Part shown: positions 1 through 64,000 of the stretch, piece after piece
Layout of the letters: the number at the start of each line of letters is the position of its first letter
Numbering within the stretch: position 1 is the first letter of the stretch
NCBI GenBank assembly: GCA_963702895.1
Contig: OY969767.1
Coordinates: forward strand, 1,792,001-1,856,000
Direction: 5' to 3'
DNA length: 64,000 bases
DNA from: an uncultured Elusimicrobia bacterium
GTDB lineage: Bacteria; Elusimicrobiota; Elusimicrobia; 2-01-FULL-59-12
Translations under genes and position numbers: made by a program
The notes under the pieces: generated by a model
Database searches by the model: none
What the model was told of the DNA's origin: nothing
The model's input: the letters and a program-made list of their open reading frames with translations, nothing else

Positions 1-22
1 AAACCAGGGAGCGAAGCGTCGA

Positions 23-2209
23 CTATTGGGGTAAAGTAATTTTGTTGGTCGCGCTGGTGGCCGCACGAGCGACCAAGGGGTTGGAATCCTTCATGGCCGC
101 CGCGATGGCCCGGGATGCCGCATCGTCCGGGAGGAGCTGGCTCAGGGCCCAGACCGCACGAATTCGAACCGCATCAGGAGCGCCTGTGGTACGCTTCCAG
201 AAGGATTTCTTCGCTTGAAGGAGCTGCACAAGGTCGGGGACCGCGCGCTTTTCTCCGAGATTACCCAAAGCGATGCACATCTCCTCTTGGACCACGGAGA
301 CCGCGCCGGAAAGCCGTCTGGCGATTTCAAGGGAGGCCAGCTTGAGTTTGAGCTCACCGATCAAGCGCACCGCCTCGGCCTGGACTTCCGGGTCCGCGTC
401 ATCCAGAAGGCCCACGAGAAGGCTCTGAACTTTAGGCTCTTTCACTTTGGCCAAGAGTTGCGCGACCTGACGCCGGACACTGGCATCCGGATGCTGCAGG
501 AGCTGCGTCAGGGTCGGAAGGAGGGTGGCGTCAGCAAATTCTTCAAGAAGCGGGATGAGCTTGACCAGGGCGTCGCCCGCCATACCCACTGTCATCTGCT
601 TCAAAAGGGAATCTTTCACCACCGGTCCCATACGACGCAGCGCCTGGACTGCCGCTTGCTTCGCGCGAAGGTCCACAGAGCGCTTGACCGCTTCGACCAA
701 AGGCTCCACGGCTTCCTCGCCAAGTTCCGCCAGGACGCGATGGGCGCCATTTTGGCGGTCTTTGAGCGGCGCATTTAAATCCGCGCAGATGACTTCGAGC
801 CCACGCGCCGAAAACTCATGGAGAGCGTTCGCCGCATGCTGCTTTTTCTTTTGACCGATAGGGCTTTCCTCGCGGCTGTGGCGCCGGAGGGTACTGAGGA
901 TCCCGGCCGACTCTTCAAAGCGCCAGTGCACGAGAAGTTCCATGGAAGCGGCTTGGAGGGCGCTCGCCACGTGCGCGTAGACTTCCGGTGCGCTCTCGGT
1001 TTCCGCCATCTTATGGAGCGTGCTCACAATCAATGAAAAGGGTTTCTCCTTTCGGTTGGCGGCCAGGATCTCCTGGAAGGAGCGAATGAGCTTCAGGGCG
1101 GTTTCTCGTGCCAAAGGCGCCTGGTTGTTGAGATTGGCCAGAAGCTTCTCCGTGAGTTTCCCCAAGGGTTCATCGAGCGCCATGCCGCAGAGGGCTTTGA
1201 GGAGCTCCGGGAGCCGCTTGCGCACCACCGGCTCAAGCAGAGCCTCATCAGGACCGTTTAAGAGGCTCTCGACTTCTGTGAGAAGCCCGGCGTTTTCACC
1301 TTTTTGAACACCTTGTGGGATCTGCTCAATGAGCCCGACATTGAGCAATTCTTCATAGAGAGCAAAAGGAACAGTTTTACTCGCTGGGGAGTGGAGGACT
1401 TTACCGAGGAAGCTCTTGAGACCACTCAGTTTTTCCACCACCTCAAATTCGGACTTGCTTTCCTGCTTGATCTGGTGGTACCACTTATTGACTTCCTCAA
1501 GAGTCTCCTCCAGCTTTTCCTTGGACATCTCTTTGACGACATTTTCCTTTAAAGCTGACTTTTCCACGCGCTCAGACAGCTTCGCCTCGAAAAGCTCTTT
1601 AAGCTGGTACGGAGGCAGGGTGGACAGATGATGGGCCACTTTCTTATGAGCCTCGTTCTTGGAAACATCGTCTGGCAGCTGGTCAATCAGGCGATAAGAC
1701 TCCTCTAAGGAGCTGACCAGGCTCGGCACATCCGTGGATTGTTCCAGCAGGGAGAGGACCTGCTGAATCACGACATCGCCTTTTTTAAGCTCGACGAACT
1801 CGACCTCTTCGGCTTCAATATGGGTGACTTGGTTGGCTTTTAGAAACTCCTCCAGGTTTTTGTGTTCTCCCAGCTGTCCTTTGCGCTTACCAAGCGCATC
1901 GGTCAAGGCCGCGACTTCGCTCGCCTCGAGCCCCTTGAAGAACTTGAGGCATTGCACTTCGTGCTGGATCAGGAAGGGGCGAAAATCTTTCGCTTCGGAG
2001 GCCTCTTTGCCATTGATGCAAAGTTTTCCCTGAAAATCGGCGACGGTCATGGGCGAGCTTTCCTGGAGGCACCCCTCGAGGGCAGCGAGGGCGCCTTTGA
2101 TAGCACCCTCCACCATCTGACTTCCTTTCGGATAAATACGACTGTTCACAATAGCCGAGCGCAGCATGGAGATGGCCTTGCCGGCGGTGATAGGAACTGG
2201 GGGTGACAT
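23..2209 (-). CDS. HEAT-repeat protein
   Basis: 728-aa helical ORF. The C-terminal third has HEAT/PBS-lyase-like repeats (LLQHPDASVRRQVAQLL, LLDDADPEVQAEAVRLIG). Confidence 0.8.
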   Translation of the reverse strand: MSPPVPITAGKAISMLRSAIVNSRIYPKGSQMVEGAIKGALAALEGCLQESSPMTVADFQGKLCINGKEASEAKDFRPFLIQHEVQCLKFFKGLEASEVAALTDALGKRKGQLGEHKNLEEFLKANQVTHIEAEEVEFVELKKGDVVIQQVLSLLEQSTDVPSLVSSLEESYRLIDQLPDDVSKNEAHKKVAHHLSTLPPYQLKELFEAKLSERVEKSALKENVVKEMSKEKLEETLEEVNKWYHQIKQESKSEFEVVEKLSGLKSFLGKVLHSPASKTVPFALYEELLNVGLIEQIPQGVQKGENAGLLTEVESLLNGPDEALLEPVVRKRLPELLKALCGMALDEPLGKLTEKLLANLNNQAPLARETALKLIRSFQEILAANRKEKPFSLIVSTLHKMAETESAPEVYAHVASALQAASMELLVHWRFEESAGILSTLRRHSREESPIGQKKKQHAANALHEFSARGLEVICADLNAPLKDRQNGAHRVLAELGEEAVEPLVEAVKRSVDLRAKQAAVQALRRMGPVVKDSLLKQMTVGMAGDALVKLIPLLEEFADATLLPTLTQLLQHPDASVRRQVAQLLAKVKEPKVQSLLVGLLDDADPEVQAEAVRLIGELKLKLASLEIARRLSGAVSVVQEEMCIALGNLGEKRAVPDLVQLLQAKKSFWKRTTGAPDAVRIRAVWALSQLLPDDAASRAIAAAMKDSNPLVARAATSATNKITLPQ

Positions 2210-2268
2210 AATCGTTTCGAGTTTACAAGGAGTTTTTCACAACTGCAAGAGAATTTCTCGGGAGCTTA

Positions 2269-2538
2269 GTGCTGACTTTCATAGGATCGCCGCGGGTTTG
2301 CCGGAGCCATTTTCGAGCGAGCCAAGGAGCGAGGAGCGAGCATACTCGAGCAGAGTCTGTGAGTGACGAGCGACGCTGGCGCAGCCGAAAAGGACCCGGC
2401 CCTTCGGGGACGCCGATCTTGGGCAGACACTTCGTTACTCCTCACTCACAATGCACTCCGACATTGCTCGATCGTCGTGCCTCGTCTGTGCCTCAAGCTC
2501 GGCGTCCAAACCCGCTGCGCTCCTATGAAAGGCAGCAC
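2269..2538. mobile_element. MITE-like element (~270 bp) with ~32-bp imperfect terminal inverted repeats and a TTA target duplication
   Basis: Left end gtgctgactttcataggatcgccgcgggtttg matches the reverse complement of the right end, gtgctgcctttcataggagcgcagcgggtttg. TTA lies at 2266-68 and 2539-41. No credible CDS inside. Confidence 0.75.
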
Positions 2539-3480
2539 TTAGACGGACGTTCTGGATGGGGTCAAGAGTTCTCGCGGCAAAGCAAAACTGACATCCTCTT
2601 TAATGACATCGAGCTCTTCCACCGTTGCTCCCAGCGATTGGAGATATTTCACAACATCTTCGACGAGGTATTCAGGGGCGGAGGCGCCGGCCGTGAGGCC
2701 AATGTTCGCCTTATGGAGAATCCAAGACGGCTGAATCTCAGAGGCACTATCAATCAGATGCGACTCGACGCCTTGCGCTCGGGCCACTTCGCAGAGCCGA
2801 ATCGAATTGGAACTGTTTCGCGAGCCTACGACGAGCAAGAAATCAATCCCCGCTTTAATCATCCCCTTGACCGCATCCTGCCTGTTTTGGGTGGCGTAAC
2901 AGATGTCGTCCTTCGCGGGGACGAGCATATTGGGAAAGCGATTTTTTATCGCCGCCGCGATACTGTGCGTTTCATCCAAACTGAGCGTCGTCTGCGTGAG
3001 ACACACCACTTTATTCGGATCAGGTACTTGAAGGGACGCGACGTCTCCAACCGTGCCGACCACCTGAATCTTGTCGGGGGCTTCGCCGGTTGTGCCGACC
3101 ACCTCGTCGTGCTCTTTGTGACCAATGAGAATAATGGTGTAGCCTTCGCGGACAAACTTATGGACTTCCAAATGCACCTTGGTGACGAGCGGACAGGTCG
3201 CGTCGATCACATGCACATCACGGTCCTTGGCCTCCTGCCGGACCGCTGGGGAAACACCATGGGCACTAAATATCACGAGGCTCCCACGCGGGGCCTCCTG
3301 GAGGCTGTCGATAAAGATGACGCCTCGTCGCTTAAAGTTATCGACGACGGCCCGGTTATGGACAATTTCCTTGCGCACATAGATCGGGGCAGGAAACTTC
3401 TCGAGCGCGATCTCGACAATATCGATCGCGCGCACAACCCCGGCGCAAAACCCACGCGGTCTGACCAAAATGACTTTCAC
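2539..3480 (-). CDS. ispH: 4-hydroxy-3-methylbut-2-enyl diphosphate reductase
   Basis: PRGFCAGV, IVHN, DATCPLV, ICYATQNRQ, SSNS and TAGASAPE motifs. Start placed at GTG 3480. Confidence 0.97.
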   Translation of the reverse strand: MKVILVRPRGFCAGVVRAIDIVEIALEKFPAPIYVRKEIVHNRAVVDNFKRRGVIFIDSLQEAPRGSLVIFSAHGVSPAVRQEAKDRDVHVIDATCPLVTKVHLEVHKFVREGYTIILIGHKEHDEVVGTTGEAPDKIQVVGTVGDVASLQVPDPNKVVCLTQTTLSLDETHSIAAAIKNRFPNMLVPAKDDICYATQNRQDAVKGMIKAGIDFLLVVGSRNSSNSIRLCEVARAQGVESHLIDSASEIQPSWILHKANIGLTAGASAPEYLVEDVVKYLQSLGATVEELDVIKEDVSFALPRELLTPSRTSV

Positions 3481-3512
3481 AGACGGTATTATACAACAGA
3501 GGGAAGCCCCCC

Positions 3513-4548
3513 CGAAGTTCCATATGCTAGTGCAACACTCTGATGTCATGAAGGCCTGGCCTACAATAGGCAGGTATGACCTACACACAGATGACTGAAA
3601 AAGAACGAGACACGCTTGCTGTTTATCGAAGTCGCGGGCTCTCCTTGCGAGACATCGGCAATCGCCTAAACCGGTCTATCGGAACTCTCTCCCGAGAACT
3701 CCATCGAAACCGAGGAAAGGGCGGTTACTTCGCCCGGCATGCTCAAGAACAATCCCAGACTCGCTTGCGCACCGGGCACAAACGGATGCGCCTCAAAAGC
3801 CACGTCTTACGCCACGAGGTCGAACAGATGCTGGTCAAAGGCTGGTCCCCCGAACTCATTGCCGGGCGCATCAGCAAACACCGTAAGGATCTCGGTTCCA
3901 TCGGGTACGAAGCGATCTATCAATGGATCTACAGCGAACGCCCAGACTTGATCGGATGCTTGGTCCGTTCCCATCCCAAACGCTGGTCTCGACGGTATCG
4001 CCCTTATCGACGCCATGTGGGCATTCCTGGACGCGTGTCGATCTTGGAACGTCCGGAAGCGGCCAATACGCGCTCCGAAGCAGGCCATTGGGAAACCGAT
4101 CTGATCGTGGGCCCGGGCTTACCTGCCCTGCAAGTCCTGGTCGAACGACAAAGCCGCTACAGTAAGCTGCGCGGTATCCCGAATAAAACCGCCCCGGTCT
4201 CCCGCGCGGCCCTGACAGGCCTTTTGACGAATGTCCCCGATCATCTTCGGCGTAGCATCACCTATGACAATGGTTCAGAGAACTTTGAACACGCGGTGCT
4301 CAATGACGACTTCGCCATGACCTCATACTTTTGTCAGCCTTACCACAGCTGGGAAAAGGGAACCGTAGAGAACACCAATGGCTTAATTCGTCGTTTTGTT
4401 CCAAAGCGTACCAGACTCGATTCCATGGGACCGGAACGCTTTCAACAGATCGAAGATTGGCTCAACGATCGTCCTCGGAAATGCCTTAAATTCCAAACCT
4501 CACGGGAGGCCTTCAATGCCGCGTGTTGCACTTAATGGTGGAATTCAC
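3513..4548 (+). mobile_element. IS30-family insertion sequence
   Basis: Imperfect ~26-bp inverted ends (cgaagttccatatgctagtgcaacac / gtgttgcacttaatggtggaattcac) around the transposase, with C runs on both sides. Confidence 0.85.
3576..4535 (+). CDS. IS30-family DDE transposase
   Basis: N-terminal HTH, GWSPELIAG, GHWETD, ITYDNGSE, PYHSWEKGTVENTNGLIRRF and LNDRPRKCL. Confidence 0.95.
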   Translation: MTYTQMTEKERDTLAVYRSRGLSLRDIGNRLNRSIGTLSRELHRNRGKGGYFARHAQEQSQTRLRTGHKRMRLKSHVLRHEVEQMLVKGWSPELIAGRISKHRKDLGSIGYEAIYQWIYSERPDLIGCLVRSHPKRWSRRYRPYRRHVGIPGRVSILERPEAANTRSEAGHWETDLIVGPGLPALQVLVERQSRYSKLRGIPNKTAPVSRAALTGLLTNVPDHLRRSITYDNGSENFEHAVLNDDFAMTSYFCQPYHSWEKGTVENTNGLIRRFVPKRTRLDSMGPERFQQIEDWLNDRPRKCLKFQTSREAFNAACCT

Positions 4549-4560
4549 CCCCCCCTTTTT

Positions 4561-5586
4561 TTAGAGGAAGGGCGTTAAGGCGTCGGCCAGAGCATTGAAC
4601 AGGACGTAGCCAATATAGCCGACGAGACAAGTGGCGAGCATCCCAAAGAGTCCCAGGAAGATGTTAATGGAACCGAGAAGCATACAGGCCAAGATCGCGA
4701 CGACCGTGCAGGTGGTCGCCACAAGCCGTCCGAGGTACTGACAGGCCGCGATAAAACGCGCCAGGGCCGGCCGGCGAGGTGGAGAGAGCTTCTCGGGGGG
4801 TGCGGCGACCTGCAAAACGTCCCCACAGGAAGCGCAATACCAGGCGCGCAGGACATTCGCATGATGGCACCGATCACATTCTTTATAACTGACGTTCTGG
4901 ATGATTTTTCTCTTGAAGACAAAAAGTTTTTCTCCCAAACCCAGCACCGCCCAGAAAACAGCTCCCAGAATGGCGCCGGTGAAGCCTTCGATCAGGCGGC
5001 GGGCTGCCCAAGTGGGTTTGGCCATATCCATGAGGCTCGCATACATCTGGTAGCCAAGCCATCCGCCCAAGGCGCCACCCAAAAAGCCGCACAAAAAGCC
5101 GGCCAGATACCGCTCACGCTTCCTTTCCATCCAGGAACTCACAAGGCCAATAGCGCCGCCCGCGCAGGCAAAGGTGGCCATCACGGCAGGGATGCCGACG
5201 TTCGGGTCATTGCTCCGAATGAGATAGGCAGCGATAAGGCTTCCGATGAGTCCTCCCAGAATACCAGCCAAGGCGCCGCGGAGGGTCTTGAGATTGGACT
5301 CTTCCATCATTCCTTCCGCAGCCCCCAGGAAGAGGCCTCCAAGGGCACCGGAGAGCATGAAGTGGCCATCCTGAGACAGGCTGTTGCCCGCCGCACGGCT
5401 TGCGGCTGCGGCCACCATCCAGCCGGCCATGCCGGAAGAAAATCCGGCAAGGCTCCGGCGTAAGACCCACGCCAGCGTATCGCGGAGTCGTGCCAGGCGA
5501 GGTCCGCTCTTGGACGCCGCAAAACCGCAGCGAATGCAGAAATCGGTGGTGGTGGGAGAGCTGTAATTACAACTGGGGCAGGTCAC
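4561..5586 (-). CDS. Gly-rich polytopic membrane protein with zinc ribbons
   Basis: CPSC..CIRC at the N-terminus, an internal CDRC..CASC, and several Gly-rich TM helices. Confidence 0.7.
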   Translation of the reverse strand: MTCPSCNYSSPTTTDFCIRCGFAASKSGPRLARLRDTLAWVLRRSLAGFSSGMAGWMVAAAASRAAGNSLSQDGHFMLSGALGGLFLGAAEGMMEESNLKTLRGALAGILGGLIGSLIAAYLIRSNDPNVGIPAVMATFACAGGAIGLVSSWMERKRERYLAGFLCGFLGGALGGWLGYQMYASLMDMAKPTWAARRLIEGFTGAILGAVFWAVLGLGEKLFVFKRKIIQNVSYKECDRCHHANVLRAWYCASCGDVLQVAAPPEKLSPPRRPALARFIAACQYLGRLVATTCTVVAILACMLLGSINIFLGLFGMLATCLVGYIGYVLFNALADALTPFL

Positions 5587-5592
5587 AGAACC

Positions 5593-6261
5593 TTAGAAGC
5601 CACCACCGAAGGCTTTGAAGAAATCATCGCCTCCGCCGGAATCTTTCTTCTCAAGAGGCTTGGTTTTCTTCGCACCCGGCTGCTCTTTCTTGGTTCCAGA
5701 ATCCGCCAACTGCACAGGGCTTACAAAACATTTACGCAAACCTTCGGCGAAGGCGAGCACCTTGCTGCCCCGGTCGTAATAGAGACGAAAGGGCGTTTCT
5801 TTCTCCGCAGGTTCGTAGGAATTGCCGAGACTGTCCCGTTTCTGCTCCCAGTCGGGCGCGTAAACGAGCTTGTTGCGAATATCCACACGGTCCTTGGCAT
5901 CAAAAGGAACGGAAAAACGGATTCGGTAGATGCCGTTGTAATTGGTCACGGTCGGATCAAACATAGAGTTTTCTTCGCCAGGATCCCCGACACGGACCAG
6001 GACCCCCTCGACTGGGTTCTCGCTTCGGTCCACCACCATCCCCCGAATAAAGCCTTCCAGATACTCGGTATAGCGCGGGGTGTTGATAAACAGAAATTTT
6101 TTTCTGCCGGTGACTTTTTTTACGATCGTGACATCCACGATGCGCTCCTCAGCGAAATCGGAGCGGACCAAGTCCGCTTTCGATTCTGCCGTGTGCACGG
6201 CGCTCGGCACCCCTAAACTCACAGCCAGAAAGGAAAACGTCCAAAACCGGCTCCTGCGCAT
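5593..6261 (-). CDS. Exported hypothetical protein (carboxypeptidase-regulatory-like beta domain)
   Basis: Signal peptide; IRGMVVD..NPVEGVLV..TNYNGIYRI pattern; adjoins the upstream gene. Confidence 0.6.
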   Translation of the reverse strand: MRRSRFWTFSFLAVSLGVPSAVHTAESKADLVRSDFAEERIVDVTIVKKVTGRKKFLFINTPRYTEYLEGFIRGMVVDRSENPVEGVLVRVGDPGEENSMFDPTVTNYNGIYRIRFSVPFDAKDRVDIRNKLVYAPDWEQKRDSLGNSYEPAEKETPFRLYYDRGSKVLAFAEGLRKCFVSPVQLADSGTKKEQPGAKKTKPLEKKDSGGGDDFFKAFGGGF

Positions 6262-7235
6262 CAGGAAGCCCTCCCCGTCGGGGCTGCATCCATGCGACCA
6301 TAGAACCCGTACGTGATTTTGGCGATCGAGGCGATGAATCGCTTGGCGTTCTTGTAGGTCGCGTCGTGAGAAGTGAGGACACAGATCATGTAGTCACCAT
6401 GCGGAGAAAAAACAATCCCAACATCATGGCAAGCTTTGCGTAGAAGCCCCGTCTTGTGGGCAATCTCCCAACCTTTCGGCAAGTAGCGCGGGAGACGGTC
6501 CCGGAGTTTTTGGTGCTTTAAGATCTCCAACATCGCTTCACTCGCCTGAGCGCTCACCAGCTCTCGCTTATACATTTTCTCAAGGAGATAAGCCATATCG
6601 CGCGGGCTGGTCATATTGTCTTCTGGCACACGGCGAGAGGTGAGACGGAAACCTTGGGGTGTAATGACGGTGTCCTTCAACCCCAACCGATAAAAGGTGT
6701 CTTGGAGATAATCATAGCCGAGTTGACGAATCAGAAGCTCGGTGGCCGTGTTATCGCTGTGTACGATCATGGCCTCGAGGAGCTCGCGGTTCGTATACAC
6801 TCGGCCGGAGGGCGAGAATTTCAGAACGCCGGAACCGCCACGCTTATCGTGGCGAAGGAGGGTCACGGGTGCGCTCAAGGAGAACCGCCGGTCTTCGGCC
6901 GCCTGAAAAGCGGCGCACAGAATTGGGAATTTGATGAGGCTGGCGCTGGGGAAAGCCTCGGCGGAGTTGATCTCAGCCGCCCGCCCACTTGAAAAATCTT
7001 TCACGACATACCCGAGATCGCCGCGAAAGCCCTGGGCCCTCTGGCTTATGGCCTCGACCAGGGACTGCCAGTCGTCCGGGTTGATGGTCAGCACAGCCGC
7101 TTTTTGTGCCAACGGTGCCATGGATACAGAGGCGACGTGATCTCCCGCCAGAATCACGGCAATGGAAATCCCGAGCCCCAAGGCGTAGAAACGCGCTTTA
7201 TGGATTCTCAGTTTCTTTGTTCGCATTACACTCAT
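6261..7235 (-). CDS. Serine hydrolase of the class A beta-lactamase-like/PBP family
   Basis: SLIK (SxxK), SDN and HKTG motifs; N-terminal TM anchor. Confidence 0.85.
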   Translation of the reverse strand: MSVMRTKKLRIHKARFYALGLGISIAVILAGDHVASVSMAPLAQKAAVLTINPDDWQSLVEAISQRAQGFRGDLGYVVKDFSSGRAAEINSAEAFPSASLIKFPILCAAFQAAEDRRFSLSAPVTLLRHDKRGGSGVLKFSPSGRVYTNRELLEAMIVHSDNTATELLIRQLGYDYLQDTFYRLGLKDTVITPQGFRLTSRRVPEDNMTSPRDMAYLLEKMYKRELVSAQASEAMLEILKHQKLRDRLPRYLPKGWEIAHKTGLLRKACHDVGIVFSPHGDYMICVLTSHDATYKNAKRFIASIAKITYGFYGRMDAAPTGRAS

Positions 7236-7278
7236 CCCTATCAGATTTCGTCAAAAAATCAAGGACTATTAGATCATT

Positions 7279-8133
7279 TTACGTCGTGAGATTTTTAATG
7301 CGTTTTCGTAGCGAGAAATAGATGCTTTCTTTGCGTTCTCGAAGGCGCCTCAGATAATAGGGTAACCATTGCGACCCGTAAGGAATATAGACGCTGACTT
7401 TGTAGCCCTCTCGAGCGAGCGAAGCGAAGCGAGGATTCTCAACACCGTAGAGCATTTGAAACTCCAAAGCCTCTTGCGCCACGTGGCGCTCTTTCATGAG
7501 TGAGCCGATCAAGTCAAGCATAGCGGGATCATGGGTCGCAAACGCGGGAGAAACGCCCCGGTGGAGGTGGTCAAACGCTTTCTGCGTGAGCATCCGGAAA
7601 TTGCCATCGATGGCATTCCTCGTCCTATAGGCAATGCTGGGCGTTTCCTTATAGGTCCCCTTGCAGAGGCGGACGTGAAAGGGCGTCTTCGCCAACTGGT
7701 CAAAGTCGCCCCCGGTCCGAACGAGGCTTGCCTGCAGACATAACCCGACTTGTTGAAATTTCTCACGGAGCGCATCAAAGATTTCGATCGTGCTTCTCGT
7801 AAGGGCAGAGCGCTCCATATCGAGCCAGAGAAAGACCCCAACGCGCGCGGCCTCTTCCGCGATGCGTGAAAGATGCTCGAAGCACAAATCAGGGGAGAGG
7901 AGGATCCCCATCTGGCTGACTTTGAGCGTGATGGCGGCGCGCACCTTCTCCGCGGCGATACGCTTCAGCAGACGCACATACTCCTCTGCCGCGGCCCGCG
8001 CCATCCCCGCCGAGGGGACGTCCTCCCCCAGATAGTTGAGGAGGGCGCTCATCCCCTGTCCATTCACCTTGCGGGCCAGCTCAATGGCATCCACCGCTTG
8101 AGCACCGGCCACAAAACGGCTTACCAGAAACAT
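7279..8133 (-). CDS. Monofunctional proline dehydrogenase
   Basis: RFVAG, LGE, LDME, RLCKG, FATHD, FQMLYG, YIPYG and YLRRLRER. Confidence 0.9.
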   Translation of the reverse strand: MFLVSRFVAGAQAVDAIELARKVNGQGMSALLNYLGEDVPSAGMARAAAEEYVRLLKRIAAEKVRAAITLKVSQMGILLSPDLCFEHLSRIAEEAARVGVFLWLDMERSALTRSTIEIFDALREKFQQVGLCLQASLVRTGGDFDQLAKTPFHVRLCKGTYKETPSIAYRTRNAIDGNFRMLTQKAFDHLHRGVSPAFATHDPAMLDLIGSLMKERHVAQEALEFQMLYGVENPRFASLAREGYKVSVYIPYGSQWLPYYLRRLRERKESIYFSLRKRIKNLTT

Positions 8134-8206
8134 CGCTTCTCCAAAAGAATCCGCTCCGGTCGAAAGTGCGTGAGAATCTCCATGATGGGGCTCTGTCTAG
8201 GACGTT

Positions 8207-10282
8207 TCACGGAATAGTATGACGCTCGCCAGCGCCTTCCCCTGGGAAAGATTCAGATCGAACATGATAAAGCTGAACCTCCGAGCTGAGATCGATCGGA
8301 TCCAGTGGGAGGCTGTTCTTGACATACGAGAAGGCTTGTGGGTCAACGGCCTGCCTATAGGCTAACACATATTGGAAACGCAGGTTCGCCGCGGCATACC
8401 GGCCAAAGACGGGCTCTGCCGCCGCGTCTCCACCTTTTTCTTCGAGAGAGACGATTTTCTGGATGAACGGGTCCTCCTTGTACCTGGCGAGGACCCGTCG
8501 AGAAATTCGGCCGATGTACCCGCCTACGATCGGCTTCTGGTGAAAGGTTTGCGCCCAGAGGTGGTCCCAAGGAAATAACCATTGCCGATCCTGGCGAAGG
8601 TCGCTCCCGATCCCAATGCTTGAATCTCCGGCGTAGAACGGGAGAACAAGCACGCCAGCCCGCGGCAAGGCTTTCAGGCGTTGATAGACCTCAAGCGGCA
8701 AAGGGGGCCTCTGAAAGGGAATCCCGGGCCAGTTCTCGAGCAGAAGGAGTGCCCCGGCCACAAGACAAAGTTTGCGCAGCGACCAGGACCATCGCTCACT
8801 GAGCCGAACAAGCGCCAGCGCCAAAACAACGGACCAGGCAACCGTCCCCACCGCCATCCAGCGTTCGGGGACTCGGACATTGCCCAGCACGGGTAAGAGC
8901 CGGGCCAAGAAAAAGGGAAGCGGCAGCCAGGTGTTGTGCTCTGCCACATGCAGGTGGGTCCCCAGCGCGAGCACCGTCGCCGAGAGAGCCAGGGCAAGCC
9001 AGCGGCTCAGGACCCCTCTCTTCTGCCAGATTTTTGCAAGGAGAAGTATCGTCAAGCAAACCCAGCCTATGGAGGCCGCCTGTTCTTGGGGATTTAAGCC
9101 TCGCGAGACGAACCATTGACTCACCGCAGGTCCCCAAGCGATCTGCAGAGGGTTTGGCATAAGAAGAGAAAACAAATTGGCGCCGGTCAGGTGCGTTTTC
9201 CAAAGGATACTTTGCTGTGGATATCCACCCTGCCGGATCAGCCAAAGGCTCTCCCAAACAAGAGGACTCAGGCACAGCGCGCTCACGCCCACGAGAACCG
9301 CGTGACACACCAGGAGTCTGCGTCTCTCAAGAGGATCCGACATCCTCAGGTGAATTCTCACGCGAAGACCCGCGACCAAGAGCATGATGAGAAAGACCCA
9401 CATCAAGAAGAGCGGGTTGTCCGTGCTACGAAGACTCACGCGCGCGGCGCCCAAGACGATCTCCCCCGGACGCAGGAAGATCGCGAGCGCCGCCGCGCCG
9501 GCAAGGGCCGAGAGACTAACCAACATGACGCGGACCATCTTTCCCGGCGCCCGATACGTGAAGCTCATCCCATAAGGAGACAAATCGTAGAGGGCCACCG
9601 CGCACCAAAGGAGAACGGAATAGATGAGAAAGTAATAATGGCACGCGGCTGTCCAGGCCAGGGCCATGCCGGCAAGAACCCAGGAGCCGGGCCTCTTCTT
9701 CCTTCGGGCTCGAAGCAGGCACCAGAGAAAGAGTGCGATCCCATAGAAATTGAACTGGCCCCAGTTTTGCATCGCACGGGCCAACCCATAGCTGTGCGTG
9801 ATCGCATAGACCCCTGCGACGAGAGCCGGCCCTTCGGCTCGAGACTTGTCTGGGCCCAGCACTTCTCTGGCTAAGCCGTAGGTACAAAAGCCATTTAACA
9901 GCCAGCTGATCGCAAACCAAAGATTGGAGGAGGCAATGAGCGTCATTCCGGCCCTCTGTCCCAAGTCGGTGATCAGGTTCATCCAAAGAGGAAAATCATG
10001 GGAGATGAGGCTCGTTCCATAGGGGTGGAACAGGAGGTCCGTTCGAAAGGGGTTCGTATGGAGTTCCGCGAGGGCGTGATGATACCACCAGGCATTCCAG
10101 AGAAAAAGGCGCGTATCCTGGAGTCCTCCTGGAATGGCCTGGTCCCAAACGGGCCAGAGCTTCCAGAGAAAGATCCCTGTGAGAGCGCCGAAGAAAGTGA
10201 AAGCAGCAAGGGTCCTCGCAGAGAAACGAAAGCAGGATTGGAGAGAAGAATTTTGAATGTTTATCGTTTTGTTATCGTTCAT
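8207..10282 (-). CDS. Polytopic membrane protein, GT-C/YfhO-like glycosyltransferase
   Basis: GGLQD..FLWNAWW..NPF...LFHPYG N-terminal loop, many TM helices, RVPERW and HQKPIVGGY. Confidence 0.65.
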   Translation of the reverse strand: MNDNKTINIQNSSLQSCFRFSARTLAAFTFFGALTGIFLWKLWPVWDQAIPGGLQDTRLFLWNAWWYHHALAELHTNPFRTDLLFHPYGTSLISHDFPLWMNLITDLGQRAGMTLIASSNLWFAISWLLNGFCTYGLAREVLGPDKSRAEGPALVAGVYAITHSYGLARAMQNWGQFNFYGIALFLWCLLRARRKKRPGSWVLAGMALAWTAACHYYFLIYSVLLWCAVALYDLSPYGMSFTYRAPGKMVRVMLVSLSALAGAAALAIFLRPGEIVLGAARVSLRSTDNPLFLMWVFLIMLLVAGLRVRIHLRMSDPLERRRLLVCHAVLVGVSALCLSPLVWESLWLIRQGGYPQQSILWKTHLTGANLFSLLMPNPLQIAWGPAVSQWFVSRGLNPQEQAASIGWVCLTILLLAKIWQKRGVLSRWLALALSATVLALGTHLHVAEHNTWLPLPFFLARLLPVLGNVRVPERWMAVGTVAWSVVLALALVRLSERWSWSLRKLCLVAGALLLLENWPGIPFQRPPLPLEVYQRLKALPRAGVLVLPFYAGDSSIGIGSDLRQDRQWLFPWDHLWAQTFHQKPIVGGYIGRISRRVLARYKEDPFIQKIVSLEEKGGDAAAEPVFGRYAAANLRFQYVLAYRQAVDPQAFSYVKNSLPLDPIDLSSEVQLYHVRSESFPGEGAGERHTIP

Positions 10283-10310
10283 CGGCTGGGGGGATCTGAA
10301 GTATTCGTGG

Positions 10311-11228
10311 TCAGGGGTGGTCGAAATGGCTGAGTTCTTTGAGCGTCCGTACCCGGGCCAAGAGCTGTTCTTCGGTCAGGGTTTTCAGTCGCTCAAGGCT
10401 GAAGTTCTCAACGGTAAAAGACGCCATGGCCGTCCCAAACACAACGGCACGGCGGAGCATCGGCTCCGAAATATCGCCGCCGTTTTGGGCGAGATAGCCA
10501 AAGAACCCTCCGGCGAAAGTATCGCCAGCACCGGTGGGATCATACACTTCCTCAAGAGGAAAGGCGGGTGCCGCGAAAAAGCTGTTGTTTCCAAAAAGCA
10601 AGGCGCCATGTTCCCCCTTTTTAATCACGACATACTTGGGCCCCCACGACTGGAGTAAGCGACCCGCTCGAATGAGGCTCGGGCTGTCGGCGAACTGCCT
10701 TGCTTCTCCATCATTGATAAAAAGGAAGTCAACCCTCTTGAGCACGCGCTTCAAGGCGTCCGGTTTGATCTTGATCCAAAGATTCATCGTGTCGCAGGCA
10801 ACAAGTTTCGGTTTTTCCACCTGATCGAGCACGGACAGCTGCAAGTCGGGATCGATATTGGCGAGAAAGACGAAGGCGCTTTTCTTGTAGGAGGCCGGGA
10901 TTTGAGGCCTAAAGGTTTCAAAAACGTTGAGTTCGGTGGCGAGCGTACGCGCTTCGTTCAGGTCATATTCATACGAGCCCGCCCAACGGAAGGTTTTCCC
11001 TCGGGCCACCTGCAGGCCCTCCGTGTGAATGCCCCGCTTCTTGAGAAGCGTGAGGTGTTCCAGAGGAAAGTCCTCCCCCACCACGCCGACCAGCCTTACG
11101 GTGGGCACGAAAAAGCTCGCGGAATAACAGGAATAGGTGGCCGACCCGCCGAGGGCTTCCTTGACTTCCCCAAAAGGTGTGCGCACCGAATCGAGCGCGA
11201 CCGACCCGACGATCAACAATTCACTCAT
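10311..11228 (-). CDS. PfkB-family sugar/nucleoside kinase
   Basis: LGGSATY and the DPTGAGDTFAGG signature. Confidence 0.93.
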   Translation of the reverse strand: MSELLIVGSVALDSVRTPFGEVKEALGGSATYSCYSASFFVPTVRLVGVVGEDFPLEHLTLLKKRGIHTEGLQVARGKTFRWAGSYEYDLNEARTLATELNVFETFRPQIPASYKKSAFVFLANIDPDLQLSVLDQVEKPKLVACDTMNLWIKIKPDALKRVLKRVDFLFINDGEARQFADSPSLIRAGRLLQSWGPKYVVIKKGEHGALLFGNNSFFAAPAFPLEEVYDPTGAGDTFAGGFFGYLAQNGGDISEPMLRRAVVFGTAMASFTVENFSLERLKTLTEEQLLARVRTLKELSHFDHP

Positions 11229-11670
11229 TCGTGGGGATCAGTTTAATATTTTCTGGAGGGGCAATGTTAGCGGCATTGGCAACGGAGGTCAAAAAGGCGT
11301 GCCAGCTGTAAGGCTTCTCAAAGAACCCCACCACGAGTGAGCGCTCGTGCTCGCTGAGTTGTTCGAGCCATGGCCGGCCGGGGCGTGGCCCGCGGAAGGC
11401 CCGGTTGCCCATGGCGGTGATCAGGATTACTTTGGGTTTCTCCTTGAGTCCCAACTCCCAGAGTCTGCGGATGACTTCCAGTCCGTTCATCTCATCCGCA
11501 AGCGCAATATCGAGGATCATGACATCGGAGGGGTCCTTGAGTGAGAGCTCCACGGCTTCTTTGCCGGACAGCACATGCTCTTGCGACCAGTCGGAGAAAA
11601 TAAAACGCACGAAATCTGCGATCGCCCTAGCGGTCGCTGGATGATCTTCCACAATCATGACCTTTTTCAC
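11221..11670 (-). CDS. Single-domain response regulator
   Basis: VMIVED, ILDIAL, ITA and FEKP receiver motifs. Confidence 0.85.
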   Translation of the reverse strand: MKKVMIVEDHPATARAIADFVRFIFSDWSQEHVLSGKEAVELSLKDPSDVMILDIALADEMNGLEVIRRLWELGLKEKPKVILITAMGNRAFRGPRPGRPWLEQLSEHERSLVVGFFEKPYSWHAFLTSVANAANIAPPENIKLIPTNE

Positions 11671-11771
11671 GATATATGGATATACCCCGAAATGACAGAT
11701 CGTTTCAATGGGTCAAGTGATTATTTTTGTGTGGGTCGAAAGGACAGCGTCAATAGGCCTTCAAATCGCAT

Positions 11772-12152
11772 TTAAAGGGAGGAGCGTTTTGCATGCGTGT
11801 TGAGGGGTTCATGCTTGGAAGCCCTCGCAGGCTGCTTGAGACGAGGGGGTTGGCATGCATTTCCTAGAGCCAGTCGCACTTTTCTCGGGCGCGGGAGGCG
11901 CTTGATGCCGGCTTCTCTGCGCAGAGCTGCGGCGCGGCAATAGCCTTGTTCGGAGTAAAGAAGCCGTACCGGTCGATGGGTGCGCGTGTAGGCGCCGCCG
12001 CGCCCGGCGTTATGGGCCAGGACCCGGGCTTTTAAGTCTTTGGTAATGCCCGTATAAAGCGTGCCATCCGAGCACCGAAGGATATAGACATACCAGTCCG
12101 TGCCGCCATCGTCTTTCATGCCAGCGAGCATCTTCACATAACGGGGATGCAT
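11772..12152 (-). CDS. GIY-YIG nuclease (UPF0213/YhbQ-like)
   Basis: WYVYILRCSDGTLYTGIT, HNAGRGGAYTR and ALRREAGIK. Confidence 0.9.
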   Translation of the reverse strand: MHPRYVKMLAGMKDDGGTDWYVYILRCSDGTLYTGITKDLKARVLAHNAGRGGAYTRTHRPVRLLYSEQGYCRAAALRREAGIKRLPRPRKVRLALGNACQPPRLKQPARASKHEPLNTHAKRSSL

Positions 12153-12319
12153 CAGCCCTTCTTCGTCATGAGAAAACCGTTTTCAGGCGTCATCTGATGA
12201 AAAGAGCCTGACCCGGAAGGGACATCCGGCCAAGAGCTTCGCGCTTGCCTTTGTGGGAGTTCCTCTCCATCGCGTCAAAATGCGTCCAATGTTTCACCGG
12301 AAAAGAGAATCGTGACGCT

Positions 12320-12967
12320 TCAAGCTACCTTGCGCGACTTTCTCACCTCCAGCAAATACAGGACATTGACTGCAGGTGCCCATCCCTCTAACAAATACTC
12401 ATAGGCCAGTGGCAAGTGCCTGGCCAAATATTCGAACCCCAGCCACCGATGTGGTGTTCGAAAAGTCAGATGGCGTTCCACGATTTTAAAATAAGGCTCG
12501 GTGTACCATCCCCGAAGCGGAGTGCCCTTCGCAAAGAACCGATTAAACAAGACTTGGGCCCGTGGCAAGGGAGCGTCTTCTGGTTGAGAAAAGAAATCGA
12601 AACTTCTATAGGCCATATACCGAACATGCGTCGGGTCCACAAACGCGTCCGGGTTGGAATGGTGAGGACAAACAATTCTTATTGAAGCACCTGACTTGCT
12701 GATGCGATGAAGCTCTCGACAGAAGGCTTCCAGGTCAGGCATATGTTCGGCGATGTGGCTTACGATCAGGTGATCAAAAGTATCATCGGGAAAGGGCCAT
12801 GGGTAGCGGGTGAGGTCATGCACGACATCAGTCCCTTCACTTTTGACTCGGTCAATACCGATAGCCCATGGGACCTTTTTCAGAGGACCACATCCGATAT
12901 CCAAGACCGACGTTCCAGCGGGAAAATGTTCAGCAGCAAAAAAGGATGCTTCTTTGTCCTGGCCCAT
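12320..12967 (-). CDS. Class I SAM-dependent methyltransferase
   Basis: VLDIGCG, HDL..YPWPF, SHIAEH and DPTH. Confidence 0.85.
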   Translation of the reverse strand: MGQDKEASFFAAEHFPAGTSVLDIGCGPLKKVPWAIGIDRVKSEGTDVVHDLTRYPWPFPDDTFDHLIVSHIAEHMPDLEAFCRELHRISKSGASIRIVCPHHSNPDAFVDPTHVRYMAYRSFDFFSQPEDAPLPRAQVLFNRFFAKGTPLRGWYTEPYFKIVERHLTFRTPHRWLGFEYLARHLPLAYEYLLEGWAPAVNVLYLLEVRKSRKVA

Positions 12968-12985
12968 ACGTTGGTGTGAATGAAA

Positions 12986-13741
12986 CTATGTTTTCCTGCA
13001 AAAAACAACTGTGTAATAAGGGGGAAGCGAACTCCCCTCTGCAGTTGCTCCACCATGTTGATGGGAGCCGTCCATGCCAATGGGATGGCTGTGGTTGCGC
13101 ATGAGCGCACCAAAATGAAGTCCTGCATCCGATACCGCATATTGACTAGGCGGTGGAAACCCTGAGCTACCCCCGTGAGCGTGTTGTCCGTCCAATGCTA
13201 TGCCGTGACTGTGCGTTGCGGACCCGCCCGTAACCCCCGAGGTCGCACCCCCCAAAGGAAACCGGGTATTGAGCTGAGTGAACGGACTCCAACCGACAGG
13301 ACAGGATGAATCAAACAGCGCGATCATACCGCTGGGCACTAAGCCAAAACCACTCGTGACCTTGGAAGGCGAGACGGACCCATCTGCAATGGAACTGGCG
13401 ATGTTCGCGTAGACGGTCGCGCTCACGGGCTCACGGGGAAGGAGCTGCTGCCCCTCAATCGTCACTTCAATATAGGGATCCACCGTTTCCCAGGGAACTC
13501 CTGAAGGATTCAATTGCACAGCAAAGTGGCCGTGGGAGACCTGCACCGGCAGGTTGCCGCTCGACCAGTAGACTTGCGTGCCCGCCTGATTGGTGATGCG
13601 GAATTGCATTTGCTTGGAACCGCTTGCCGGGACCCCTTTGTCTTTGAGCGCTCCCTGATAGGTGATGGTGGATGGCATGGCCCAGCCCGCCAGAGGAAAC
13701 GACCAAAAATACAGGGATAGCAGTATAAGTCTCATGTTCAT
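12986..13741 (-). CDS. Secreted protein with tail-collar/fibre-like C-terminus
   Basis: Signal peptide, ITYQG N-domain, VPSGMIALF..CPVGW..RFPLG..GGSATHSH and LPPYYTVVFC. Confidence 0.7.
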   Translation of the reverse strand: MNMRLILLSLYFWSFPLAGWAMPSTITYQGALKDKGVPASGSKQMQFRITNQAGTQVYWSSGNLPVQVSHGHFAVQLNPSGVPWETVDPYIEVTIEGQQLLPREPVSATVYANIASSIADGSVSPSKVTSGFGLVPSGMIALFDSSCPVGWSPFTQLNTRFPLGGATSGVTGGSATHSHGIALDGQHAHGGSSGFPPPSQYAVSDAGLHFGALMRNHSHPIGMDGSHQHGGATAEGSSLPPYYTVVFCRKT

Positions 13742-13753
13742 GAAAGATACCTC

Positions 13754-15016
13754 CTACCCCTTAGATGCAGAAGTCGCAAAAATATTCGCGATCATGCTAA
13801 AAAAAGGTCTAAAGTCCCGGGTCTCAGACTCAAGCGTGAGAGGACTTCTGATCATCACGTGTGGCGGTTGATCACGGTGTGAAACAGGCACTAAAATCAA
13901 TGGTTTTCCGCGCGCGGCCAGCCTCGCCTGGAGCACCCGTAGGAGCCGCGCGCGGTAAGGAACAGGCAACTGAAATTCTTCTCGCAGCTCTTCCATCACT
14001 GCCTCTATCCCTTGGGACTCCAAACCCCATCGGCTCAGGGCGGCTCGTATTTCATGTTGTGCCTCATGGGGGATCTCACCCCGCTCGGCCGGCCAGACCC
14101 CAGCCGTATGATTCATGAGGATTTCCATGAGCTCCAGCTGGGCCGCTCGTTTGCTCACTCTCCACGTCTTGGGCTGTAATCTCTGGACCCACTCTCTGGC
14201 GCAGTAGAGGAGTCTCGCGTTATACGGCAGGCCTCCTCCCAGCGCCAAGAGGACGGGCACATTCGTCTTGAGTAAACGAAGGAGCTTCCAGCCGATGTGC
14301 GAAAAATCTGTGCCACGCAGGAAAAGACGCCTCTGACTCCAGGACTGTGTGGAAGGCTGGCGGTCATAGGCAAGATAGATCTGGTTCATCCAAGCGCCAT
14401 AAAAGCCACCCACAGCGGCAGAGACCGTATCCAGCGCGAAAGGATCGATCGCGAGCAGACATTGGGGATGCTGATGAAAGAGGCGGCCTGGGCGGCGAGC
14501 TTCCACAAAGGCATCCGCCACCACAAGGGCCTGCCTCATCACCTCAAAGCGGAGCCATTCGAGGGGCCCCACGGTCTCCGGATGAGACAGGACGACAAGA
14601 AGTGCCGGCCACTGGCCGTTTTTGCGCTTGAGCTCTTCCGCCAGATGCAACGTCTCTTGAATTCTTTCCTCCAGATGCGGATTCGACTCCGGCGCGTGGT
14701 TTCTCATCGCGCTCACCACCCACTGGACATACGGTTTGCGCAAGCACCAAGGCAACAGAAACATCGCAGATCCCCAGAGAGTGCCCACGAGATTAAAGAA
14801 GGGCTCGATCCAAACACGTTGGAAGGGTTGAAACCGAGCGGGAGCTTGGTGGAGCGCCCGTCGCCGGATGGCATCCGCCTTGATGACCGCGTTCGTCAGG
14901 TCTTCCGGGGATGGCCTGCGCATGACGTTAAGGGAGCCAGTAGGAAAGAAGGATCGTCTTATGGCCCGAGCCAACGGCGGCAATCCAGAGTTGAGAACGG
15001 CCTTGCCCCATCGCAT
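13754..15016 (-). CDS. Hypothetical protein
   Basis: Long ORF in a co-oriented gene run; no motif recognised; the true start may be downstream. Confidence 0.55.
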   Translation of the reverse strand: MRWGKAVLNSGLPPLARAIRRSFFPTGSLNVMRRPSPEDLTNAVIKADAIRRRALHQAPARFQPFQRVWIEPFFNLVGTLWGSAMFLLPWCLRKPYVQWVVSAMRNHAPESNPHLEERIQETLHLAEELKRKNGQWPALLVVLSHPETVGPLEWLRFEVMRQALVVADAFVEARRPGRLFHQHPQCLLAIDPFALDTVSAAVGGFYGAWMNQIYLAYDRQPSTQSWSQRRLFLRGTDFSHIGWKLLRLLKTNVPVLLALGGGLPYNARLLYCAREWVQRLQPKTWRVSKRAAQLELMEILMNHTAGVWPAERGEIPHEAQHEIRAALSRWGLESQGIEAVMEELREEFQLPVPYRARLLRVLQARLAARGKPLILVPVSHRDQPPHVMIRSPLTLESETRDFRPFFSMIANIFATSASKG

Positions 15017-16427
15017 CAGCTACGACAAAATCCGCCAGCAACCCCGCGACAGGCAACTTCCATTGTGGTGCCATTTCGAGGCCGTTCCAAGCTAAGCTCA
15101 CAAGCTCAGATTCTTTATAAATCTTGAGCCGAGCCAGTCGGATGGGGCTGGCTTGAATATTGTGAGGAACAAGCAGCTGCGATTTGCCTGGCTCTGCGCG
15201 ATAGCTGAGCAGCCGTGGATAAAGGCTTCCCATTTGCTCACCTTCCCAACTAAAGTCCGCCTTCGTGCCGCCATAGACCTCACGCGAACTCCATTTGGCG
15301 TCCCGAAAGAGGGTCCGCAAGCGCTCCCCGCTTTGCAAAAACGCGAAATCTTCCACCCCGTCAGCATCCCAGTCCCCCCAGGTATAACCAAAGAGCTGAT
15401 CGTCATTGAGCGCTCGGGGGAGCTTGAGCGCGGGGCCGTTCGTGAATGTCTGGTCCTTCTTGACGACCAGGGAGGGCTGCCGTACGCGCAACTCGCGAGA
15501 CATCGAAAGGTCTTGCCAGACCAGGTCCCGTCTTCCGTCCATGCGGTCCATCGCTCGCACAAAACCGTCCATGCGGCCGACTTCCCGCAGAGCGCCACTG
15601 GAAAGTTCCAGGACGACGGTACGGGCGCGGCGATTGCCTTCCACAAAGAGAGAGGCAAAAATGAGCTCATGACCGACGTTTTCGAGATCCGCGGTACCCA
15701 CCGCCAGGAAATTTCGATAGGAGCGAGACTGATAAACCGCCACCGACTCGAGCTTCGTGGAATTCCAGCGAAAAACCTCAAGTTGATCGCGATAGGCCAC
15801 CACGACTTCCTTTTCCCCGTCTCCGTCGACATCAGCCACAGCAAGACCCATGGCTTCCTGCTTGATGGGTTCGCTTCGCCAGGTCTCTTTAGGGAGAAGG
15901 GGCACCATCACGGAGGCAAGTCCCAAAGCAGCGGGAACAACGGTCGGCTGAGCCGCTGCCGGCGCGGCGGCCTTGTGGCGCGTACGGTCACCCGCTTTAA
16001 GATCCTGCTTCGACTGGAATAATTTTCCGGTCGAGACCTTTTTCTGTATGGACTCGAGAACCCCCTGCCCCAGGACGGACTCTGAGCGGCCGAGGGACGC
16101 TCCGGTGACGGGATGCTTGAGCTCCTCTCCTTCGCGGTAAATCTCAAACTGATCACCCAGGGCAACACCGGAGGTCGCACCCCAGTCCAGATAGACCGTG
16201 GCGCTTTCAACTTTCACGACATAGCCGTCCGTGACAGAGGCCAGGGTCCAGGAGAGAGCGGACAAGAGGAAGACAGAACATAGCAGAAGGGTCAAAGCAG
16301 AAAAACGATAGCAGAGAAAGGAGAGCTGAGCTCTCTGCTTTGCAGGCATTGCTTTCGTCGGTGTGCGATGAGATTTTTGCTTTAAGTTTTTTTCCGAGGT
16401 TTGCTGTGTTAGATCGTGTATTTCCAT
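14928..16427 (-). CDS. Exported FlgT_C-like plus FG-GAP/VCBS repeat protein
   Basis: VYLDWG..GV..GDQFEIYREG..HPVTG; ADVDGDG and GDWDADG repeats. Start uncertain. Confidence 0.7.
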   Translation of the reverse strand: MEIHDLTQQTSEKNLKQKSHRTPTKAMPAKQRAQLSFLCYRFSALTLLLCSVFLLSALSWTLASVTDGYVVKVESATVYLDWGATSGVALGDQFEIYREGEELKHPVTGASLGRSESVLGQGVLESIQKKVSTGKLFQSKQDLKAGDRTRHKAAAPAAAQPTVVPAALGLASVMVPLLPKETWRSEPIKQEAMGLAVADVDGDGEKEVVVAYRDQLEVFRWNSTKLESVAVYQSRSYRNFLAVGTADLENVGHELIFASLFVEGNRRARTVVLELSSGALREVGRMDGFVRAMDRMDGRRDLVWQDLSMSRELRVRQPSLVVKKDQTFTNGPALKLPRALNDDQLFGYTWGDWDADGVEDFAFLQSGERLRTLFRDAKWSSREVYGGTKADFSWEGEQMGSLYPRLLSYRAEPGKSQLLVPHNIQASPIRLARLKIYKESELVSLAWNGLEMAPQWKLPVAGLLADFVVADAMGQGRSQLWIAAVGSGHKTILLSYWLP

Positions 16428-17251
16428 GCGGCCTCCAGATCAGCGAAGCTTCGAAATTTAGCCGGGTAAGCATCCGAGATCGCCTGATCCACCTCCACCA
16501 CGCGCAGCTCACTTAAGAATTGGGCAAAGGCGAGCGGACTTCCCTGGGCAAGAAGATAAGAGACGACGCTTTCCACCTGCTGGTACCAGACATCGGTCCG
16601 TCTCTTCTCTTCGGAGTTCGTTACGAAAAAGGTCATTTGTGAAAAAGCCATTCTGCTTTGGCGAAGCTGGGCGGTTTGGGAAGAGGAATAGGACGCGCGC
16701 TCACTCTCCGACATCCTGGAGACTTCTTCATACATCGCGAGCCCCTCGTCGAGCCATTTGAGGGTGGTGAGCTTGTCTCCGAGGTAGGCCTTGAGGAGCA
16801 GATGCGCCATAAAGTGCGCCAGTTCCGGTTCGAGGTCCTCTCTGTTGTAATAGAGGAACATGGTTTTCCCGCTTGTGACGACCTGAGATGTGGCTGGCTG
16901 CTTGGTCTTGTTCAAGTAGTCCTCACGATCCCGGTACACAACAAGGTTGAAACTTTGCGACGACAGGAACGTGTAGAGACCGATATCCGAACCAATCTTC
17001 GTGAACAGGTCCTCCGCCAGAAGGCGGAGGCTCTCAAGGTCTGCCTGCGAATAGCCCTTGAGCGTAAAGTGGGCGCTTGTGACGGTCGCGTGACCGGCAT
17101 CCAAATCGGGGTAGGGGGTCTCCGGTTTGGACTCGCTTTGCACGGCGGGAACGGCCCCCGGAGGGAGCTGCTCGAGGGAGACGCAGGAGGCTAAAAAGAG
17201 CCCCGAGAGGAGCGGACAGAGGCGCGCGAAAAAACGAGAATGGCTTTTCAA
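16409..17251 (-). CDS. Lipoprotein, peptidase MA-like fold (HExxH degenerate)
   Basis: Lipobox FLASC; LAHFMAH..WLDEGLAMY. Confidence 0.65.
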   Translation of the reverse strand: MKSHSRFFARLCPLLSGLFLASCVSLEQLPPGAVPAVQSESKPETPYPDLDAGHATVTSAHFTLKGYSQADLESLRLLAEDLFTKIGSDIGLYTFLSSQSFNLVVYRDREDYLNKTKQPATSQVVTSGKTMFLYYNREDLEPELAHFMAHLLLKAYLGDKLTTLKWLDEGLAMYEEVSRMSESERASYSSSQTAQLRQSRMAFSQMTFFVTNSEEKRRTDVWYQQVESVVSYLLAQGSPLAFAQFLSELRVVEVDQAISDAYPAKFRSFADLEAAWKYTI

Positions 17252-17745
17252 TCCTTCTTTTCTTTCTTGGGTGGAGCGCCGATCTCACCCAGCGCCCGGG
17301 CCGCCGCGGCGCGCACTGCGGGTTCCTGTTCACTGGCGACGATATCCGTGAGCCACTTGATGGCTTTTTTCTCACTAATCTTGCCGATCACGACCACCGA
17401 TTTTGCCTTGGCGCCCGCGCCCCACGTAAACTGCGGATTCACAAGGGCCTCCATCAAGCGCTTCACCGTAGCGTCTTGGTGAGCGGCCACAAGCGCTTTG
17501 ACAAGAGCCTCCTGGAGACCGGCATCGGAAGAAGCAATCAGCGCGGTTTCCAAGGGCATCACCGCTTGCTCAGCGGCATCCGGTACTTCGGAGAGCGCCC
17601 AGGCCGCGGCGCTGCTGACTTCGATATTGGCATCTTGCAAAGCCTTCACCAGGGCCTGGACCGTTGGCTTGGGAAGCCCTCCGGCATAGGCTTGGACCGT
17701 GATCCCTGCGGCGGCGACACAAACAGCGAAGGTTGATTTTTTCAT
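17248..17745 (-). CDS. Exported HEAT-repeat protein
   Basis: Signal peptide; ALQDAN..AAWAL and VRAAAARALGEI. Confidence 0.75.
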   Translation of the reverse strand: MKKSTFAVCVAAAGITVQAYAGGLPKPTVQALVKALQDANIEVSSAAAWALSEVPDAAEQAVMPLETALIASSDAGLQEALVKALVAAHQDATVKRLMEALVNPQFTWGAGAKAKSVVVIGKISEKKAIKWLTDIVASEQEPAVRAAAARALGEIGAPPKKEKKD

Positions 17746-17769
17746 GATGTCCCATGTTAGGATAGATTG

Positions 17770-18627
17770 ATGCGTAAAATCAACGCCGGGTCGTCGGCCA
17801 TCCTTTTCCTGTTGTGCCTAAGCGCCTGCAGTCCCCAGCGATATTTCTATTACCCCAACCGCGTCCTCTACGTTGATCCCGACAAGACCGGTCTCGACCC
17901 TGAACTCGTGCAGTATCCCAGCATCAACGGCAAGAAACTGACCGCCTTATTCTTTAAGACCGCCCAACGGCCAAAGGGCACGATTGTCCATTTCCATGGC
18001 AATCATGGGAATGTCTCCGGGCATTTCCCTTATGCAACCTTTTTATTGAAGTACGGGTATGATCTGCTGGCCTTTGATTACCAGGGCTACGGAGCGTCGG
18101 AGGGGAAGCCAACACCACAACATCTGGTCGAGGATGGAATCAGTTCTGTTCGCCATGCTCAGAAACATCTCCGCGATCCACAGACGGGTGTTGGCATCCT
18201 GGGACAGTCGCTTGGCGGCGCGGCCGCCTTGGTGGTGAGCGCCCAAGAGCCGCTTGTGAAAGCGGCGGTCATCGAGTCCGCCTTTTCCAGCCACGCTTCC
18301 ATGGCCCGCGCCGCGCTGGGGCGACATATTCTCACTTGGCCTCTCTACCCCTTCATGCCGTTCATGATGAACCGATCTTGTGATCCTATTCGGTTTGCTG
18401 ACAAAGTGGCCCCGCGACCTCTTTACTTTCTTCATGGGGATCAAGACAAGATCATTCCTGTCTCGATGAGCCGGGTGCTTTTTGAGCGGGCGCGGGAACC
18501 CAAAAAACTATGGATTGTTCCGGGCGCCGGGCATCTTGAGATCCGGAAGAAGATCGGAACGGACTACGAGAAGTCGATCGCGGCGTTCTTTGACGAGGCG
18601 CTCTCTACAGGTAATAAACCAAACTGA
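17770..18627 (+). CDS. Alpha/beta hydrolase lipoprotein
   Basis: Lipobox LSAC, HFHGN, DYQGYG, GQSLGG, HGDQD and GAGH. Confidence 0.9.
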   Translation: MRKINAGSSAILFLLCLSACSPQRYFYYPNRVLYVDPDKTGLDPELVQYPSINGKKLTALFFKTAQRPKGTIVHFHGNHGNVSGHFPYATFLLKYGYDLLAFDYQGYGASEGKPTPQHLVEDGISSVRHAQKHLRDPQTGVGILGQSLGGAAALVVSAQEPLVKAAVIESAFSSHASMARAALGRHILTWPLYPFMPFMMNRSCDPIRFADKVAPRPLYFLHGDQDKIIPVSMSRVLFERAREPKKLWIVPGAGHLEIRKKIGTDYEKSIAAFFDEALSTGNKPN

Positions 18628-20464
18628 ACAGGGCTTCCTTGTTGGAGTTTAAGCGCTCAAGCTTCACGCGAAGCTCGAAGTCCTTGGCTACCGTGAGGCT
18701 TTGCACAAGACTCCATTTCACCGTGGCAGGAGTTCCCCCCACCGCATAAGGGAAATACGCTGACGAAAGACTCATCCGCCAGAGCTTGACGGGATAGAGC
18801 AGCAGTCCTCCGGAAGGACCACCGCCGAAGCGCACCCAATTCTCGTACATGTGCCCCAACTCAAGCGTCATTTCGACCATGCCGTAAAGAAGGGCTTTGT
18901 CGCTTCCAAAAAGCCTAACGGTGTACCCGGGACCGAGATTCAAACCGTAAGAGAGACTGTGTTCGGGGTCTCGGTCGAGGTCCCCGGCTACAGCGAACCC
19001 CGAGTTCACTTTCCACGAGGGCGGGTGGATCCAGCGGTCATAGGGAACGATGGAGACCATATCGATCAAAGAAAACTGCTGAACATAAAACTCGCTCCGG
19101 TCGTTGTCCATCCGCAACTTCAGGTGAAACATCTCAAGCTTACTCCCGGGCAGATAGCCTTCTGCCGGATCTTCTTGATCGTGAATGGCCGGGCGCAGCG
19201 AAAGCTCTTCAAAATGAGACCTGTTCGAAACGCCGTAGGAGAGTCCGATCCTCCCTGATTTGTGCCCCTGGTCTGGCGGGACCACGGTCCCGAGGGCTTC
19301 TTGCCCAGCTGGCTGGGTTGGCGGCAACTGGCTTCTGGCCTGAAGGAGGAGGTGCTCCTTTTCCTTGAGACTTTCGGACTGGTCGCGCGAAAACCCGTGC
19401 TTGTATCGGAAAAGGTCATGCGCGGACTCAAGGACAAGAGCCTGCCGCTCGGGTGGTAGAGCGAGGAAGTCGGCCGTTTTGACCTCGTCTGGCTCGGCGT
19501 AGACCTGTTCCGCAAGCATCACCTCCGCTTCCTTGAGGCGAGCGCGGGCCGCGAGCATCCGCTTGGCATGCGAGGGGCGGAGCACGGAGGCTGTTCCCCC
19601 AACTTGACCAGAGGTGGCCACGCGAAGCGTGTCCGCTGGAATCGTCTTCAACAGGAAACTGCTTTTATAGTCTTTTGATGGATCCGCCACTTCAAGGAGC
19701 GGCATGAGGTAATAGGAGCAATTCTTATTGAGAAAAAAGTAGCGTAGCCGGGCATTGCCGAGCTCCCAAAGGTGATCGATGAGGCGCGCGATCGCAGGCG
19801 TAGAAAGCCGCAGATCATATTCCCAAAGGTCCCGGGACTCGAGGTTCGAGTATTCCTGGACTTTCATGTAATAGGGAAATGTCGAGAACCGGCCGTGGTA
19901 GCCTCCCAGGAGGCCTTTCACCGCAAAGAGCAGGCCGGAATCCCCCTCAAGGTCTGCGGCAAAGTTGACGACATAGTTCATCAGTTCATTTTCTTTCCCC
20001 GCCTTTTTCCTGAGCAGCAAAAAGGTATGGCCATACATGGAGGAAGGATTGCTCATGTATGAGGAAGCAAAGACGAGCGCAACCTCTTGCGGAAGCATCT
20101 GGTCTTTCCACTTCTGGTAACGCTCGCAAGCGGGGTGCGCTAGGGCGGCGGGATCGAGGCCGAGCTGCTCCCGCAGCCATTGGAAACGGGCAGGATAGCG
20201 GCAGATGGCATGCTGAAGGGTCGTGTCGGAAGGAGATGGCGCGAAAAAGGCTCCCAGCGTCGCGAAAAGCTCTGCTCGTGGATCACGCCGACCGCCGCGA
20301 GAAACAAAAAAAGAGGCATCATCAATTTCGCTCTGATAACGACCGAGCAAGTTCGTTCGGTAATGGAGAAGTCTTAACCAGTAGGGGTGGGAATCCAGAC
20401 GCAACGCCAGAGCTTTCTCCTGAAGGGACTCCAGAGCGTTGGAAGCAAAAGCGGGCTGGATCAT
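18605..20464 (-). CDS. DUF4105-family protein
   Basis: WLRLLHY, CRYPARF, SMYGHTFL, ESRDLWEY and YFFLNKNCS; C-terminal beta-rich domain. Confidence 0.8.
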   Translation of the reverse strand: MIQPAFASNALESLQEKALALRLDSHPYWLRLLHYRTNLLGRYQSEIDDASFFVSRGGRRDPRAELFATLGAFFAPSPSDTTLQHAICRYPARFQWLREQLGLDPAALAHPACERYQKWKDQMLPQEVALVFASSYMSNPSSMYGHTFLLLRKKAGKENELMNYVVNFAADLEGDSGLLFAVKGLLGGYHGRFSTFPYYMKVQEYSNLESRDLWEYDLRLSTPAIARLIDHLWELGNARLRYFFLNKNCSYYLMPLLEVADPSKDYKSSFLLKTIPADTLRVATSGQVGGTASVLRPSHAKRMLAARARLKEAEVMLAEQVYAEPDEVKTADFLALPPERQALVLESAHDLFRYKHGFSRDQSESLKEKEHLLLQARSQLPPTQPAGQEALGTVVPPDQGHKSGRIGLSYGVSNRSHFEELSLRPAIHDQEDPAEGYLPGSKLEMFHLKLRMDNDRSEFYVQQFSLIDMVSIVPYDRWIHPPSWKVNSGFAVAGDLDRDPEHSLSYGLNLGPGYTVRLFGSDKALLYGMVEMTLELGHMYENWVRFGGGPSGGLLLYPVKLWRMSLSSAYFPYAVGGTPATVKWSLVQSLTVAKDFELRVKLERLNSNKEALFSLVYYL

Positions 20465-20515
20465 CAGGAGGACGATCCAACCCGCTCTTTGAAGCGAACG
20501 GAATGACAGGGTGAC

Positions 20516-20998
20516 TTAGCCCAACAGTTCCGGATGCTGCGAGAGGCGCTCCGTGAGCGTTTCGAGCATCTGCGCAGACGTTGTATCTGACGTTGGGAAG
20601 AGCGTCTGATACTCGGCCTGGAAGAAGCGAACCATCTGAGGACGCGTTGTTTCTGTAGCCCCTAGAAGAGAGGCGAGCGTGTCCACATATTCGCCTTGAC
20701 CGGAAGCCATTTCCAGTCGTAGGGAGTCAAAATTCACATCGACATAGACTTCTGTCGCTCGCACAATTTTGACAGCACCGTCTTGCGTGCAGCCTGATGT
20801 ACCGGAGCTGATACCAAATGTTTGATTGCCAAAAGTACCATTGGTAGTGGCTCCTAATACTTGCATGACTTTGTCGTTTTCCTTACTACCAAGCAGGATA
20901 TACCCTAATCCGCATCCGGCCATCGGATGATTGCCAGCCGCCAGCGCCAGGCTTGGGACAAGACCTGCAAGAACTACAAGTGCGATAATCTTCTTCAT
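20516..20998 (-). CDS. DUF3015-family exported protein
   Basis: AGCGLG, TTN..NQTFGISSGTSGC and ASGQGE. GGAGG RBS precedes ATG 20998. Confidence 0.85.
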   Translation of the reverse strand: MKKIIALVVLAGLVPSLALAAGNHPMAGCGLGYILLGSKENDKVMQVLGATTNGTFGNQTFGISSGTSGCTQDGAVKIVRATEVYVDVNFDSLRLEMASGQGEYVDTLASLLGATETTRPQMVRFFQAEYQTLFPTSDTTSAQMLETLTERLSQHPELLG

Positions 20999-21081
20999 GA
21001 TTCCTCCGTTATATGATTTCTGGAACACCCAGGGCCATAATACAAAAAAGTCCATGCGTCGGTGAGCTATTCACAAGCTGA

Positions 21082-21201
21082 AAGGGTCGCACTCCCGGGG
21101 CAGGACTCGGGCGCCACACATCAGGCGCCCGCCCGACCGTCGTGTGTCGGGCGAACCTGCAACCCTGCGAGGATGTTCTTCAATGCACGTCGGCCATTGC
21201 C
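21082..21201. repeat. ~120-bp direct repeat containing a tRNA-Asn 3' fragment plus trailer (second copy 21394-21513)
   Basis: Two near-identical copies 312 bp apart. They match the variable loop, T-arm, acceptor and trailer of the tRNA at 21715-21755 once a 44-nt insert is removed. Confidence 0.95.
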
Positions 21202-21381
21202 GCTTTTTAGATACTTTTCACGTTTAAGCGCTTCGTGAAGAGTCGGCCAGGGTTCCTTGAAGACCAACTGATAGGTGCGCTTGTTAGTCTTGTGTTCTGC
21301 TAATCGACGAATAAGATCTTCGGTTAAACCAGTATAGAGCTTGCCCGTTTTCTGACACCGAAGGATATAGATCCAGTACAT
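21121..21381 (-). CDS. Small GIY-YIG nuclease (tandem copy 2)
   Basis: MYWIYILRC..LYTGLT..RRLAEH..ALKREKYLKSGNGR, 86 aa. Confidence 0.88.
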   Translation of the reverse strand: MYWIYILRCQKTGKLYTGLTEDLIRRLAEHKTNKRTYQLVFKEPWPTLHEALKREKYLKSGNGRRALKNILAGLQVRPTHDGRAGA

Positions 21382-21432
21382 TTCAAAACACTGAAGGGTC
21401 GCACTCCCGGGGCAGGACTCGGGCGCCACACG

Positions 21433-21693
21433 TCAGGCGCCCGCCCGACCGTCGTGTGTCGGGCGAACCTGCAACCCTGCGAGGATGTTCTTCAATGCAC
21501 GTCGGCCATTGCCAGACTTTAGATACGCTTCTCGGCGCTGTGCTTCGGATTTGCTCGTACGAGCTTCCTTGTGGACTAACTCGTAGTATGGCTTCTTGAC
21601 TCTATGTTCGGCAAGACGTCGGTCTAAGTTTTCGGCGAAACCGACATACAACTTGTGAGTACCTTTACACCGAAGAATATAAACCCAGTACAT
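21433..21693 (-). CDS. Small GIY-YIG nuclease (tandem copy 1)
   Basis: MYWVYILRC..LYVGFA..RRLAEH..AQRREAYLKSGNGR, 86 aa. Confidence 0.88.
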   Translation of the reverse strand: MYWVYILRCKGTHKLYVGFAENLDRRLAEHRVKKPYYELVHKEARTSKSEAQRREAYLKSGNGRRALKNILAGLQVRPTHDGRAGA

Positions 21694-21724
21694 TCCTAGA
21701 GTGTCTAGAGAGTAAAGGGTCGCA

Positions 21725-21796
21725 CTCCCGGGGCAGGACTCGAACCTGCAACCCTCCCGTTAACAGCGGGATGCTCCACCATTGAGCTACCCGGGA
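21725..21796 (-). tRNA. tRNA-Asn(GTT), CCA not encoded
   Basis: Cloverleaf TCCCGGG-TA-GCTC..GAGC-A-TCCCG-CTGTTAA-CGGGA-GGGTT-GCAGG-TTCGAGT-CCTGC-CCCGGGA-G. Confidence 0.97.
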
Positions 21797-21823
21797 GTGC
21801 GACCCTCATTGTCATTCTATCTT

Positions 21824-22018
21824 GGCAGGACTCGGGCGCCACACTACAGGCGCCCGCCCGCCTGTTGTCTGGCGGGCGAACCTGCAACCCTCCCGTTAAC
21901 AGCGGGATGCTCCACCATTGTCCGCCACTACGACTATGGCGGATCCGCCGAAGCCGCAGTGGCGGAAGCTCCGCCACACTTCAGGCGGATGCGCCTGCCT
22001 TGTGGCGCATACCCGGGA
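21824..22018 (-). pseudogene. tRNA-Asn copy interrupted by three twin-hairpin inserts and missing most of the 3' acceptor strand
   Basis: Removing 21834-21877, 21921-21966 and 21970-22009 restores the adjacent tRNA sequence exactly. Confidence 0.9.
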
Positions 22019-22243
22019 GTGCGACCCTCAAAGTCATTCTATCTTGGCAGGACTCGGGCGCCAGGCGCTAACCCGTTAGGCTATGATTGTATCTTGGCTT
22101 TTAAGCTTTGAGGGGTGATTGTAGAAAAAATGTTGATTTCTCCACAAAAACCGGGGGCCCATAAATCATGGAGGCCTATTGGGAGTGGGAATTTAGCCTC
22201 TTGGTCTATAGCAAGCACGAGGAAGATAAGACATAAACATGGT

Positions 22244-22492
22244 ATGCAAAGACAATCTTGTTTGCGGTGTCACGGACATTTACAGGCGAAAAGCGTAGAG
22301 CATCCCTACTGGAACGGCTCGAAGCTTGTGGCGCTCATTGAGGACGTTCCCTCACTCGTCTGTGAGACCTGCGGATTTCAGCACTTCGAGGAGAACGTCG
22401 AATCCAGCCTTCAGACCCTGGTCCAAGACTACATTAAAATGGGGACCCTGTTCCCCATTCCGAAAACGTCTTACCGAAATCTGTCGTCCTAA
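22244..22492 (+). CDS. YgiT-type zinc finger protein
   Basis: CLRC ... IEDVPSLVCETCG. Confidence 0.8.
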   Translation: MQRQSCLRCHGHLQAKSVEHPYWNGSKLVALIEDVPSLVCETCGFQHFEENVESSLQTLVQDYIKMGTLFPIPKTSYRNLSS

Positions 22493-22495
22493 ATT

Positions 22496-22528
22496 CCAAA
22501 CCCGCGGCGATCCTATGAAAGGCAGTGC
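22496..22528. repeat. Solo end of the MITE at 2269-2538
   Basis: ccaaacccgcggcgatcctatgaaaggcag, ending next to TTA between convergent stop codons. Confidence 0.75.
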
Positions 22529-24730
22529 TTAGAGGGATTCGGCTTTCGTGCGGATCGCTTCGATTTGGGGGACGAGCAAGCGTCGGCCCATTTTTTCGAT
22601 CACCCAATTCATCGTGCGTCCGGTGGGCACGAGGTTGACGTGGAACGCCATGCGAGATTCGGCGGTGACAGGGTCCGAGGTGATCTGAAACGAACCTCTC
22701 AGGCTCTCAAAGTCTCCGGCAATCCGCTCAAACTGAAGGGCATGTTCTTGTGGGTGCTCCATCACACGCAGATGGAGATTGACCTTGAAGACAAAGAACA
22801 TGAACCGCGTCAAATAGACCGCATGCACAATGGTCGATGCCCCGTCCTGCCCTTCCCGTTCGCTCGCCAGCATATCGGGAACGAACTGCTTGAGGTGGTC
22901 ATAGCCCGTAACGATTTCCCAGATCTTCTGAGGGCTGGCGCGGCTGGTGGCTTGAACCACGAAGATCCGTTGGCGGCCAGAACCCGTTTCCATCCGGCAA
23001 TCGACAGCGCTCCCCTTGAGGGGCGCTCGAGCCGGCGCGGCTTTTTCATCCTTGGCAGGCGTCGCGACCTTCTTGGCTTCCGTAAGGCGCGCTGCGCTTT
23101 GGCCTGATGGGACGGTCGCGGACAATGGATCGGAACCCAGGCGCGGATCGTGGGTCAGCTTCTTGTGAACGAGCGCCAAGCCATAGGCCTGCGCCACACG
23201 CGAAAGAGCCGCCGTCGTGTAGAGCTTGGCGTATTGCCGCACCACCGTATCCAAGGCGAGAGGCGAAGCGCCCGGCTGGGCCGCCATCACCAGTTCTTCG
23301 GTGTCTTTGGCGATGGGACGGCGTTCCTCGGGAGGAATGCGGGACTCATCAAAGAACGCATGCAAGGTGTTCGAACGGACCTGGTCTTGGCCTCCTGGCT
23401 CCACCGAGCCTCGCTCAAGGTCCGCTGAAAACGCAAAGTGGAGCGGTCGTTTGGGCGCCCCATCCGGCTCACGGCCACCGGAGAAGCTTAGACGCACCTC
23501 ATAGAGGGGGCCCTCCATCAAGGAAGCGCTCCAGTCGAGGTCGTTATAGAGATAGACTCTCTTCCCTGTTTCGAAAGCGGTGGAATACTCCCGGTCACGA
23601 AGGATTTGCATCAAAATCTCCGTGTTTCGATCCATGGTTCGCAGGCCGCCGTAAATGCGGTTTCGCTGGACCTGGCGAATGGCCTGTTCCTCTTGCGAGG
23701 TCCATAAACTTTTCTCCGCGCGCCGCTTGGTCGTAACCGGCGATTGAAGAGGTGCCGAGTGCCGGCGCTGCAAGGGGGCAGCCTCCGCGATCACGTGAAA
23801 GGGCACTTCTTCGGTTTTCGTGTCAAGTTCAGGTGACGGCGTGTGTGCTTCTGTCTTGGGGGCCGCGCTTGCGCCCGTCAAGGCAACTGGCGGAACAACG
23901 GACTTCGCTTTGGCGCGAGAGGCCTTCGAAGACCTCTTGCGCTTGGCCTTAAGATGGGTGGAGCTCCCCCTGGAAGGCACAGGGGACAAGGGCGGCGCCA
24001 CCAGGACAGGGGTTGGTGGAACAACGTGGCGCTTCTTCCATGATCGCACTCCCAAGAAGGACCCTCCGGCCAATATCGCAAGACCCGCGACCAGCGCAAT
24101 CAGTTTGGGTAGCGGGATATCCACGGTGGGGGCCCCCGGTACGCTGACATCGATCCTGCCTCGATCCTGCGATACGGGCATCGAGGCCGATGCCTTGGGT
24201 GGCTCGTGTCGTGCTTCGACCGGAGTGGCTTTTTCTTCGACAATCATGGAAGGTGGAGCACCTTTCAAAACGTCCCCACATTTCATACAGAGAGCCACAT
24301 CGCGTGGGTTCCTAAAGCCGCACGCTTCACAAAGATTCCGAAGCTCAAGCTCTGGGCTGCTGGACGCCGCGCGAGCGGGTCCCGGAGAAACCGCGGGCAC
24401 CTCCGGAGACGGATCACTTTTCTTGGCCTCGAGGGTTGAGCCGAGCCAGTCCAAGTTGGGCTCTGAAAGAGTCACTTCTTCGATGATGGGAACGGGCGGC
24501 GGAGGCTCCCATTGGGGGGCCGCGTTACCTGCGTCAAGAGCGAAGGAATTCGGATGCGGCGGGGAGAGCAAATAGGATTTGATCTCAATCACTTCATCCG
24601 CCATGCGCCAGACTTGAGCGCCTTCTTCGCAGACCTGTGTCAAGAGATTAAACCCTGACACTTTGCTCAAGGATGCAACGTCCATTGGACCCTGGACTTG
24701 ATCGCCGATGTAGACCCAAAATCGAGGCAT
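22529..24730 (-). CDS. Membrane-anchored protein: GYF_2-like, zinc ribbon, TM, and C-terminal SRPBCC/START domain
   Basis: FWVY..QVQGP..W N-terminus; CEACG..CMKCG; one TM; IWEIVTGYDHLKQFVP. Confidence 0.7.
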   Translation of the reverse strand: MPRFWVYIGDQVQGPMDVASLSKVSGFNLLTQVCEEGAQVWRMADEVIEIKSYLLSPPHPNSFALDAGNAAPQWEPPPPVPIIEEVTLSEPNLDWLGSTLEAKKSDPSPEVPAVSPGPARAASSSPELELRNLCEACGFRNPRDVALCMKCGDVLKGAPPSMIVEEKATPVEARHEPPKASASMPVSQDRGRIDVSVPGAPTVDIPLPKLIALVAGLAILAGGSFLGVRSWKKRHVVPPTPVLVAPPLSPVPSRGSSTHLKAKRKRSSKASRAKAKSVVPPVALTGASAAPKTEAHTPSPELDTKTEEVPFHVIAEAAPLQRRHSAPLQSPVTTKRRAEKSLWTSQEEQAIRQVQRNRIYGGLRTMDRNTEILMQILRDREYSTAFETGKRVYLYNDLDWSASLMEGPLYEVRLSFSGGREPDGAPKRPLHFAFSADLERGSVEPGGQDQVRSNTLHAFFDESRIPPEERRPIAKDTEELVMAAQPGASPLALDTVVRQYAKLYTTAALSRVAQAYGLALVHKKLTHDPRLGSDPLSATVPSGQSAARLTEAKKVATPAKDEKAAPARAPLKGSAVDCRMETGSGRQRIFVVQATSRASPQKIWEIVTGYDHLKQFVPDMLASEREGQDGASTIVHAVYLTRFMFFVFKVNLHLRVMEHPQEHALQFERIAGDFESLRGSFQITSDPVTAESRMAFHVNLVPTGRTMNWVIEKMGRRLLVPQIEAIRTKAESL

Positions 24731-24807
24731 GTCGATTGCACCAAGTCTAGAGCGTGTTTTAGCGATTTTAAAGGGGTTTTTTACATCCCACCTCTGGACT
24801 TGACTGT

Positions 24808-24957
24808 CCCCTCTCCCGACGGGAGGCGGGAGAGGGCGGTCGCCAGTCGTCTAGCGACCGGGTGAGGGCTCGGCGTGCCCTCATCCTAGCCTTCTCCCAC
24901 CTTCGGCGGGAGAAGGGAGATTTTTTTCTACCTCTCCCACGTTCCGCGGGAGAGGGA
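24808..24957. repeat. REP-like family A (ccctctccc..gggagaggg..gggtgaggg); also at 49296-49520 and 54444-54550
   Basis: Three intergenic clusters of related GC-rich hairpins. Confidence 0.8.
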
Positions 24958-25005
24958 TCACATGGGCATCCGAATCATCCAGTTGAGTCTTGCGGCAGAA
25001 GCCTT

Positions 25006-27564
25006 CTAGCTCAGGGAGACGGTGATATCGAGGGTGGGGCTGGCCTGAGCGGTGAGCGCGGACCTCGGGATGAGAAACTCTGCGGCGATCTCTTGGGGCA
25101 GAGGCAGGGTTTTTCCTTGCAAAAGGATGGATTCGATGCGGTACTGTCCGTAAGGCGTTTGGGCGCGCTTGAGGTAGGTCACCTTCAGGCGCTTACCGGC
25201 AAAGCCGATCTCGGCGGAGATCTGGCCTGATTTTCCAAACTGTTCGGGAACAAGCTTGGGTGCCACGAGCAAGTCTCCCCACCTGCCGCGAAGGCCCAGC
25301 ACTTGGGTGATAAGGGTCAGCAAATACCAGCTGGCGGAGCCGGTGAGATAAAGGTACATGCCGCGCCCCTCACCGTTAAAATACTCCGGCATGCAGGGGT
25401 AAATTTTGGAGACATTCGTGTTGAGGCACATCCGGTAAAGGCTTGAAAAAACATCATGGCCTTCCTCGACGAAACCACGGCTATACAAAGCGTTCGCCAA
25501 CATCGCCGTCATATGGCTAAAGAAAGCTCCGTTTTCCTTTTCCCCGTAGGCAAAAGAAAACGCACGGCCAAGGCTGGGTTGAGTCTCCTTAAAATCTGTA
25601 TTCAACCGGTACCCGCCCAATTTTTTGTCAAAGAGATAGCGTTTGGCGGCGGCGAAGGACTGAGCGACCTGCTCGTTGGTGGCCACACCGGAAAGGATCG
25701 GAAACACCTGGCCCGTCATCGTCATGCGCACGCCCTTGGGGTGTTCCCCTTCGACCCGCTCTCCCAAATTGTTGTAATAGCCGTTAAACCAAGCGTGGCC
25801 GGAAGCGCTTTTGATCCATTCGTTTTCTCTCACATGAGACGCCAGCGTTTCGCCTTGGGCTTTGAGCTCCGCCGCTAAAGCTTTCACGGACTTCCTCGAG
25901 CGCTGCAGGGTGAGTTCCTCAAGCCCAAGCTTGTCCTTCATGACCAGCAAAGTCTCCGCCATCCGAATCAGGTTGCCGGCGTAAACCGCGGTGAAAGCCA
26001 CGCTTTCCCCACGGTCACGGGCCATATCCAGGCCGTCGTTCCAATCGGCATCCAGCAATTTGCAGTGGCCATGCTCACCGAGTCTGGAGGTCGCGGCCCC
26101 ATGCTGAACCAGCAGGTGCTCCAGGACCGTGCCGCGGCCGCCCTCAAAGTAGGGAACCTCTTCGAGAAGGAAGGGCAGGTCCCCGGTCTGATGAAGATAA
26201 AGCTCGGTCGTGATCCAGGGCCATGCACCGTGGTCCATCCAAGTGCGAGAAATGTTGTTGCGATCAGCCATGAACTCTCCCGGTTCTTGGCCGATGATGG
26301 TCGCGTTGGTGCCATCGGCCCGCACACCCGCAAAATTATTGAGAAGGAGTGTCCGAACGTCCGTCCGACGTTCGACGTCCGACGTCGGACTTCGGACGTC
26401 GGACGAGTTACCCCCCATGAGGAGAAGCGCGAGACAATCTTGCCACAGATCCCGCCAACCCCGCCCCCCTCGGCCATAGTCAAAGTCCGGAAGAAAAGAG
26501 CACCCAAAGATCTTGCGGAGGATGGGCTGAAGACTCACCCAGCGCACCCATCGTCCGAAGTCTGGATCGTCCGTTTTCACCTGGATGCGGTCGAGCTGTT
26601 CCTTCCAAAAGGCTTGGGTGTGTTCGAGGGCCTCTTGGGCTTTTTCGCTTGAACCGTAGGACTTCAGCCAGGACTGGGCTTCTTTCTTGTCTTTGGCGAT
26701 GCCCATCAGAACGAGATAGGTGACGGATTTGCCCGGGGAGAGTTTTCGGCTCTTAAAGCGAAGGGCTCCCACCGCCTCACGTCCTTGAAGTTCGACCTCT
26801 TCCAAGTCCGGCAAATCCCAATCTTCGAGGACCGCGCGTGGAGCGTCGAAAGAACCGCCTTCGCCCAGAAAGCTGGCCACGGTGGGGAAGCTCCCCGCGG
26901 GCGGCTGACCATCGGATTCGGCGCCCAGAACACCATAGACCGTCGTATTGGGAACGTGGCCTCGTTCATCAAAGGACATTGTGGGCGTCACCAGCACCCC
27001 CTGCGGCACCTGATCGATCCGGTGCAGGAGGGACGTCACATGGCGGTGATCGCGAAGATTATCAGCCGAACGGCCAAAGAGGGGAATGGCCGCTGTCGCG
27101 GTGATCGCGACCGGTTTTTTACTGATGTTCGTGAGCTCGACTTGCATCACCTCGACCCATTCAGGGCCCGCCGGAATGAAAGACGTGATGACCGATTGGA
27201 GTCCTAGCGTCTTATTCTCCCGAGTCACACGCTGCCACAGCGCACCCGCCTGAAGAAGGAGGGATTCCTTCGGTTTCGCCGCGGTCGCTGACCAAGCCCC
27301 TTTGCCTTCGACATAGATCCAGAATTGACGCGAGGACCTCGTGTTGTGAAGATCTTGCTCTGAAACGGGCAGCGTGAGGAAATGGTTTTGCCCCGCCTTA
27401 ATATCCCCATGAAGCGTCGGCGTAATCGAGGATAAAAGGCCCGCCTCATTGCAGAGCGGAAAATAGAGCCGGCTGATCTGGTCCGGGTTTCGCGCCTCAA
27501 ACTCTTCGTTGGGGTCCGTAAAAGACCACCAAGATTTCGTGTTGTTTGTTTTGGCTTTTCTCAT
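25006..27564 (-). CDS. GH94 glycoside phosphorylase (cellobiose phosphorylase-like)
   Basis: GRGWRDLWQD, DWNDGLD, RGES, ENGAFFSH and YLTGSASW. Confidence 0.9.
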   Translation of the reverse strand: MRKAKTNNTKSWWSFTDPNEEFEARNPDQISRLYFPLCNEAGLLSSITPTLHGDIKAGQNHFLTLPVSEQDLHNTRSSRQFWIYVEGKGAWSATAAKPKESLLLQAGALWQRVTRENKTLGLQSVITSFIPAGPEWVEVMQVELTNISKKPVAITATAAIPLFGRSADNLRDHRHVTSLLHRIDQVPQGVLVTPTMSFDERGHVPNTTVYGVLGAESDGQPPAGSFPTVASFLGEGGSFDAPRAVLEDWDLPDLEEVELQGREAVGALRFKSRKLSPGKSVTYLVLMGIAKDKKEAQSWLKSYGSSEKAQEALEHTQAFWKEQLDRIQVKTDDPDFGRWVRWVSLQPILRKIFGCSFLPDFDYGRGGRGWRDLWQDCLALLLMGGNSSDVRSPTSDVERRTDVRTLLLNNFAGVRADGTNATIIGQEPGEFMADRNNISRTWMDHGAWPWITTELYLHQTGDLPFLLEEVPYFEGGRGTVLEHLLVQHGAATSRLGEHGHCKLLDADWNDGLDMARDRGESVAFTAVYAGNLIRMAETLLVMKDKLGLEELTLQRSRKSVKALAAELKAQGETLASHVRENEWIKSASGHAWFNGYYNNLGERVEGEHPKGVRMTMTGQVFPILSGVATNEQVAQSFAAAKRYLFDKKLGGYRLNTDFKETQPSLGRAFSFAYGEKENGAFFSHMTAMLANALYSRGFVEEGHDVFSSLYRMCLNTNVSKIYPCMPEYFNGEGRGMYLYLTGSASWYLLTLITQVLGLRGRWGDLLVAPKLVPEQFGKSGQISAEIGFAGKRLKVTYLKRAQTPYGQYRIESILLQGKTLPLPQEIAAEFLIPRSALTAQASPTLDITVSLS

Positions 27565-28535
27565 AAAGCGGCTAACAGTTTATCAGAAATCAAACGGACG
27601 ATGTCCTCTGGGAGCGGCGCCTCGACACGCAGCTCCGATTTCTTGATCGGATGCAAGAAGCTGAGGGCCGCCGCGTGCAAAGCGACGCGCGGAAAGCCCA
27701 GGACTTTGCGCTCCTCGAGCGTCGCGGTGCCTTGTGTCATGTGCTGATAGACGCTTCCGTCTCCGGTGTAGAGGGGGTCGCCCAACAGAGGATGTCCTAT
27801 CGCCGCGAAATGGACGCGAATCTGATGCAGTCGCCCTGTCTTGGGCATCACGCGCACGATCGAGAGCGTTGGCGCCTCTTGCCGTTCATAGATCACGCGG
27901 TAATCCGTGACAGCCAGAACGGCCTCAGGCGTATGGACCCATTGCTTGACGCGGATCTCTCCTCCCTGACGGCCGATCGGTTGGTCCAGCCTGCCTTCGC
28001 GCTTCGGCAACAGGCCCCGCACGACGGCGATGTATTCTTTTTGGATACGATGGGCTTCCATCTGACGCGTCCAGGCTTGTGCCGCTTTCGGGTTTTTAGC
28101 CAAGGCCAAGACCCCGGTGGTCTCCCGGTCAAGCCGGTGAAGCAGATGCAGTTTGCCTAAATCTTTTCGGCTATGGCGCAGCACGCCCAGGACGGTATGA
28201 TCCACGATCTTATCGGTGGGGTGCGAAAGGAGGTTCGCCGGCTTGTTGACGATGAGGAGGTCCTCATCTTCGAAGAGAATGGGCAGGGACGCCTCCGGCG
28301 CGAGCGCCGGCTCCGGACGCCGGAGATAGGCGATCTGGATCTTGTCTCCGGTGTGAACGCGCGTATTGGCTTTGGCCGTTCGTTCTTCTTTTAAGACGCG
28401 GGCCTGCTCGAGGATCCTTTGCACACGGTTTCGCGAGTAACCGGCAAGCCGTTGCGATAAAAACCGATCAATCCGGTAACCGTCATATTTTTGATCGACC
28501 TCAAAGGGCACCCACACCCAGCGCTCCGTCGTCAT
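27561..28535 (-). CDS. RluA/RluD-family pseudouridine synthase
   Basis: S4 domain (RIDRFL), VNKP, HRLDRETTG, TGRLHQIRVH and GDPLY. Confidence 0.93.
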   Translation of the reverse strand: MTTERWVWVPFEVDQKYDGYRIDRFLSQRLAGYSRNRVQRILEQARVLKEERTAKANTRVHTGDKIQIAYLRRPEPALAPEASLPILFEDEDLLIVNKPANLLSHPTDKIVDHTVLGVLRHSRKDLGKLHLLHRLDRETTGVLALAKNPKAAQAWTRQMEAHRIQKEYIAVVRGLLPKREGRLDQPIGRQGGEIRVKQWVHTPEAVLAVTDYRVIYERQEAPTLSIVRVMPKTGRLHQIRVHFAAIGHPLLGDPLYTGDGSVYQHMTQGTATLEERKVLGFPRVALHAAALSFLHPIKKSELRVEAPLPEDIVRLISDKLLAAL

Positions 28536-29302
28536 CGTTTGACCCGCATCGCAAGCCTGTCCGCAAGTTCCGGCATCCAGCGGTGCAGACGTAACGCCCA
28601 CGAGACGTACCAGGGGTAATAAAGTTCCCTTTGCCGACGCCGCAGCGCACCGAGGATCGCCCTGGCCATCTGCTCCGGAGACTTGCCAAGACGGTCTCGG
28701 AGCGTTCCCCTCTGCACGAAAGGCGAGGTCATGTCCGTTCGGATATAGCCAGGAAAAACACTCAGGACATGGATGCCGGTGCCTTGGAGTTCCTGCTGGA
28801 GGGCTTCCGAATAACCAGCCAAGGCAAACTTGGAAACGCTGTAAGAAGCCGACGTCGCGGTTCCCCATCGGCCATAAGTCGAGGAGATATTCACGATCGC
28901 GCCCTGTCGAGCCGCCCGCATCGCCGGAAGGACCGCTTGCGTGACCCGGACAGCGCTCATGACGTTGTTTTCAAAAGCCCGGGCATACTCCTCGGGCAAA
29001 GCCTCGCGCAGGGGTGTGTTGAAGTTGGAGCCCGCATTATTGATCAAAAGCGTAATGTTGCCCCAGCGTGATTGGACCTCGGCCAGGACCTCGGCGATAT
29101 GCGCCGGATCGGCCGCGTTGCCTGCCCTGGCCAAAATCTTGCCGGACCCCGTCCCGGAAGCGATGGAATGGCACGTTTCTTCGAGGATCTCTTTCCGACG
29201 ACCCGTCAGGAGTACGCTTGCGCCTTCGCGATAGAGCTCCTCGGCTAAGGCTCGGCCGATGCCGGTCCCCCCGCCTGTAATCCAAGCCAGCGTTATGGAC
29301 AT
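28532..29302 (-). CDS. Short-chain dehydrogenase/reductase
   Basis: TGGGTGIG, NNAG, NISS and YSVSK. Confidence 0.93.
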   Translation of the reverse strand: MSITLAWITGGGTGIGRALAEELYREGASVLLTGRRKEILEETCHSIASGTGSGKILARAGNAADPAHIAEVLAEVQSRWGNITLLINNAGSNFNTPLREALPEEYARAFENNVMSAVRVTQAVLPAMRAARQGAIVNISSTYGRWGTATSASYSVSKFALAGYSEALQQELQGTGIHVLSVFPGYIRTDMTSPFVQRGTLRDRLGKSPEQMARAILGALRRRQRELYYPWYVSWALRLHRWMPELADRLAMRVKR

Positions 29303-29580
29303 ACTTTGGTCACGAGCCGAATATCTTCCAGGACCATGGCCACGGCTTCGCAATGCTCGCGGGGACCCGTGTAAACAACAGCCTTCCCACTGCGATGAAC
29401 CGTGTTCGCCAGGTCCATCCCCCGCTCGTAACTGACATGGATCGCTTTCATGAGCTGGCGTGCGACCTCTTCGAACGTGTGGCAGTTGCAGTTAAAAAGG
29501 ATCGTATTCCAGGGGAGGCCTCGCGTGGTGCCATCGGTGGTCTTCTCTTGCTTACGCGGTTTCTGCAGGGATAGGGTCAT
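29293..29580 (-). CDS. clpS: Clp protease adaptor ClpS-like protein
   Basis: WNTILFNCNCHTFEEV..VHRSGKAVV..E. Confidence 0.8.
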   Translation of the reverse strand: MTLSLQKPRKQEKTTDGTTRGLPWNTILFNCNCHTFEEVARQLMKAIHVSYERGMDLANTVHRSGKAVVYTGPREHCEAVAMVLEDIRLVTKVCP

Positions 29581-30037
29581 CCGGCACTCCTCCCGTCTGA
29601 CGCAGCGCTTCGAAGAGAACGACCCCAACCGCTGTCGATAAATTGAGCGATCGCACGGAACCTTCAAGCATGGGAATCCGATAGAGCCGCTGCTCATAGC
29701 GCTGGAGGACCGCGTTGGGGAGCCCGGCCGTTTCACAACCGAAAATCAAATAGCTGTTTTCCGTAAAGTGAGCATCCCAATACCGTCGTTTTGCTTTCTT
29801 CGAAAAGAAGAACAGCTCCGCATCCGGGGGAAGCGTTTTGAGAAATTCGGCCCAATCCGTATGTTGAACCAGTTGCACCCGCTCCCAATAGTCAAGCCCT
29901 GATCTTTTGAGGTAGGGCTGATCCAGCGAAAAACCGAGTTTGCCGACCAGATGAAGCGTGGAACCCGTGGCCAAACAGCTCCGCCCGACATTGCCGGTAT
30001 TTCCCGGGATATCCGGCTCATAGAGCACCACGTGCAT
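29552..30037 (-). CDS. trmL: tRNA (cytidine34-2'-O)-methyltransferase
   Basis: EPDIPGNTGN, RSGLDYW, IFGCETAGL and RSLNLS. Confidence 0.93.
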   Translation of the reverse strand: MHVVLYEPDIPGNTGNVGRSCLATGSTLHLVGKLGFSLDQPYLKRSGLDYWERVQLVQHTDWAEFLKTLPPDAELFFFSKKAKRRYWDAHFTENSYLIFGCETAGLPNAVLQRYEQRLYRIPMLEGSVRSLNLSTAVGVVLFEALRQTGGVPDDPIPAETA

Positions 30038-30045
30038 AGGACCAA

Positions 30046-31350
30046 TTATACCTGCCCCCCAGGCGATTCGTGCTTCGCTGATGGGCTGGCCAGAAGCGCC
30101 GCCAGCCGCGAGGCTGCTCCTGAGAAGTCGTGACGAGCGGCCCATGCCGCTCCGGCTAGTCCCATACGCTTGAGCCAAGGCCGATCCGACAAAAGGCGCC
30201 TGAGGCCCTGCAGGAGGTGCTTTGGAACAGAGGAACGGGAGACCTCAGGCAACATCTCGCCAAACTCCGGCTGGAAGATTTCACACGCCCCATGGGTGTA
30301 AGTGGTCAAGACGGGCAGCCCTGCGCGGAGAGCCTCCATCATCGTTAAACCATAACTTTCATGGATGGATGGGAAGACATAGAGGTCAGCCAGTCTAAAA
30401 AGTGCCTGTTTCTTTGCCCCAGACGTATGGCCTATGAAATGGACGCGGGTTTTTCGAAGTCTTCCCGCCATTTTTTTGAGTTTCTTTTCATAGGACTTTC
30501 CCATCATATAGGCCGCCTCCCCCGAGAGGATCACGGTCACGCCTTCCCGGGGGTAATCCAACTTTTTCTCCCAGAGCGCCAAGGCTTCCAAAAGGCCATG
30601 CTGTCCTTTTTCAGGAGCGATTCGACTGAGCAGGAGAAGGACCGGGGAGCCAGCTCGGAGGTCATACTGATATCGATAGGATTCCATCTCGCGGGTGATG
30701 TCCTCCTCCGGCAGGTTCTCCACCCTGGAGCCCCACGGGATCACGTGCACGCTCTCAGAATGAAGATCCGGATAGCAGGCGAGAAGCACAGACTTCATGC
30801 GCTGGGACGGGACCACGAGCCCCTGGGAATAAGTGACGCTGGCCTCCTGTTTCTTCCAGATGAGTTTGAGCACGTGAGGCATCAGCCACGAAAGCCCGTG
30901 TTGGCTGATCGCTCGATACGCCGCGGTGGTCCACTCGGGCCTCACGAGCCCCCTCAAATAAATTCGCGTGACGTAATCGACGACATCCACATGATAAAGG
31001 GTGAAGAGGGTGTAGCCTTTGCGGGCCAGCGTCTTAAAATCCGGCCCTTCGGACACGTCGTTGCAGAGCACGACCACCTGGCGGGGGTCGTACTGCAGAA
31101 TGGCCTCCGTCACGGCTCGCTCAAACCGGCGGCAAAAGCTTGCGTACTGCAGCGCAGAATAGTGAACGAGGTCTTTGTGCCGCGGAGAGGGGATCCCCAG
31201 GACCTCGGGGCCAAGCATTCGAAACGGAAAAGGCTTGGTTTCGGTCCAGGACTGCGCCAGCGCCTGGCCAATGGCAGCCCCGCCCCCGAGAGGAACCTGA
31301 CCGAGGTCGAAACCGCTGTGCGCCGCTGTGTAGAGAATGGTTTTCACCAC
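30046..31350 (-). CDS. GT4 glycosyltransferase
   Basis: SRIAPEKG and ADLYVFPSIHESYGLTMMEA. Confidence 0.9.
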   Translation of the reverse strand: MVKTILYTAAHSGFDLGQVPLGGGAAIGQALAQSWTETKPFPFRMLGPEVLGIPSPRHKDLVHYSALQYASFCRRFERAVTEAILQYDPRQVVVLCNDVSEGPDFKTLARKGYTLFTLYHVDVVDYVTRIYLRGLVRPEWTTAAYRAISQHGLSWLMPHVLKLIWKKQEASVTYSQGLVVPSQRMKSVLLACYPDLHSESVHVIPWGSRVENLPEEDITREMESYRYQYDLRAGSPVLLLLSRIAPEKGQHGLLEALALWEKKLDYPREGVTVILSGEAAYMMGKSYEKKLKKMAGRLRKTRVHFIGHTSGAKKQALFRLADLYVFPSIHESYGLTMMEALRAGLPVLTTYTHGACEIFQPEFGEMLPEVSRSSVPKHLLQGLRRLLSDRPWLKRMGLAGAAWAARHDFSGAASRLAALLASPSAKHESPGGQV

Positions 31351-31369
31351 AACATGTTATTATACGCGC

Positions 31370-32008
31370 ATGAAATGGCTGGATTTCCTCGAGCGCCGCG
31401 TGCCGTTTCTCACGATTCCCCAGTTCCCGCTTTTTCTTGCGACAGCCAATGGTGTCTGCTACTTCTTGACCCAGGCCCAGCCGGAATTTGTGAGCAAGCT
31501 CACACTGTCCCCCACGGCCATCCGCGCGGGCGAATGGTGGAGAGTGCTGAGCTTTCTCTTCGTACCCCCGCTGATCCATCCGATTCTTCTTATCTTCTGG
31601 CTTTTTCTCCTCTATCAGTTCGCGCAATCTCTGGAAAACGCCTGGGGAGAATTCCGTTTTTTCTTTTTTTATCTCTTTGGCGCGGTGGTGACGGCGGCGG
31701 CCTCTGTTTTGATCTTGAACGGCCCGATCGGGAACGCTTACTTGAACACCACGCTCTTCTTGGCTTTTGCGACGCTCTTCCCGGATTACGAACTCCTTCT
31801 TTTCTTCTTCTTGCCCATCAGGATCAAATACCTTGCCTATCTGACCTGGTTGATGACGATCACCGCTTTTCTCTTGGGCAGCATGACGGACCGCGTGGCC
31901 ATCAGCGCCTCACTGGCCAATTATTTTCTTTTCTTTGGCTCGAGCCTCTGGCGAGTGGTGGTCCTTCGGTGGGGTATCTACAAGAACCGACGACGACTCA
32001 AGCGTTAA
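31370..32008 (+). CDS. Rhomboid-like membrane protein
   Basis: GEWWRVLSFLFVPP, LENAWG and PIRIKYLA. Confidence 0.75.
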   Translation: MKWLDFLERRVPFLTIPQFPLFLATANGVCYFLTQAQPEFVSKLTLSPTAIRAGEWWRVLSFLFVPPLIHPILLIFWLFLLYQFAQSLENAWGEFRFFFFYLFGAVVTAAASVLILNGPIGNAYLNTTLFLAFATLFPDYELLLFFFLPIRIKYLAYLTWLMTITAFLLGSMTDRVAISASLANYFLFFGSSLWRVVVLRWGIYKNRRRLKR

Positions 32009-32259
32009 ATATCCCTGAGAACGTCCTTCGCGTTTTGCGCCAAAAAGAAGATGAGACCTGCCACGGCGATGGCGACAATCACTAAAATGGTCCAGTTGAA
32101 TTCTGAGCTGGTCGCCTGCGCGATCGCATCGTATTTGGTGAGATTACCGCTGGCGATATTGTTCTCCCGCTCTTTCCACTTACTAAAAAACACACCGCAT
32201 TTCGGGCATTCTTGATCGCTCTCGCTGACCATGGTCTGACACTGCGGGCAAGTTTCCAT
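32005..32259 (-). CDS. Small zinc-ribbon membrane protein
   Basis: CPQC..CPKCG plus a C-terminal TM helix. Confidence 0.7.
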   Translation of the reverse strand: METCPQCQTMVSESDQECPKCGVFFSKWKERENNIASGNLTKYDAIAQATSSEFNWTILVIVAIAVAGLIFFLAQNAKDVLRDI

Positions 32260-32298
32260 GCCTAGAACTTACCAAACTTCGGCGCAGTTCGCAATCCT

Positions 32299-33123
32299 TC
32301 AGACACGACGTCGCGCCTCGTCCAGCTCATGGACAACGGATTCAGGGACTGAAACGCACGCCAATGCGGAGCGCTGCGTCCTGGGCCCGTGAAAATCCGA
32401 GCCCCCGGTCGCAATCAGCCGAAGATCTTGGGCCACCTCGAGGTAGCGTTTGATGAGCCCTGAGGAATGCTCTGGATAGTAGATTTCCACCCCCATGAGC
32501 CCCAGCTGAGCCAGTCGCCCGAAGAGCTCAGGCGTCGTGTAATAGGAGGGATGCGCCAGGACGGGTATGCCTTTGGCGGACTTGATGAGACGGATGCATT
32601 CCTCGGCGCTGGGCCCGGTGCCTGGGATATAAGCGGGTCCATCCTTCTTTAAGAAGCGCTCAAAGGCCTCTTTTCTCGTTTTGACATACCCTTTTTCGAC
32701 CATGGCGTCCGCCAAGTGCGGCCGGCCGACCGCCCCTCCCGCCGCAAGCGCCCTCACACGCTCATCGTCGATGTCCATCCCCAGAGCCTTGACTTTTTCA
32801 ATCATGGCCGCAATCCGGCCAAGACGATTCTCCCGCAGCTTGGCCAAGGCCGACTGCAAGGCACCATCGGAGACATCGATGAAATAACCCAGCAGGTGGC
32901 AAGCCAGCTCGCCCTCGGCGCTCAATTCGATGCCTGGGATGATACGGATTTCAGGGTGTGAAGCCTCGAGCCCTGAAATCGCGCTCAGCCCTTCCGTGGA
33001 ATCATGGTCGGTGATGGCAAGCACCTTGATGTGGAGCTCAAGGGCTTTGGAAAAAAGGCCCTCGGGACGCAGGGTGCCGTCCGAGGCGGTGGTATGGGTG
33101 TGAAGGTCGATCGAGCTTGGCAA
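32299..33123 (-). CDS. PHP-domain phosphoesterase
   Basis: DLHTHTTASDG, ITDHD, GRPH, LAHP and GGSDFHG. Confidence 0.92.
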   Translation of the reverse strand: MPSSIDLHTHTTASDGTLRPEGLFSKALELHIKVLAITDHDSTEGLSAISGLEASHPEIRIIPGIELSAEGELACHLLGYFIDVSDGALQSALAKLRENRLGRIAAMIEKVKALGMDIDDERVRALAAGGAVGRPHLADAMVEKGYVKTRKEAFERFLKKDGPAYIPGTGPSAEECIRLIKSAKGIPVLAHPSYYTTPELFGRLAQLGLMGVEIYYPEHSSGLIKRYLEVAQDLRLIATGGSDFHGPRTQRSALACVSVPESVVHELDEARRRV

Positions 33124-33135
33124 TCGGGAAAGGGG

Positions 33136-33687
33136 CTACTCTACGGACACAGAAGGGGTCTCGTTACGGGACTGGCAACCGATGCAGTACCGAGCCCAGG
33201 GCATGACTTCCAGACGCAATCGAGGAATGGCCTTCTGACAGGATTCGCAGCGGCCATAAACACCCTTCTCAATTTTTCGAAGCGCGGCCTCGACGCGATC
33301 CAGGGTCTGCTTTTCCGAATCCGCGATATCGAAGAGCAGCTCTTTTTCAACGGAACGCGTCGCGATGTCCGCCTCATCGCCAATTTCCGGCTCTTCCTGC
33401 TGAAACTCCTGTTCGGCCTTCTTCCGATGGACGATTTCGGAGAGTTCTTCTTGCTTTTCCAAGAGCATGTCGCGAAATTTTTGGATCTCGGAGGAAGAAA
33501 GGGGTCTTTCTTCGACCGCGCGCTCACGCCTGGGCGTCGGGGCCTTTTTGGTGATGATAATCAAGGGCTTTGCTTTCTTGCGCGCGGAAGCGCGTTTCTT
33601 TTTCGACGCCTTCACCCGTTTCGCTTTCGGCCGCGAAGATGATTTTGCCTTGTGGACGCGCCGGGTCTTCACTTTTTTCTTTTTCAT
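33136..33687 (-). CDS. dksA: DksA/TraR C4 zinc-finger protein with a Lys/Arg-rich N-terminal tail
   Basis: GDEADIA (DxxDxA) and YGRCESC..I..RL..P..YCIGC. Confidence 0.85.
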   Translation of the reverse strand: MKKKKVKTRRVHKAKSSSRPKAKRVKASKKKRASARKKAKPLIIITKKAPTPRRERAVEERPLSSSEIQKFRDMLLEKQEELSEIVHRKKAEQEFQQEEPEIGDEADIATRSVEKELLFDIADSEKQTLDRVEAALRKIEKGVYGRCESCQKAIPRLRLEVMPWARYCIGCQSRNETPSVSVE

Positions 33688-33737
33688 GAGGTGATAAATT
33701 ACACGATTGCCAAGGCGGAAGTCAACCACTCTTTCAT

Positions 33738-35195
33738 TTAGCGGGTGGCGACCACTTTGATTGTGCGAAGTTCCTCGGTTTCTTGGCCGCTGATTCGGAT
33801 GTCCTTTCCAGCCAAATCCATAATAAATTCGACGATTTCCTGGGTGATGCGCTCGCCCGGGATCAGCACGGGGATCCCTGGCGGGTAAGGCGTGAGGGTC
33901 TGCGCGCAGATATGACCTGCGGCGCGCGACAAAGGAACGCGCTTGGTGCGCTGCGCGAGAAAAACGTCCCGCGGCGTCATCGCCATTTCGGTCGAAAGGG
34001 AGGGAAGCTGCAAGACCCAGTTTTTCTCATGCCCTGGTTCTTTTTTGTCCAGATCTTCCAGGGCCGCGATCAAGCGTTCGACGTCCTTGCGGGTCGTGCC
34101 AACCCCCATGATGGCGATGAGATTAAAAATGTCCGCGCAATCGACCTGGATCCCATATTCCTTGGCGAGGATCTCTTCGACATCATGACCGGCGAGGCCC
34201 GTCCGGGTCACATTGATAGAGAGCTTGGTGACATCCAGGTCGTAGCCCTTGGCTCGGATTTCCCCTTGCGTGATGCAATAGAAGCGCTGCAGGCGGTTAA
34301 TTCGCTCGCGCGCGTCTTCCGCCAGGCGCATGATGCGCGAGAAGATTTTTTTGCCTTGAAAGAACACCTGCCGGCGCGCTGCGTCCAGCGAAGCCATGAT
34401 GAAATAGTTGGGACTGGTGGTCTGGAGGAGCGAAAGAATCTTGCGGACCCGGCTGATATCGACTTGGTCCGAATTCACATGCAGCACGGACCCCTGGGAG
34501 AGGGCCGAAAGTATTTTGTGCGTGGATTGCACGCAAAGATCAGCCCCCGCCTCGATGGCCGAGATGGGCAGGTCGGGATGGAATTTCAGGTGGGGCCCAT
34601 GGGCCTCATCCACCAACAAGAGCTTCCCGCGCGCGTGGCAGAGCTCGGCGATTTTCTTCAGGTCGGTTGTAATACCGTGATAGGTCGGGCTGGTGACAAA
34701 CACAGCCTTGGCTTCGGGGAACTGCTGGAGGGCCTGTTCAATCTGCGCGGCGTCCGAATCAAAGATCACGTCCAAATGCTGGTCGATCTTGGGCTGGATC
34801 CAGATGGGCCACACCCCCGACATAATGATGCCCGAGAGCGTTGACTTATGAGCGTTGCGAGAGACAATAACAGAATCCCCCGGAAGGCAGCCGGCCATGA
34901 GCATGGCCATGTTGCCGACGGAGGAGCCGTTCACAAGGAATTGGGAGTACTTGACGCCGTAGGCGGCCGCCATGAGTTGCTGGGCTTTTTTGATGGGCCC
35001 CACAGGATCGTGCAGGGAATCCACCTCAGGAAAAACGGTGACGTCGAGCTTGTAGACATTTCGGCCGGTGAAACTTCTTAAACGCTTGTCGATGCCTTGG
35101 CCGTTCTTATGCCCCGGCGTATGAAAGGACGTCACCCCGCGGCGCGCGCGGGCCAGCAAAATGTCCATGAGGGGCGTGCGTTCCTGGTTTTTCAT
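33738..35195 (-). CDS. PLP-dependent Arg/Lys/Orn decarboxylase (likely arginine decarboxylase)
   Basis: FHTPGHK, VNGSS, RNAHKS, DEAHG, QSTHK, TTSP and YPPGIP. Confidence 0.9.
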   Translation of the reverse strand: MKNQERTPLMDILLARARRGVTSFHTPGHKNGQGIDKRLRSFTGRNVYKLDVTVFPEVDSLHDPVGPIKKAQQLMAAAYGVKYSQFLVNGSSVGNMAMLMAGCLPGDSVIVSRNAHKSTLSGIIMSGVWPIWIQPKIDQHLDVIFDSDAAQIEQALQQFPEAKAVFVTSPTYHGITTDLKKIAELCHARGKLLLVDEAHGPHLKFHPDLPISAIEAGADLCVQSTHKILSALSQGSVLHVNSDQVDISRVRKILSLLQTTSPNYFIMASLDAARRQVFFQGKKIFSRIMRLAEDARERINRLQRFYCITQGEIRAKGYDLDVTKLSINVTRTGLAGHDVEEILAKEYGIQVDCADIFNLIAIMGVGTTRKDVERLIAALEDLDKKEPGHEKNWVLQLPSLSTEMAMTPRDVFLAQRTKRVPLSRAAGHICAQTLTPYPPGIPVLIPGERITQEIVEFIMDLAGKDIRISGQETEELRTIKVVATR

Positions 35196-35373
35196 TTTCC
35201 TCTCGGCAAGTGAGGTCTTCACAAGGCTTCCCTCCGCCTGTCCCTCATCACGCCCCAGCGATCGGGCGGGTGCTTTCGGGCCGAAGCGAATCTAACGAAG
35301 GGACATCATACTTTTCCACGGACCGCATGGCGTAAGTTTTTGTGGGAGCCGATGCAGGAAATCTTTAGGGGCC

Positions 35374-35562
35374 CTTGCCGTGGGGGAGGGAGGCGACTCA
35401 CTCCGGCGCTCCCGGACACCCCGGCTGGGTGGATCGCGCAGCCTGCGGAACTCGCCTCTTCCCTGTACATCAAAGGTCGAGGCTCAACCATCCTCGGCTG
35501 GACGCGCTCACCACCCGGCCGCCGTCCGCGAGTCGTTCGCTGCCTCCCTCCCCCACGGCAAG
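35374..35562 (-). ncRNA. Unclassified structured RNA, copy 1
   Basis: Perfect 21-bp closing stem and nested helices. Core shared with copy 2; TAAAAT directly upstream on the minus strand. Confidence 0.6.
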
Positions 35563-35592
35563 AGATTTTAATGCTATCAAGATGGAGTTGCA

Positions 35593-35824
35593 CCTCTTCC
35601 CCTGGAGCGGGAGCCTGGCAAGCGACTCGAAATTTCAAGCGTTTTGGCGAGGGCGAGTCCAGCCGAGGACTGTTTGAGGACCCACCGCTGCCCTTGTGGG
35701 AGAGGGTCCGAGTTCCGCAGGCTGCCCGAAGCCAAAACGCTGCCCCTCCGTGACCCTGCAGGGCTTGGGCCATGGAGGGGGAAATTTCGCTGGAGCGAGC
35801 AGGCTCCTGCTCCAGGGAAAGAGG
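35593..35824 (+). ncRNA. Unclassified structured RNA, copy 2
   Basis: 25-bp closing stem with a G-U pair and nested helices. Shares GTCCAGCCGAGGA and CGAGTTCCGCAGGCTGC with copy 1. Confidence 0.6.
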
Positions 35825-35873
35825 AGAAAACCTACCCTCAAAGATTTCCTGCTACTTGTAAGAGCGCTTGTCT

Positions 35874-37859
35874 TTACCCCCAGAGCCGCAAGGAAGCGCC
35901 GCCAAAATACGTGCGTCCTGGCAGTGGATACCCCGAACGCTCGTGGTAGCGCTTGTCGGTGATGTTGTTGACGCCAAGATAGAACTCCAGCTGCCTCACT
36001 TGATAACCCAAACGCATGTCCCAGAGGAAGTGGTCTTCCAGTTTGTCGCCGCTTTCATCGTTTCCTTCGTAGCTGGCCGAGACATAACGAAGGTTGTTAT
36101 CCACCGTCCAATGCGAGTCGGGCTTCCAGGTGAGGAGGTCGTTGACCGTGTGATGAGGGCTCAAGCGAAGCGTCACGTAATCCTCGTACCCTTGGGGGAT
36201 GCCTTGATTGTCCAGATAGGTGTAGTTGACGCTATGCCGAAGGCCTGGCCCGGCGAAGTGAGCCACCTCAAATTCACCCCCCTGGCGTCTGGCGGTGCCG
36301 ACATTGACCGTCGTGTACGTCGGGCCTATGGTTGTCTGAATGAGATCGGTGACGTTCGCCCGGAAATAGGTCACTTTGACGCTCGCGGAATCTTCATGCA
36401 GCTCGAACCCCGCGTCGTAGGTCCAGGCTTCCTCTGGATTTAGGTTGGGGTTGCCTTGATAACTGAACCCATATCCAAAATCCGTGAAGGGCGTGTACAA
36501 ATCGTCGATGGTGGGCGCGCGGAAGGATTGGGCCGCGGAACCAGAAAGACGGAGCCAGGGGGTCGCATCGGCGATGGCAAGGAGGCGCGGGCTGGTGGAC
36601 TCCCCCGCCTGACTATGATGATCGTAGCGGAGGCTGGGGATCAAGGTGAGTTTCTTCCATGGCAGGGTGTCTTGGAGAAATACCCCCCAATTCTCGACCG
36701 AGGCGATAAAATTATTGGCAGGCGTCGTGTGGTCCTGGCTGTCCAACCGATCGCGGATAAAAGTACCTCCCACCATGAAGCCCATGGGCAAATCCACCTG
36801 AAGCTCGCCGCCCTTGCTTTGCTCATCACGGTCCGTATCAATGGAATAGTCGGGGTCCTTGTAGGCGACCTCGCGCTCGGAGCCGAAGAGTCGCAAGGCC
36901 GCCAAGCTGTTCATGGGGAGCGGCAGGAGATACGAGGTTCTCAGGTATCGCGAGTCCGTGATTTGTCGCGCGTTGGGGCTGGCGGCTTGTTTCTCCGTTT
37001 CGCCGTCATATTGATTGACCGGAAGATCGGGATAGATTTGGCCCGGGGAGCCCGCGTTGTTGTGATAGGAGGCGACATCAAGGAGGACTTTGCCGCCCTT
37101 GCCCATGGAGAACCCCGCGTTTCCTCCTAGATTGAAGGCTTTCGCGTCCGAATTATCGCGGAATCCGCTTTCCCGCTGCTGATTTCCGAAGAAGTAATAA
37201 TCCAGCGGGCCGATACGGGAACCGGCGTTGAGTCGATAGACGTCCCCGCCGAAGGAGCGGAGCTCATATCCAAAATGGGCGATCGGAAAACCCACGTGCG
37301 TCGAACGTTTGGAAATGACGTTGATCACGCCCCCCACGGCATTGGGTCCGTACAAGGCGGAGGCCCCGCCACGCACTATTTCAATCCGGTCGATCTGCTC
37401 GAGGGGTATTTCCGAGAGGTCCTGGCTCCCGCTTAAGCCCACGCCGCCGACAGGTCGACCGTCGAGAAGAACGAGGGTTTGATTGCTGGTCGCGCCGCGA
37501 ATCCCGGCGAGCCGGAAGGACCCCAGCCCGCCCTGATCTTTGAGTTGGACGCTGGTTTGCCGCGTGATGGCGTCCCCCGCGTTTTGAGCGTCGAAGCCGC
37601 GGAAGAGCTCGGGTGTTACGGTCGCCGCGTAGCTCGGCAAGGCTTCGCGGCCATAGGAACTTCGGGTGAGCGTGAGAAACACACCGGCCGATGAGGCATC
37701 GGTCATGGCTTGGGGGGCCTGCACCGAAACGGACTCTCCGGTGAGCGCGGCGCTCGTGGAGAGCACGGGCGCCTCTTCCGCACAGACGGACGAAGCGCAG
37801 GCCAGGAGGAAAAGCGCCACACGTATGCCTTCAGGAAAGGCGCGCTGAGGGTGGTTCAT
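35874..37859 (-). CDS. btuB: TonB-dependent cobalamin receptor
   Basis: Plug motifs IRG..QTLVLLDG and IDRIEIVRG.ASALYG, FRAPT, NPNL.PE, GRTY; B12 riboswitch upstream. Confidence 0.88.
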   Translation of the reverse strand: MNHPQRAFPEGIRVALFLLACASSVCAEEAPVLSTSAALTGESVSVQAPQAMTDASSAGVFLTLTRSSYGREALPSYAATVTPELFRGFDAQNAGDAITRQTSVQLKDQGGLGSFRLAGIRGATSNQTLVLLDGRPVGGVGLSGSQDLSEIPLEQIDRIEIVRGGASALYGPNAVGGVINVISKRSTHVGFPIAHFGYELRSFGGDVYRLNAGSRIGPLDYYFFGNQQRESGFRDNSDAKAFNLGGNAGFSMGKGGKVLLDVASYHNNAGSPGQIYPDLPVNQYDGETEKQAASPNARQITDSRYLRTSYLLPLPMNSLAALRLFGSEREVAYKDPDYSIDTDRDEQSKGGELQVDLPMGFMVGGTFIRDRLDSQDHTTPANNFIASVENWGVFLQDTLPWKKLTLIPSLRYDHHSQAGESTSPRLLAIADATPWLRLSGSAAQSFRAPTIDDLYTPFTDFGYGFSYQGNPNLNPEEAWTYDAGFELHEDSASVKVTYFRANVTDLIQTTIGPTYTTVNVGTARRQGGEFEVAHFAGPGLRHSVNYTYLDNQGIPQGYEDYVTLRLSPHHTVNDLLTWKPDSHWTVDNNLRYVSASYEGNDESGDKLEDHFLWDMRLGYQVRQLEFYLGVNNITDKRYHERSGYPLPGRTYFGGASLRLWG

Positions 37860-38004
37860 GATGAGGTCCTTTCTCAAAATCGTTACGAATAAAAAATCCC
37901 ATTCCAACGCGTAAGAGGAATGGGACGCACCCTTCATGGACATACGAAGCAAGTCCGGTCCACCCAACCTTCCCGCGAAGGCCCTTACGTTATGGTGATC
38001 CATA

Positions 38005-38090
38005 GTAGATCGGGCTTTTACCGTTGCGGGGCAGTCCCGGAATTCCACCGGAGTTCCATATCCGCCATGAGTCGGGCGGACGAGCCCTCT
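38005..38090 (-). promoter_or_regulatory. Cobalamin riboswitch (short form)
   Basis: ATATGGAACTCCGGTGGAATTCCGGGACTGCCCCGCAACGGTAAAAGCCCGA matches the B12-element core. Confidence 0.9.
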
Positions 38091-38191
38091 CTCTCAACAA
38101 GAAGGCACTATGGATCACAAATAAAGAACTGGCTGGATTATACCCTTGCGTTGACTTAACGTGTCAACCTGAAATTTGTAAAATGCAGCCT

Positions 38192-38710
38192 ATGAATACA
38201 AAAACGATTTCTCTTGTTGGGCTCATACTCTTGGCCGCTGTCCTTCGCCTGCTGCCTCACCCGTGGAATTTTTCACCCATCGCCGCGATGGCGCTCTTGG
38301 GAGGCGCGTCTTTGCGGACCCGAAGCGGTGCGCTGCTCGTCCCCCTGGCGGCTCTTTTCTTGAGTGATTGGGTCCTGGGCTTCTATCCCACGATGTTCGT
38401 CACTTACGCGGCCTTCGCCGCCGTGGTCATGATCGGAAGGCTCCTGAGCGACCAAGCCAAGGCGCCCAAGATTTTCCTCGCCTCCATGGCCGGCTCCATC
38501 ACTTTTTATGTGCTCAGCAATTTCGGAGTCTGGCTCTGGGATGGGCTCTATCCCCTGAACACGCAGGGCCTCGTCGCCTGCTACACCGCGGCGCTGCCCT
38601 TTTTCCAGGGGACGCTGGCTGGCGATCTGTTTTATGCCGCCGTGCTTTTTGGCGCGTTTCGTTTCGCGCAGGCCCGCTTCCCCGCCCTCCAACAGGCCTC
38701 GTCCATTTAG
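38192..38710 (+). CDS. DUF6580-like putative vitamin transporter (S-component-like)
   Basis: RLLPHPWNFSPIAAMAL, SNFGVW and CYTAALPF. Confidence 0.75.
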   Translation: MNTKTISLVGLILLAAVLRLLPHPWNFSPIAAMALLGGASLRTRSGALLVPLAALFLSDWVLGFYPTMFVTYAAFAAVVMIGRLLSDQAKAPKIFLASMAGSITFYVLSNFGVWLWDGLYPLNTQGLVACYTAALPFFQGTLAGDLFYAAVLFGAFRFAQARFPALQQASSI

Positions 38711-38722
38711 CACCCAATTTCG

Positions 38723-39874
38723 GTGATCGCCACGGAACCCTCCATCCAGGATTTTATTCTCCAAAATGAGCCGCGCCTGAGCACCCCCTACTACCTGCTG
38801 GACGAAGCACGACTGCGCCTGAATATGGAGAAGATCGCGCTGGTGCGTGAGCTCTCCGGCGCGAAATCCGTTCTGGCCCTGAAGTGCTTTTCGACTTGGG
38901 CGGCGTTCCCCCTCATGCGGCCCTACCTGGATGGCACGACCTCGAGCTCGCTCTTTGAGGCCCGCCTCGGTCATGAAAAATTCGGGAAGGAAGTCCACGC
39001 GTACAGCGTCGCCTTTCGTGAAGAGGAAGTGAAGGCGCTCCGGCCTTTTGCGACCAAGATCATTTTCAACTCCGTGTCCCAGCTGAAGCGTCTTTCCCCC
39101 CATGCCGCGGGTCTTCCCCTGGGCCTGCGGGTGAACCCCGGGGTGAGTTATTCTCATTTTGATTTGGCCGATCCCGCCCGAAAATGTTCCCGGCTAGGCG
39201 CCACGGACCCCGCGGAAATAGAAAGCGTCCTCGGCCAGATTTCGGGTGTGATGTTTCACTGCCATTGCGAAAACGATGACTTTGAAAAGTTCTGCCAGAT
39301 CCTCGAGCACATCGAGAAAACGCAGGCGCGCGTCCTCCAGAAAGTCCGCTGGGTGAGCCTCGGCGGCGGGATCTATTTTACGAAGGAAGGCTATCCGCTG
39401 GAGGCTTTTGCCCGGCGCCTGGCGGATTTCGCGAAGCGCTTCGACGTGCAAGTGTATCTCGAGCCCGGTGAAAGCGCGGTCACCCGCGCGGGGTTTCTCG
39501 TGACGCGGGTCCTCGACATCGTCCACAATGAAATGGACATCGCTATTGTGGACGCGGCCGTGGAAACCCATATGCTCGATCTTTTGATTTACAGGACGGA
39601 TGCTAAAATAGAACTTCCTGAAAATGGCCGGCATCGCTACATGATCGCCGGCCGCACGTGCCTTGCGGGAGACATCTTCGGAACATACAATTTCCCGGAA
39701 GCCCTGCGCGTGGGAAGCCTGGTCACGCTCTCAGACGCAGCCGGCTACACGATGGTGAAAAAGAACTGGTTTAACGGGGTCCCCATGCCCTCCATTGTCA
39801 TGAGGCGCTTGGATGGTCGCGCGGAGGTCGTCAAGACATTTACGTACGACGACTACCTCCGCACTTTATCCTAA
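38723..39874 (+). CDS. nspC: Carboxynorspermidine decarboxylase
   Basis: TPYYL, LALKCF, LRVNP, SRLG, LGGG, LEPGE, TCLAGD and YTMVK..FNG. Confidence 0.93.
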   Translation: MIATEPSIQDFILQNEPRLSTPYYLLDEARLRLNMEKIALVRELSGAKSVLALKCFSTWAAFPLMRPYLDGTTSSSLFEARLGHEKFGKEVHAYSVAFREEEVKALRPFATKIIFNSVSQLKRLSPHAAGLPLGLRVNPGVSYSHFDLADPARKCSRLGATDPAEIESVLGQISGVMFHCHCENDDFEKFCQILEHIEKTQARVLQKVRWVSLGGGIYFTKEGYPLEAFARRLADFAKRFDVQVYLEPGESAVTRAGFLVTRVLDIVHNEMDIAIVDAAVETHMLDLLIYRTDAKIELPENGRHRYMIAGRTCLAGDIFGTYNFPEALRVGSLVTLSDAAGYTMVKKNWFNGVPMPSIVMRRLDGRAEVVKTFTYDDYLRTLS

Positions 39875-39894
39875 GGACGGGAGACAACAGCATC

Positions 39895-41130
39895 ATGAAA
39901 AAGAACGTACTGATTGTCGGAGCAGGCGGCGTCGCGCATGTGGCGGCCCATAAATGCGCGATGCACAACGATGTCCTCGGCGACATCTGCATCGCCTCGC
40001 GCAAAATCGATAAATGCGAGGCCATCCTCGAGAGCATCAAGCGCAAAGGCAATCTCAAGCTCAAGTCCAAGAAACTTTACGCTCGCCAGGTGGACGCGAT
40101 GGATGTGCCAGCCTTGGTCCGACTGATCCAAGACACCCGTTCCGAGATCGTCATCAATCTCGGAACGGCCTACATCAACATGTCCGTCCTGGAAGCCTGT
40201 ATCAACGCGGGCGTCGCCTACCTGGACACCGCCATCCACGAGGACCCCACGAAAGTCTGCGAGGACCCGCCGTGGTACGGCAACTACGAGTGGAAGCGCC
40301 GAAGCCGCTGCAAAGCCAAAGGCATCAACGCCATCCTGGGGATTGGGTTTGATCCCGGCGTGGTGAACGCCTACGCGGCGCTTGCGGCCAAAAAATATTT
40401 CGACAAGATCGACACGATTGACATCATGGACGTGAACGCCGGTTCGCATGGGAAGTTTTTCGCGACCAACTTCGACCCCGAGATCAACTTTCGCGAGTTT
40501 AAGAAGGTCTGGACCTGGATTGACCGCAAATGGGTCAGCCGGCCTGTTCACGCGGACAAGTGGACGTGGGATTTCCCGGTGGTCGGTAAGCAGACGGTCT
40601 ACCTCACGGGGCACGACGAGCTGCATTCGCTTTCCAAGAACATCGATGCGCAAAGCATCCGGTTTTGGATGGGCTTTAGCGAGCATTACATCAGCGTCTT
40701 TAATGTCCTCAAAAACGTGGGGATGCTCTCGGAAAAGCCCGTGCGCACCGCCGAAGGCGTCGACGTGATCCCCTTGAAGGTCCTCAAAGCCGTCCTGCCG
40801 GATCCCTTGTCCCTGGCGCCCAACTATAAGGGATTTACCTGCATCGGCAATCTCACGAAGGGCAAGAAAGACGGAGAGTACAGGGAGAACTTCATTTACA
40901 ACACCTGCGACCATGCCGCCTGCTACAAGGAAGTCGAATCCCAGGCCATTTGCTACACCGCAGGCGTCCCACCCGTGGCCGCGGCGATCCTGGTCGCCAA
41001 AGGGACCTGGAACCCCAAAACGATGGTCAATGTCGAGGAGTTGGAACCCGAGCCGCTCTTGAAGTTGTTGGATGGGATGGGACTTCCGACGAAAGTGCTC
41101 GACAAGACGCCCGCCGCCCAGCCGGCTTAA
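39895..41130 (+). CDS. Carboxynorspermidine dehydrogenase (saccharopine dehydrogenase family)
   Basis: GAGGVA, YLDTA, GFDPGV, FATNFDPEINFRE and YTAGVP; adjacent to nspC. Confidence 0.92.
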   Translation: MKKNVLIVGAGGVAHVAAHKCAMHNDVLGDICIASRKIDKCEAILESIKRKGNLKLKSKKLYARQVDAMDVPALVRLIQDTRSEIVINLGTAYINMSVLEACINAGVAYLDTAIHEDPTKVCEDPPWYGNYEWKRRSRCKAKGINAILGIGFDPGVVNAYAALAAKKYFDKIDTIDIMDVNAGSHGKFFATNFDPEINFREFKKVWTWIDRKWVSRPVHADKWTWDFPVVGKQTVYLTGHDELHSLSKNIDAQSIRFWMGFSEHYISVFNVLKNVGMLSEKPVRTAEGVDVIPLKVLKAVLPDPLSLAPNYKGFTCIGNLTKGKKDGEYRENFIYNTCDHAACYKEVESQAICYTAGVPPVAAAILVAKGTWNPKTMVNVEELEPEPLLKLLDGMGLPTKVLDKTPAAQPA

Positions 41131-41132
41131 AC

Positions 41133-43253
41133 TTAAGCAGCTTTGTTGGAGGCGGCCGGAGCTGCGATTTTTTCCATCACAAAGAAGAATTTGCTGCCTT
41201 TGCCGACCTCAGACTCCACCTGGATCGTGCTGTTGTGGGCCTCCACAATTCCCTTGCTGAAGGATAGACCGATACCGAAGCCGACCGCGCGGTCTTCGGA
41301 TTTGACCTGCTCAAATTTCCCAAAGAGTTTCTGGAGCGCCTCCGGGGGGATGCCGCGTCCATTGTCCTGAACGGCGATTTCCACGCCCGCGGGCACGGCG
41401 CGGGCGATGATCTTGACCCAGCCGCCTTCCATCGTATACTTGATGGCGTTTCCGGTGATGTTTTCCACGACACGTTCCATTAAGGAGGCGTCCGCCCGGA
41501 CCCAAAGCGTCGGATCATCGCACTCCGCGGTGAGGGTAATCTTTTTGGCCAGCGCCTGGAACTTCAGGTCCCCGGCGATTTTCTTGACCATCGCCTGGAC
41601 CTGCATCGGCACGGGATGGATGGCCAGCTTCCCGGCTCTTAAGCGCGCCAGGTTCAAGATGGTCTCCACGAGGCTCAAGGCCCGCTTGGCGGACTGCTTG
41701 GCGGATCCCACGAGTGTCCCCAGCTCCGCGTTGCTTTCCGGCACCTGGATTTCTCCCAATCCCAGATAGCCGATGGTCGCCGCCAGCGGCGTCCTCAAAT
41801 CGTGCGTGATGCCGTTAAAGAAGTCTTCCTTCATCTTGTCCAGCTCTTTGTCCTGCGTGATGTCATGGACCACGATCATCACGCCGAGCGCTCGGCCGTC
41901 CTCGGTATGGACCTGTTGGGCGATCACGCGCGCCCACCGCGAACGCCCGTGGACAGGAAACTCAAATTCGGCGGATTCGCTCTGCTTGGCATGGGAAAGG
42001 ACCGGCTCCAGAAGATCGGTCCACGGAGGGTACTCTTGCAGGGACTGCCAGGCCTTCTCAAAATCCGCTTTGCCGTGCCCTGCCACATCCATGGCCCATT
42101 GCCGGGAGGGCGCATTCGAAAAGAGAAGCTGGCCCTGGGCATCGACCATGACGATACCGTCTTGAATCGTAAAGAGGAGCGCTTCCACTTTCGACTTCTC
42201 ATCGATGATCTTTTCCACCTGCATCGCGTTATAGACCTGGAGCTCCTGCGTCATCTGATTAAAGGCCTTCCCTAAGGCTCGAAACTCCTCGAGCCCAAAG
42301 TTTTCCGGCACTTTAATATGGAATTCACGCTTGGACACGTGCCCGACGCCGCTCGCCAGTTTCGTAATGGGAGAGCTGATGTGGTGCAGCCAAAAATACC
42401 CGAAGAGGCCGATGCCGAGCACGCTTACGATCACCCAAAAGTAGGCCTGCGATTTTAATTTGGCGATTTTGGCGTAGGCCTCGGCTTGAGGCTGCGCGGA
42501 GAGGATAAACCAGCCGGCGCTCTCCACCCACTGGCCGGCCCCGACCGATGGCACGCCGCTCGGATTTTCAAACTCTCCCATCCAGATCTCGCGACCTTCC
42601 AAACGCTCACGGAAGAACTTCCACGCAGGCAGGAGCGCCTGGCCCACGCGGGTGTTTTGGGAGTCTCCCGCGATGGTCCCGGCGCTATCGATGAGCCAGA
42701 TATAACCCTGCTCGCCAGCTTGCTGGTCATAAAGAATTCTCTTCAAGGATTCCCAGCGGACCGACACATACAACCATTCGCCGCTCTCCAGAGGATAGAG
42801 GACGTCAAAAAAGGACCGGCCGTCCCGCTCGTAGACCGCGCCCGTATCCGCATGGCGGTCCGTGATCACGCTGAGAAATAATTTGTTAGCAGACAGGTCC
42901 AGGGGTGAACGGAACTCACGGATTTTCGTGTCGTAGGCCTTGGCGAGCTCACGGCCCCCAGCATTGAGCAAGGCGACACAAGCAAAATCATCATTGGAGA
43001 GGAGCGCATTGTTCAAGATCGCGATCTGCTCTCCCCACTGATGGCTCCTGGCGAGCAGCGGCGCAAAGGCCAAACGCATGTTGAGCTGCTGGAAATAGCT
43101 GCTCGTGTTCAAGGACAGGGCGTTGACAATGTGACGATGGAGATCGTAGATCTGCGCTTTGGATTCGCGCGTGTATTGGATGATTTTCACGCACGTCATG
43201 GTGACGGGAACGACGACGATCGCTAGGATAATGAGAAACCATCGGCTACGCAC
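41133..43253 (-). CDS. Membrane sensor histidine kinase (Cache-like, HAMP, PAS, HisKA, HATPase)
   Basis: Two TM helices, THDLRTPL, NAIKY, DNGRG and GFGIGL. GTG start overlaps the upstream stop. Confidence 0.92.
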   Translation of the reverse strand: MRSRWFLIILAIVVVPVTMTCVKIIQYTRESKAQIYDLHRHIVNALSLNTSSYFQQLNMRLAFAPLLARSHQWGEQIAILNNALLSNDDFACVALLNAGGRELAKAYDTKIREFRSPLDLSANKLFLSVITDRHADTGAVYERDGRSFFDVLYPLESGEWLYVSVRWESLKRILYDQQAGEQGYIWLIDSAGTIAGDSQNTRVGQALLPAWKFFRERLEGREIWMGEFENPSGVPSVGAGQWVESAGWFILSAQPQAEAYAKIAKLKSQAYFWVIVSVLGIGLFGYFWLHHISSPITKLASGVGHVSKREFHIKVPENFGLEEFRALGKAFNQMTQELQVYNAMQVEKIIDEKSKVEALLFTIQDGIVMVDAQGQLLFSNAPSRQWAMDVAGHGKADFEKAWQSLQEYPPWTDLLEPVLSHAKQSESAEFEFPVHGRSRWARVIAQQVHTEDGRALGVMIVVHDITQDKELDKMKEDFFNGITHDLRTPLAATIGYLGLGEIQVPESNAELGTLVGSAKQSAKRALSLVETILNLARLRAGKLAIHPVPMQVQAMVKKIAGDLKFQALAKKITLTAECDDPTLWVRADASLMERVVENITGNAIKYTMEGGWVKIIARAVPAGVEIAVQDNGRGIPPEALQKLFGKFEQVKSEDRAVGFGIGLSFSKGIVEAHNSTIQVESEVGKGSKFFFVMEKIAAPAASNKAA

Positions 43254-43890
43254 GGCGTTTCTCCTTACGGGGGTTGAGCAGCACAATTTCAATGCGGCGG
43301 TTCAGTTCCCGGTTATCCTTCGAAATATTGGGCACCTTCGGCCGATAGGGACCATAGCCGCGGGCGGAGATCCGGGAGGGGTCGATCCCGGACTGCGTTA
43401 AAAAATGGATGACGCTAAAGGAGCGCGCCACGGAAAGCTCCCAATTGGAACGGTAGGCGGACCGGCGCCCCGGCGGGAGATCGTCCGTGTGGCCTTCCAC
43501 CACGAGCTCCCCGGGAAAGGCCCGCAATTCAGGGGCCAGTTTCTTGAGCAGCACCATGGCCTCGGGCTGCAGTTCCGCTCGGCCCGACGTGAACATGAGC
43601 CCGTCCGGCAGCTGAATATTGACGCGCTCCGCCTGGACGTCGAGCGCCGCCAATTTGTTCAGACGCTGCACCATGCCCACTTGAGCCTCTTGCGGGGCTC
43701 TGAGCTGCTGAAAGCGTCTTTCTTCCCAAGACACTTTTTTCGCCCAGAGCCGGTGCGCGAAGAGCATCAAAAAAAAGATCATGAGGATCGTCATGAAATC
43801 GCTAAAGGAGACGATCCAGATATGAGAGCTTTCGTCTTCGTGAGCTTCCAGGCTGCTGAAATCTTCCTCGGAATCGCGTACATTACTCAT
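43246..43890 (-). CDS. motB: MotB-like stator subunit 2
   Basis: WIVSFSDFMTILMIFF TM with the conserved Asp; OmpA-like EGHTD, NWELS.AR and NRRIEI. Confidence 0.9.
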   Translation of the reverse strand: MSNVRDSEEDFSSLEAHEDESSHIWIVSFSDFMTILMIFFLMLFAHRLWAKKVSWEERRFQQLRAPQEAQVGMVQRLNKLAALDVQAERVNIQLPDGLMFTSGRAELQPEAMVLLKKLAPELRAFPGELVVEGHTDDLPPGRRSAYRSNWELSVARSFSVIHFLTQSGIDPSRISARGYGPYRPKVPNISKDNRELNRRIEIVLLNPRKEKRRA

Positions 43891-44518
43891 AGCGTAAGAT
43901 GCCGATCTCGATACGGCGGTTGGCGGCCCGGTGCTCGGGCGTGTCATTGGGAAGCTTGGGGTGGAACTCACCAAAAGCGGCGACGCCGAGGCGCTCCGGG
44001 GGAATGCCTTCCGCCGCGATCAAGTACTGCACCACGGACATCGCCCGCGACAGCGACAACTCCCAGTTGGACGCATAGCGGCTCCCGGGCCGAAGGGGCG
44101 TGTTGTCCGTGTGCCCTTCCACAAGGACGGTGTAGGGAACGCGCTTAATGGCCGTGGCCACGGTATGCAGGACCAGCTGGCTCTCGGCCCGGAGCTGCCC
44201 GGCGCCTGTCTCAAAAAGGATTTCGTCAGGAAGCGCCATTTGCAGGCGGTCTTCCCGCGCGACGACCGGAGCGGTCTGGTCCGAGACCATCTTCAAGTCG
44301 CGCGTGATGTCGTCGTACCAGGGGGCGGCTTTCTTCGAATACTCCATGCGCGACCTCATGGAGGCGATCGCGTCCGGAATCGCGTCGGGCCCAAAAAAGG
44401 ACAGCGCGTAAAGACTCAGGAAGAGCAGGAAGAGGTTCGTGATGAGATCGGAATAGATGGTCAGCCAGATAAACTGGTTGCGGCGCTCCACGAAGACAGC
44501 GGAAAGCTTATCAATCAT
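43883..44518 (-). CDS. motB: MotB-like stator subunit 1
   Basis: WLTIYSDLITNLFLLF TM with the conserved Asp; EGHTD, NWELS.RA and NRRIEI. Confidence 0.9.
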   Translation of the reverse strand: MIDKLSAVFVERRNQFIWLTIYSDLITNLFLLFLSLYALSFFGPDAIPDAIASMRSRMEYSKKAAPWYDDITRDLKMVSDQTAPVVAREDRLQMALPDEILFETGAGQLRAESQLVLHTVATAIKRVPYTVLVEGHTDNTPLRPGSRYASNWELSLSRAMSVVQYLIAAEGIPPERLGVAAFGEFHPKLPNDTPEHRAANRRIEIGILRYE

Positions 44519-44577
44519 GGTTCGACTCGTTTTTCGGCTCGCTCACCATGACCCTGAGCGACACAGGAGTCGAAGGG

Positions 44578-45387
44578 TCATGCGGCCCTTCTGCCAGTGG
44601 ACGCCTGGGCGGTGCTCGGCGTGGTTTGGAGTTGCTCACGCTTGTGCGCGTCCGCAAACGTTCGCAGTTTACGCAGCGTGATGACGGGGACCTCGTTTTG
44701 CTGGATGCATTCCACGCCTTCAATAATGAGTTGCTTGAGATAGATCTCTTCCTGCGAATACACGTTGAGCTTGCCCGCGATCGGCAGGAAAAGAAAATTG
44801 GCGCTAAAGATTCCATAGAACGTCGCGGTCATCGCGACCGCCATCGCGGCGCCAATCGTTTTGGGGTCGGAGAGGGTCATCAAGACTTGGACCACCCCCA
44901 CGAGGGTCCCGAGGAGCCCAAAGATGGGCGCGTACGAGGCGGCGCTTCGGAACACATTGGACACCATCACATGGCGGTCACGGGCAAAACGGATTTCCTT
45001 GAGCAAATTACTGCGGACAATGTCCGCCGGGACGCCGTCGAGCACCATGCGCAGGCCGTCCACGAGATAGGTGATCCTGATTTGCGCTAAATCCGCCTCC
45101 AGGCTTTCCATACCCTGACGACGGGCTTTCTCGGAGAGCGCGACGATCGTCCGGATCACGAGGGTCGTGTCCGGCCTGTCTCCCGGGAAGAGAAAGATGA
45201 GGACCGCGCGCGCGGCGGGAAAAATGATGGCGCTCGGGTAGGTGAGGAGGATCGCGCCGAGCGTCCCCCCAAAAACCAGGAGGATCGCGTGCGTGTTCAG
45301 AATGAGCCCGACAGAATTCCCCTGAACCAGGACGTATCCGACGCTCCCCAGTCCAATCAGATAGCCGAGCGGCGTCATCCAATCCAT
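44578..45387 (-). CDS. motA: MotA/PomA stator subunit
   Basis: VFGGT, KARRQGMESLE, APIFGLLGTLVG, ATFYG and ANFLFLP. Confidence 0.93.
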   Translation of the reverse strand: MDWMTPLGYLIGLGSVGYVLVQGNSVGLILNTHAILLVFGGTLGAILLTYPSAIIFPAARAVLIFLFPGDRPDTTLVIRTIVALSEKARRQGMESLEADLAQIRITYLVDGLRMVLDGVPADIVRSNLLKEIRFARDRHVMVSNVFRSAASYAPIFGLLGTLVGVVQVLMTLSDPKTIGAAMAVAMTATFYGIFSANFLFLPIAGKLNVYSQEEIYLKQLIIEGVECIQQNEVPVITLRKLRTFADAHKREQLQTTPSTAQASTGRRAA

Positions 45388-46895
45388 TATTTACGCTCCG
45401 GCAAGGCGATGCGGCCGTCGACGAGGAGTCTCCGGCCGGTCTCCTGCATTTTCATTTTGGCATCCGCAATGGCCGTGCGGTCCTCCGCGGCCAAATCGAG
45501 TTCCTGCTGGAGGATTTCGCGAATCGCGACCGGGAGCCTCCTTAATATAGCTTCCCGAAAATCGGGTTTCTCGTCCCGCAAGGCCAGGGCCGTGGTCGGA
45601 TAACCGACTTCCTGGACCAAGAGCCTTAGCGCCCCCGCGCTGATGACCCCCAAGTCCTCAATAAAAAATGTCTTTCGCCGCAGGGCCTGGGCCAAGAGGG
45701 GCGACTCTTGATTAAGCGACCCTAAAAGGGTCCTTTGGGTCTGCGGCTGGGTGAGTTGATAGACCGATTGGATCCATTCCTCTCCCCCCACCAAGTAAGG
45801 GAGCTTGGACTTCACGTGTTCCTCCAGCTCCTTGACAACATCCGGCGGGACTTCGCGGGCCTGGCTGAGCTCCCGCATGATGGTGGTCTGAACAGAAGCG
45901 TCGAGCGAGCCGAGGACGCGGCTCGCCCACTCGGCAGGCAGGTAAGCCAAGATCAGGGCACACTGCGCCGGCGAGAGGCCGCGGCAAAGAATGGGGAGCT
46001 TGTTGAGCTGGTCCTCTCGAATAAACCGGAACGGGCGGGCGCCGGCCTCTTCGGGATCGAGAGAGCCATTGCCGTTGTTCCCCAAAGGGTACATTCCCCC
46101 GTTGGCGGCAGCGGCGGCGTTGGTTTTGCTTGGCGCGTTCGAAACCGTATAAGCGGCTTGCTCTCCCACGCGGGGCAGCACCGCGAGCAGCCTATTGAGA
46201 AAGGCGCGCATGGGGCCAAAGAGGAACGCGATAAAGAAGACAAACACCGCGACGAGCGCCCCGGCGATCATGAGGACGGGGGCGTTGGCCCGGTTCAAGA
46301 GGCTTCCCCAAAACGATTTCTCCCCGCCCGCGGCCTGGATTTTCCCTTCGGTGGTCGCCGGCTGCAGGAGGTTGGAGTTTTGAACCTGCATTTCGTCCCC
46401 GCGCAGAGGATTGAATGGGATGCTGGCCGTGATCACTTCGCGGATATTGCGGATCTGTTCCGCGGTCACGTCCCGGGCGACCAGAATCGAGATCGAGATT
46501 TTTTTAACGAGCGTCTCCGCGGAAAAAGCGCTCACCGTCGTTTCGCTCTGCTCTTCCGGATTGGCCACAAACTCCTTTTTTCCCGGCACGCCCGGCAGCA
46601 CGTATTGGTTTTGGCCCAAGAGGGTGTTGCCGCCCCGCCGCGCGGTGGTGGATTGGACCGAAGGACGCTCACGGTTTTCCATCTCCACTTTGACCGTCAC
46701 CAGATAACTGCTCGGCGGAAGGGTCTTGGCGAGGATCCCTTCGATCCGGTTCTGGATCTGGGTCTCAATCTGGATCTGTTCTTGTTCATACTTGGCCATG
46801 ACCCAGGCCGAAGCCGCCCCGATCAGACACAAGCTCGCCACGAACCCGAAGAGGCGCGCGCTAAGTCGTCTGGACCATGGAAGATTCATGTTCAT
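45387..46895 (-). CDS. FliF C-terminal ring domain fused via a TM helix to FliG middle and C-terminal domains
   Basis: IQNRIEGIL..VTVKVE and VKKISISILV..IREVITASIPFNPLRGD (FliF_C-like); TM; PAQCALILAYL (FliG_M-like); GG..FFIEDL..ALAL..GRI (FliG_C-like). Confidence 0.8.
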   Translation of the reverse strand: MNMNLPWSRRLSARLFGFVASLCLIGAASAWVMAKYEQEQIQIETQIQNRIEGILAKTLPPSSYLVTVKVEMENRERPSVQSTTARRGGNTLLGQNQYVLPGVPGKKEFVANPEEQSETTVSAFSAETLVKKISISILVARDVTAEQIRNIREVITASIPFNPLRGDEMQVQNSNLLQPATTEGKIQAAGGEKSFWGSLLNRANAPVLMIAGALVAVFVFFIAFLFGPMRAFLNRLLAVLPRVGEQAAYTVSNAPSKTNAAAAANGGMYPLGNNGNGSLDPEEAGARPFRFIREDQLNKLPILCRGLSPAQCALILAYLPAEWASRVLGSLDASVQTTIMRELSQAREVPPDVVKELEEHVKSKLPYLVGGEEWIQSVYQLTQPQTQRTLLGSLNQESPLLAQALRRKTFFIEDLGVISAGALRLLVQEVGYPTTALALRDEKPDFREAILRRLPVAIREILQQELDLAAEDRTAIADAKMKMQETGRRLLVDGRIALPERK

Positions 46896-46901
46896 CGTCC
46901 T

Positions 46902-48017
46902 TTAAGGTGTCCCGATCGCTCCCGGCGGCAGGACGAGCACCTGCCCCGCGTTGAGCTGATAGGGGTTCTTCAAATAGGCCCTGTTGGCGTCATAGAGTTT
47001 CCGCCAAACATTCTTGTCCTTGTAGATGCGCTGCGCGATCGACATGAGCGTGTCGCCTTTTTGGACCTTATAGGTGAGCGCCTGGGAAGGAGCGCGGTCG
47101 GCTTCTGCGGCGGTCTGGCTCATGAAGCTCTTGAGCACGTCGTTCTTCGGATCGCGCTCCAGGGCCTGCGTCCAATACTGGCGGGCCTGCTTCACTTGGC
47201 CCATCGCGTAATAGACGGAGCCCAGACGCGTCAGGGCCAAGGGATTCTCAGGCTCGAGGTCCAAGACCTCCTGGCATTCCTTCGCGGCGACGAGGTATTC
47301 TCCCGAATAGATTTTCTCGAGGGCCTTTTGCAGCTTCTGATCGATGAGGTTGAGCCTCGCGTCGAGGATCTCGGAGGACTCGTTGGGGAAGGTCCGTTTG
47401 ACCAGGTCGACGAGCTGCCCGATGACGGGGTTTTTCGTGTCTTTTTGCTGCGCGTACAAGAGGAAGTTGATCGACTTCGAGGGTTCGTTCTGCAGAAATT
47501 GTGTGACCCCCTTGATGACGAGGTCCCCGGACGCGGATTGCACTTCGCTCATCTGAGGAACGATCACCACCACCGAATCCATCTTCTGGCGGAGCTCGGT
47601 GATCGTCCGGTCGGTGGGATTGGTGCGCTCGGCTTCCCGGAACGTGTCCAAGGCCCCTTTGAAGTTGCCGGCCTGCACCGATGCAAACGCGCTCTGGAAG
47701 AGCTCCTGGGCTTTCTGGCGGGAAGCGGCGCTCACCGTCTGAACGGCCTGTTCATCCGCCAGGAGCTGGGCCCGCTCATCCTCGAGCGCCTTCGAGTCTT
47801 TCTTCCGGACCTTATGGAGTTTGATCAAGCGGTCCAAGAGCACAATGCGCTCTTGAAGGGAGATTCCCTGTTCCACCCGTTTCCTGTAATTCTCGGTTTG
47901 GATGTCGAGTTCATCTTTGGAGGCCGCTTCATCCTCGTCCCACCGCCAGGCATGCGCAGGCGGCGTGCAGGCGCTTCCCGCAAAGGACAAAAGGCAGATG
48001 AGGGTGAGCCATTTCAT
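46902..48017 (-). CDS. Exported TPR plus LysM protein
   Basis: Signal peptide, TPR repeats and YKVQKGDTL..IA..W..LY.AN..NP..GQVL. Confidence 0.9.
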   Translation of the reverse strand: MKWLTLICLLSFAGSACTPPAHAWRWDEDEAASKDELDIQTENYRKRVEQGISLQERIVLLDRLIKLHKVRKKDSKALEDERAQLLADEQAVQTVSAASRQKAQELFQSAFASVQAGNFKGALDTFREAERTNPTDRTITELRQKMDSVVVIVPQMSEVQSASGDLVIKGVTQFLQNEPSKSINFLLYAQQKDTKNPVIGQLVDLVKRTFPNESSEILDARLNLIDQKLQKALEKIYSGEYLVAAKECQEVLDLEPENPLALTRLGSVYYAMGQVKQARQYWTQALERDPKNDVLKSFMSQTAAEADRAPSQALTYKVQKGDTLMSIAQRIYKDKNVWRKLYDANRAYLKNPYQLNAGQVLVLPPGAIGTP

Positions 48018-48105
48018 CCTAGACTCCATCTTAAGTGTAAGGCGCTTTTGTAAAGCTCCTATCACATCGATGTAAAGACGTTGTAAATTTATCGGTGATT
48101 TCATA

Positions 48106-49116
48106 TCAATTCTTCCTTCCAAACCTAAACGACATGGACACCTGGTTCGTCCCGAAGGTCCCTTTTACGCCGGACAGGGGATAAATTAAAGCGTAATCGA
48201 CCTGGAGGTTATCCCACCGATAAGAAAATCCAAGGGAGGTCATCTGATATTGGCGCTGGCCGAAGCCCAGGCCGCCGCGGAACCCAAAGCCTCCTTTGAG
48301 CCACCGCTCCCCGCCGATCAGGAACCGGAATTCCCGAGAGGTGAACTCGCGGGCGGAAATCTCGACATTGACCGCTGAAATCTTGGTGCGCCGCGCCAGG
48401 GCCGCTTTGTAGATGGACCCCACTTTATCCGTGTCCGAGGTGGAGAGCGCCATGTTCGGGCTGTTCAGGTTGAGGATCGCCAAGCCCAGGCCGTAAATTC
48501 TCGAAATCCGGTACTGAGCGCCCAGATCAAAGCTCGCGGCTGATTTGGAGGTCCCGTTCTGCGCGAAGAGGGGATCTGGGGCCCCCAAGGAGGCGCCTGT
48601 ATCCGAGTTGATGGCGTTATCGGTATAAGCGTCGGTCCCAAAGGATTTTTTAAGAAATTTGAGGCTTCCCCCCAGGTTCCAGCGGTCCCGGACCGAATGC
48701 GCGTAATGCAAAGACATGGTGCTCTCGGAGTAGAGCCCTGCCAGGGAGAGCGACAGGTAGCTGACGCCAAAAGTGCCCCGTTTGGCCGTGGGGTGACCGT
48801 AAGCGACATACGAGCGGCTGATCGAGGAGCCATCCGTCAGGCCCGAATAGAGTTTGGAATAAGAGGCGTTCAACTCGGAACGGTTGAGCTGGGCAAGACC
48901 GGCGGGGTTGTAGTAAGAGGCCAGGACATCATCCGCGAGACCGGCAAAGCTGCCGCCGAGGCCCGCTTGACGGGCCCCCGTGGGGAGCTCTTCGAAGGAC
49001 GCCCAGGCGGAACGCGAGAGGGCAACCGAGGCAAGAACGATGAAAAGGAATCGGACGACAGAGGCCGCCCTGGGCACGAATTGGCTGACTTCTCTTGTAT
49101 AAGAGCCTACGCGCAC
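48106..49116 (-). CDS. Outer-membrane beta-barrel, PorV/PorQ-like
   Basis: GARQAGLGGSF..ADD..YYNPAGLA N-motif, beta strands and a C-terminal FRF. The start may be downstream. Confidence 0.75.
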   Translation of the reverse strand: MRVGSYTREVSQFVPRAASVVRFLFIVLASVALSRSAWASFEELPTGARQAGLGGSFAGLADDVLASYYNPAGLAQLNRSELNASYSKLYSGLTDGSSISRSYVAYGHPTAKRGTFGVSYLSLSLAGLYSESTMSLHYAHSVRDRWNLGGSLKFLKKSFGTDAYTDNAINSDTGASLGAPDPLFAQNGTSKSAASFDLGAQYRISRIYGLGLAILNLNSPNMALSTSDTDKVGSIYKAALARRTKISAVNVEISAREFTSREFRFLIGGERWLKGGFGFRGGLGFGQRQYQMTSLGFSYRWDNLQVDYALIYPLSGVKGTFGTNQVSMSFRFGRKN

Positions 49117-49672
49117 GTTCCCTTGTACAGGGGGACCTTCTCAAAGGAAAGTAAATTATGTGTAACAATAGATCAGATCGATAAATCAATCCGTTTGAGA
49201 AGCTGGTGAGATTCTTGTGACGTGCGCTGTGAGGTTCTTGTGAGCGGGGTGGTTCTCTCTAAGAACGACCCCGAAAGATTCGGTTGCGCAAGATCACCCT
49301 CTCCCGCCGCGAGGCGGGAGAGGGCGATGCCCAAAGGGCAACGGGTGAGGGCACGCTCATTCCTCTCGACGAAAATCTGCCCTCATCCTTCCCTTCTCCC
49401 ACCTTCGGCGGGAGAAGGAAGACTTCAGTTCCCCTCTCCCGCCGTGAGGCGGGAGAGGATTAGGGTGAGGGCCAAGTGTGCCCTCATCCTTCCCTTCTCC
49501 CACGTTCCGCGGGAGAGGGAGGAAAAGTCTTCCTTCTCCCAACTAGCGGCGGTAGAGGGGGTTACCGAGAACCAAAGATACCCGGCCGAAGAGATGACGT
49601 AAAAGGAGCACCCTCGGGGACGACGGTTTTTGTTCCATTCCAATCGACAGGTTTCGTTGATATAATCGCTCT

Positions 49673-49912
49673 ATGTTTAAGCGAATTGTGACGGATCACC
49701 GCATTTGCCATGGGAAGGCATGCATTAAGGGCACGCGCGTCATGGTTTCCACCCTTGTCGATTGCGTGGCTGGCGGCATGACCTTTGCCGAAATTCGCGC
49801 ATCTTTTCCCTCTGTGACAGACAAAGACATCCAGGCGGCTCTTTCCTACGCCGCGGCGCTCGCCCGGGAAAGTGTCTTCCCTTACCTGCAAGGCCTGAAG
49901 AAAGCTATTTAA
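49673..49912 (+). CDS. DUF433 antitoxin
   Basis: ICHGKACIKGTRV..DIQAALSYA. Confidence 0.88.
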   Translation: MFKRIVTDHRICHGKACIKGTRVMVSTLVDCVAGGMTFAEIRASFPSVTDKDIQAALSYAAALARESVFPYLQGLKKAI

Positions 49913-50281
49913 GTGCGCTTCCTGGTGGATGAAAACCTCCCCCTGGAGATCGTCCATCTCCTGAAAAAGAATGGCCACCACGCGGTCCATGCCCTCGACC
50001 GCCTAAGACCGGGAGGATCCGACTTGGCGGTCTTCCGCCTGGCGCAGCGTGAACGCCGGATTTTGATCACCTGCGATCTTGACTTCTCCGATATCCGCCT
50101 TTTCCCTCCTGGGCGCCACGCCGGCATTTTACTCTTGCGCGTGGAGCCTCAAAGCGTCGCCAACTTTTGTCGCGTTCTCGACGGGTTTCTCCGCTCCTCT
50201 CTTGTCTCTCATGGCGCTCGAGCCATCACCATCCTGGACGAAAATGGCTTCAGGATTCGCACAGCTCACACTCCCGAATAA
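49913..50281 (+). CDS. DUF5615 PIN-like toxin
   Basis: MRFLVDENL, ILITCDLDF and HAGILLLR. Confidence 0.88.
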   Translation: MRFLVDENLPLEIVHLLKKNGHHAVHALDRLRPGGSDLAVFRLAQRERRILITCDLDFSDIRLFPPGRHAGILLLRVEPQSVANFCRVLDGFLRSSLVSHGARAITILDENGFRIRTAHTPE

Positions 50282-50401
50282 CTCTTCCGCTCCTCGCTTG
50301 ATGTCGCGCACCCTCACGGACCGCACCACAGGGGATGACGACTTACCCGAAAAGTTCGGTTGAGCGTGGTTAATCGACTGACATGTCTGGTCTTTTTAGT
50401 G

Positions 50402-50475
50402 CCGTCATACCGGCGGAAGCCGGTATCTAGTACATCGACGATGGACTGGGCCCCGGCTTTCGCCGGGGTGACGTC
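50402..50475. repeat. REP-like family B (gtcat..ccgg..ccggggtgac); also at 53559-53622 and in tandem at 52315-52745
   Basis: Paired inverted GTCA-capped hairpins in intergenic spaces. Confidence 0.8.
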
Positions 50476-50507
50476 AACAGAAGATTCCCTGCTTATAAAG
50501 TTTATGG

Positions 50508-51155
50508 CTATTTGAAAAATCGGATCAAATCTGTCATGTGATGGATGATCCGATCAGGCCTGGACATCAATAGGTTTTGATGATCCGTAATATTCGACAG
50601 GATGCCGCACGTCCGCACTTTCGCCGCTTTTCCGGACCGCACATCATTCGGCCCGTCACCGACGACGAGGATTTTTTTCGATGGGCGTAATCCCAAAGTT
50701 CGCAAGGCATTCGTGACCGGCTCGGGATGAGGTTTCTTTCGCGGGAGGGAATCTCCCCCCACGAGGACTTGAAAATAGTGGCTGATGCGAAGCTTTTCGA
50801 GGATCAGTCCAGAGACCCGGACCGGCTTGTTTGTCACCACGGCCATTTTCTTCTCTTTGAAATGTTCGAGCGTTCTGCGCACGCCGGGATAGAGCCGCGT
50901 GCGGTCAAGACAATGCGCCCGGTAATACTTTTTAAACAGGTCGACGGCCGCGCCGAGACGCCCCGGCGCAAGCTCAGGCAAAGCGCGTCGCACGAGTTTC
51001 ACGACACCATCCCCAATGAAGCGGGCCACCTCTTCATGGCTGCTGAGCTTGGCTTTGTAGCGCCGCTGGAGGAACTGCACGGAGCGCGCCAAGTCGTCCT
51101 TGGAATCGATGAGCGTTCCGTCCAGGTCAAAAAGGATGGCTTCGACGAAAATCAT
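50508..51155 (-). CDS. HAD phosphatase (phosphoglycolate phosphatase-like)
   Basis: FDLDGTL, VTNK, KKPHP and VGD..ND. Confidence 0.9.
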   Translation of the reverse strand: MIFVEAILFDLDGTLIDSKDDLARSVQFLQRRYKAKLSSHEEVARFIGDGVVKLVRRALPELAPGRLGAAVDLFKKYYRAHCLDRTRLYPGVRRTLEHFKEKKMAVVTNKPVRVSGLILEKLRISHYFQVLVGGDSLPRKKPHPEPVTNALRTLGLRPSKKILVVGDGPNDVRSGKAAKVRTCGILSNITDHQNLLMSRPDRIIHHMTDLIRFFK

Positions 51156-52279
51156 GCGGCGGGAAGCCCGAGTCTGGCGAGGCGGTTGTGCGCGAAGCGC
51201 CACGCGGCCGGGTCGATATTTTTCCCCAGGATGAGCACGTGGAAGGCGGCGCCGAGCCCCTCGGGATGCAGTAAATACTTCAGGGACGCGCGATGAGAAA
51301 TGAGGGTCGAGAAATTTTCGAAATTTCTCTCGGGCTTTGCCGCTTCGGCCTCGCGCGGGCCTTGCCGTCTCTCCTCTCTCTTCTCTCGTCTCTCTTCTCT
51401 CGTTTCTCGTTTCTCTTCTCTGATCCCTGCCATGAGAAACGTTCCCATCTCCATAAACGCGAGGGGTTCCAGGCCCGCTTCCCTGGCGTCAAGCGCAAGG
51501 CTTGTGAAGTCGACATCGGCGGTGAGGTCCGTTTCGCCGCTTGCGCTCAGAAAATCGGCGCTGACGTGATGTCGGGAGAAGGCTCGTAGTGTCCCGCGGG
51601 TCCGCTCCGGGTGATAATACTCGTGCGCGGGACGCCCGTAATCGATCAGGACCACGAGCCCCGACGCCAAAACGCGCGAGGCTTCTTGGAGCCAGTCTCG
51701 CATCCCGAGGTTCACTTCCGTTTCGTAGCCTTCCGGCAGGGAAATCCCCAGACGCTGGAAATAAGATTCGAGTCGCGCGGTGGAGGGCTCTTTCCAAAGA
51801 GATTTTCGCCTTTTACCGTCGATCTCAGAGTAGAGCTCCTGTAGTTTCCCCTCGTGGAATCGGACACGGTGGACCGGGAAGGCGTCGAGGAGTTCATTGC
51901 CGAAGAGCACGCCGTGAAAGGGGCCAAGCTCCTGGAGTCCAGCGCGGACCTCAAAGGCGGGGTTGTGCTGCTTGAAGCGTTCCAGCTCAGCCCGGCGCGC
52001 GGGACTTTTTTCCACCGCGATGTAGCGGAAGGGCCGCGTTTCGAGGATGTCCCCGGCGAGGCGCCCTTCGCCGGCGCCGGCCTCGACCAGGCAAAAGTCT
52101 GCCTTTCCAAGCTTTTCCTTCCAGTCCCAAAAGATCATGGACAGGAGCCCGCCGAAGACTTTGCCGACATCGGGCGACGTGAAATAGTCCCCCGCTTTCC
52201 CGCTCTGCGCGGCGCCGGTCGAATAATAGCCCGCGGGGCCGTAGAGGACCTGCTCCATAAAATCGGCAAAAGTTTGCAT
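51152..52279 (-). CDS. MidA/NDUFAF7-family SAM-dependent methyltransferase
   Basis: GYY..GDYFTSP, EAGAGEG, NELLDAFP, IDYG and DLTADVDF. Confidence 0.9.
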   Translation of the reverse strand: MQTFADFMEQVLYGPAGYYSTGAAQSGKAGDYFTSPDVGKVFGGLLSMIFWDWKEKLGKADFCLVEAGAGEGRLAGDILETRPFRYIAVEKSPARRAELERFKQHNPAFEVRAGLQELGPFHGVLFGNELLDAFPVHRVRFHEGKLQELYSEIDGKRRKSLWKEPSTARLESYFQRLGISLPEGYETEVNLGMRDWLQEASRVLASGLVVLIDYGRPAHEYYHPERTRGTLRAFSRHHVSADFLSASGETDLTADVDFTSLALDAREAGLEPLAFMEMGTFLMAGIREEKRETREERREKREERRQGPREAEAAKPERNFENFSTLISHRASLKYLLHPEGLGAAFHVLILGKNIDPAAWRFAHNRLARLGLPAA

Positions 52280-52314
52280 GAAGTCGTTTTTGTGAGATTG
52301 GCGAAACACTACGC

Positions 52315-52745
52315 CGTCATCCCCCGCGGTCTACCCTATGTCATCCCCCGCGGTGTCTATTTTTCGTCATCCCCCCCGGTCGTAAGGGGGGGATCCATCA
52401 TGTTTTGTCCGTCGATGATAGACCCCGGCTGACGACCGCCGGGGTGACGTCAACGCCGGGATGACGTCAATAACGTGATGCCGTCATCCCCGCGGTCTAC
52501 CTTACGTCATCCCCCGCGGTGTCTATTTTTCGTCATCCCCCCCGGTCGTAAGGGGGGGATCCATCATGTTTTGTCCGTCGATGATAGACCCCGGCTGACG
52601 ACCGCCGGGGTGACGTCAACGCCGGGATGACGTCAATAACGTGATGCCGTCATCCCCGCGGTCTACCTTACGTCATCCCCCGCGGGTGTCAGCGGGGGAC
52701 GCCACACTACAGGCGTCCGACTGTAGTGTGTCGGATCCATCGTGA
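52315..52745. repeat. Tandem ~166-bp units of family-B palindromes
   Basis: gtcatcccccgcgg recurs at 52340, 52506 and 52672 with near-identical intervening sequence. Confidence 0.9.
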
Positions 52746-52783
52746 CAGAAGCAATTCATCAGTGTCATTGTATAATGCTGCCC

Positions 52784-53524
52784 GTGAAAGTCATTCCCGG
52801 AAAGCCGCAGTTTGTGAGTTTCCCCATCTATAAGCTCGACGCTGCCTGGCGCCGCCTGCCGGAACGGGAGCGCGCCGCGGGGAAGCAGGAGTTTGGCGAG
52901 GTGGTCGAGTCCTACCAGGACCGCATGATCGTCCTGGCCTACAGCCTGGTGGGCATCCGGGGCGACTCCGATTTCTTCCTGTGGCGCGTGAGCTACGACC
53001 TGGAAAGTCTCGAGCAGATGTCCGCGGAGCTCATGAACACGGGACTCGGCCACTACTTGAGCCTTCCGTATTCCTATCTCTCGATGACGCGGCGCTCGAC
53101 CTACGTCGAAGAACACCAGAAAGAAGATCCGGACGGCCACGGCTCGAGGCTCCAGATTGTTCCCGGGCAATCGAAATATATATTTGTCTACCCTTTCATC
53201 AAGAGCCGGGCCTGGTACGCCTTAAGCGAGCGCGCGCGCGGCGAGGCCATGAAGGAGCACATCGTGACCGGCCATAAATACCAGTCCGTGCGCATCAACA
53301 CGACGTATTCGTTTGGGTTGGACGATCAGGAATTCGTGCTCGCCTTTGAAAGCGATGAACCGAAGGATTTTCTGGACCTCATGATGGATCTGCGCGAGAC
53401 GCGCGCGAGCTCCTACACCGTCAAAGACACCCCCACCTTCACCGGGATTTTGCATCCCTTGCGGGACGTCCTGGATCTTCTCGACAAACAACCCATCGCC
53501 AAAAAGACTCCCGTCCAAGCGTAA
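52784..53524 (+). CDS. Coproheme decarboxylase/chlorite dismutase family protein
   Basis: YSLVGIRGDSD, YPFIK..WY.L..R..M.EH..G and SFGLDDQEF. Confidence 0.88.
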   Translation: MKVIPGKPQFVSFPIYKLDAAWRRLPERERAAGKQEFGEVVESYQDRMIVLAYSLVGIRGDSDFFLWRVSYDLESLEQMSAELMNTGLGHYLSLPYSYLSMTRRSTYVEEHQKEDPDGHGSRLQIVPGQSKYIFVYPFIKSRAWYALSERARGEAMKEHIVTGHKYQSVRINTTYSFGLDDQEFVLAFESDEPKDFLDLMMDLRETRASSYTVKDTPTFTGILHPLRDVLDLLDKQPIAKKTPVQA

Positions 53525-53823
53525 AAAGCAACTTCATCATAGTCACGATCTGATTTGACGTCACCCCGGCGTAAGCCGGGGTCTATCATGATGGATCCCG
53601 GCTAACGACGCGCCGGGATGACAGCACGATATGCGCACAGTGTTAGACACAGGGCTGCAGCGGAGACTGACACCAACCGACTGGACACCGACTGAGTGCG
53701 AGTTCTAACGCTAAGAGCGATGATTGCAGAACTCCAACAGAGCGTTGGAGAATTGGGCCTCATAAGCTTAGACACCTTGGGGACAGTCCCGACAAACCTA
53801 CACTCGAACGATCCGCTTACGAT

Positions 53824-53915
53824 AGTATCGGAGTTGCGGAGTATCGGCGTATCGGAGTAACGGCATAAAAGCCTTGACGCCGTCGCTCTTACTCCGATAC
53901 CCCGTTACCCCGATA
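53824..53915. repeat. Inverted pair of 8-mer arrays (gtatcgg/gtaacgg); larger copy at 60541-60720
   Basis: An 8-nt periodic run is followed by a reverse-complement run. Confidence 0.8.
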
Positions 53916-53931
53916 CTTTGATTTTGGCGGG

Positions 53932-54321
53932 CTATCGGGCGACGGCGAGGGTGCCTGTGGCGTGTTCGCCTTGAAATTCCAGCTGGTAAATGTAGATGCC
54001 GCCCGCGACGGTCTTGCCGTCTTCGTCTTTGCCATCCCAAAGGAGAACGTCGGGCGTGGTGCCCTGCTGGAGGCTGGCGACGCGCGCGCCGCTTAAGTCG
54101 AAGACCGAGCCCGTCACCGGCAACTGTTCGGGATTGTCGAGCTCAAAGCGCGCTTTGTCGTTAAAGCCGTCGCCGTTGGGCGTCAAGATCCGGCAGGCCA
54201 CCGCCGTCAAAGTGACCGAACCCAGCGAGGCGAGCGCCTCCACGGACGAGGGACGAGCAAGCAGAGACGAGAACAACAGTATCCCTACGATGATGAGTCG
54301 CGTTGCTGAATAGATCTTCAT
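53932..54321 (-). CDS. Stand-alone exported CHU_C/gliding-motility-associated C-terminal domain protein
   Basis: Signal peptide then ILTPNGDGFND..WDGKD..GIYIYQ..GT..VAR. Confidence 0.8.
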   Translation of the reverse strand: MKIYSATRLIIVGILLFSSLLARPSSVEALASLGSVTLTAVACRILTPNGDGFNDKARFELDNPEQLPVTGSVFDLSGARVASLQQGTTPDVLLWDGKDEDGKTVAGGIYIYQLEFQGEHATGTLAVAR

Positions 54322-54581
54322 ATAGAGTCCCTCCTAAGGTTAAGCCCAGTTAAGCCTTTTGTCAACACATCAGATTCTCACGAGAATTCAGATCGATTTC
54401 GCAATCCCATTCTTACAGCCAAAAACATAGTCCCTGGGTGGAGTCCCCTCTCCCGCCGCCAGGTGGGAGAGGGCGATGCCAAAAGGGCAACGGGTGAGGG
54501 CTAGGCGTGCCCTCATCCTAGCCTTCTCCCGCCTTCGGCGGGAGAAGGAAGCTCCTACGACAAGGGAACGTCCCCAAGACG

Positions 54582-57500
54582 TCACCGTGCCACCACAATC
54601 GTGCCGGTTTCGGGCGTGCCGCCGACGTCGACCTGATACACATAGATCCCGCCCGGCACCGCCTTGCCGCCGCCGTCTTTGCCGTCCCAGGCGAGTGACG
54701 AATCGGGGTTCGGCCCTGCCACAAGGCTCGCGACATAGGCCCCCGTGATGTCATACACCTTGCCCGAAAGCGGCAAGAGCTCAGGGTTGTCAAACTGGAA
54801 GATGGCCTTGTCGTTCCAGCCGTCGCCGTTCGGCGTGATGATGCGCGGATAGACCCGCGTGAGCGTCACCCCCGGCGCGTGCGTCGCTGCGCGGATCTGG
54901 AAAGAGCCCGCGCGCGAGCCGGTGGCGCTCACCGTCTGATCGGCCGTGTTCACGAGGCCCGTCGTTTTCACCCACTCCAGGCCGTTAAACCAGAAGAGCG
55001 AAAGCTGCTCGGCGGCGTTCTCCGCGGTGATGACCGGCGCCCGCGCCGGTGCTCCCCAGATCGTTCGCCCCATCGCCGATTCGCCGCCTCGTCCCTCCGG
55101 GGCCCCGGCCACGACGTGCCCGCCCATCACGGTATAGCCTATCACCACGCGTAGTGACGCCGGGTTAAAGAGCAAGTCCGTCACGTCCGTGCCCGTCACG
55201 CCGTTTTCAATCGCAAAACGCACCGAGCGCAAAACGCGCCCCGTTTCTTCCGACGTCACCTCGTCCACACCCATCCAGAGGTCCGCCCCATAGTTGTTTT
55301 GGCTCCCCCGCAGAACGTTCGCCACGGCCTGCGGCATCTGCGCGTGCGTGATGTTGTCCGGCCCCATGAAGAAGTGGTGGATGTCGGAGGTGTCATCGAT
55401 GATTTGGCCCCATGCGGAAACCCGGGCGCTCGTGTCGATCGCGCGCAGACAGTAATACTTGACGTCACTCGCCAGAGCCACCCCTTGCCATTCTTCGGTC
55501 GCCACCGTCGTCAGAAGCGTCCAGAGCGCCCTCGGCAAATGGACGCTCGAAGAGGTGTAGACCTGGTAACCCGCCAGGTTGATAAGGGCCGTGCCGTCTT
55601 CGCGCTGCGTCACGCGGCTCCAGCGGTACGTCATCTGATACGTCCCGCCGCCCAAATCGACGCGCTCACCCCAGAGGCCCAGCGGCCGTTTGGGAACGCT
55701 CGCCACGCCTGCGGTCATCACGAGCACCGTGTTCGTGTAAGCGGTGGGGACTCCTCCTTCGCTGATCGCGCGCACGCGGTAGACGTAAGCGGTGCCCGCG
55801 CTCACCGTGTAATCCTGATAAGCGGTCGCGCGGATGGCGCCCGCCTGCGTGAAGGTGGAGCCGTCGGTCGAGCGCTCAATGGAATAAAGCGTAACGGGTG
55901 GATTGGCCCCGCCGTTCCACGTGAGCCACACGTACGTGCTGCTCACGCCCGTCGTGGAAAGAACGGTCGGCGCTTCGGCCCAGGTGTAGGTGCTCCTGTA
56001 ATTCGACCAGCCGGAGACGCGCCCGCTCGTGAGGCTGTGCGCGCGCACGCGCGCGGTGTATTGGGCGTTGACGTTTAAGCCCAGCACGGCCGTCGTCGGG
56101 CCCGCCACGACGTTCGAAGTGACATGCGTGCCGAACGGATCGGCCGGGGCGAGGTCCACGTCGTAAACGATCTGCGGGCCTCCGGTCAGGCCCCAGGCCA
56201 CCGTGACGCTCGTGCGCTGAACATCGGGGAAACCCGTCAAAGTCGGAATGAGGAGCGGCGTGATGGTGCCGGTGATCGAGCTCCCAATGAAGAGATACGG
56301 ACTGTCTGCGCCCGCCCAGCCGAGCGCCTGCACGCGCGCCCAGTAGGTGGTGTCTTGGTTCAAGGCGGTGAGTGTCGCCGTCACGTCCGACGTCGTGGCG
56401 GTGGCGGTGGAGGCGCCCAGCGCCGAGATGCTGGAGAGCTCCACGCGGAAGTTCGTGCCCGCGGCGTTGATCGAGCCTGACCAGCTGGCCGTGATGCTGG
56501 AGGGGCTCACGTTATCGAAGGCTCCGCCCGTGGGAACGGCCGCCACGGTGATCGTGGAAGCCGGCACGGTGTTGGCGTAGGCGGTCGTGTCGTCATAGAG
56601 ACTGCCCACGCGCAGGTAATAGGTGGCGTTGGCCATGAGGCTCTGGATCGTGAGCGTGCTCAAGGCGACGTCCGTCGTGACCGAGGAGCGCGCGATCGGG
56701 GTGAAGCTTGCGCCCGTGGAGGCTTCGGCGCTGTAGCCCACGTCCGGCGTGACGCCGCCCCAAGTGAGACTGATGCTAGACGCATAGACCGCCGTAAACG
56801 TCGGGGTGGCGGGCGGCGGACCCGGCAAGGTGATCGTGCTCACCCAGGTCGTAAAGTACGGCACATCGTTCCAGTTGAGTCCGCCGACCCGCAGATACGT
56901 GAGCTTGCCGCGGCGCAACGAAAAGACGGTGAGGCTTGTTTGGAAGGTGTCCGAGGTGGCGCTCGAGCGGACCGTGCCGCTAAAGCTCGGGAGTGTCGAA
57001 GCATGCACCAAATACCCTTGGGAGCCCGCGGCGCCAAGGCCCGTCCAAGCAAGCGTCACGCTGCTTTGGCCGACGTCGGTGATCGTGACGTCCGGTACCT
57101 CATCGGTAAGCGTGGCCGCGCCGGCGTTGTTCGACAAATACCCGGTGTTGCCGGCCGCGTCCGCTCCTTTGATCGCAAAGTAGTACGTGGTGTTAAAGGC
57201 CAAGTTCCCGGCGGTCTTGGCTTCGAGGCCCCCGGGCGGAAGCGGCGACCAGGTGTTCGTGTAGATCGGCGCGCTCACGAAAGCGACTTCGTCTGCAAAC
57301 GGGGTGTTCTTGTAGCGCGCCGAGTACGAAGTGGCCTGGCCGTTCGAACCGAAAGCGGTCGGCGCCGTCCACGAGAGGACCAAGGTGCCCGTGCTCGGGC
57401 CCGTGATGACGGCGAGGTCTTCGATCGAATCGGGGTGCGACACGAGGTTCGCGAAGCCCGAATAGACAAAGTAGGTGGTGCCGGTGAAGAGGCTTCCTCC

Positions 57501-57695
57501 CGGTTTGCCGACGGTCGAGGTGAGCTTGTAGCTCGCCGAGGTCCCGCGGGCCGATCCCGCGCTTGTCACGTCGCTGCGCCGGATGCGGTAGTTCGTCGAC
57601 GACATATCGCTTCCGGCGAAAACGGGGAAAACGCAGAACGAACAAAGCAGAGACACGAGAGCAAAGAAACGAAAGCAGAGAGCTCTGCTTTGCAT
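54582..57695 (-). CDS. Large exported multi-FnIII protein with a CHU_C-type C-terminal domain
   Basis: Several FnIII repeats (L.W..Y..RVRA) and C-terminal IITPNGDGWND..WDGKD..GIYVYQ. The start could be 57695 or 57857. Confidence 0.85.
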   Translation of the reverse strand: MQSRALCFRFFALVSLLCSFCVFPVFAGSDMSSTNYRIRRSDVTSAGSARGTSASYKLTSTVGKPGGSLFTGTTYFVYSGFANLVSHPDSIEDLAVITGPSTGTLVLSWTAPTAFGSNGQATSYSARYKNTPFADEVAFVSAPIYTNTWSPLPPGGLEAKTAGNLAFNTTYYFAIKGADAAGNTGYLSNNAGAATLTDEVPDVTITDVGQSSVTLAWTGLGAAGSQGYLVHASTLPSFSGTVRSSATSDTFQTSLTVFSLRRGKLTYLRVGGLNWNDVPYFTTWVSTITLPGPPPATPTFTAVYASSISLTWGGVTPDVGYSAEASTGASFTPIARSSVTTDVALSTLTIQSLMANATYYLRVGSLYDDTTAYANTVPASTITVAAVPTGGAFDNVSPSSITASWSGSINAAGTNFRVELSSISALGASTATATTSDVTATLTALNQDTTYWARVQALGWAGADSPYLFIGSSITGTITPLLIPTLTGFPDVQRTSVTVAWGLTGGPQIVYDVDLAPADPFGTHVTSNVVAGPTTAVLGLNVNAQYTARVRAHSLTSGRVSGWSNYRSTYTWAEAPTVLSTTGVSSTYVWLTWNGGANPPVTLYSIERSTDGSTFTQAGAIRATAYQDYTVSAGTAYVYRVRAISEGGVPTAYTNTVLVMTAGVASVPKRPLGLWGERVDLGGGTYQMTYRWSRVTQREDGTALINLAGYQVYTSSSVHLPRALWTLLTTVATEEWQGVALASDVKYYCLRAIDTSARVSAWGQIIDDTSDIHHFFMGPDNITHAQMPQAVANVLRGSQNNYGADLWMGVDEVTSEETGRVLRSVRFAIENGVTGTDVTDLLFNPASLRVVIGYTVMGGHVVAGAPEGRGGESAMGRTIWGAPARAPVITAENAAEQLSLFWFNGLEWVKTTGLVNTADQTVSATGSRAGSFQIRAATHAPGVTLTRVYPRIITPNGDGWNDKAIFQFDNPELLPLSGKVYDITGAYVASLVAGPNPDSSLAWDGKDGGGKAVPGGIYVYQVDVGGTPETGTIVVAR

Positions 57696-58145
57696 GCTTT
57701 GCTTTCGTCGGTCTGCTCTGCGTGCTCTGCTTTGATGGCTGAACGCAAAGATCTCAGAGCAGAAGATCCAAAGCAGAGACACGAAAGCAAAGAAACGAAA
57801 GCAGAGCTTTCTGCTCTCGTTTCTCTGCTCTCGTTTCTCTGCTCTGACCTTGGTCATTTCGTCCTCTCCGTCTCTGCGCAAAGGGTCTCGTCGCACAACA
57901 GCAGTAACGGCAGCGCAAAGCGATCAGAGAAAAGCGCAGAGCTCTCAGCTTGACGCTGTTCGCTTCTCGCTGCTCGCTGCCGTGGCTTATCCGATGATCG
58001 CTCGTCTCTCATCTCTCGTCTCTCGTTTCTCTGCTCTCGTTTCTCTGCTCTCGCTTCTCCGCTCTCGTTTCTCTGCTTTCGTTTCTCTGCTCTGACCTTT
58101 GTCATTTCGTCCTCTCCATCCCCGCCCAAAGGGTCCCAGCGCACT
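57640..58145. repeat. CT-rich 7-mer repeat family E (ctctcgt/ttctctg); also at 51366-51421, 60750-60960 and 63180-63285
   Basis: Pyrimidine tracts. The shared end motif ctctgctctgacctt..tcat.tc.tcctctcc occurs at ~57837, ~58085 and ~63243. Confidence 0.8.
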
Positions 58146-58231
58146 TTGATGAAAACTGAGAACTGAAGGACGCCTTATCCAAAAAGCGTATAATGATCTC
58201 GCTTCAAAAATATCCATAGGAGACATGATCC

Positions 58232-58483
58232 ATGCAGAATAACATGACCGCGCGTCTTGAACACCTCGCCAAACTGCGTCACGAGCCCCCGCAACATGTG
58301 ATTGCGCAGGCCATCGAGATCGGTGTGACGCGTCTCTACACAGAATCCATACTGGCGAATTATCTGAAAAAACGCCTCTCTCGGCGCCGCGCCATCCAAG
58401 CCGTTGGCCTGGAAGCCGTTCAAATCGCTGAAGCGCAGCATTCCGCCGTGCATAAGGATATTGCCTGGGGTGTAAGTGCCTAG
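58232..58483 (+). CDS. Putative antitoxin (UPF0175-like)
   Basis: Small ORF with GGAG RBS overlapping a PIN gene. Confidence 0.65.
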   Translation: MQNNMTARLEHLAKLRHEPPQHVIAQAIEIGVTRLYTESILANYLKKRLSRRRAIQAVGLEAVQIAEAQHSAVHKDIAWGVSA

Positions 58484-58967
58484 ATTTGTTGTTGATACAG
58501 GCCCTTTCATCCACTTGGAACAGATCGGCCATCTTCCACTGCTCGCCAGGCTCCCTGCTCTTCTTGTTCCTTCCGGTGTGGTATCCGAGCTCAGAGACAC
58601 GCGTCTTCGCACCATCATCGAAAGCTGGCCGCACACGCAAGTCTTGACCCTCGCACCCATGGCCAAGAAGCTCTCCTCGCTCAAGCGGATGGGCTTGGAC
58701 CGCGGTGAAATCGAATGCCTGAGGCTGGCGCTTGATCATGCTCCCTGCATTTTCTTGACCGATGATTTGGCCGCCAGGCGGTCTGCCGAAAGACTGTCCA
58801 TCGAAGTTCATGGAACCGTCGGCCTGATTGCCTACGCCGCCAGACACCGGTGGCTGAGCCTTCCGCAAGCGGAGAAAGCCCTCCACCAGCTCTACGAAAA
58901 GAGCTCGCTCTTCATCACCTTCGAGATTATCGACAGCGCGATCCTTGCTTTGCGCCATCGGCTCTAG
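58476..58967 (+). CDS. PIN-domain toxin (DUF3368-like)
   Basis: VVDTGP, V.SEL, LDRGE, LTDD.AAR and HGTVGL. Confidence 0.85.
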   Translation: MPRFVVDTGPFIHLEQIGHLPLLARLPALLVPSGVVSELRDTRLRTIIESWPHTQVLTLAPMAKKLSSLKRMGLDRGEIECLRLALDHAPCIFLTDDLAARRSAERLSIEVHGTVGLIAYAARHRWLSLPQAEKALHQLYEKSSLFITFEIIDSAILALRHRL

Positions 58968-59078
58968 TCTCTCCGATTGGTTCGGTCGGCCTTCCCCAGA
59001 AAGAACGTCGGAAAGCCTCCCTCGCCATGACGGCATAAGGCTCCATTTCTGTGACGTATCTGCTAAAATGAGCTCGTT

Positions 59079-59459
59079 ATGGGCGTTTTCAAATCGCAAA
59101 TTACCCTTCGCAATCCGGTTCACCCGAAACTGAAATCTCTGACGGTTTCCGCGTTGGTCGACACTGGCGCTCTGCATTTGTGTCTTCCCGAACATGTGGC
59201 GCTCCAGCTGGAACTCCGGGAACTGGAGAAGCGCGAGGTGACGCTCGCGGATGGCAAGAAACACTTGGCCCCTTATATGGGTCCTATTGAGGTTTCTTTC
59301 GAGAACCGCCGCTGTTTCGTCGGGGCTATGATCTTGGGGGACGAACCTCTCTTGGGAGCGATCCCTTTGGAAGATATGGATCTGATCATCGATCCCGGCA
59401 AGCGTCGACTGACCGTCAACCCCGAAAATCCCAACATTCCCGGCTCGCTCGCTAAATAA
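59079..59459 (+). CDS. Clan AA aspartic protease
   Basis: ALVDTGA, LADG and LLGAIPLEDMDL. Confidence 0.9.
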   Translation: MGVFKSQITLRNPVHPKLKSLTVSALVDTGALHLCLPEHVALQLELRELEKREVTLADGKKHLAPYMGPIEVSFENRRCFVGAMILGDEPLLGAIPLEDMDLIIDPGKRRLTVNPENPNIPGSLAK

Positions 59460-59586
59460 CATCGTTTCGTTGCGTCCTTTCCGTGCTGTCGACAACAAGG
59501 GGACGGTCGCCAGAAATTTGGAGACTGTTCCCAAGCCGTAGCGGCACGACGGCCCCGCTGTTCGGTGTCTCCGCCGCGCGCTGTCT

Positions 59587-59701
59587 CCGTCCCGCACACG
59601 CTTCCCGCCACTGAGACACAGGCGGGCCCGCCTTGCAGTAGTGGCGGGCGCGTGTAGGGACTGTCCCTGCCTCGGCCGCAGGCCGATGGCCGGGACGCCG
59701 T
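59587..59701. repeat. Family F repeat (..gggactgtccc..); copies at 61838-61952 and 62382-62452
   Basis: Three near-identical copies; the third lacks the 45-nt twin-hairpin insert. Confidence 0.9.
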
Positions 59702-59866
59702 TCGGCATATCCGCTCTGAGCCCAAGATGTACCACAGGCCCTCCGAAACGTCGCGCGTTTACATGAATCGTCCTCATGACGCCGCCCGCCGTCTAAAATG
59801 GATCTCTTGACATCGCCCTTGTTTCGGCCTAATATAATGTAACACACTGTAACAAAGGAGAGAACC

Positions 59867-60115
59867 ATGCGCACCGACCGCCTGAGCTATACGACCACCA
59901 TCTCTCTGCCTCCGCCGCTCTACCGGGAAATCCTCAAGCGCGCCAAAGCGAGCGCCATGAGCACCTCCGAGCTCCTGCGGGAGGCGTTCCGGCGCTATGT
60001 CCGCGAAGAGCGTGAATGGGAAGAGCTCCTGTCCTATGGCCGTTCCAGGGCGAGGAAAAGTGGCGTCCTGACAGACCGAGACGTTGAACGGCTGATCGAT
60101 GCGTCCCGAAAGTAA
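59867..60115 (+). CDS. Ribbon-helix-helix (CopG) antitoxin
   Basis: TISLP..SELLREAFRRY; AAGGAG RBS. Confidence 0.85.
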   Translation: MRTDRLSYTTTISLPPPLYREILKRAKASAMSTSELLREAFRRYVREEREWEELLSYGRSRARKSGVLTDRDVERLIDASRK

Positions 60116-60536
60116 ACGCCTTCGCGTTGTCCTCGATACGAACGTCCTCTTTTCCGCCGTCGCGTTTCGCAAAAACAGCCCGTCTTCCTTGATCTTGAAG
60201 CTGGCGCGCGCCCGTAAATTCGAGGGGTTTCTTTCACGCTTCATCTTGAGCGAACTGCTCAAGAATCTGGAACACAAGGCCTTCTGGGACGAAGAGGCGC
60301 TCTTGAGGCTCCGCAAGCGGCTGCGCATGACGTTCATCATCATCGACCCCCGCCTGCGGATCAACGTCATCCAACGCGTCGAAGCGGACAACCGTATCCT
60401 GGAATGCGCCGCAGCCGCCAAAGCCGACGTCTTAGTCACCGGAGACCTCCGTGATATCCGCCCCTTGGGCCATTCCCAGGGGACGGAAATTCTGACCCCC
60501 AAAGAATTTCTTCAAAAATATTTCCCTCACGCTTAG
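60099..60536 (+). CDS. PIN-domain toxin
   Basis: VVLDTNVLFSA, DNRILECA and LVTGD. Confidence 0.9.
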   Translation: MRPESKRLRVVLDTNVLFSAVAFRKNSPSSLILKLARARKFEGFLSRFILSELLKNLEHKAFWDEEALLRLRKRLRMTFIIIDPRLRINVIQRVEADNRILECAAAAKADVLVTGDLRDIRPLGHSQGTEILTPKEFLQKYFPHA

Positions 60537-61058
60537 TGTTGGTATCGGAGCAACGGGGTATCGGGGTAACGCCCGCCACTGAATCCTGGCGGGCCCGCCA
60601 AAGATGTTGTGGCGGGGTGTAACGGAGTATCGGGGTAACGGAGTATCGGGGTAACGTCGTAACGGCGTCGACGTGACTCCGGCACTCCGAAACTCCGCTA
60701 CTCCGATGCTCCGATACGGCCGTTTCGCTCTTCACTCTTTTTCCCTCACTCATCTCTCGTCTCTCATCTCTCGTTTCTCTGCTCTCGTTTCTCTGCTCTC
60801 GTTTCTCTGCTCTCGCTTCTCATCTCTGCTCGCTCTTCGCTGCTCGCTTTGCGCTGCCGTGCCGTAAGTCCATGATGTGCCACAGGCCCTCCAAAGACCG
60901 ATCCATTCTCTCCTCTTTCAGTTCTCACTTCTCGCCTTTCTGCTCTCTGGTCTCTGCCCTCTTGAAAGCTTGAAAGCTCGAGGGCAGAAAGAAGAGAACT
61001 GAAAACTGAGAGACACCGTCTTCGTCCCTCATCTTTCGTCTATGGTATACTGCTTCCC

Positions 61059-61292
61059 ATGAAGCGCATTTCCATTAATCCTCGTATTCGCTTCGGCAAG
61101 CCCTGCATCAAAGGGACGCGGATTGCCGTGGTCGATATTTTGAATCTCGTTTCTGCCGGTTACTCCGTTCATGAAATTCCGGGCCAGCTTCCCCGCCTGA
61201 CGAGGAAAGACGTGCTCGCCGCCCTGGCTTTTGCCAGCCGTCTCTCCGAAGAACCCACGAAGATCTTCGCCCGCTCCAGCGCCTCGAGATAG
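61059..61292 (+). CDS. DUF433 antitoxin
   Basis: INPRIRFGKPCIKGTRI..DVLAAL. Confidence 0.88.
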   Translation: MKRISINPRIRFGKPCIKGTRIAVVDILNLVSAGYSVHEIPGQLPRLTRKDVLAALAFASRLSEEPTKIFARSSASR

Positions 61293-61295
61293 CCG

Positions 61296-61652
61296 ATGCG
61301 TCTTTTTGCAGATCAGTGCGTGCATGCTGATCTGGTCAAGGCGCTTCGTCAGCAGGGCCACCGCATACAGCTGGCGGCTGAAGCAGGACTCGCCCGAGCG
61401 GATGATGACGCGATCTTTCACCATGCCGTGAAAACCTCGCAGATTCTTCTGACCATGGACAAAGACTTCGGCAATATTGTGCGATTTGATGTTCGGCACT
61501 GCCGGGGCATCGTGCTGATCGACATCGATCGGATGTCCAGAAGCTTTCTGATCCGCCGTGCTCTGGATTTTTTCAGCCGGACCGCTGAAGAGCGCCTCCA
61601 GGGATCGCTCTGGATGATCGGCATCAAAGGCATCAAAAACTGGCCGCGGTAA
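61296..61652 (+). CDS. DUF5615 PIN-like toxin
   Basis: MRLFADQCV, DDDAI and LLTMDKDF. Confidence 0.88.
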   Translation: MRLFADQCVHADLVKALRQQGHRIQLAAEAGLARADDDAIFHHAVKTSQILLTMDKDFGNIVRFDVRHCRGIVLIDIDRMSRSFLIRRALDFFSRTAEERLQGSLWMIGIKGIKNWPR

Positions 61653-62207
61653 CGCACCGGTCTTCCCTTTGTGATTTGCAACACCTTGGGGACCGTCCCC
61701 AAGCCGTAAAGGGCCGTCTTTTGCTGTCTCTGCCTCATGCTGCCTCCGCCGTTCTGGCCATTCTGCCGTCCTGGCTTTTCCGCCGTTCGGCTGATCCGCT
61801 GTTTGGTACCGAAGATCCGCCGTATGGTACTGGAGATCCGTCCCACACACGCTTCCCGCCACTGAGACACAGGCGGGCCCGCCTTGCAGTAGTGGCGGGC
61901 GCGTGTAGGGACTGTCCCTGCCTCGGCCGCAGGCCGATGGCCGGGACGCCGTACGGAACCGAGGATCCGCCGTTCGCTTGATCAATCCATGATATGCCAC
62001 ATGCCCTCCGAAGAATGGCGGCACTGCAGAACGGCGGCATTCCAGAACGTCGGCACTCCAGAGTGGCAGCGTGTGGTAATTTCATAAGAACCTCCACTCC
62101 CCGCCGCTCGGGTCAGCCGCTGTTCTGGTAAGCCGCCGTTCGGGTTTGCCGCCTCTCGTTTCACTAATCCATGATATACCACATGCCCTCCGAGTAGCGC
62201 TCCATAC

Positions 62208-62385
62208 AGCGGATCTTTGGCACCGTGAGGCAGATCTTTCGCACCGTGAGGCAGATCTTCAGTACCATGAGGCGGATCTTGAGTTCCGTGGGGCGGATTC
62301 GCCGTACCGTGAGGCAGATCTTTAGCACCGTAAGGCGGATCCGATGTACGGTACCGAAAATCCGCCGTACGGAACCGGAGATCCG
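62208..62385. repeat. About 8 degenerate 21-nt tandem repeats
   Basis: Contiguous (g/a)gatct..g(c/t)accgtgaggc units with no spacers. Confidence 0.85.
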
Positions 62386-62526
62386 TCCCGCACACGCTTC
62401 GCGTGTAGGGACTGTCCCTGCCTCGGCCGCAGGCCGATGGCCGGGACGCCGTACGGTACCCAGAATCCGCCGCATGGTTCCGAGGATCTGCCGTACGCCT
62501 TGTTCCCGTGCTATACTCATGACGTT

Positions 62527-62808
62527 ATGAGCCCTCTCGTCAACCAGGTGTCGAAAGCGTTGAACATCAAACCCTCGGACTTGATTCGAAATGGTCTGCT
62601 ATCGTACGTGGAGCGTGAAATTCGATTAACCGAAGAAGACATCGCGGACTTCCGGGAAAAATATCTGGTTTCTTCGCGCTCCGCGCTCCAGAAGAAAATC
62701 AAATCGGGCGCCACACCCAACCACCCAGGGTGGGAAGACGTCATCGCCTGGGAAAACCTGGAAGACCACCTCACCAAACTCCGCAAAACACTGAAGAAGC
62801 TGCATTGA
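62527..62808 (+). CDS. Putative antitoxin (TumA-like)
   Basis: FREKY..W.D.IAWE pattern, directly upstream of a TumE-like gene. Confidence 0.7.
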   Translation: MSPLVNQVSKALNIKPSDLIRNGLLSYVEREIRLTEEDIADFREKYLVSSRSALQKKIKSGATPNHPGWEDVIAWENLEDHLTKLRKTLKKLH

Positions 62809-62811
62809 CAC

Positions 62812-63174
62812 GTGCTCCCCGTATACCAGAAGCTCGCCCAGATCGCACGACGTGAATTTTCGGATATCATAGCGTCGCATGAATACCCCGGCAAGCGGAG
62901 CCTTGGCTCGATCAAGCTCCGATTGCGTCTGCGCGATAGAAGTTTTATCGACATTTGGCTAAGCCCTCGCGGCAAATATTCTTATCATTGGGACCACCGT
63001 TCGCACTCCGGCCACATCTACCGTTTTGATAACGCCCCGCACCATCCCCACCTTCCTCATCACCCTCACCATTGGCACGACGGAGAAGAGGCTTCCGTGC
63101 GATCCAGCCGCTTTCCGAAAACATCTCCGGAACAACTTCGCTTCTTCCTGAAATTCGTTCGCGACCGTTTTTAG
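62812..63174 (+). CDS. TumE/DUF6516-family toxin
   Basis: YSYHW..RFDNAPHH..PHHWH. Confidence 0.82.
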   Translation: MLPVYQKLAQIARREFSDIIASHEYPGKRSLGSIKLRLRLRDRSFIDIWLSPRGKYSYHWDHRSHSGHIYRFDNAPHHPHLPHHPHHWHDGEEASVRSSRFPKTSPEQLRFFLKFVRDRF

Positions 63175-63305
63175 TTTCGCCCTTCACTCTTCGCTCCTCA
63201 CTCTGTTCCCCTCCCTCATCTGTCGTCTCTCATCTCTCGTTTCTCTGCTCTGACCTTTATCATCTCATCCTCTCCGTCCCCGCCTCATGTTGTCTTCGCC
63301 GCTCT

Positions 63306-63442
63306 TGTCATTGCGAGGAGGCCTTCCCCCGCTGTCATTGCGAGGCCCTCCTTGCAGCCGAAGCAATCTCGACGTTGACCACGACAGCCTGCTTCGTCGG
63401 CCTTTCTCAAAAAGTACGTCGGAAGGCCTCCTCGCCATGACG
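63306..63442. repeat. REP-like family C (gtcattgcgagg..cctcgccatgac); half copy at ~58980-59032
   Basis: gtcattgcgagg occurs twice, followed by gaagcaatctc and the inverted cctcgccatgac. Confidence 0.75.
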
Positions 63443-63540
63443 TCCTACGTTCTCCCGTTGTACCAGGCAGCCTGTCTGACACGTTTGATTCGGATGCATA
63501 CCTTAGGTAGAATGTGTATGCATCGCTCAAGGAGGCTTTT

Positions 63541-63735
63541 ATGCGCACCACGTTCAATTTGCCGTTCGACCTTCTCAGCAAGGCCCAGAAAGCTTGCCGG
63601 GCCAGGACCAAAACTGAGACGGTCCTGCAAGGGCTCCAGGCGCTCCTGAAGCGCGAGAAAATCGCGGCGCTCATAGCCCTGCGCGGGAGACTTCCCCTGC
63701 GGTTGGATATCGGTAAAGCCCGCCAACGCTCGTGA
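63541..63735 (+). CDS. VapB-like antitoxin
   Basis: MRTT.NL..LL..A..TKTETV..GL; AAGGAGG RBS. Confidence 0.85.
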   Translation: MRTTFNLPFDLLSKAQKACRARTKTETVLQGLQALLKREKIAALIALRGRLPLRLDIGKARQRS

Positions 63736-64000
63736 GGGGCAAGGTCCTGGTGGACACCTCGGTCTGGATCAGTTACTTCCGCGGCGCTTCGTCCCGGTTC
63801 ACCGACCACCTCGACGAACTCCTTCGCCATGACGCTGCTTGCCTCACCGCGATCATTCGGGCGGAGCTCCTCTCCGGGACCCGCCATGAAAAGGAGTTCC
63901 TGCAGCTCTCCGATCGCCTGGGCGCTGTCGACAGGCTTCCGGAGCCCGAGGACCTTTGGGACCGCGTCGCTTATGCTCGTTTTCTTCTGGCCAGGCGCGG
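63732..64000 (+). CDS. VapC PIN toxin (runs off the window end)
   Basis: The GTG start overlaps the vapB stop; VLVDTSVWISYFRG..AELLSG. Confidence 0.88.
   Translation, partial: MRGKVLVDTSVWISYFRGASSRFTDHLDELLRHDAACLTAIIRAELLSGTRHEKEFLQLSDRLGAVDRLPEPEDLWDRVAYARFLLARR

Follow-up and report, generated by a model that had tools for sequence, protein, structure and literature searches.

A short-loop GIY-YIG nuclease and a double-hairpin repeat at tRNA genes of an Elusimicrobia bacterium: candidate halves of an integrase-free selfish system

The 3' ends of tRNA genes are common att sites. An integrative element that enters there duplicates part of its target gene, and one working copy survives. Free-standing endonuclease ORFs of fungal mitochondria bring a replacement gene end, and here too a working copy survives. 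Among GIY-YIG nucleases, hairpins in ssDNA and branched DNA are the substrates of the Ssn and Slx1 enzymes.

Four further described systems bear on the locus presented here. The Ssn proteins, associated with NTS/SRM repeats, are single-domain GIY-YIG enzymes of ~90 aa with a catalytic Tyr-Tyr-Glu set, and a hairpin repeat found in many places of the genome flanks their genes (PMC11893778). SsnA requires Y6, Y17 and E64, binds its own hairpin, cuts ssDNA beside it and lowers transformation, and its authors (Chenal et al. 2025) note an IS-like layout (PMC11893778). SegB of phage T4, encoded by a GIY-YIG gene in a tRNA region that is patchy among relatives, cuts within tRNA genes to leave 2-nt 3' ends (PMC2330249). 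BH0048 (1zg2) and EF2693 (1ywl) are stand-alone Slx1-like/UPF0213 proteins, minimal GIY-YIG domains with no auxiliary domains (PMC1564403). REP dimers, BIMEs and REPINs are short GC-rich palindromes, dispersed as inverted dimers 0-2 bp apart (PMC3733652).

The locus lies in a 64,000-nt stretch of an uncultured Elusimicrobia genome, termed the window; the genome carrying it is G000. A sequence-only reading made earlier had proposed, in transcription order on the minus strand, a T-arm piece, an interrupted tRNA copy, an intact tRNA-Asn and two GIY-YIG units with a 312-bp period, and this anatomy was borne out (Table 1). Each unit comprises a GIY-YIG ORF, tRNA positions 43-57, a 42-bp double-hairpin insert in the T-loop (termed a plug), the tRNA 3' end and a 10-nt trailer. 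The tRNA-Asn(GTT) gene is the sole Asn tRNA gene of G000 (48 tRNA calls), and tRNA was the only match in an Rfam search. The D-arm-start site of the dead tRNA-Asn copy is also plugged in G258, a relative from another genus. The integrase had been reported as lacking, and indeed PF00589 has no match in the window (four occur elsewhere in G000), nor was a serine integrase found among 11 neighbouring proteins. Divergent from the tRNA promoter lies a small zinc-finger-like ORF (22238-22492, plus strand), YokU-like just below the Pfam cut-off.

Table 1. Features of the tRNA-Asn array, in transcription order (window coordinates).
Feature	Coordinates	Strand	Basis
Remnant of an older dead tRNA copy: plug end and T-arm 3' strand	22046..22063	-	sequence repeats
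27-nt leader, recurring before the intact tRNA (222-bp period)	22019..22045	-	96% over 54 nt
Dead tRNA-Asn copy, ~positions 1-66, with three double-hairpin inserts, ending after the T-arm	21824..22018	-	
Double-hairpin plug, 8-nt loops, without middle bases, at D-arm start of dead copy	21970..22009	.	
Double-hairpin plug, 11-nt loops, without middle bases, in D-arm of dead copy	21921..21966	.	
42-bp T-loop plug (CG-hairpin-CG-hairpin-CG) of the upstream dead copy	21835..21876	.	
Pre-tRNA, acceptor stem extended by 10 bp (17 bp in total)	21716..21806	-	fold z -6.7
Intact tRNA-Asn(GTT), CCA not encoded	21724..21797	-	Rfam 68.9 bits
Putative short-loop GIY-YIG gene 1, 86 aa (72-aa core plus read-through tail)	21433..21693	-	Pfam
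Duplicated tRNA positions 43-57 (variable loop and 5' T-arm), unit 1, read as GLQVR	21464..21478	-	
42-bp T-loop plug, unit 1, source of the TGA	21422..21463	.	
Duplicated tRNA 3' end and 10-nt trailer, unit 1	21394..21421	-	
Putative short-loop GIY-YIG gene 2, 86 aa	21121..21381	-	Pfam
Duplicated tRNA positions 43-57, unit 2	21152..21166	-	
42-bp T-loop plug, unit 2, source of the TGA	21110..21151	.	
Duplicated tRNA 3' end and 10-nt trailer, unit 2	21082..21109	-	

The two ORFs share 71% identity overall. Their C-termini are alike, as had been observed, but the divergence spans codons 1-60 rather than the middle alone, with 19 of the first 57 codons identical. The shared tail of the units is identical at 119 of 120 nt (21082-21201 versus 21394-21513), and the identical tract starts ~35 nt inside the ORF, ahead of any tRNA sequence. 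Because the ORFs diverge over codons 1-60, doubled assembly of one unit can be ruled out: the ORF bodies match at just 14-20 of 30 bases per block, and G258 carries one such unit at the same site. On this sequence evidence the array is genuine rather than produced by assembly. In any sequencing run, at most 7% of the locus words were present.

Both ORFs read through into tRNA sequence as described, although the tRNA-derived residues are GLQVR (positions 43-57) and not AGLQVR, and the TGA stop was confirmed to come from the hairpin insert, where it lies in the loop of the second plug hairpin. The suggestion that this fusion is meaningful did not hold up. The G258 ORF enters the tRNA piece in another frame, those of the other relatives stop at or before the T-arm and ahead of the T-loop, and 0 of the 8 closest relatives read tRNA sequence in the frame used in the window. 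The GLQVR tail is therefore incidental, and a functional tRNA-coded tail was rejected.

The extended acceptor stem of the tRNA-Asn transcript recurs elsewhere. Extension by leader and trailer, by at least 8 pairs, is found for 20 of 47 G000 tRNA genes (a count in which Gly-TCC was wrongly scored 0), with 12 of the 16 tRNAs that have an upstream tRNA fragment showing it versus 8 of the 31 that do not. For tRNA-Asn it is present in all 9 genomes, with differing sequence as judged by eye (loci L031, L032 and L042-L047). It may be a fold-back repair scar or a processing signal.

Pfam GIY-YIG scores for the two ORFs were 40.8 and 41.6 bits (cut-off 22.6), and both copies retain Y5, Y16, G18, R26, H30 and E55. 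The predicted model of the 72-aa core (gene 2) has a pLDDT of 94; its best fold matches were 1zg2 (E 1.1e-3, prob 1.0) and Slx1 (TMq 0.72), none reaching E 0.001. The best sequence matches were stand-alone Slx1-like/UPF0213 proteins, the core contains no auxiliary domain, and TIGR01453 scored 22 bits against a cut-off of 56. By sequence and predicted fold, the window proteins are putative stand-alone Slx1-like GIY-YIG nucleases of a clade termed 'short-loop', as 7-9 residues are missing after the first (HxxK) helix. This clade comprises 9 rows (SH-aLRT 95) in a quick tree of 158 rows in which 91 of 155 inner branches are open, built from 150 of 189 loci (rows >85% alike or <60 aa were dropped) plus 8 own proteins. 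The two nearest named hits are from Elusimicrobiota. The window proteins share the minimal, auxiliary-free domain of BH0048 and EF2693 but differ from UPF0213 proteins in being ~7-9 residues shorter after the HxxK helix, in ending KSGNGRR and in lying at tRNAs. A YhbQ/UPF0213-type GIY-YIG gene outside the short-loop clade is also present in the window (11883-12095, minus strand), away from any tRNA.

Eight clade members lie outside the window: L002, L049-L052, L129, L130 and L242, the last added after the tree, with L241 not counted as it duplicates a protein already included. Enrichment beside tRNAs is strong: all eight adjoin a tRNA gene or half, whereas a random 220-nt interval of G000 has a same-strand tRNA within 250 nt 0.6% of the time. 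Seven have an intact same-strand tRNA-Asn, -Gly or -Gln within 55 nt, while the remaining locus adjoins a tRNA-Gly 3' half. A plugged tRNA copy is present at 8 of 8, the L129 plug being partly masked. The gene lies behind the tRNA at five loci and in front at three. The stub after the ORF matches the local tRNA species (Asn, Gln or Gly), indicating that it is derived and copied from the target; at L050 the 3' stub is absent, and L002 has Asn at the Y16 position. A search of genome contigs with a single window protein returned no locus, a tRNA call at L029 made by ARAGORN at lowered threshold was discarded as false since Rfam missed it, and viral contigs yielded no plug and three loci with relatives, none at the short-loop identity level.

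In the wider KxGxG class, a same-strand tRNA lies within 250 nt of 38 of 98 non-own rows, and the linkage divides into 37 of 50 rows outside one subclade of weak support versus 1 of 48 within it, a split chosen after inspection of the tree. All five KxGxG-class genes or remnants of G000 adjoin tRNAs: the window pair, a long-loop gene with an internal stop (TGA) in a tRNA-Ile/tRNA-Ala spacer (G000:C1:580522-580934), a gene in front of tRNA-Ala(GGC), and a remnant flanked by tRNA-Arg and tRNA-Lys. The internal-stop gene is followed by a tRNA-Ala stub with its anticodon arm swapped for a short palindrome, and similar anticodon-arm palindromes flank long-loop genes at L004, L005, L243 and L252, a hint that each nuclease clade may have its own hairpin type. 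At L004 (1416-2070), a tandem GIY-YIG pair with identical ORFs stands behind tRNA-Ala(CGC) and is a simple unit duplication, unlike the diverged window pair. The tRNA-poor subclade (L010-L012, L021, L053, L062, L064 and ~40 more metagenome loci) carries short inverted repeats around a CCCGT core, of at least 9 nt in 23 of 48, and many of its proteins read through the repeat to end in PTG; it has the look of a further IS-like element of minimal size.

The window genes thus resemble the Ssn system in size, single-domain architecture, catalytic residues and a flanking hairpin repeat that is also dispersed. Ssn-like rows nevertheless form a separate group (SH-aLRT 100; marked in the tree by two G000 proteins whose flanking hairpins are CGTC-type, not by SsnA itself), and no NTS/SRM-like motif was found within 400 nt of either ORF under a strict or a loose search. 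The window repeat is instead a tag-less head-to-head doublet in tRNA loops, and a term search finds tRNA mentioned 0 times in the available text of the Ssn paper (PMC11893778). By clade position and flanks, the window nucleases are not classed as Ssn members. With SegB they share a GIY-YIG gene in a tRNA region and a patchy distribution, but the window protein is a 72-aa core without an added DNA-binding domain, it is chromosomal, and it is accompanied by partial tRNA duplications and plugs, with the target loop beside the gene. A duplicated tRNA 3' end is shared with tRNA-island elements; unlike those and the mitochondrial ORFs, the unit has no integrase, is ~300 bp long, sits on either side of the tRNA and leaves the displaced copy plugged. 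A classical att or homing interpretation, raised at the outset, is likewise not supported for a locus with no integrase, no DNA-binding domain and an intact T-loop beside the gene.

The earlier reading overlooked that, by sequence, the hairpin insert belongs to a genome-wide repeat family that tracks the nuclease clade. A strict search of G000 found 32 doublets, 28 of them within 1 kb of a tRNA gene, and the geometry occurred 0 times in the reversed genome and three shuffled genomes; many tRNA loci bear plugs without a nuclease gene. A general search returned 71 doublets. Plugs have a grammar, X-hairpin-rc(X)-hairpin-X, in which X stands for target bases that have been duplicated. This is obeyed by 31 of the 36 copies with one or two middle bases (CG, 20 of 24; CA/TG, 5 of 5; C/G, 6 of 7), although CG is self-complementary and 24 of the 36 cases are therefore uninformative; 35 of the 71 plugs have neither middle nor duplication. 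The T-loop plugs of G258 comprise seven CA-TG-CA, five CG-CG-CG and none mixed, while 2 of 23 in G000 are mixed, both from one tandem array. Variation in the outer two stem pairs is unrelated to X. Since the plug centre changes with the target, a fixed 42-bp element is disfavoured, although CA/TG-type plugs could have spread from few founder events by homology-biased conversion. Most simply, one hairpin unit would have been added to each broken end, and copying back over X would have followed. At T-loop plugs the duplication is 2 bp, which fits the 2-nt 3' ends left by SegB (PMC2330249), 3' and 5' overhang polarity not being distinguished by it.

As inverted dimers of short GC-rich palindromes, the plugs recall REP elements, but the middle bases mirror the target and a terminal GTAG or CGTC tag is absent from the 71 plug flanks as judged by eye. 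No intact Y1 transposase was found in G000, which has just a weak fragment; Y1 transposases occur in 11 of 12 genomes of the order, a distribution that does not track the plug and so does not explain it. The array is neither an integrase island nor a REP/RAYT pair. Three plugs in the window (59604, 60572 and 61855) have 10/11-nt loops and are distant from any tRNA; two of them share one sequence, which recurs just outside the window. Elsewhere in G000 (C1:1171000-1171700), tRNA-Val(GAC) is followed by five 3'-end copies with a 120-bp period and no plug, separated by short-unit tandem foldbacks.

The T-loop plug pattern is found in 4 of the 12 order genomes (G000, 23 copies; G258, 12; G305, 4; G301, 2), and short-loop genes (>100 bits to alignment A2; next best 71) in those same four, representing three genera. 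Among 401 phylum genomes, both traits mark an identical set of three, and G407, a genome with a short-loop gene reached via L129, has the plug too. A looser plug pattern gave 13 copies in G000, 10 in G305, 9 in G301, 6 in G258, 1 in G304 and 0 in seven others. The double-positive order genomes all belong to one family and are therefore not independent, and many genomes are incomplete, several of the negatives included. As this nuclease subgroup and this hairpin share genomes, the two look like halves of one selfish element, the majority of plugs lying distant from a nuclease gene.

The same pattern bears on a passenger model, in which plugs and stubs arise from host template switching or hairpin repair, and nuclease genes accumulate in these recombination-prone scars, which supply a strong promoter, so that nuclease and plug share a lineage merely by descent. 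The kinship of the double-positive genomes would agree with this, as would the lack of a nuclease gene at most plugged G000 tRNA loci and the single plug copy of G304 (89% complete), where no short-loop gene was found. Descent alone sits poorly, however, with traits that are patchy yet coincident within one family (four genomes with both and seven with neither by the T-loop pattern) and that split genus g1 2:2. Nor would scars readily account for one clade occupying three tRNA species on either side of the gene, when YhbQ-/Ssn-type genes of the same genomes are seldom beside tRNAs (3 of 52 rows). We regard the passenger model as unlikely.

The tRNA-Asn gene could be recovered in 8 of the 11 other order genomes. 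One of these, G258, has one unit with the same T-loop plug, the upstream plugged copy and the same neighbours; one, G301, has only the upstream plugged copy, and the remaining six are plain. DUF3015 directly follows the tRNA in G301, G302 and G307, representing an empty site. Together with the closest-clade linkage, this patchiness supports the earlier proposal of an integrase-free ~300-bp cassette tied to tRNA genes. It is harder to reconcile with domesticated ssDNA restriction, whereby the nuclease would recognise the plug hairpin and cut incoming ssDNA, guarding tRNA loci against recombination or integration, with stacked alleles broadening specificity. Such a role would have precedent in the hairpin binding, adjacent ssDNA cleavage and reduced transformation of SsnA (PMC11893778), and two diverged intact alleles are indeed kept in tandem. 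It would also suit the use of tRNA 3' ends as att sites. A guarding function is nonetheless improbable for a gene present at this tRNA in 1 of 8 relatives, the more so as the three other wider-class genes beside G000 tRNAs include the internal-stop gene and the remnant, which is 5'-truncated.

A nuclease partnered with tRNA-derived RNA had also been put forward: the plugged stub would be cut from the co-transcript to serve as guide, scaffold or antitoxin, or the protein would process tRNA. The ORFs lack a clear promoter of their own, a promoter scan gave nothing beyond chance, and no terminator is predicted between the tRNA and the same-strand ORFs; TACAAT precedes the tRNA at 8 of 9 Asn loci, as judged by eye. 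The stub is also able to fold, and a TrmH-fused bacterial Slx1-like domain has been suggested to act in RNA metabolism (PMC1564403). On the other hand, the stub folds no better than shuffled sequences (z -1.9), its position and extent vary, the gene may precede or follow the tRNA, L050 has no 3' stub, and the tRNA-coded tail is conserved in 0 of 8 relatives; SsnA, moreover, does not bind RNA (PMC11893778). An RNA-partnered role therefore appears very improbable.

The reading we favour, and consider probable from comparative sequence analysis, is a nuclease-driven, integrase-free selfish system acting on tRNA-gene DNA. Its autonomous part would be the ~72-aa stand-alone GIY-YIG gene, lodged directly before or behind a tRNA and borrowing its transcription; its gene-less part would be the double-hairpin plug. 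The nuclease may cut tRNA-gene DNA at hairpin loops, chiefly the T-loop, probably as single-stranded or extruded DNA. The broken ends would each gain one 20-nt hairpin unit in the same orientation, and fold-back copying of the last target bases would produce complementary ends that join as X-hairpin-rc(X)-hairpin-X. This fold-back detail of the end-capping step is offered tentatively, as possible rather than probable. A plugged tRNA would be dead, such that survivors would be chromosomes with a duplicated tRNA, and this selection would leave plugged stubs flanking a single live tRNA gene. The nuclease gene would enter the repair junction, the tRNA piece behind it being copied from the target and not element-borne. 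Out-of-register recombination through the tRNA tail common to the units probably added the second, diverged allele to the stack, after which the last 120 nt of the units would have been homogenised. With an intact T-loop still next to the gene, the nuclease would have to cut its own locus seldom, or only as ssDNA, the substrate of SsnA.

A literature search covering few subscription journals returned no description of such an element. The locus contributes a nuclease-plug pairing at clade level, a plug grammar that mirrors the target, a frame test and two diverged alleles in a stack. If the favoured reading is true, it would explain the tRNA fragments beside 28 of 47 G000 tRNA genes (a few being possibly pieces of neighbouring tRNAs) and would identify a sister family to the Ssn enzymes. 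It is conceivable, if somewhat unlikely, that a 72-residue nuclease suffices for a mobile system without transposase, integrase or reverse transcriptase, by cutting tRNA loops whose ends, hairpin-capped and copied back on themselves, then join. Should end-capping be correct, every plug would have been assembled anew at its site with target bases in its centre, and each nuclease clade, with its own hairpin and loop, would form part of a set of tiny site-specific cutters. In uncultured bacteria, small GIY-YIG genes rank with the commonest genes that lack an explanation. For the clade described here, the plug grammar predicts the cut site, and the combination of one nuclease clade, one repeat and one target loop makes the spread of tag-less palindromic repeats testable.

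Follow-up and report, generated by a model that had tools for sequence, protein, structure and literature searches.

A double-hairpin element of Elusimicrobia with an inverted copy of its target duplication between the hairpins

Results

The junctions of the doublet, a pair of adjacent GC-rich hairpins inserted in the genome of an uncultured Elusimicrobia bacterium, follow the general form L-X-hairpin-revcomp(X)-hairpin-X-R, in which X is 0-3 bases of the target, the bases between the hairpins being an inverted copy of those duplicated at the two sides. The observation is real and larger than first reported in the original prediction, made on the window (the whole stretch of 64 kb that was analysed). 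The source genome (G000) is a single contig of 2.72 Mb, 98% complete.

Doublets in the window

All nine copies predicted in the window were found in place, with the head-to-head hairpins, the CG[C/A]C..G[G/T]CG cores, the covarying stems and, in the copy at 52698, the complementary loops that had been claimed. The features are as follows.

21110..21151, strand., short-loop doublet in the T-loop of a tail fragment of tRNA-Asn (basis: the empty 20-mer at 21733 within the intact tRNA)
21121..21381, strand -, mini GIY-YIG gene, 86 aa from ATG
21422..21463, strand., short-loop doublet in a second tail fragment, at the same T-loop site as the 21110 copy
21433..21693, strand -, second mini GIY-YIG gene, 86 aa, 71% identical to the first
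21724..21797, strand -, intact tRNA-Asn(GTT), T-loop unfilled
21825..22018, strand -, dead upstream tRNA-Asn copy, from the 5' end to the T-arm, with three doublets
21835..21876, strand., short-loop doublet in the T-loop of the dead copy, CG duplication
21921..21966, strand., long-loop doublet, blunt, in the D-arm of the dead copy
21970..22009, strand., short-loop doublet near the 5' end of the dead copy, blunt or with a 1-base duplication
22057..22068, strand., third T-arm stub, here with what is probably a loop-less unit remnant
52698..52735, strand., short-loop doublet at the foot of an SRM/CGTC-like hairpin repeat
59604..59648, strand., long-loop doublet in the loop of a host repeat hairpin
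60572..60616, strand., long-loop doublet, blunt, within an 8-mer tandem array
61855..61899, strand., doublet identical to the 59604 copy, in a second copy of its host repeat
62390..62409, strand., empty allele of the 59604/61855 site, an uninterrupted 20-mer

As predicted, excising the element restores the T-loop of tRNA-Asn, the host repeat (both matching the empty 20-mers above) and the 8-mer period. The claim that it inserts without target duplication turned out to be wrong for four of the nine copies, the three T-loop copies (CG) and the 52698 copy (GA), and in these four the two duplicated bases reappear in the middle as their reverse complement. The 21110 doublet has CG duplicated on both sides and CG in the middle, with a net gain of 44 bases, and the 44-nt span originally given for the T-loop copies takes in one copy of the duplicated CG; at 52698 GA is duplicated, TC stands in the middle and the duplicated bases are borrowed by the stems (net gain of 36), with 12 matching empty sites across G000. 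For the other five copies the blunt reading stands, but a 1-base duplication is an equally good reading of those at 59604, 61855 and 21970. The doublets at 21110 and 21422 differ solely at loop position 5, and the site of the 21970 doublet is also filled in G007, with other loops. The frame of the first mini GIY-YIG gene crosses the T-arm fragment and its stop codon lies within the loop of the 21110 doublet, as that of the second lies within the loop of the 21422 doublet. An Rfam search of the window gave tRNA as sole match, and none for the doublet.

Abundance and architecture

The proposed genome scan for hairpin pairs yielded 96 curated clean doublets in G000, and two order-4 Markov control genomes gave 0 and 0 adjacent hairpins with these cores. 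The doublets are mainly intergenic, 88/96 in G000 lying outside called genes (genes were called with a simple caller of our own). They are present in 11/12 genomes of the order (Elusimicrobiota), among them G004 (393 kb covered), with none found in G009, and occur in many separately assembled genomes and in metagenomes, confined to one lineage. A motif-free T-loop pattern run over 401 genomes of the phylum returned mostly noise, and among the matches listed the real doublets all belonged to family f1. Viral contigs gave 0 matches to either loop class and no relative of the mini GIY-YIG.

Each unit has the form NN-CG[C/A]C-loop-G[G/T]CG-N'N', with its 5' end toward the flank; compensatory stem changes are seen in G000 and in the pooled set, and the minimum-energy DNA fold is two hairpins in 145/231. 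The loops fall into a short (8-9-nt) and a long (10-11-nt) class, never mixed in the two genomes scanned without bias. At the T-loop site (n=52) 39 doublets are short with a 2-base stagger, 11 are long and blunt and 2 are short and blunt; the stagger at one site thus depends on the class, and X is not set by an outside nuclease alone. Loops do vary, as had been predicted, but at fixed positions rather than by free drift. In one family an identical stem mismatch persists through 49 copies, so the second arm is not in every case copied by fold-back.

Diversity is high: 133 insertions comprise 127 distinct doublets, with 5/6 of the repeats within one G000 target family, and doublets differ by 6.29 within a genome vs 6.11 between genomes, so that no genome-specific lineages appear. 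Nearest-neighbour distance was 2.44, lower than the 2.82 +/- 0.09 of re-paired controls. Two tandem copies in G000 (1909505 and 1909587) have identical flanks and different doublets.

The junction rule

The rule was assessed on a pool of 241 insertions, in which only doublets with a 1-2-base spacer form an independent test. It is obeyed by 102/110 of these (81/86 and 21/24 in the pooled breakdown), with 32/37 in G000, 14/15 in G007 and 55/57 in metagenome loci. The middle equals revcomp(left X) in 84/86, vs 48.6 with shuffled middles (maximum 57 in 2000), and in 22/24 where X is not CG. The values of X seen are CG, CA/TG, GG, C/G, TC/GA, TT/AA, A/T and CCG; the spacer tracks the target (CG, CA/TG, GG), and the length of the middle tracks that of the duplication over five classes. 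A target duplication is present in 58/96 G000 doublets, and for these 58 non-blunt doublets the predicted empty allele occurs elsewhere in G000 in 45, the no-duplication join in 3.

Targets

T-arms of tRNA tails were filled in 31/33 cases (7 rows were dropped from this count), and, as regards the suggested immunising of the cut site, already filled sites were struck again, giving nested insertions. The statement that the element occurs only in tRNA copies and other repeats mostly held; doublets also lie in other host RNAs, which we take to be riboswitch-like, in terminator-like hairpins and, in frame, inside polX. SRM-like hairpins, of which G000 carries about 190, are a main target, and two G000 GIY-YIG genes are flanked by them. 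The conserved upstream motif beside an ssnA-like gene is shared by the host repeats at G000 543339 and 554279 and not by the doublet. Insertion into hairpin loops was rejected as a general rule, the signal over 111 sites being weak (loop fraction 0.31-0.36 near the site vs 0.23-0.27 in intergenic controls). The empty version of a conserved tRNA-Met tail was found in 0/121 genomes, just one of which belongs to the same family.

Displaced tRNA tails are also left as attL/attR remnants at tRNA genes. Insertion at tRNA genes with a long target duplication gives, as reported in PMC2853133, an intact tRNA, a short cargo and then a displaced tail that often comes from another allele; unlike that, the displaced tail here nearly always has a doublet in its T-loop, and the cargo consists of 5-100 bases or of one mini GIY-YIG gene and includes no integrase.

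A part for the GIY-YIG proteins, suggested in the original prediction, is circumstantial: mini genes sit at tRNA loci flanked by doublets, but most doublets are far from one, and GIY-YIG genes are present in 5/5 genomes tested for co-distribution.

Search for the writing enzyme and template

A REP doublet with a cognate RAYT had been named as the finding that would speak against the prediction; the search of G000 returned no intact RAYT, the only trace being a lone 89-codon Y1 fragment. AEP was absent from G000, Ku and Cas1 were each found in 0/5 genomes, and reverse transcriptases (RTs) occur in 4/12 genomes, with none in G007 or G001. The lack of RAYT, co-distributed RT, Ku, AEP and Cas1 indicates that the doublet is not a REP/REPIN. 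Neither the 259 non-syntenic genes common to G000 and G007 (a filter list) nor the genes flanked by units in both genomes offered a candidate by eye, and a search for a template locus found none.

PolX is present in 5/5 genomes, including G009, in which no doublet was found, and so does not discriminate. A derivation of the first arm from tRNA 3' ends was rejected, as no tRNA ends in the common AG-CGCC stem; and with the target's own tail as template for the stem dinucleotide no offset stands out, save a T-loop side effect.

Discussion

We judge the chances evenly balanced that the doublet arose half by half as a junction scar, through one hairpin per 3' end, a fold-back copy of the overhang and annealing of the tails. 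A nuclease would cut both strands at a tRNA loop or a hairpin repeat with a stagger of 0-3 bases (X), and each 3' end would gain one stereotyped hairpin, of which the polarity is observed and the chemistry presumed, the loop following a fixed programme with variable positions. The 3' end of the hairpin may then fold back and copy the overhang into revcomp(X), a synthesis suggested by the sequence pattern. The tails would anneal through X and revcomp(X), or join blunt, and fill-in would give L-X-H1-revcomp(X)-H2-X-R. Two paralogous activities, one for 8-9-nt and one for 10-11-nt loops, would each act on the two ends of a single break. Insertions into functional tRNA genes would survive only given a spare tRNA end, leaving filled tails beside intact genes, and filled host repeats would spread onward by copying and gene conversion. 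The mini GIY-YIG proteins are candidates for the cutting and a family-X polymerase for the fill-in.

The original suggestion of an element written at DNA breaks is favoured by the middle, which repeats the target duplication in inverted form and tracks the target in sequence and length, and by the 20/52 T-loop insertions that lie between T-stem strands with at least one mispair; against it, no writing enzyme was found. The proposed scar also has precedents: bacterial group II-like RTs are described to perform snap-back synthesis and microhomology joining at breaks, and G2L4/group II RTs and Pol theta extend 3' ends that fold back and anneal by very short homology; their insertions are reported as random or locally copied, whereas here a conserved 20-23-nt hairpin stands on both ends and no such RT co-occurs (10.1101/2022.03.14.484287). 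Extension and fold-back of 3' ends are also known from de novo telomere addition and the P nucleotides of V(D)J recombination, where insertions are random or copied locally. Within this proposal, that the doublets come from an undescribed break-capping system, which would set a programmed, partly randomised hairpin on any DNA 3' end and leave a scar recording the position and stagger of the cut, is a reading we hold tentatively, at somewhat under an even chance. Its novelty is provisional and rests on the junction grammar.

The main alternative, which we consider unlikely though a serious contender, is that the whole doublet is a non-autonomous single-strand transposon of HUH type (IS200/IS605- or REPIN-like), with a circle H1-revcomp(X)-H2-X whose middle is a guide pairing with the target X; the duplication would be apparent and the loops would mutate fast. 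IS608 likewise has hairpin ends and selects its cleavage sites via guide bases, which stand at the foot of a hairpin and pair with the target, with a polarity compatible with joining of the target 3'-OH to the hairpin 5' end; its guides, however, are described as fixed tetranucleotides 5' of the hairpin, whereas the pairing bases of the doublet lie between the hairpins, are 0-3 long and vary in sequence, and there is no TnpA (PMC3201880; PMC6006769). A guide of 0-2 bases cannot explain the T-loop targeting. The two halves are unlike, paired halves differing more than random pairs (2.34 vs 2.01 +/- 0.06); the sides of the T-loop take different half types, with stem CC in 40/64 on the 5' side and AG/TC/CC in 23/19/18 of 69 on the 3' side; and stem pairs are fixed within spacer classes, 20/23 one-base-spacer doublets sharing one pair. 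With these features, and with the low nearest-neighbour distances, the halves are not independent draws, which suits an oriented element inherited whole and argues against assembly half by half. Stem AG, which comes after G in 58/61 short halves and is absent from 66 blunt short halves, points the same way. Y1 genes, moreover, occur in 11/12 genomes. On the other side, G000 has only its 89-codon fragment, no doublet flanks any of the ten Y1 loci of relatives or the five of G007 (two lone units lie near one of them), and no Y2 or Rep_trans gene was found in G000, G005 or G007. Clonal bursts at unrelated sites are not seen, and identical halves are found at CG as well as at CA/TG junctions, so that paired changes would be required on every occasion. 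A MITE of a DDE transposon does not fit, in view of the variable duplication length, the 127/133 distinct doublets and the lack of within-genome lineages.

We think it distinctly improbable that pre-made single hairpins, cut from older copies and sticky-tailed, are ligated as adapters, their tails being chosen by pairing and not synthesised. Stem type is indeed associated with the terminal base and the side of the cut, and identical halves recur across genomes (209 distinct of 266). Ssn GIY-YIG nucleases are reported to cut single strands 5' of their cognate SRM (NTS) hairpins, and the long loops of the SRM-like repeats here share the AC-D-N-C grammar of the doublet; unlike those hairpins, the doublet has no upstream CGTCAT motif and inserts at the 3' foot of the SRM hairpin, whereas SsnA cuts upstream, and Ssn is not described there as adding sequence (PMC11893778). 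Rare junctions (TT/AA, A/T, GG) and rare compensated core changes would need donors, of which none was seen, and stems and loop positions are little linked.

There is only a slight chance that target-primed reverse transcription writes each half from a small RNA, with the adenine-specific infidelity of diversity-generating retroelements (DGRs). Read on the opposite strand, the fixed positions of the short-class loop are non-A, and the variable positions 5, 6 and 8 have A as commonest base on the written strand (134, 176 and 169 of 372); the RT of DGRs is reported to miscopy about 50% of template adenines (PMC6182149). A-only variation fits just these three positions, and position 2, the core C/A change, the stem dinucleotide and the long class do not conform. 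The RTs of G000 are of group II intron type only, and no cognate RT or template region was found, unlike what a DGR or retron product would have.

Least probable, and already largely refuted, is that the doublet is an assembly artefact or an ordinary REP-like dimer that inserted with a short duplication and had its middle perfected afterwards through palindrome correction. REP dimers are known that lie within other palindromes or 1-2 bp from each other (PMC3733652), but point corrections do not give a middle length that tracks the duplication in five classes, and the doublet, confined to one lineage, is present in many separately assembled genomes and metagenomes. REP/BIME/REPIN sequences resemble the doublet as GC-rich hairpins of 20-25 nt in inverted dimers, mostly intergenic and with heterodimers favoured, according to PMC3733652 and PMC6006769. 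The doublet differs from them in lacking a 5' GTAG/GTGG or CGTC foot tag (the flanks of all 96 are target sequence), in its 8-11-nt loops of fixed grammar, in a G000 without intact RAYT or REPtron, in a middle and flanks that follow the target, and in its strong tRNA-loop targeting. Similar in form are the double-hairpin elements of Allomyces mitochondria and the GC clusters of yeast, described as small mobile GC-rich hairpin pairs of unknown mechanism; the former are reported without flanking duplications, which the doublet has in 58/96, the latter with fixed AG/ACT repeats, and the accounts drawn on mention no inverted copy of the duplication (PMC2800124; PMC4478555).

How REP-like repeats, tRNA-tail debris and double-hairpin elements come about has long been debated, and the junction described here states a testable mechanism, a middle that is the inverted copy of the target overhang. 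If the junction scar is the true explanation, bacteria would have a form of end joining without Ku/LigD or RT that writes a defined sequence and leaves a readable record of the cut, and that might serve as a break-tagging tool; under the transposon alternative, the doublet would be, at 40 bases, smaller than any known transposon of its kind and would carry a guide that adjusts itself.

Twin-Hairpin Inserts in the Source Genome and in the Order

All nine copies of the element that the original prediction had located in the window are present. Each doublet, a 38-46-nt insert, consists of two head-to-head hairpins with 6-bp stems, NN-CG[C/A]C-loop-G[G/T]CG-N′N′. The proposed genome scan was run on the whole source genome (2.72 Mb, single contig) and 96 doublets were retained from 101 candidates; in each of the five discarded, only one of the two cores was canonical and only one loop was oriented correctly, and one doublet was re-parsed manually. 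According to a simple gene finder, 88 of the 96 lie outside genes. A motif-free scan returned 199 adjacent hairpin pairs; two Markov genomes gave 58 and 53 such pairs, none of them with doublet cores. With a looser pattern 387 units, i.e., single hairpins, were obtained; degenerate, nested and single units add many more copies, and 49 copies make up a related family whose stem carries a single constant mismatch. Lone hairpins (e.g., at 93189, 694334, 974491 and 1701265 of the source genome) mostly have AGAC-NN-CT loops prolonging the stem, and substitute for the loops of host hairpins, including the anticodon arms of dead tRNA copies.

The doublets fall into two loop-length classes. The short class occurs in 5 out of 10 genomes of the same family and in none of 30 others, and the long class in 9 of the 12 genomes of the order. 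Looser patterns added genomes G004 and G010, bringing doublets to 11/12; genome G009 had none even with these patterns. A GTDB scan gave 33 loci, of which 32 belong to Elusimicrobiota records and the remaining one is an odd hit in a bin of Chromatiales, and at least 123 metagenome loci were found, 94 of them, among the matches listed, with protein matches to the source genome. The viral contigs searched gave no doublet match. An assembly artefact is excluded, because the element is found in many separate assemblies. The twin-hairpin insert is real and order-wide.

A Target Duplication and Its Inverted Copy at the Junction

The original prediction held that the element is inserted without target duplication, which is contradicted by the duplication, in the window, of CG at 21110, 21422 and 21835 and of GA at 52698. 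The general junction reads L-X-H1-revcomp(X)-H2-X-R, where L and R are the flanks, H1 and H2 the hairpins and X the 0-3 target bases duplicated at insertion. The core-to-core distance is 2-6 bases: at 5 or 6, X comprises 1 or 2 bases and falls beyond the 6-bp stems, at 2 or 3 the stems borrow X, and at 4 the insertion is blunt.

In the 5- and 6-base classes, where the rule is an independent test, it was obeyed by 32/37 doublets in the source genome, by 14/15 in G007, a relative of another genus, and by 55 of the 57 metagenome doublets with intact stems among the matches listed; pooling and de-duplication (241 insertions) gave 81/86 and 21/24. In 84 of 86 pooled cases, against a mean of 48.6 when middles were shuffled, the middle was the reverse complement of the left X; with X other than CG, this held in 22 of 24. 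Since the stem filter itself imposes the rule on the 2- and 3-base classes, these were judged by empty alleles: a duplication-aware empty join was found elsewhere in the source genome for 19/21, and a no-duplication join for 1/21. For all its non-blunt doublets, the corresponding figures were 45/58 vs. 3/58. A 3-base junction (CCG, CGG, CCG) was found within the mismatched-stem family.

Insertion Into tRNA Sequences

A unit lies within 160 bases downstream of 27 of the 48 tRNA calls in the source genome and of 18/41 in G007. Outside intact genes, 20 of 21 T-arms of tRNA tails (displaced 3′ tRNA fragments) are filled in the source genome and 11 of 12 in G007, counts from which six false pattern matches and one doubtful row were removed, which leave out four unfilled T-arm-like sequences without a tRNA match, which required four stem pairs for filled arms and five for empty ones, and in which tandem copies are non-independent. 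In the T-loop, the short class duplicates C56-R57 in tRNA numbering (39 cases), the long class is inserted blunt between them (11 cases), and two short-class insertions are blunt.

The tails are frequently unlike the resident tRNA, and mispaired T-stem strands flank 20 of 52 T-loop insertions, observations that fit either the joining of unrelated ends or the filling of att-like remnants. The window set of tRNA-Asn, mini GIY-YIG gene and filled fragments recurs in G007, where two of the same sites carry other doublets, and both window GIY-YIG reading frames terminate within a doublet loop.

Several further observations were made at tRNA loci. For tRNA-Pro(TGG) (source genome 1652275, G007 C8:67512), the T-arm allele resident in one genome appears in the other as the displaced tail, and a similar exchange between genera was seen for tRNA-Arg(CCG). 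At 813419, 817351 and 1666702 of the source genome, tRNA tails carry a different, longer T-loop insert, which has GGGACAGTCCC-like motifs and may represent a third element family. A short protein, tyrosine-recombinase-like by eye (368266-368826), has a non-syntenic counterpart in G007, 80% identical and encoded close to an unfilled tRNA tail, and a long AGAT tetranucleotide run (1700707-1700810) adjoins tRNA-Ala and a mini GIY-YIG gene.

The Two Halves Are Matched in Class and Not Fully Independent

Loops follow the grammar A[C/G]AC-[A/G/T]-N-C-N in the short class and A[C/T]T-NN-[G/A/T]-N-C-NN(N) in the long class. Class matching was tested in the source genome, where the halves agree in 96/96 doublets (60 short, 36 long), and in G007 (21/21), the collection scans having sought matched pairs by design; the lone mixed-class pair among the metagenome matches listed, at locus L236, has a broken stem.

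Loop positions show almost no linkage, whether among themselves or with the stems, 127 of 133 doublets are distinct, and doublet distances are alike within (6.29) and between genomes (6.11; source genome, G007 and two GTDB-scan records). Pure independence is opposed by three results: the two halves of a doublet differ more than randomly paired ones do (p = 0.0007 in the source genome, 0.003 in G007), nearest-neighbour doublets are closer than re-paired controls, and the two sides of the T-loop receive different half types. The unlike halves could result from a loss of perfect palindromes, but the side-specific half types could not.

Possible Mechanism and Candidate Enzymes

In membership tests the doublet did not qualify as a REP/REPIN, IS605-type element, Ssn-SRM hairpin, MITE or DGR product. 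Neither element nor junction is described in the literature searched, which held few subscription papers, and no described system there matches the junction; supplementary REP tables could list an Elusimicrobia family.

The doublets follow the X rule, are matched in class, vary at fixed loop positions and are targeted; they also have a polarity, in which the 5′ end of each unit adjoins the 3′ end of a flank. In the scheme to which we give an even chance, all steps of which we infer, a staggered cut would be made in the target DNA, a single hairpin would be added onto each 3′ end, the overhang would be copied by fold-back, and annealing and then fill-in would follow; in the borrowed-stem classes, filling in a 5′ overhang first would lead to the same final form. 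The main alternative, a single-strand circle of the entire doublet whose middle would serve as an IS608-like guide, accounts for the asymmetry but fails on the range of X, the halves common to CG and CA junctions, the absence of clones and the T-loop focus, and we consider it rather unlikely. That the doublets derive from ligated adapters seems improbable, and their writing by a DGR-like reverse transcriptase more so; reverse transcriptases were found in 4/12 genomes, the source genome having three of group II introns, and a profile search of G007 found none. An ordinary REP dimer or an artefact, the latter at odds with the many separate assemblies, is the least probable origin.

Profile searches of the source genome and its relatives, loose at first look and such as a divergent enzyme could escape, revealed no writing enzyme. 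Y1 genes are present in 11/12 genomes, the source genome holding just a fragment, and none of the Y1 loci examined is flanked by doublets. AEP was not found in the source genome, Ku and Cas1 in the five genomes tested, or Rep_trans in the genomes searched; Y2 was found in genome G001 only. GIY-YIG and PolX genes occur in every tested genome.

Other Targets and Host Repeats

Outside tRNA sequences, doublets are inserted in SRM- or CGTC-like hairpin repeats (host hairpins resembling those of Ssn GIY-YIG nucleases), 8-mer arrays, terminator-like hairpins, riboswitch-like RNAs, and older units. One lies in a gene of the source genome:

1902773-1904713, minus strand, polX, whose thumb-domain region carries an SRM-like repeat in frame and, nested in it, a doublet

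The same gene has a second low-complexity insert, and the G007 protein is without it. In the window, small toxin-antitoxin-like genes (PIN, RHH, DUF5615, TumE) are crowded between 7/8-mer arrays and hairpin repeats at 58200-64000, and MotA/MotB genes (43246-45387) and a FliG-like gene (45387-46895) are found with no obvious flagellar operon.

In composite repeats the inner doublet is constant and the outer loops variable; therefore, copying and conversion among repeats are also at work. SRM-like hairpins, an example of which lies at 52320-52745 in the window, number about 190 in the source genome; their stems covary, their loops measure 4 nt or 8-9 nt, and the 8-9-nt loops follow the AC-D-N-C grammar of the doublet. 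The SRM-like hairpins and the doublets may share one writer.

Follow-up and report, generated by a model that had tools for sequence, protein, structure and literature searches.

The window analysed here, a stretch of 64,000 nt from contig OY969767.1 of an uncultured Elusimicrobia bacterium, encodes a candidate one-chain FliF-FliG rotor next to its own stator, in a genome in which no flagellar export gate was found; together, these proteins suggest an undescribed envelope motor, probably one that moves surface proteins. The cluster, at 41133..49116, consists of seven ORFs on the minus strand, which all proved to be real genes, as predicted from the sequence:

48106..49116, minus strand: PorV/PorQ-family outer-membrane barrel (NF033709, E 5e-18, 65.7 bits, below the cut-off of 90)
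46902..48122, minus strand: exported TPR protein with LysM at the C-terminus (Pfam TPR and LysM; model pLDDT 91)
45387..46895, minus strand: FliF-FliG fusion, 502 aa (export signal, RBM3 at aa 29-178, TM at 207-225, short linker, FliG M/C at 287-498)
46362..46811, minus strand: FliF RBM3 ring-building domain of the fusion (Z 14.9 to 8z5v)
45402..46037, minus strand: FliG middle and C-terminal domains of the fusion (Pfam and fold matches)
44578..45387, minus strand: MotA, flagellar type (NF005383, E 2e-53)
43883..44518, minus strand: MotB1, with plug, OmpA domain and ion-binding Asp (profile matches)
43246..43974, minus strand: MotB2, probable start 43890, Asp present (profile matches)
41133..43292, minus strand: dCache-HAMP-PAS-HisKA histidine kinase, probable start 43253, accessory (profile matches)

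The junctions are as tight as had been noted: the fusion and MotA genes are joined by TAATG, the TPR gene and the fusion are spaced by 6 nt, MotA and MotB1 by 59 nt, and there are 8-nt overlaps between MotB1 and MotB2 and between MotB2 and the kinase if, as the junction sequence suggests, the start codon is ATG 43890 for MotB2 and GTG 43253 for the kinase. All seven genes are under purifying selection, with dN of 0.07-0.19 against dS of at least 1.5 relative to a locus from the same genus. Gene order is conserved, with MotA present in 33 of 40 fetched loci. What stands of the proposed seven-gene cluster, however, is a core of the fusion, MotA, MotB(s) and the TPR protein, whereas the barrel, LysM and the kinase are variable accessories. 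Indeed, the barrel adjoins the TPR protein or is fused to it in 20/40 loci and is missing from the other 20, some of which are ended by a contig edge; LysM is found on the TPR protein in 10/40 loci; and close orthologues of the kinase are confined to the window's own family. Genes for a kinase, a GGDEF protein or a cyclase are frequent neighbours of the cluster, and in one family a response regulator-GGDEF gene follows the MotBs, but from family to family these signalling genes are not orthologues of one another.

Both the sequence and the AF2 model support the identification of the 502-aa protein as a putative one-chain rotor in which FliF RBM3 is followed by a TM and FliG M/C. Pfam recognizes FliG_C (E 5e-12), FliG_M (6e-12) and YscJ_FliF_C (E 4e-5, 24.4 bits vs a cut-off of 23.8), and model residues 29-178 match FliF RBM3 (8z5v; Z 14.9, rmsd 1.6 A, 99 aligned) and the FliG M/C part matches 1lkv (Z 13.7). 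In accordance with the original prediction, one hydrophobic N-terminal segment, the export signal, precedes the single TM (207-225), and the protein has the arrangement by which FliF is recognized, i.e., RBM3 with a collar insert and then TM2. TM1, RBM1 and RBM2 of FliF are absent from the fusion, both in the AF2 model and among 85 homologues, in which a median of 29 and a maximum of 70 residues lie ahead of position 36. The FliG N domain is missing as well, as had been suspected: the linker between TM and FliG_M is 54-83 aa in 85/85 aligned homologues, too short for FliG_N, and the sub-threshold FliG_N match on the 502-aa ORF falls on FliG_M residues. The FNPLRGD motif is present and largely conserved (R 80/85, G 78/85, D 82/85 homologues). 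The collar insert carries a near-invariant LPGVP (aa 100-104; P101 in 85/85 and G102 in 84/85 homologues), missing from the canonical FliFs of two genomes of the phylum (G064 and G242); this motif may be homologous to the loop with which Salmonella FliF binds the rod, although a search did not confirm this. In the FliG part, the Gly-Gly hinge is kept (Gly in 81/85 and 82/85 homologues) and the FliM-binding EHPQ motif is degenerate. Among the charge pairs of the torque helix, R281 and D288/D289 (PMC12505986), the Arg281 equivalent is lost (Gly/Ala in 74/85 homologues), the Asp289 equivalent stays acidic (E in 67/85), and the D288 equivalent is Q in 60 and E in 23 of the 85.

The best models for MotA are MotP/PomA/MotA, all below their cut-offs, with TolQ far weaker (NF005383 E 2e-53 vs TIGR02796 E 0.015). 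The Arg and Glu said to contact FliG are both present in the window, but the Glu is not family-wide: the equivalent of R90 is R/K in 34/35 rows and that of E98 is E in 11/35 and Q in 21/35, positions that we presume from spacing and assumed numbering. The flagellar MotA of G064 likewise has Gln at the E98 equivalent. Given the Gly/Ala at FliG Arg281 and the Gln at MotA Glu98, the classical charge pairing appears to be half lost. MotA has Thr residues of the Na+ type, and its best matches include MotP/PomA; both might bear on ion specificity. Two MotBs adjoin MotA, as expected, each with a plug and an OmpA domain and with the TM Asp, as in the flagellar-type stator (FIT of PMC12505986).

The window's own genome (G000) is a 98%-complete, single-contig Elusimicrobiota genome. 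The genome-wide search for a flagellum was negative, with 0 matches to FlhA and FliP (controls positive in 4/14); nor did genome-wide profile searches find rod/hook proteins and flagellin (controls positive), the switch proteins FliM/FliN or CheW. Thus, profile and fold matches are present, a flagellar gene set is absent and gene order is conserved, all three in line with the original prediction. The same genome contains a second fusion locus, with SwrD-MotA-MotB, where SwrD/FlbD adjoins the cluster. A c-di-GMP-I riboswitch lies ahead of 3/4 second-type operons examined; none was detected in the window or at three further loci of the window's type, and in the window, L002, L105 and L106 Rfam returned nothing but tRNAs. 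Across the phylum, FliG_C occurs in 175/401 genomes, with up to 8 matches per genome and paralogues retained across the phylum, and FlhA in 6/80 FliG_C-positive genomes. The TPR family and MotA are kept or lost together with the rotor gene: MotA is found in 9/10 FliG_C-positive vs 5/56 FliG_C-negative genomes, and the TPR family in 28/29 FliG_C-positive genomes and, weakly, in 2/36 FliG_C-negative ones, the TPR match lying 1.5-2.3 kb from the FliG match in 22/22 pairs among the listed matches. The scan of genome contigs and the metagenome scan gave 1 locus each, so that gene context beyond the phylum is represented by a single locus. At the distant locus L127, there is no barrel, and the TPR protein has a weak SPOR match (E 0.012, below the cut-off) and scores 57 bits with the TPR-family profile vs 64-73 bits for unrelated TPR proteins of G000.

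We favour, at somewhat less than even confidence, an ion-driven, probably one-directional inner-membrane rotary motor that moves the barrel-TPR carrier and its adhesin. By its anatomy, the fusion would be exported via the N-terminal signal, which may be cleaved, so that RBM3 is periplasmic and FliG M/C cytoplasmic, and, judging from FliF and FliG structures, would self-assemble into a ring, as FliF does with about 34 subunits. By homology, MotA5 with MotB1 and MotB2, probably as a heterodimer, would hold peptidoglycan and turn the FliG C gear; a chemotactic switch would be lacking, since FliM/N and CheW are absent in this genome. Gene fusion and linkage suggest that force could pass from the collar loop (LPGVP) through the TPR protein to the PorV-family barrel, which would hold a CTD-tagged surface protein exported through an SprA-like translocon, so that the adhesin would be moved or pulled in the outer membrane, resulting in surface motility or attachment. 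This carrier-moving reading draws on the fold matches, the absence of a flagellum and the co-occurrence of MotA and the TPR family with FliG_C, as well as on fused barrel-TPR forms of 527-642 aa, which in many relatives are encoded directly upstream of the rotor gene and are often preceded by a CTD protein of at least 1,600 aa. The SwrD/FlbD gene at the second locus, the c-di-GMP-I riboswitches and the response regulator-GGDEF gene argue in the same direction, as do the engineered Salmonella fusion without the FliF C-terminus and FliG N, which rotates with a CW bias (PMC6445934), and type B CTD cargo, often gene-linked with its own shuttle barrel (PMC12618676).

Against carrier movement speak the apparently half-lost charge pairing, the presence of LysM, which would tie the TPR protein and barrel to the wall and so suit a stationary scaffold more than a load in motion, the lack of a barrel in half of the loci and at L127, the absence of a riboswitch from window-type loci, and the distance to the nearest CTD genes (53932-57896), which lie 4.8 kb upstream of the cluster and are not adjacent in L064-L066. 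The 11 strong T2SSE-family pilus/secretion ATPases in G000 represent alternative routes to surface movement, and the link from rotor to barrel must somehow cross the peptidoglycan. By fold, the TPR model matched generic TPR proteins and a Kbp LysM, with no specific partner among them. The predicted complex between two RBM3 copies and the TPR domain scored 0.24 vs a mark of 0.32, which we count neither for nor against this reading.

The T9SS-like background of the genome invites the alternative, which we consider unlikely, that the rotor replaces GldLM/GldKN and pulls the barrel-cargo complex, at least for giant cargo, from the translocon. G000 encodes an SprA-like protein of 1811 aa (TIGR04189 E 2.5e-50, 170.9 bits, below the cut-off of 200; a PDB sequence search gave no match), about 29 FlgD_ig/CTD-like matches and 14 barrel matches, one paralogue exceeding the NF033709 cut-off, so that PorV-family carriers and cargo with CTD-like C-termini, as in T9SS, are both present. 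An SprA-like gene occurs in 172/175 FliG_C-positive genomes; GldM was not found over the cut-off in 65 genomes and G000, and GldN was found in 0/30, in searches without a positive control; and in T9SS the step that requires energy is the release of the carrier (PMC10994853). The median count of FlgD_ig matches is 21 among 29 genomes with a rotor and 7 among 36 without one, a difference confounded by kinship and genome size. However, two families keep the SprA-like gene in 113/118 and 50/89 genomes while FliG_C is found in 2 and 1, and 35 of the 36 FliG_C-negative, SprA-positive genomes keep CTD-like proteins (11 and 22 in the near-complete G124 and G349). This persistence where the motor is lost argues that the rotor is not a general secretion motor, and thus against the earlier suggestion of secretion in the sense of power for all export.

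Rather doubtful, too, is an envelope tensioner or sensor, in which the TPR protein, anchored by LysM, a SPOR-like domain or the barrel, would stay in place as a load or scaffold, the motor exerting or reporting force on the wall and outer membrane in a Tol-Pal-like manner, with the adjacent kinase as a readout. The anchor of the TPR protein varies, from LysM and the barrel to the weak SPOR match; signalling genes often adjoin the cluster; and the TPR proteins PflA/PflB are described as scaffolds for the stators of other motors. Yet, besides the lack of orthology among the signalling genes, the module is dispensable in whole families, two other ExbB/TolQ genes are present in G000, and the upstream giant CTD genes are not accounted for. 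Finally, the cluster might be a flagellar remnant in decay or provide the MS/C ring for a flagellum that escaped detection, as the homology of every part to a flagellar part and the presence of flagellated members in the phylum could suggest; this is largely refuted and very improbable in view of the purifying selection, the retained paralogues, and G064 and G242, in which fused systems occur in addition to a flagellar cluster with unfused, canonical fliF and fliG.

The putative carrier-moving motor resembles the flagellar motor core (6SCN, 8Z5V, 1LKV, 8UCS) in RBM3 with its collar insert, TM2, FliG M/C and the Gly-Gly hinge, in a flagellar-type MotA, in the plug, Asp and OmpA domain of MotB, and in SwrD at the second locus. 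It differs in being a single chain without RBM1/RBM2, FliG N and FliM/N, in lacking export gate, rod, hook and filament, in its two different MotBs and lost Arg281 equivalent, and in its TPR and barrel partners. The engineered Salmonella fusion, similarly devoid of the FliF C-terminus and FliG N, indicates that such a rotor can be driven, but is a laboratory mutant within a full flagellum, with RBM1/2 and FliM/N (PMC6445934). The FliF-FliG fusions suggested for Chlorobi were not borne out by a literature search, the natural fusion found in print being that of non-flagellated Chlamydia (PMC4768692), which, as described there, has ~330 aa, no RBM3-type domain and an M-like part of FliG, and is treated in connection with the injectisome rather than a stator; here, conversely, RBM3, FliG M+C and a stator are present and the export apparatus is absent. 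Orphan motAB, flbD and fliG in non-flagellated Elusimicrobiota have been reported, with a role called unclear, in a section that includes no FliF fusion, operon or TPR/barrel link (bioRxiv 10.1101/2022.07.08.499144); our literature searches for the module found nothing beyond this motAB/fliG remark, and neither PMC12505986 nor PMC13277936 mentions Elusimicrobiota in its main text. As in the T9SS/gliding machinery of Bacteroidota (GldLM, GldKN, SprA, PorV, SprF-SprB), there are a putative SprA-like translocon, a pairing of CTD genes with PorV-family barrels and, as predicted from the genes, a 5:2 ion motor that works on a ring; by contrast, GldM/GldN were not found, the ring would be inner-membrane FliF/FliG, the barrel carries a periplasmic TPR protein, and the translocon also occurs without the motor. 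AglRQS of Myxococcus, likewise a non-flagellar 5:2-type motor, has two different B-type subunits, but is described as TolQR-like and as having neither an OmpA domain nor a FliF/FliG ring.

In known derivatives of the flagellum such as the injectisome, the export apparatus was retained while the motor disappeared; the module described here took the opposite course, keeping the motor and losing export. We propose, tentatively, a new class of rotary machine in which a flagellar rotor and stator without export apparatus or axle drive a T9SS-like carrier and giant adhesin. It would provide Elusimicrobiota and certain other uncultured phyla with a novel type of surface motility and, in many lineages, would run on a one-Asp MotB heterodimer. 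The module bears on how a flagellar motor could exist separate from a flagellum and on the energy source of T9SS-like systems that apparently lack GldLM/KN. The four-gene rotor-stator (fusion, MotA and two MotBs) could be reconstituted in liposomes or a laboratory strain to test the geared MotA5B2-FliG model in a setting with neither switch nor axle, and the sufficiency of one Asp per stator. One MotB is devoid of the ion-binding Asp in 12/33 two-MotB loci, and in 11 related loci the Asp of MotB2, kept in the window, is replaced by Asn/Ser.

The cluster genuinely encodes a core of the flagellar motor, conserved and in use without a flagellum, a system for which we found no published description, although most subscription journals lay outside the coverage of our literature search. 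All seven open reading frames of the original prediction are present and closely packed, and their names are borne out by profile matches. Homologues of the 502-aa FliF-FliG fusion are full length and belong to Elusimicrobiota wherever a name is given. In an AF2 model built from 85 sequences (pLDDT 82, pTM 0.46), residues 29-178 resemble the FliF RBM3 domain (fold search, Z 14.9, rmsd 1.6 Å) and FliG M/C is likewise recovered (Z 13.7), with unrelated structures scoring below these matches, at Z 9 or less. The family profile matches FliF at E 6e-13 and also, weakly, SpoIIIAG. None of the 85 aligned rows has room for RBM1/2 or for FliG N. A fusion without FliG N has been shown to rotate (PMC6445934); the Chlamydia FliF-FliG fusion described in PMC4768692 differs in architecture from the present one. 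Two fusions (L118 6417-10151, minus strand, and P0198) are lengthened to ~1,230 aa by NHL/propeller-like repeats and a CTD-like end (CTD, the C-terminal tag domain of T9SS-like cargo), predicted to lie on the cytoplasmic side.

The claim that no flagellum is involved held genome-wide: across the single, 98% complete contig, searches found no FlhA, FliP, flagellin, rod, FliM/N or CheW, and the positive controls gave matches. FliG_C occurs in 175 of 401 genomes of the phylum and is scarce in two small-genome families (2/118 and 1/89 genomes); of 80 genomes hand-chosen from these 175, six gave a match to FlhA. Among the best 30 FliG_C loci, RBM3 and FliG share one frame in 25, four are canonical split pairs and one is cut. 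In two genomes (G064 and G242), fliF and fliG are separate genes of a flagellar cluster and the fused systems occur besides, so that the fusion is no stand-in for the flagellar ring. A 2022 preprint (bioRxiv 10.1101/2022.07.08.499144) reports motAB, flbD and fliG from Elusimicrobiota that lack flagella, and describes their role as unclear.

Part of the neighbourhood of the fusion is conserved as well. Forty loci were fetched out of 57 listed. MotA occurs in 33 of them, as does a TPR-family gene, and 31 have two MotB genes; a barrel adjoins the TPR gene or is fused to TPR in 20, and the TPR protein carries LysM in 10. Giant coiled-coil genes fill the flank in five of the seven MotA-less loci. 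MotA was found in 9/10 FliG_C-positive versus 5/56 FliG_C-negative genomes and the TPR family in 28/29 versus, weakly, 2/36, the lone positive exception being flagellated with canonical FliG only; the genomes are related and hence not independent, so this co-occurrence is a pattern rather than a test. The order barrel-TPR, fusion, coiled coil, SwrD, MotA, MotB is complete in 6 of 20 further regions, opened in three of the six by a giant CTD gene and continued in five by a conserved probable lipoprotein gene. A homologue of the probable lipoprotein downstream of MotB in second-type operons (41-44% identity), weakly matching a carboxypeptidase-regulatory-like domain, lies at 5593-6261 (minus strand) of the window. 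The histidine kinase is orthologous within the window's family only; in other loci the gene close by encodes another kinase, a CHASE2 cyclase or a response regulator-GGDEF. A c-di-GMP-I riboswitch was found at L113, L114 and L126, and none at L125, L064, L076, L090 or in the window.

The aligned residues indicate that the MotA-FliG interface is altered. The MotA R90 equivalent is basic in 34/35 rows, and at the E98 equivalent Q (21 rows) outnumbers E (11 rows); the FliG D289 equivalent is acidic in 67/85 rows, and R281 is lost (G/A in 74/85). Since Q likewise stands at the E98 position in the MotA of the G064 flagellum, these changes are compatible with torque. The FliG part retains the Gly-Gly hinge, and its FliM-binding motif is degenerate. 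The LPGVP motif of the collar insert ranks with the best-conserved stretches of the fusion, which suggests a binding site for the load. One MotB copy lacks the ion-binding Asp (replaced by Asn, Ser or Gly) in 12 of 33 two-MotB loci (L075, L079, L081, L087, L089-L091, L093, L094, L097, L099 and L122; 11 second copies and one first), and both copies lack it in none. A quick tree, with 8 non-MotB or cut rows left out, needs five Asp-state changes, three of them forced by starred branches. Together, the one-copy-only loss and these changes argue for a MotB pair that would be an obligate heterodimer. Both MotB proteins of the window keep the Asp.

What the motor drives has to be read against a T9SS-like background. 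Relevant features of the window's genome (G000) and of the window are:

G000:C1:1185972-1191407 (L105 7973-13408), minus strand: SprA/Sov-like translocon, 1811 aa
G000:C1:2298032-2302165 (L002 10033-14166), minus strand: second system, with a FliF-FliG-TPR fusion (649 aa), SwrD/FlbD, MotA and one MotB
G000:C1:18970-72663: 13,690-aa ORF, 1099-aa CTD protein, barrel-TPR (582 aa), then two coiled-coil proteins (1609 and 762 aa)
window 53932-54321, minus strand: 129-aa CTD-only protein
window 54582-57896, minus strand: 1104-aa FN3 protein with CTD

The genome has 29 FlgD_ig matches, C-terminal for the most part, and 14 barrel matches, the majority adjoining a CTD gene; a search without a positive control found no GldM or GldN. 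About 13 large proteins with near-identical CTDs at their ends form a tandem array at G000:C1:2185276-2232109. The SprA-like gene is present in 352/401 genomes, small-genome lineages included, and in 172/175 FliG_C genomes, yet also in most of those lacking FliG_C, and 35/36 rotor-less genomes retain CTD-like proteins. The motor is thus nested within the secretion system and dispensable for its retention, which lowers the reading of a general energiser and speaks for a specific task on a single carrier. Our leading reading, at somewhat less than even confidence, is that the motor moves a barrel-TPR carrier together with its adhesin. Relatives have the second fusion gene within the gene order of G000:C1:18970-72663; the CTDs of the two window proteins are among the closest to that of a small CTD gene (39% and 42%, respectively) which adjoins barrel-TPR-LysM at L076. 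Because the window locus has a LysM anchor and no giant adhesin next to it, its link to motility is weaker than that of the second-type operon. Extraction of particular cargo from the translocon is unlikely; that the motor tensions or senses the envelope is unlikelier still, and some other explanation is improbable. With dN far below dS for every cluster gene in comparison with two relatives, we dismiss the view of the genes as a remnant as very improbable.

As to range, three of 10 distant fusion homologues looked up are named Margulisiibacteriota/Saganbacteria and one distant homologue comes from an unclassified MAG. At the distant locus L127 the fusion is accompanied by MotA, MotB and a TPR protein whose tail weakly resembles SPOR, and there is no barrel. 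Similar-looking clusters which the Atlas lists for Cloacimonadota, Bdellovibrionota and Bacteroidota are leads only.

Downstream of the kinase (window 33738-41130) lie polyamine genes, namely, an Orn/Lys/Arg decarboxylase (Pfam) and, by eye, carboxynorspermidine decarboxylase and dehydrogenase, together with genes for a TonB-dependent receptor and, probably, a B12 transporter. Upstream of the barrel (49562-50281) are two short overlapping ORFs, one resembling, by eye, a DUF5615/PIN-like toxin-antitoxin gene; L064-L066 have none at this position. An ORF at 3576-4535 (plus strand) resembles, by eye, an IS30-family transposase.
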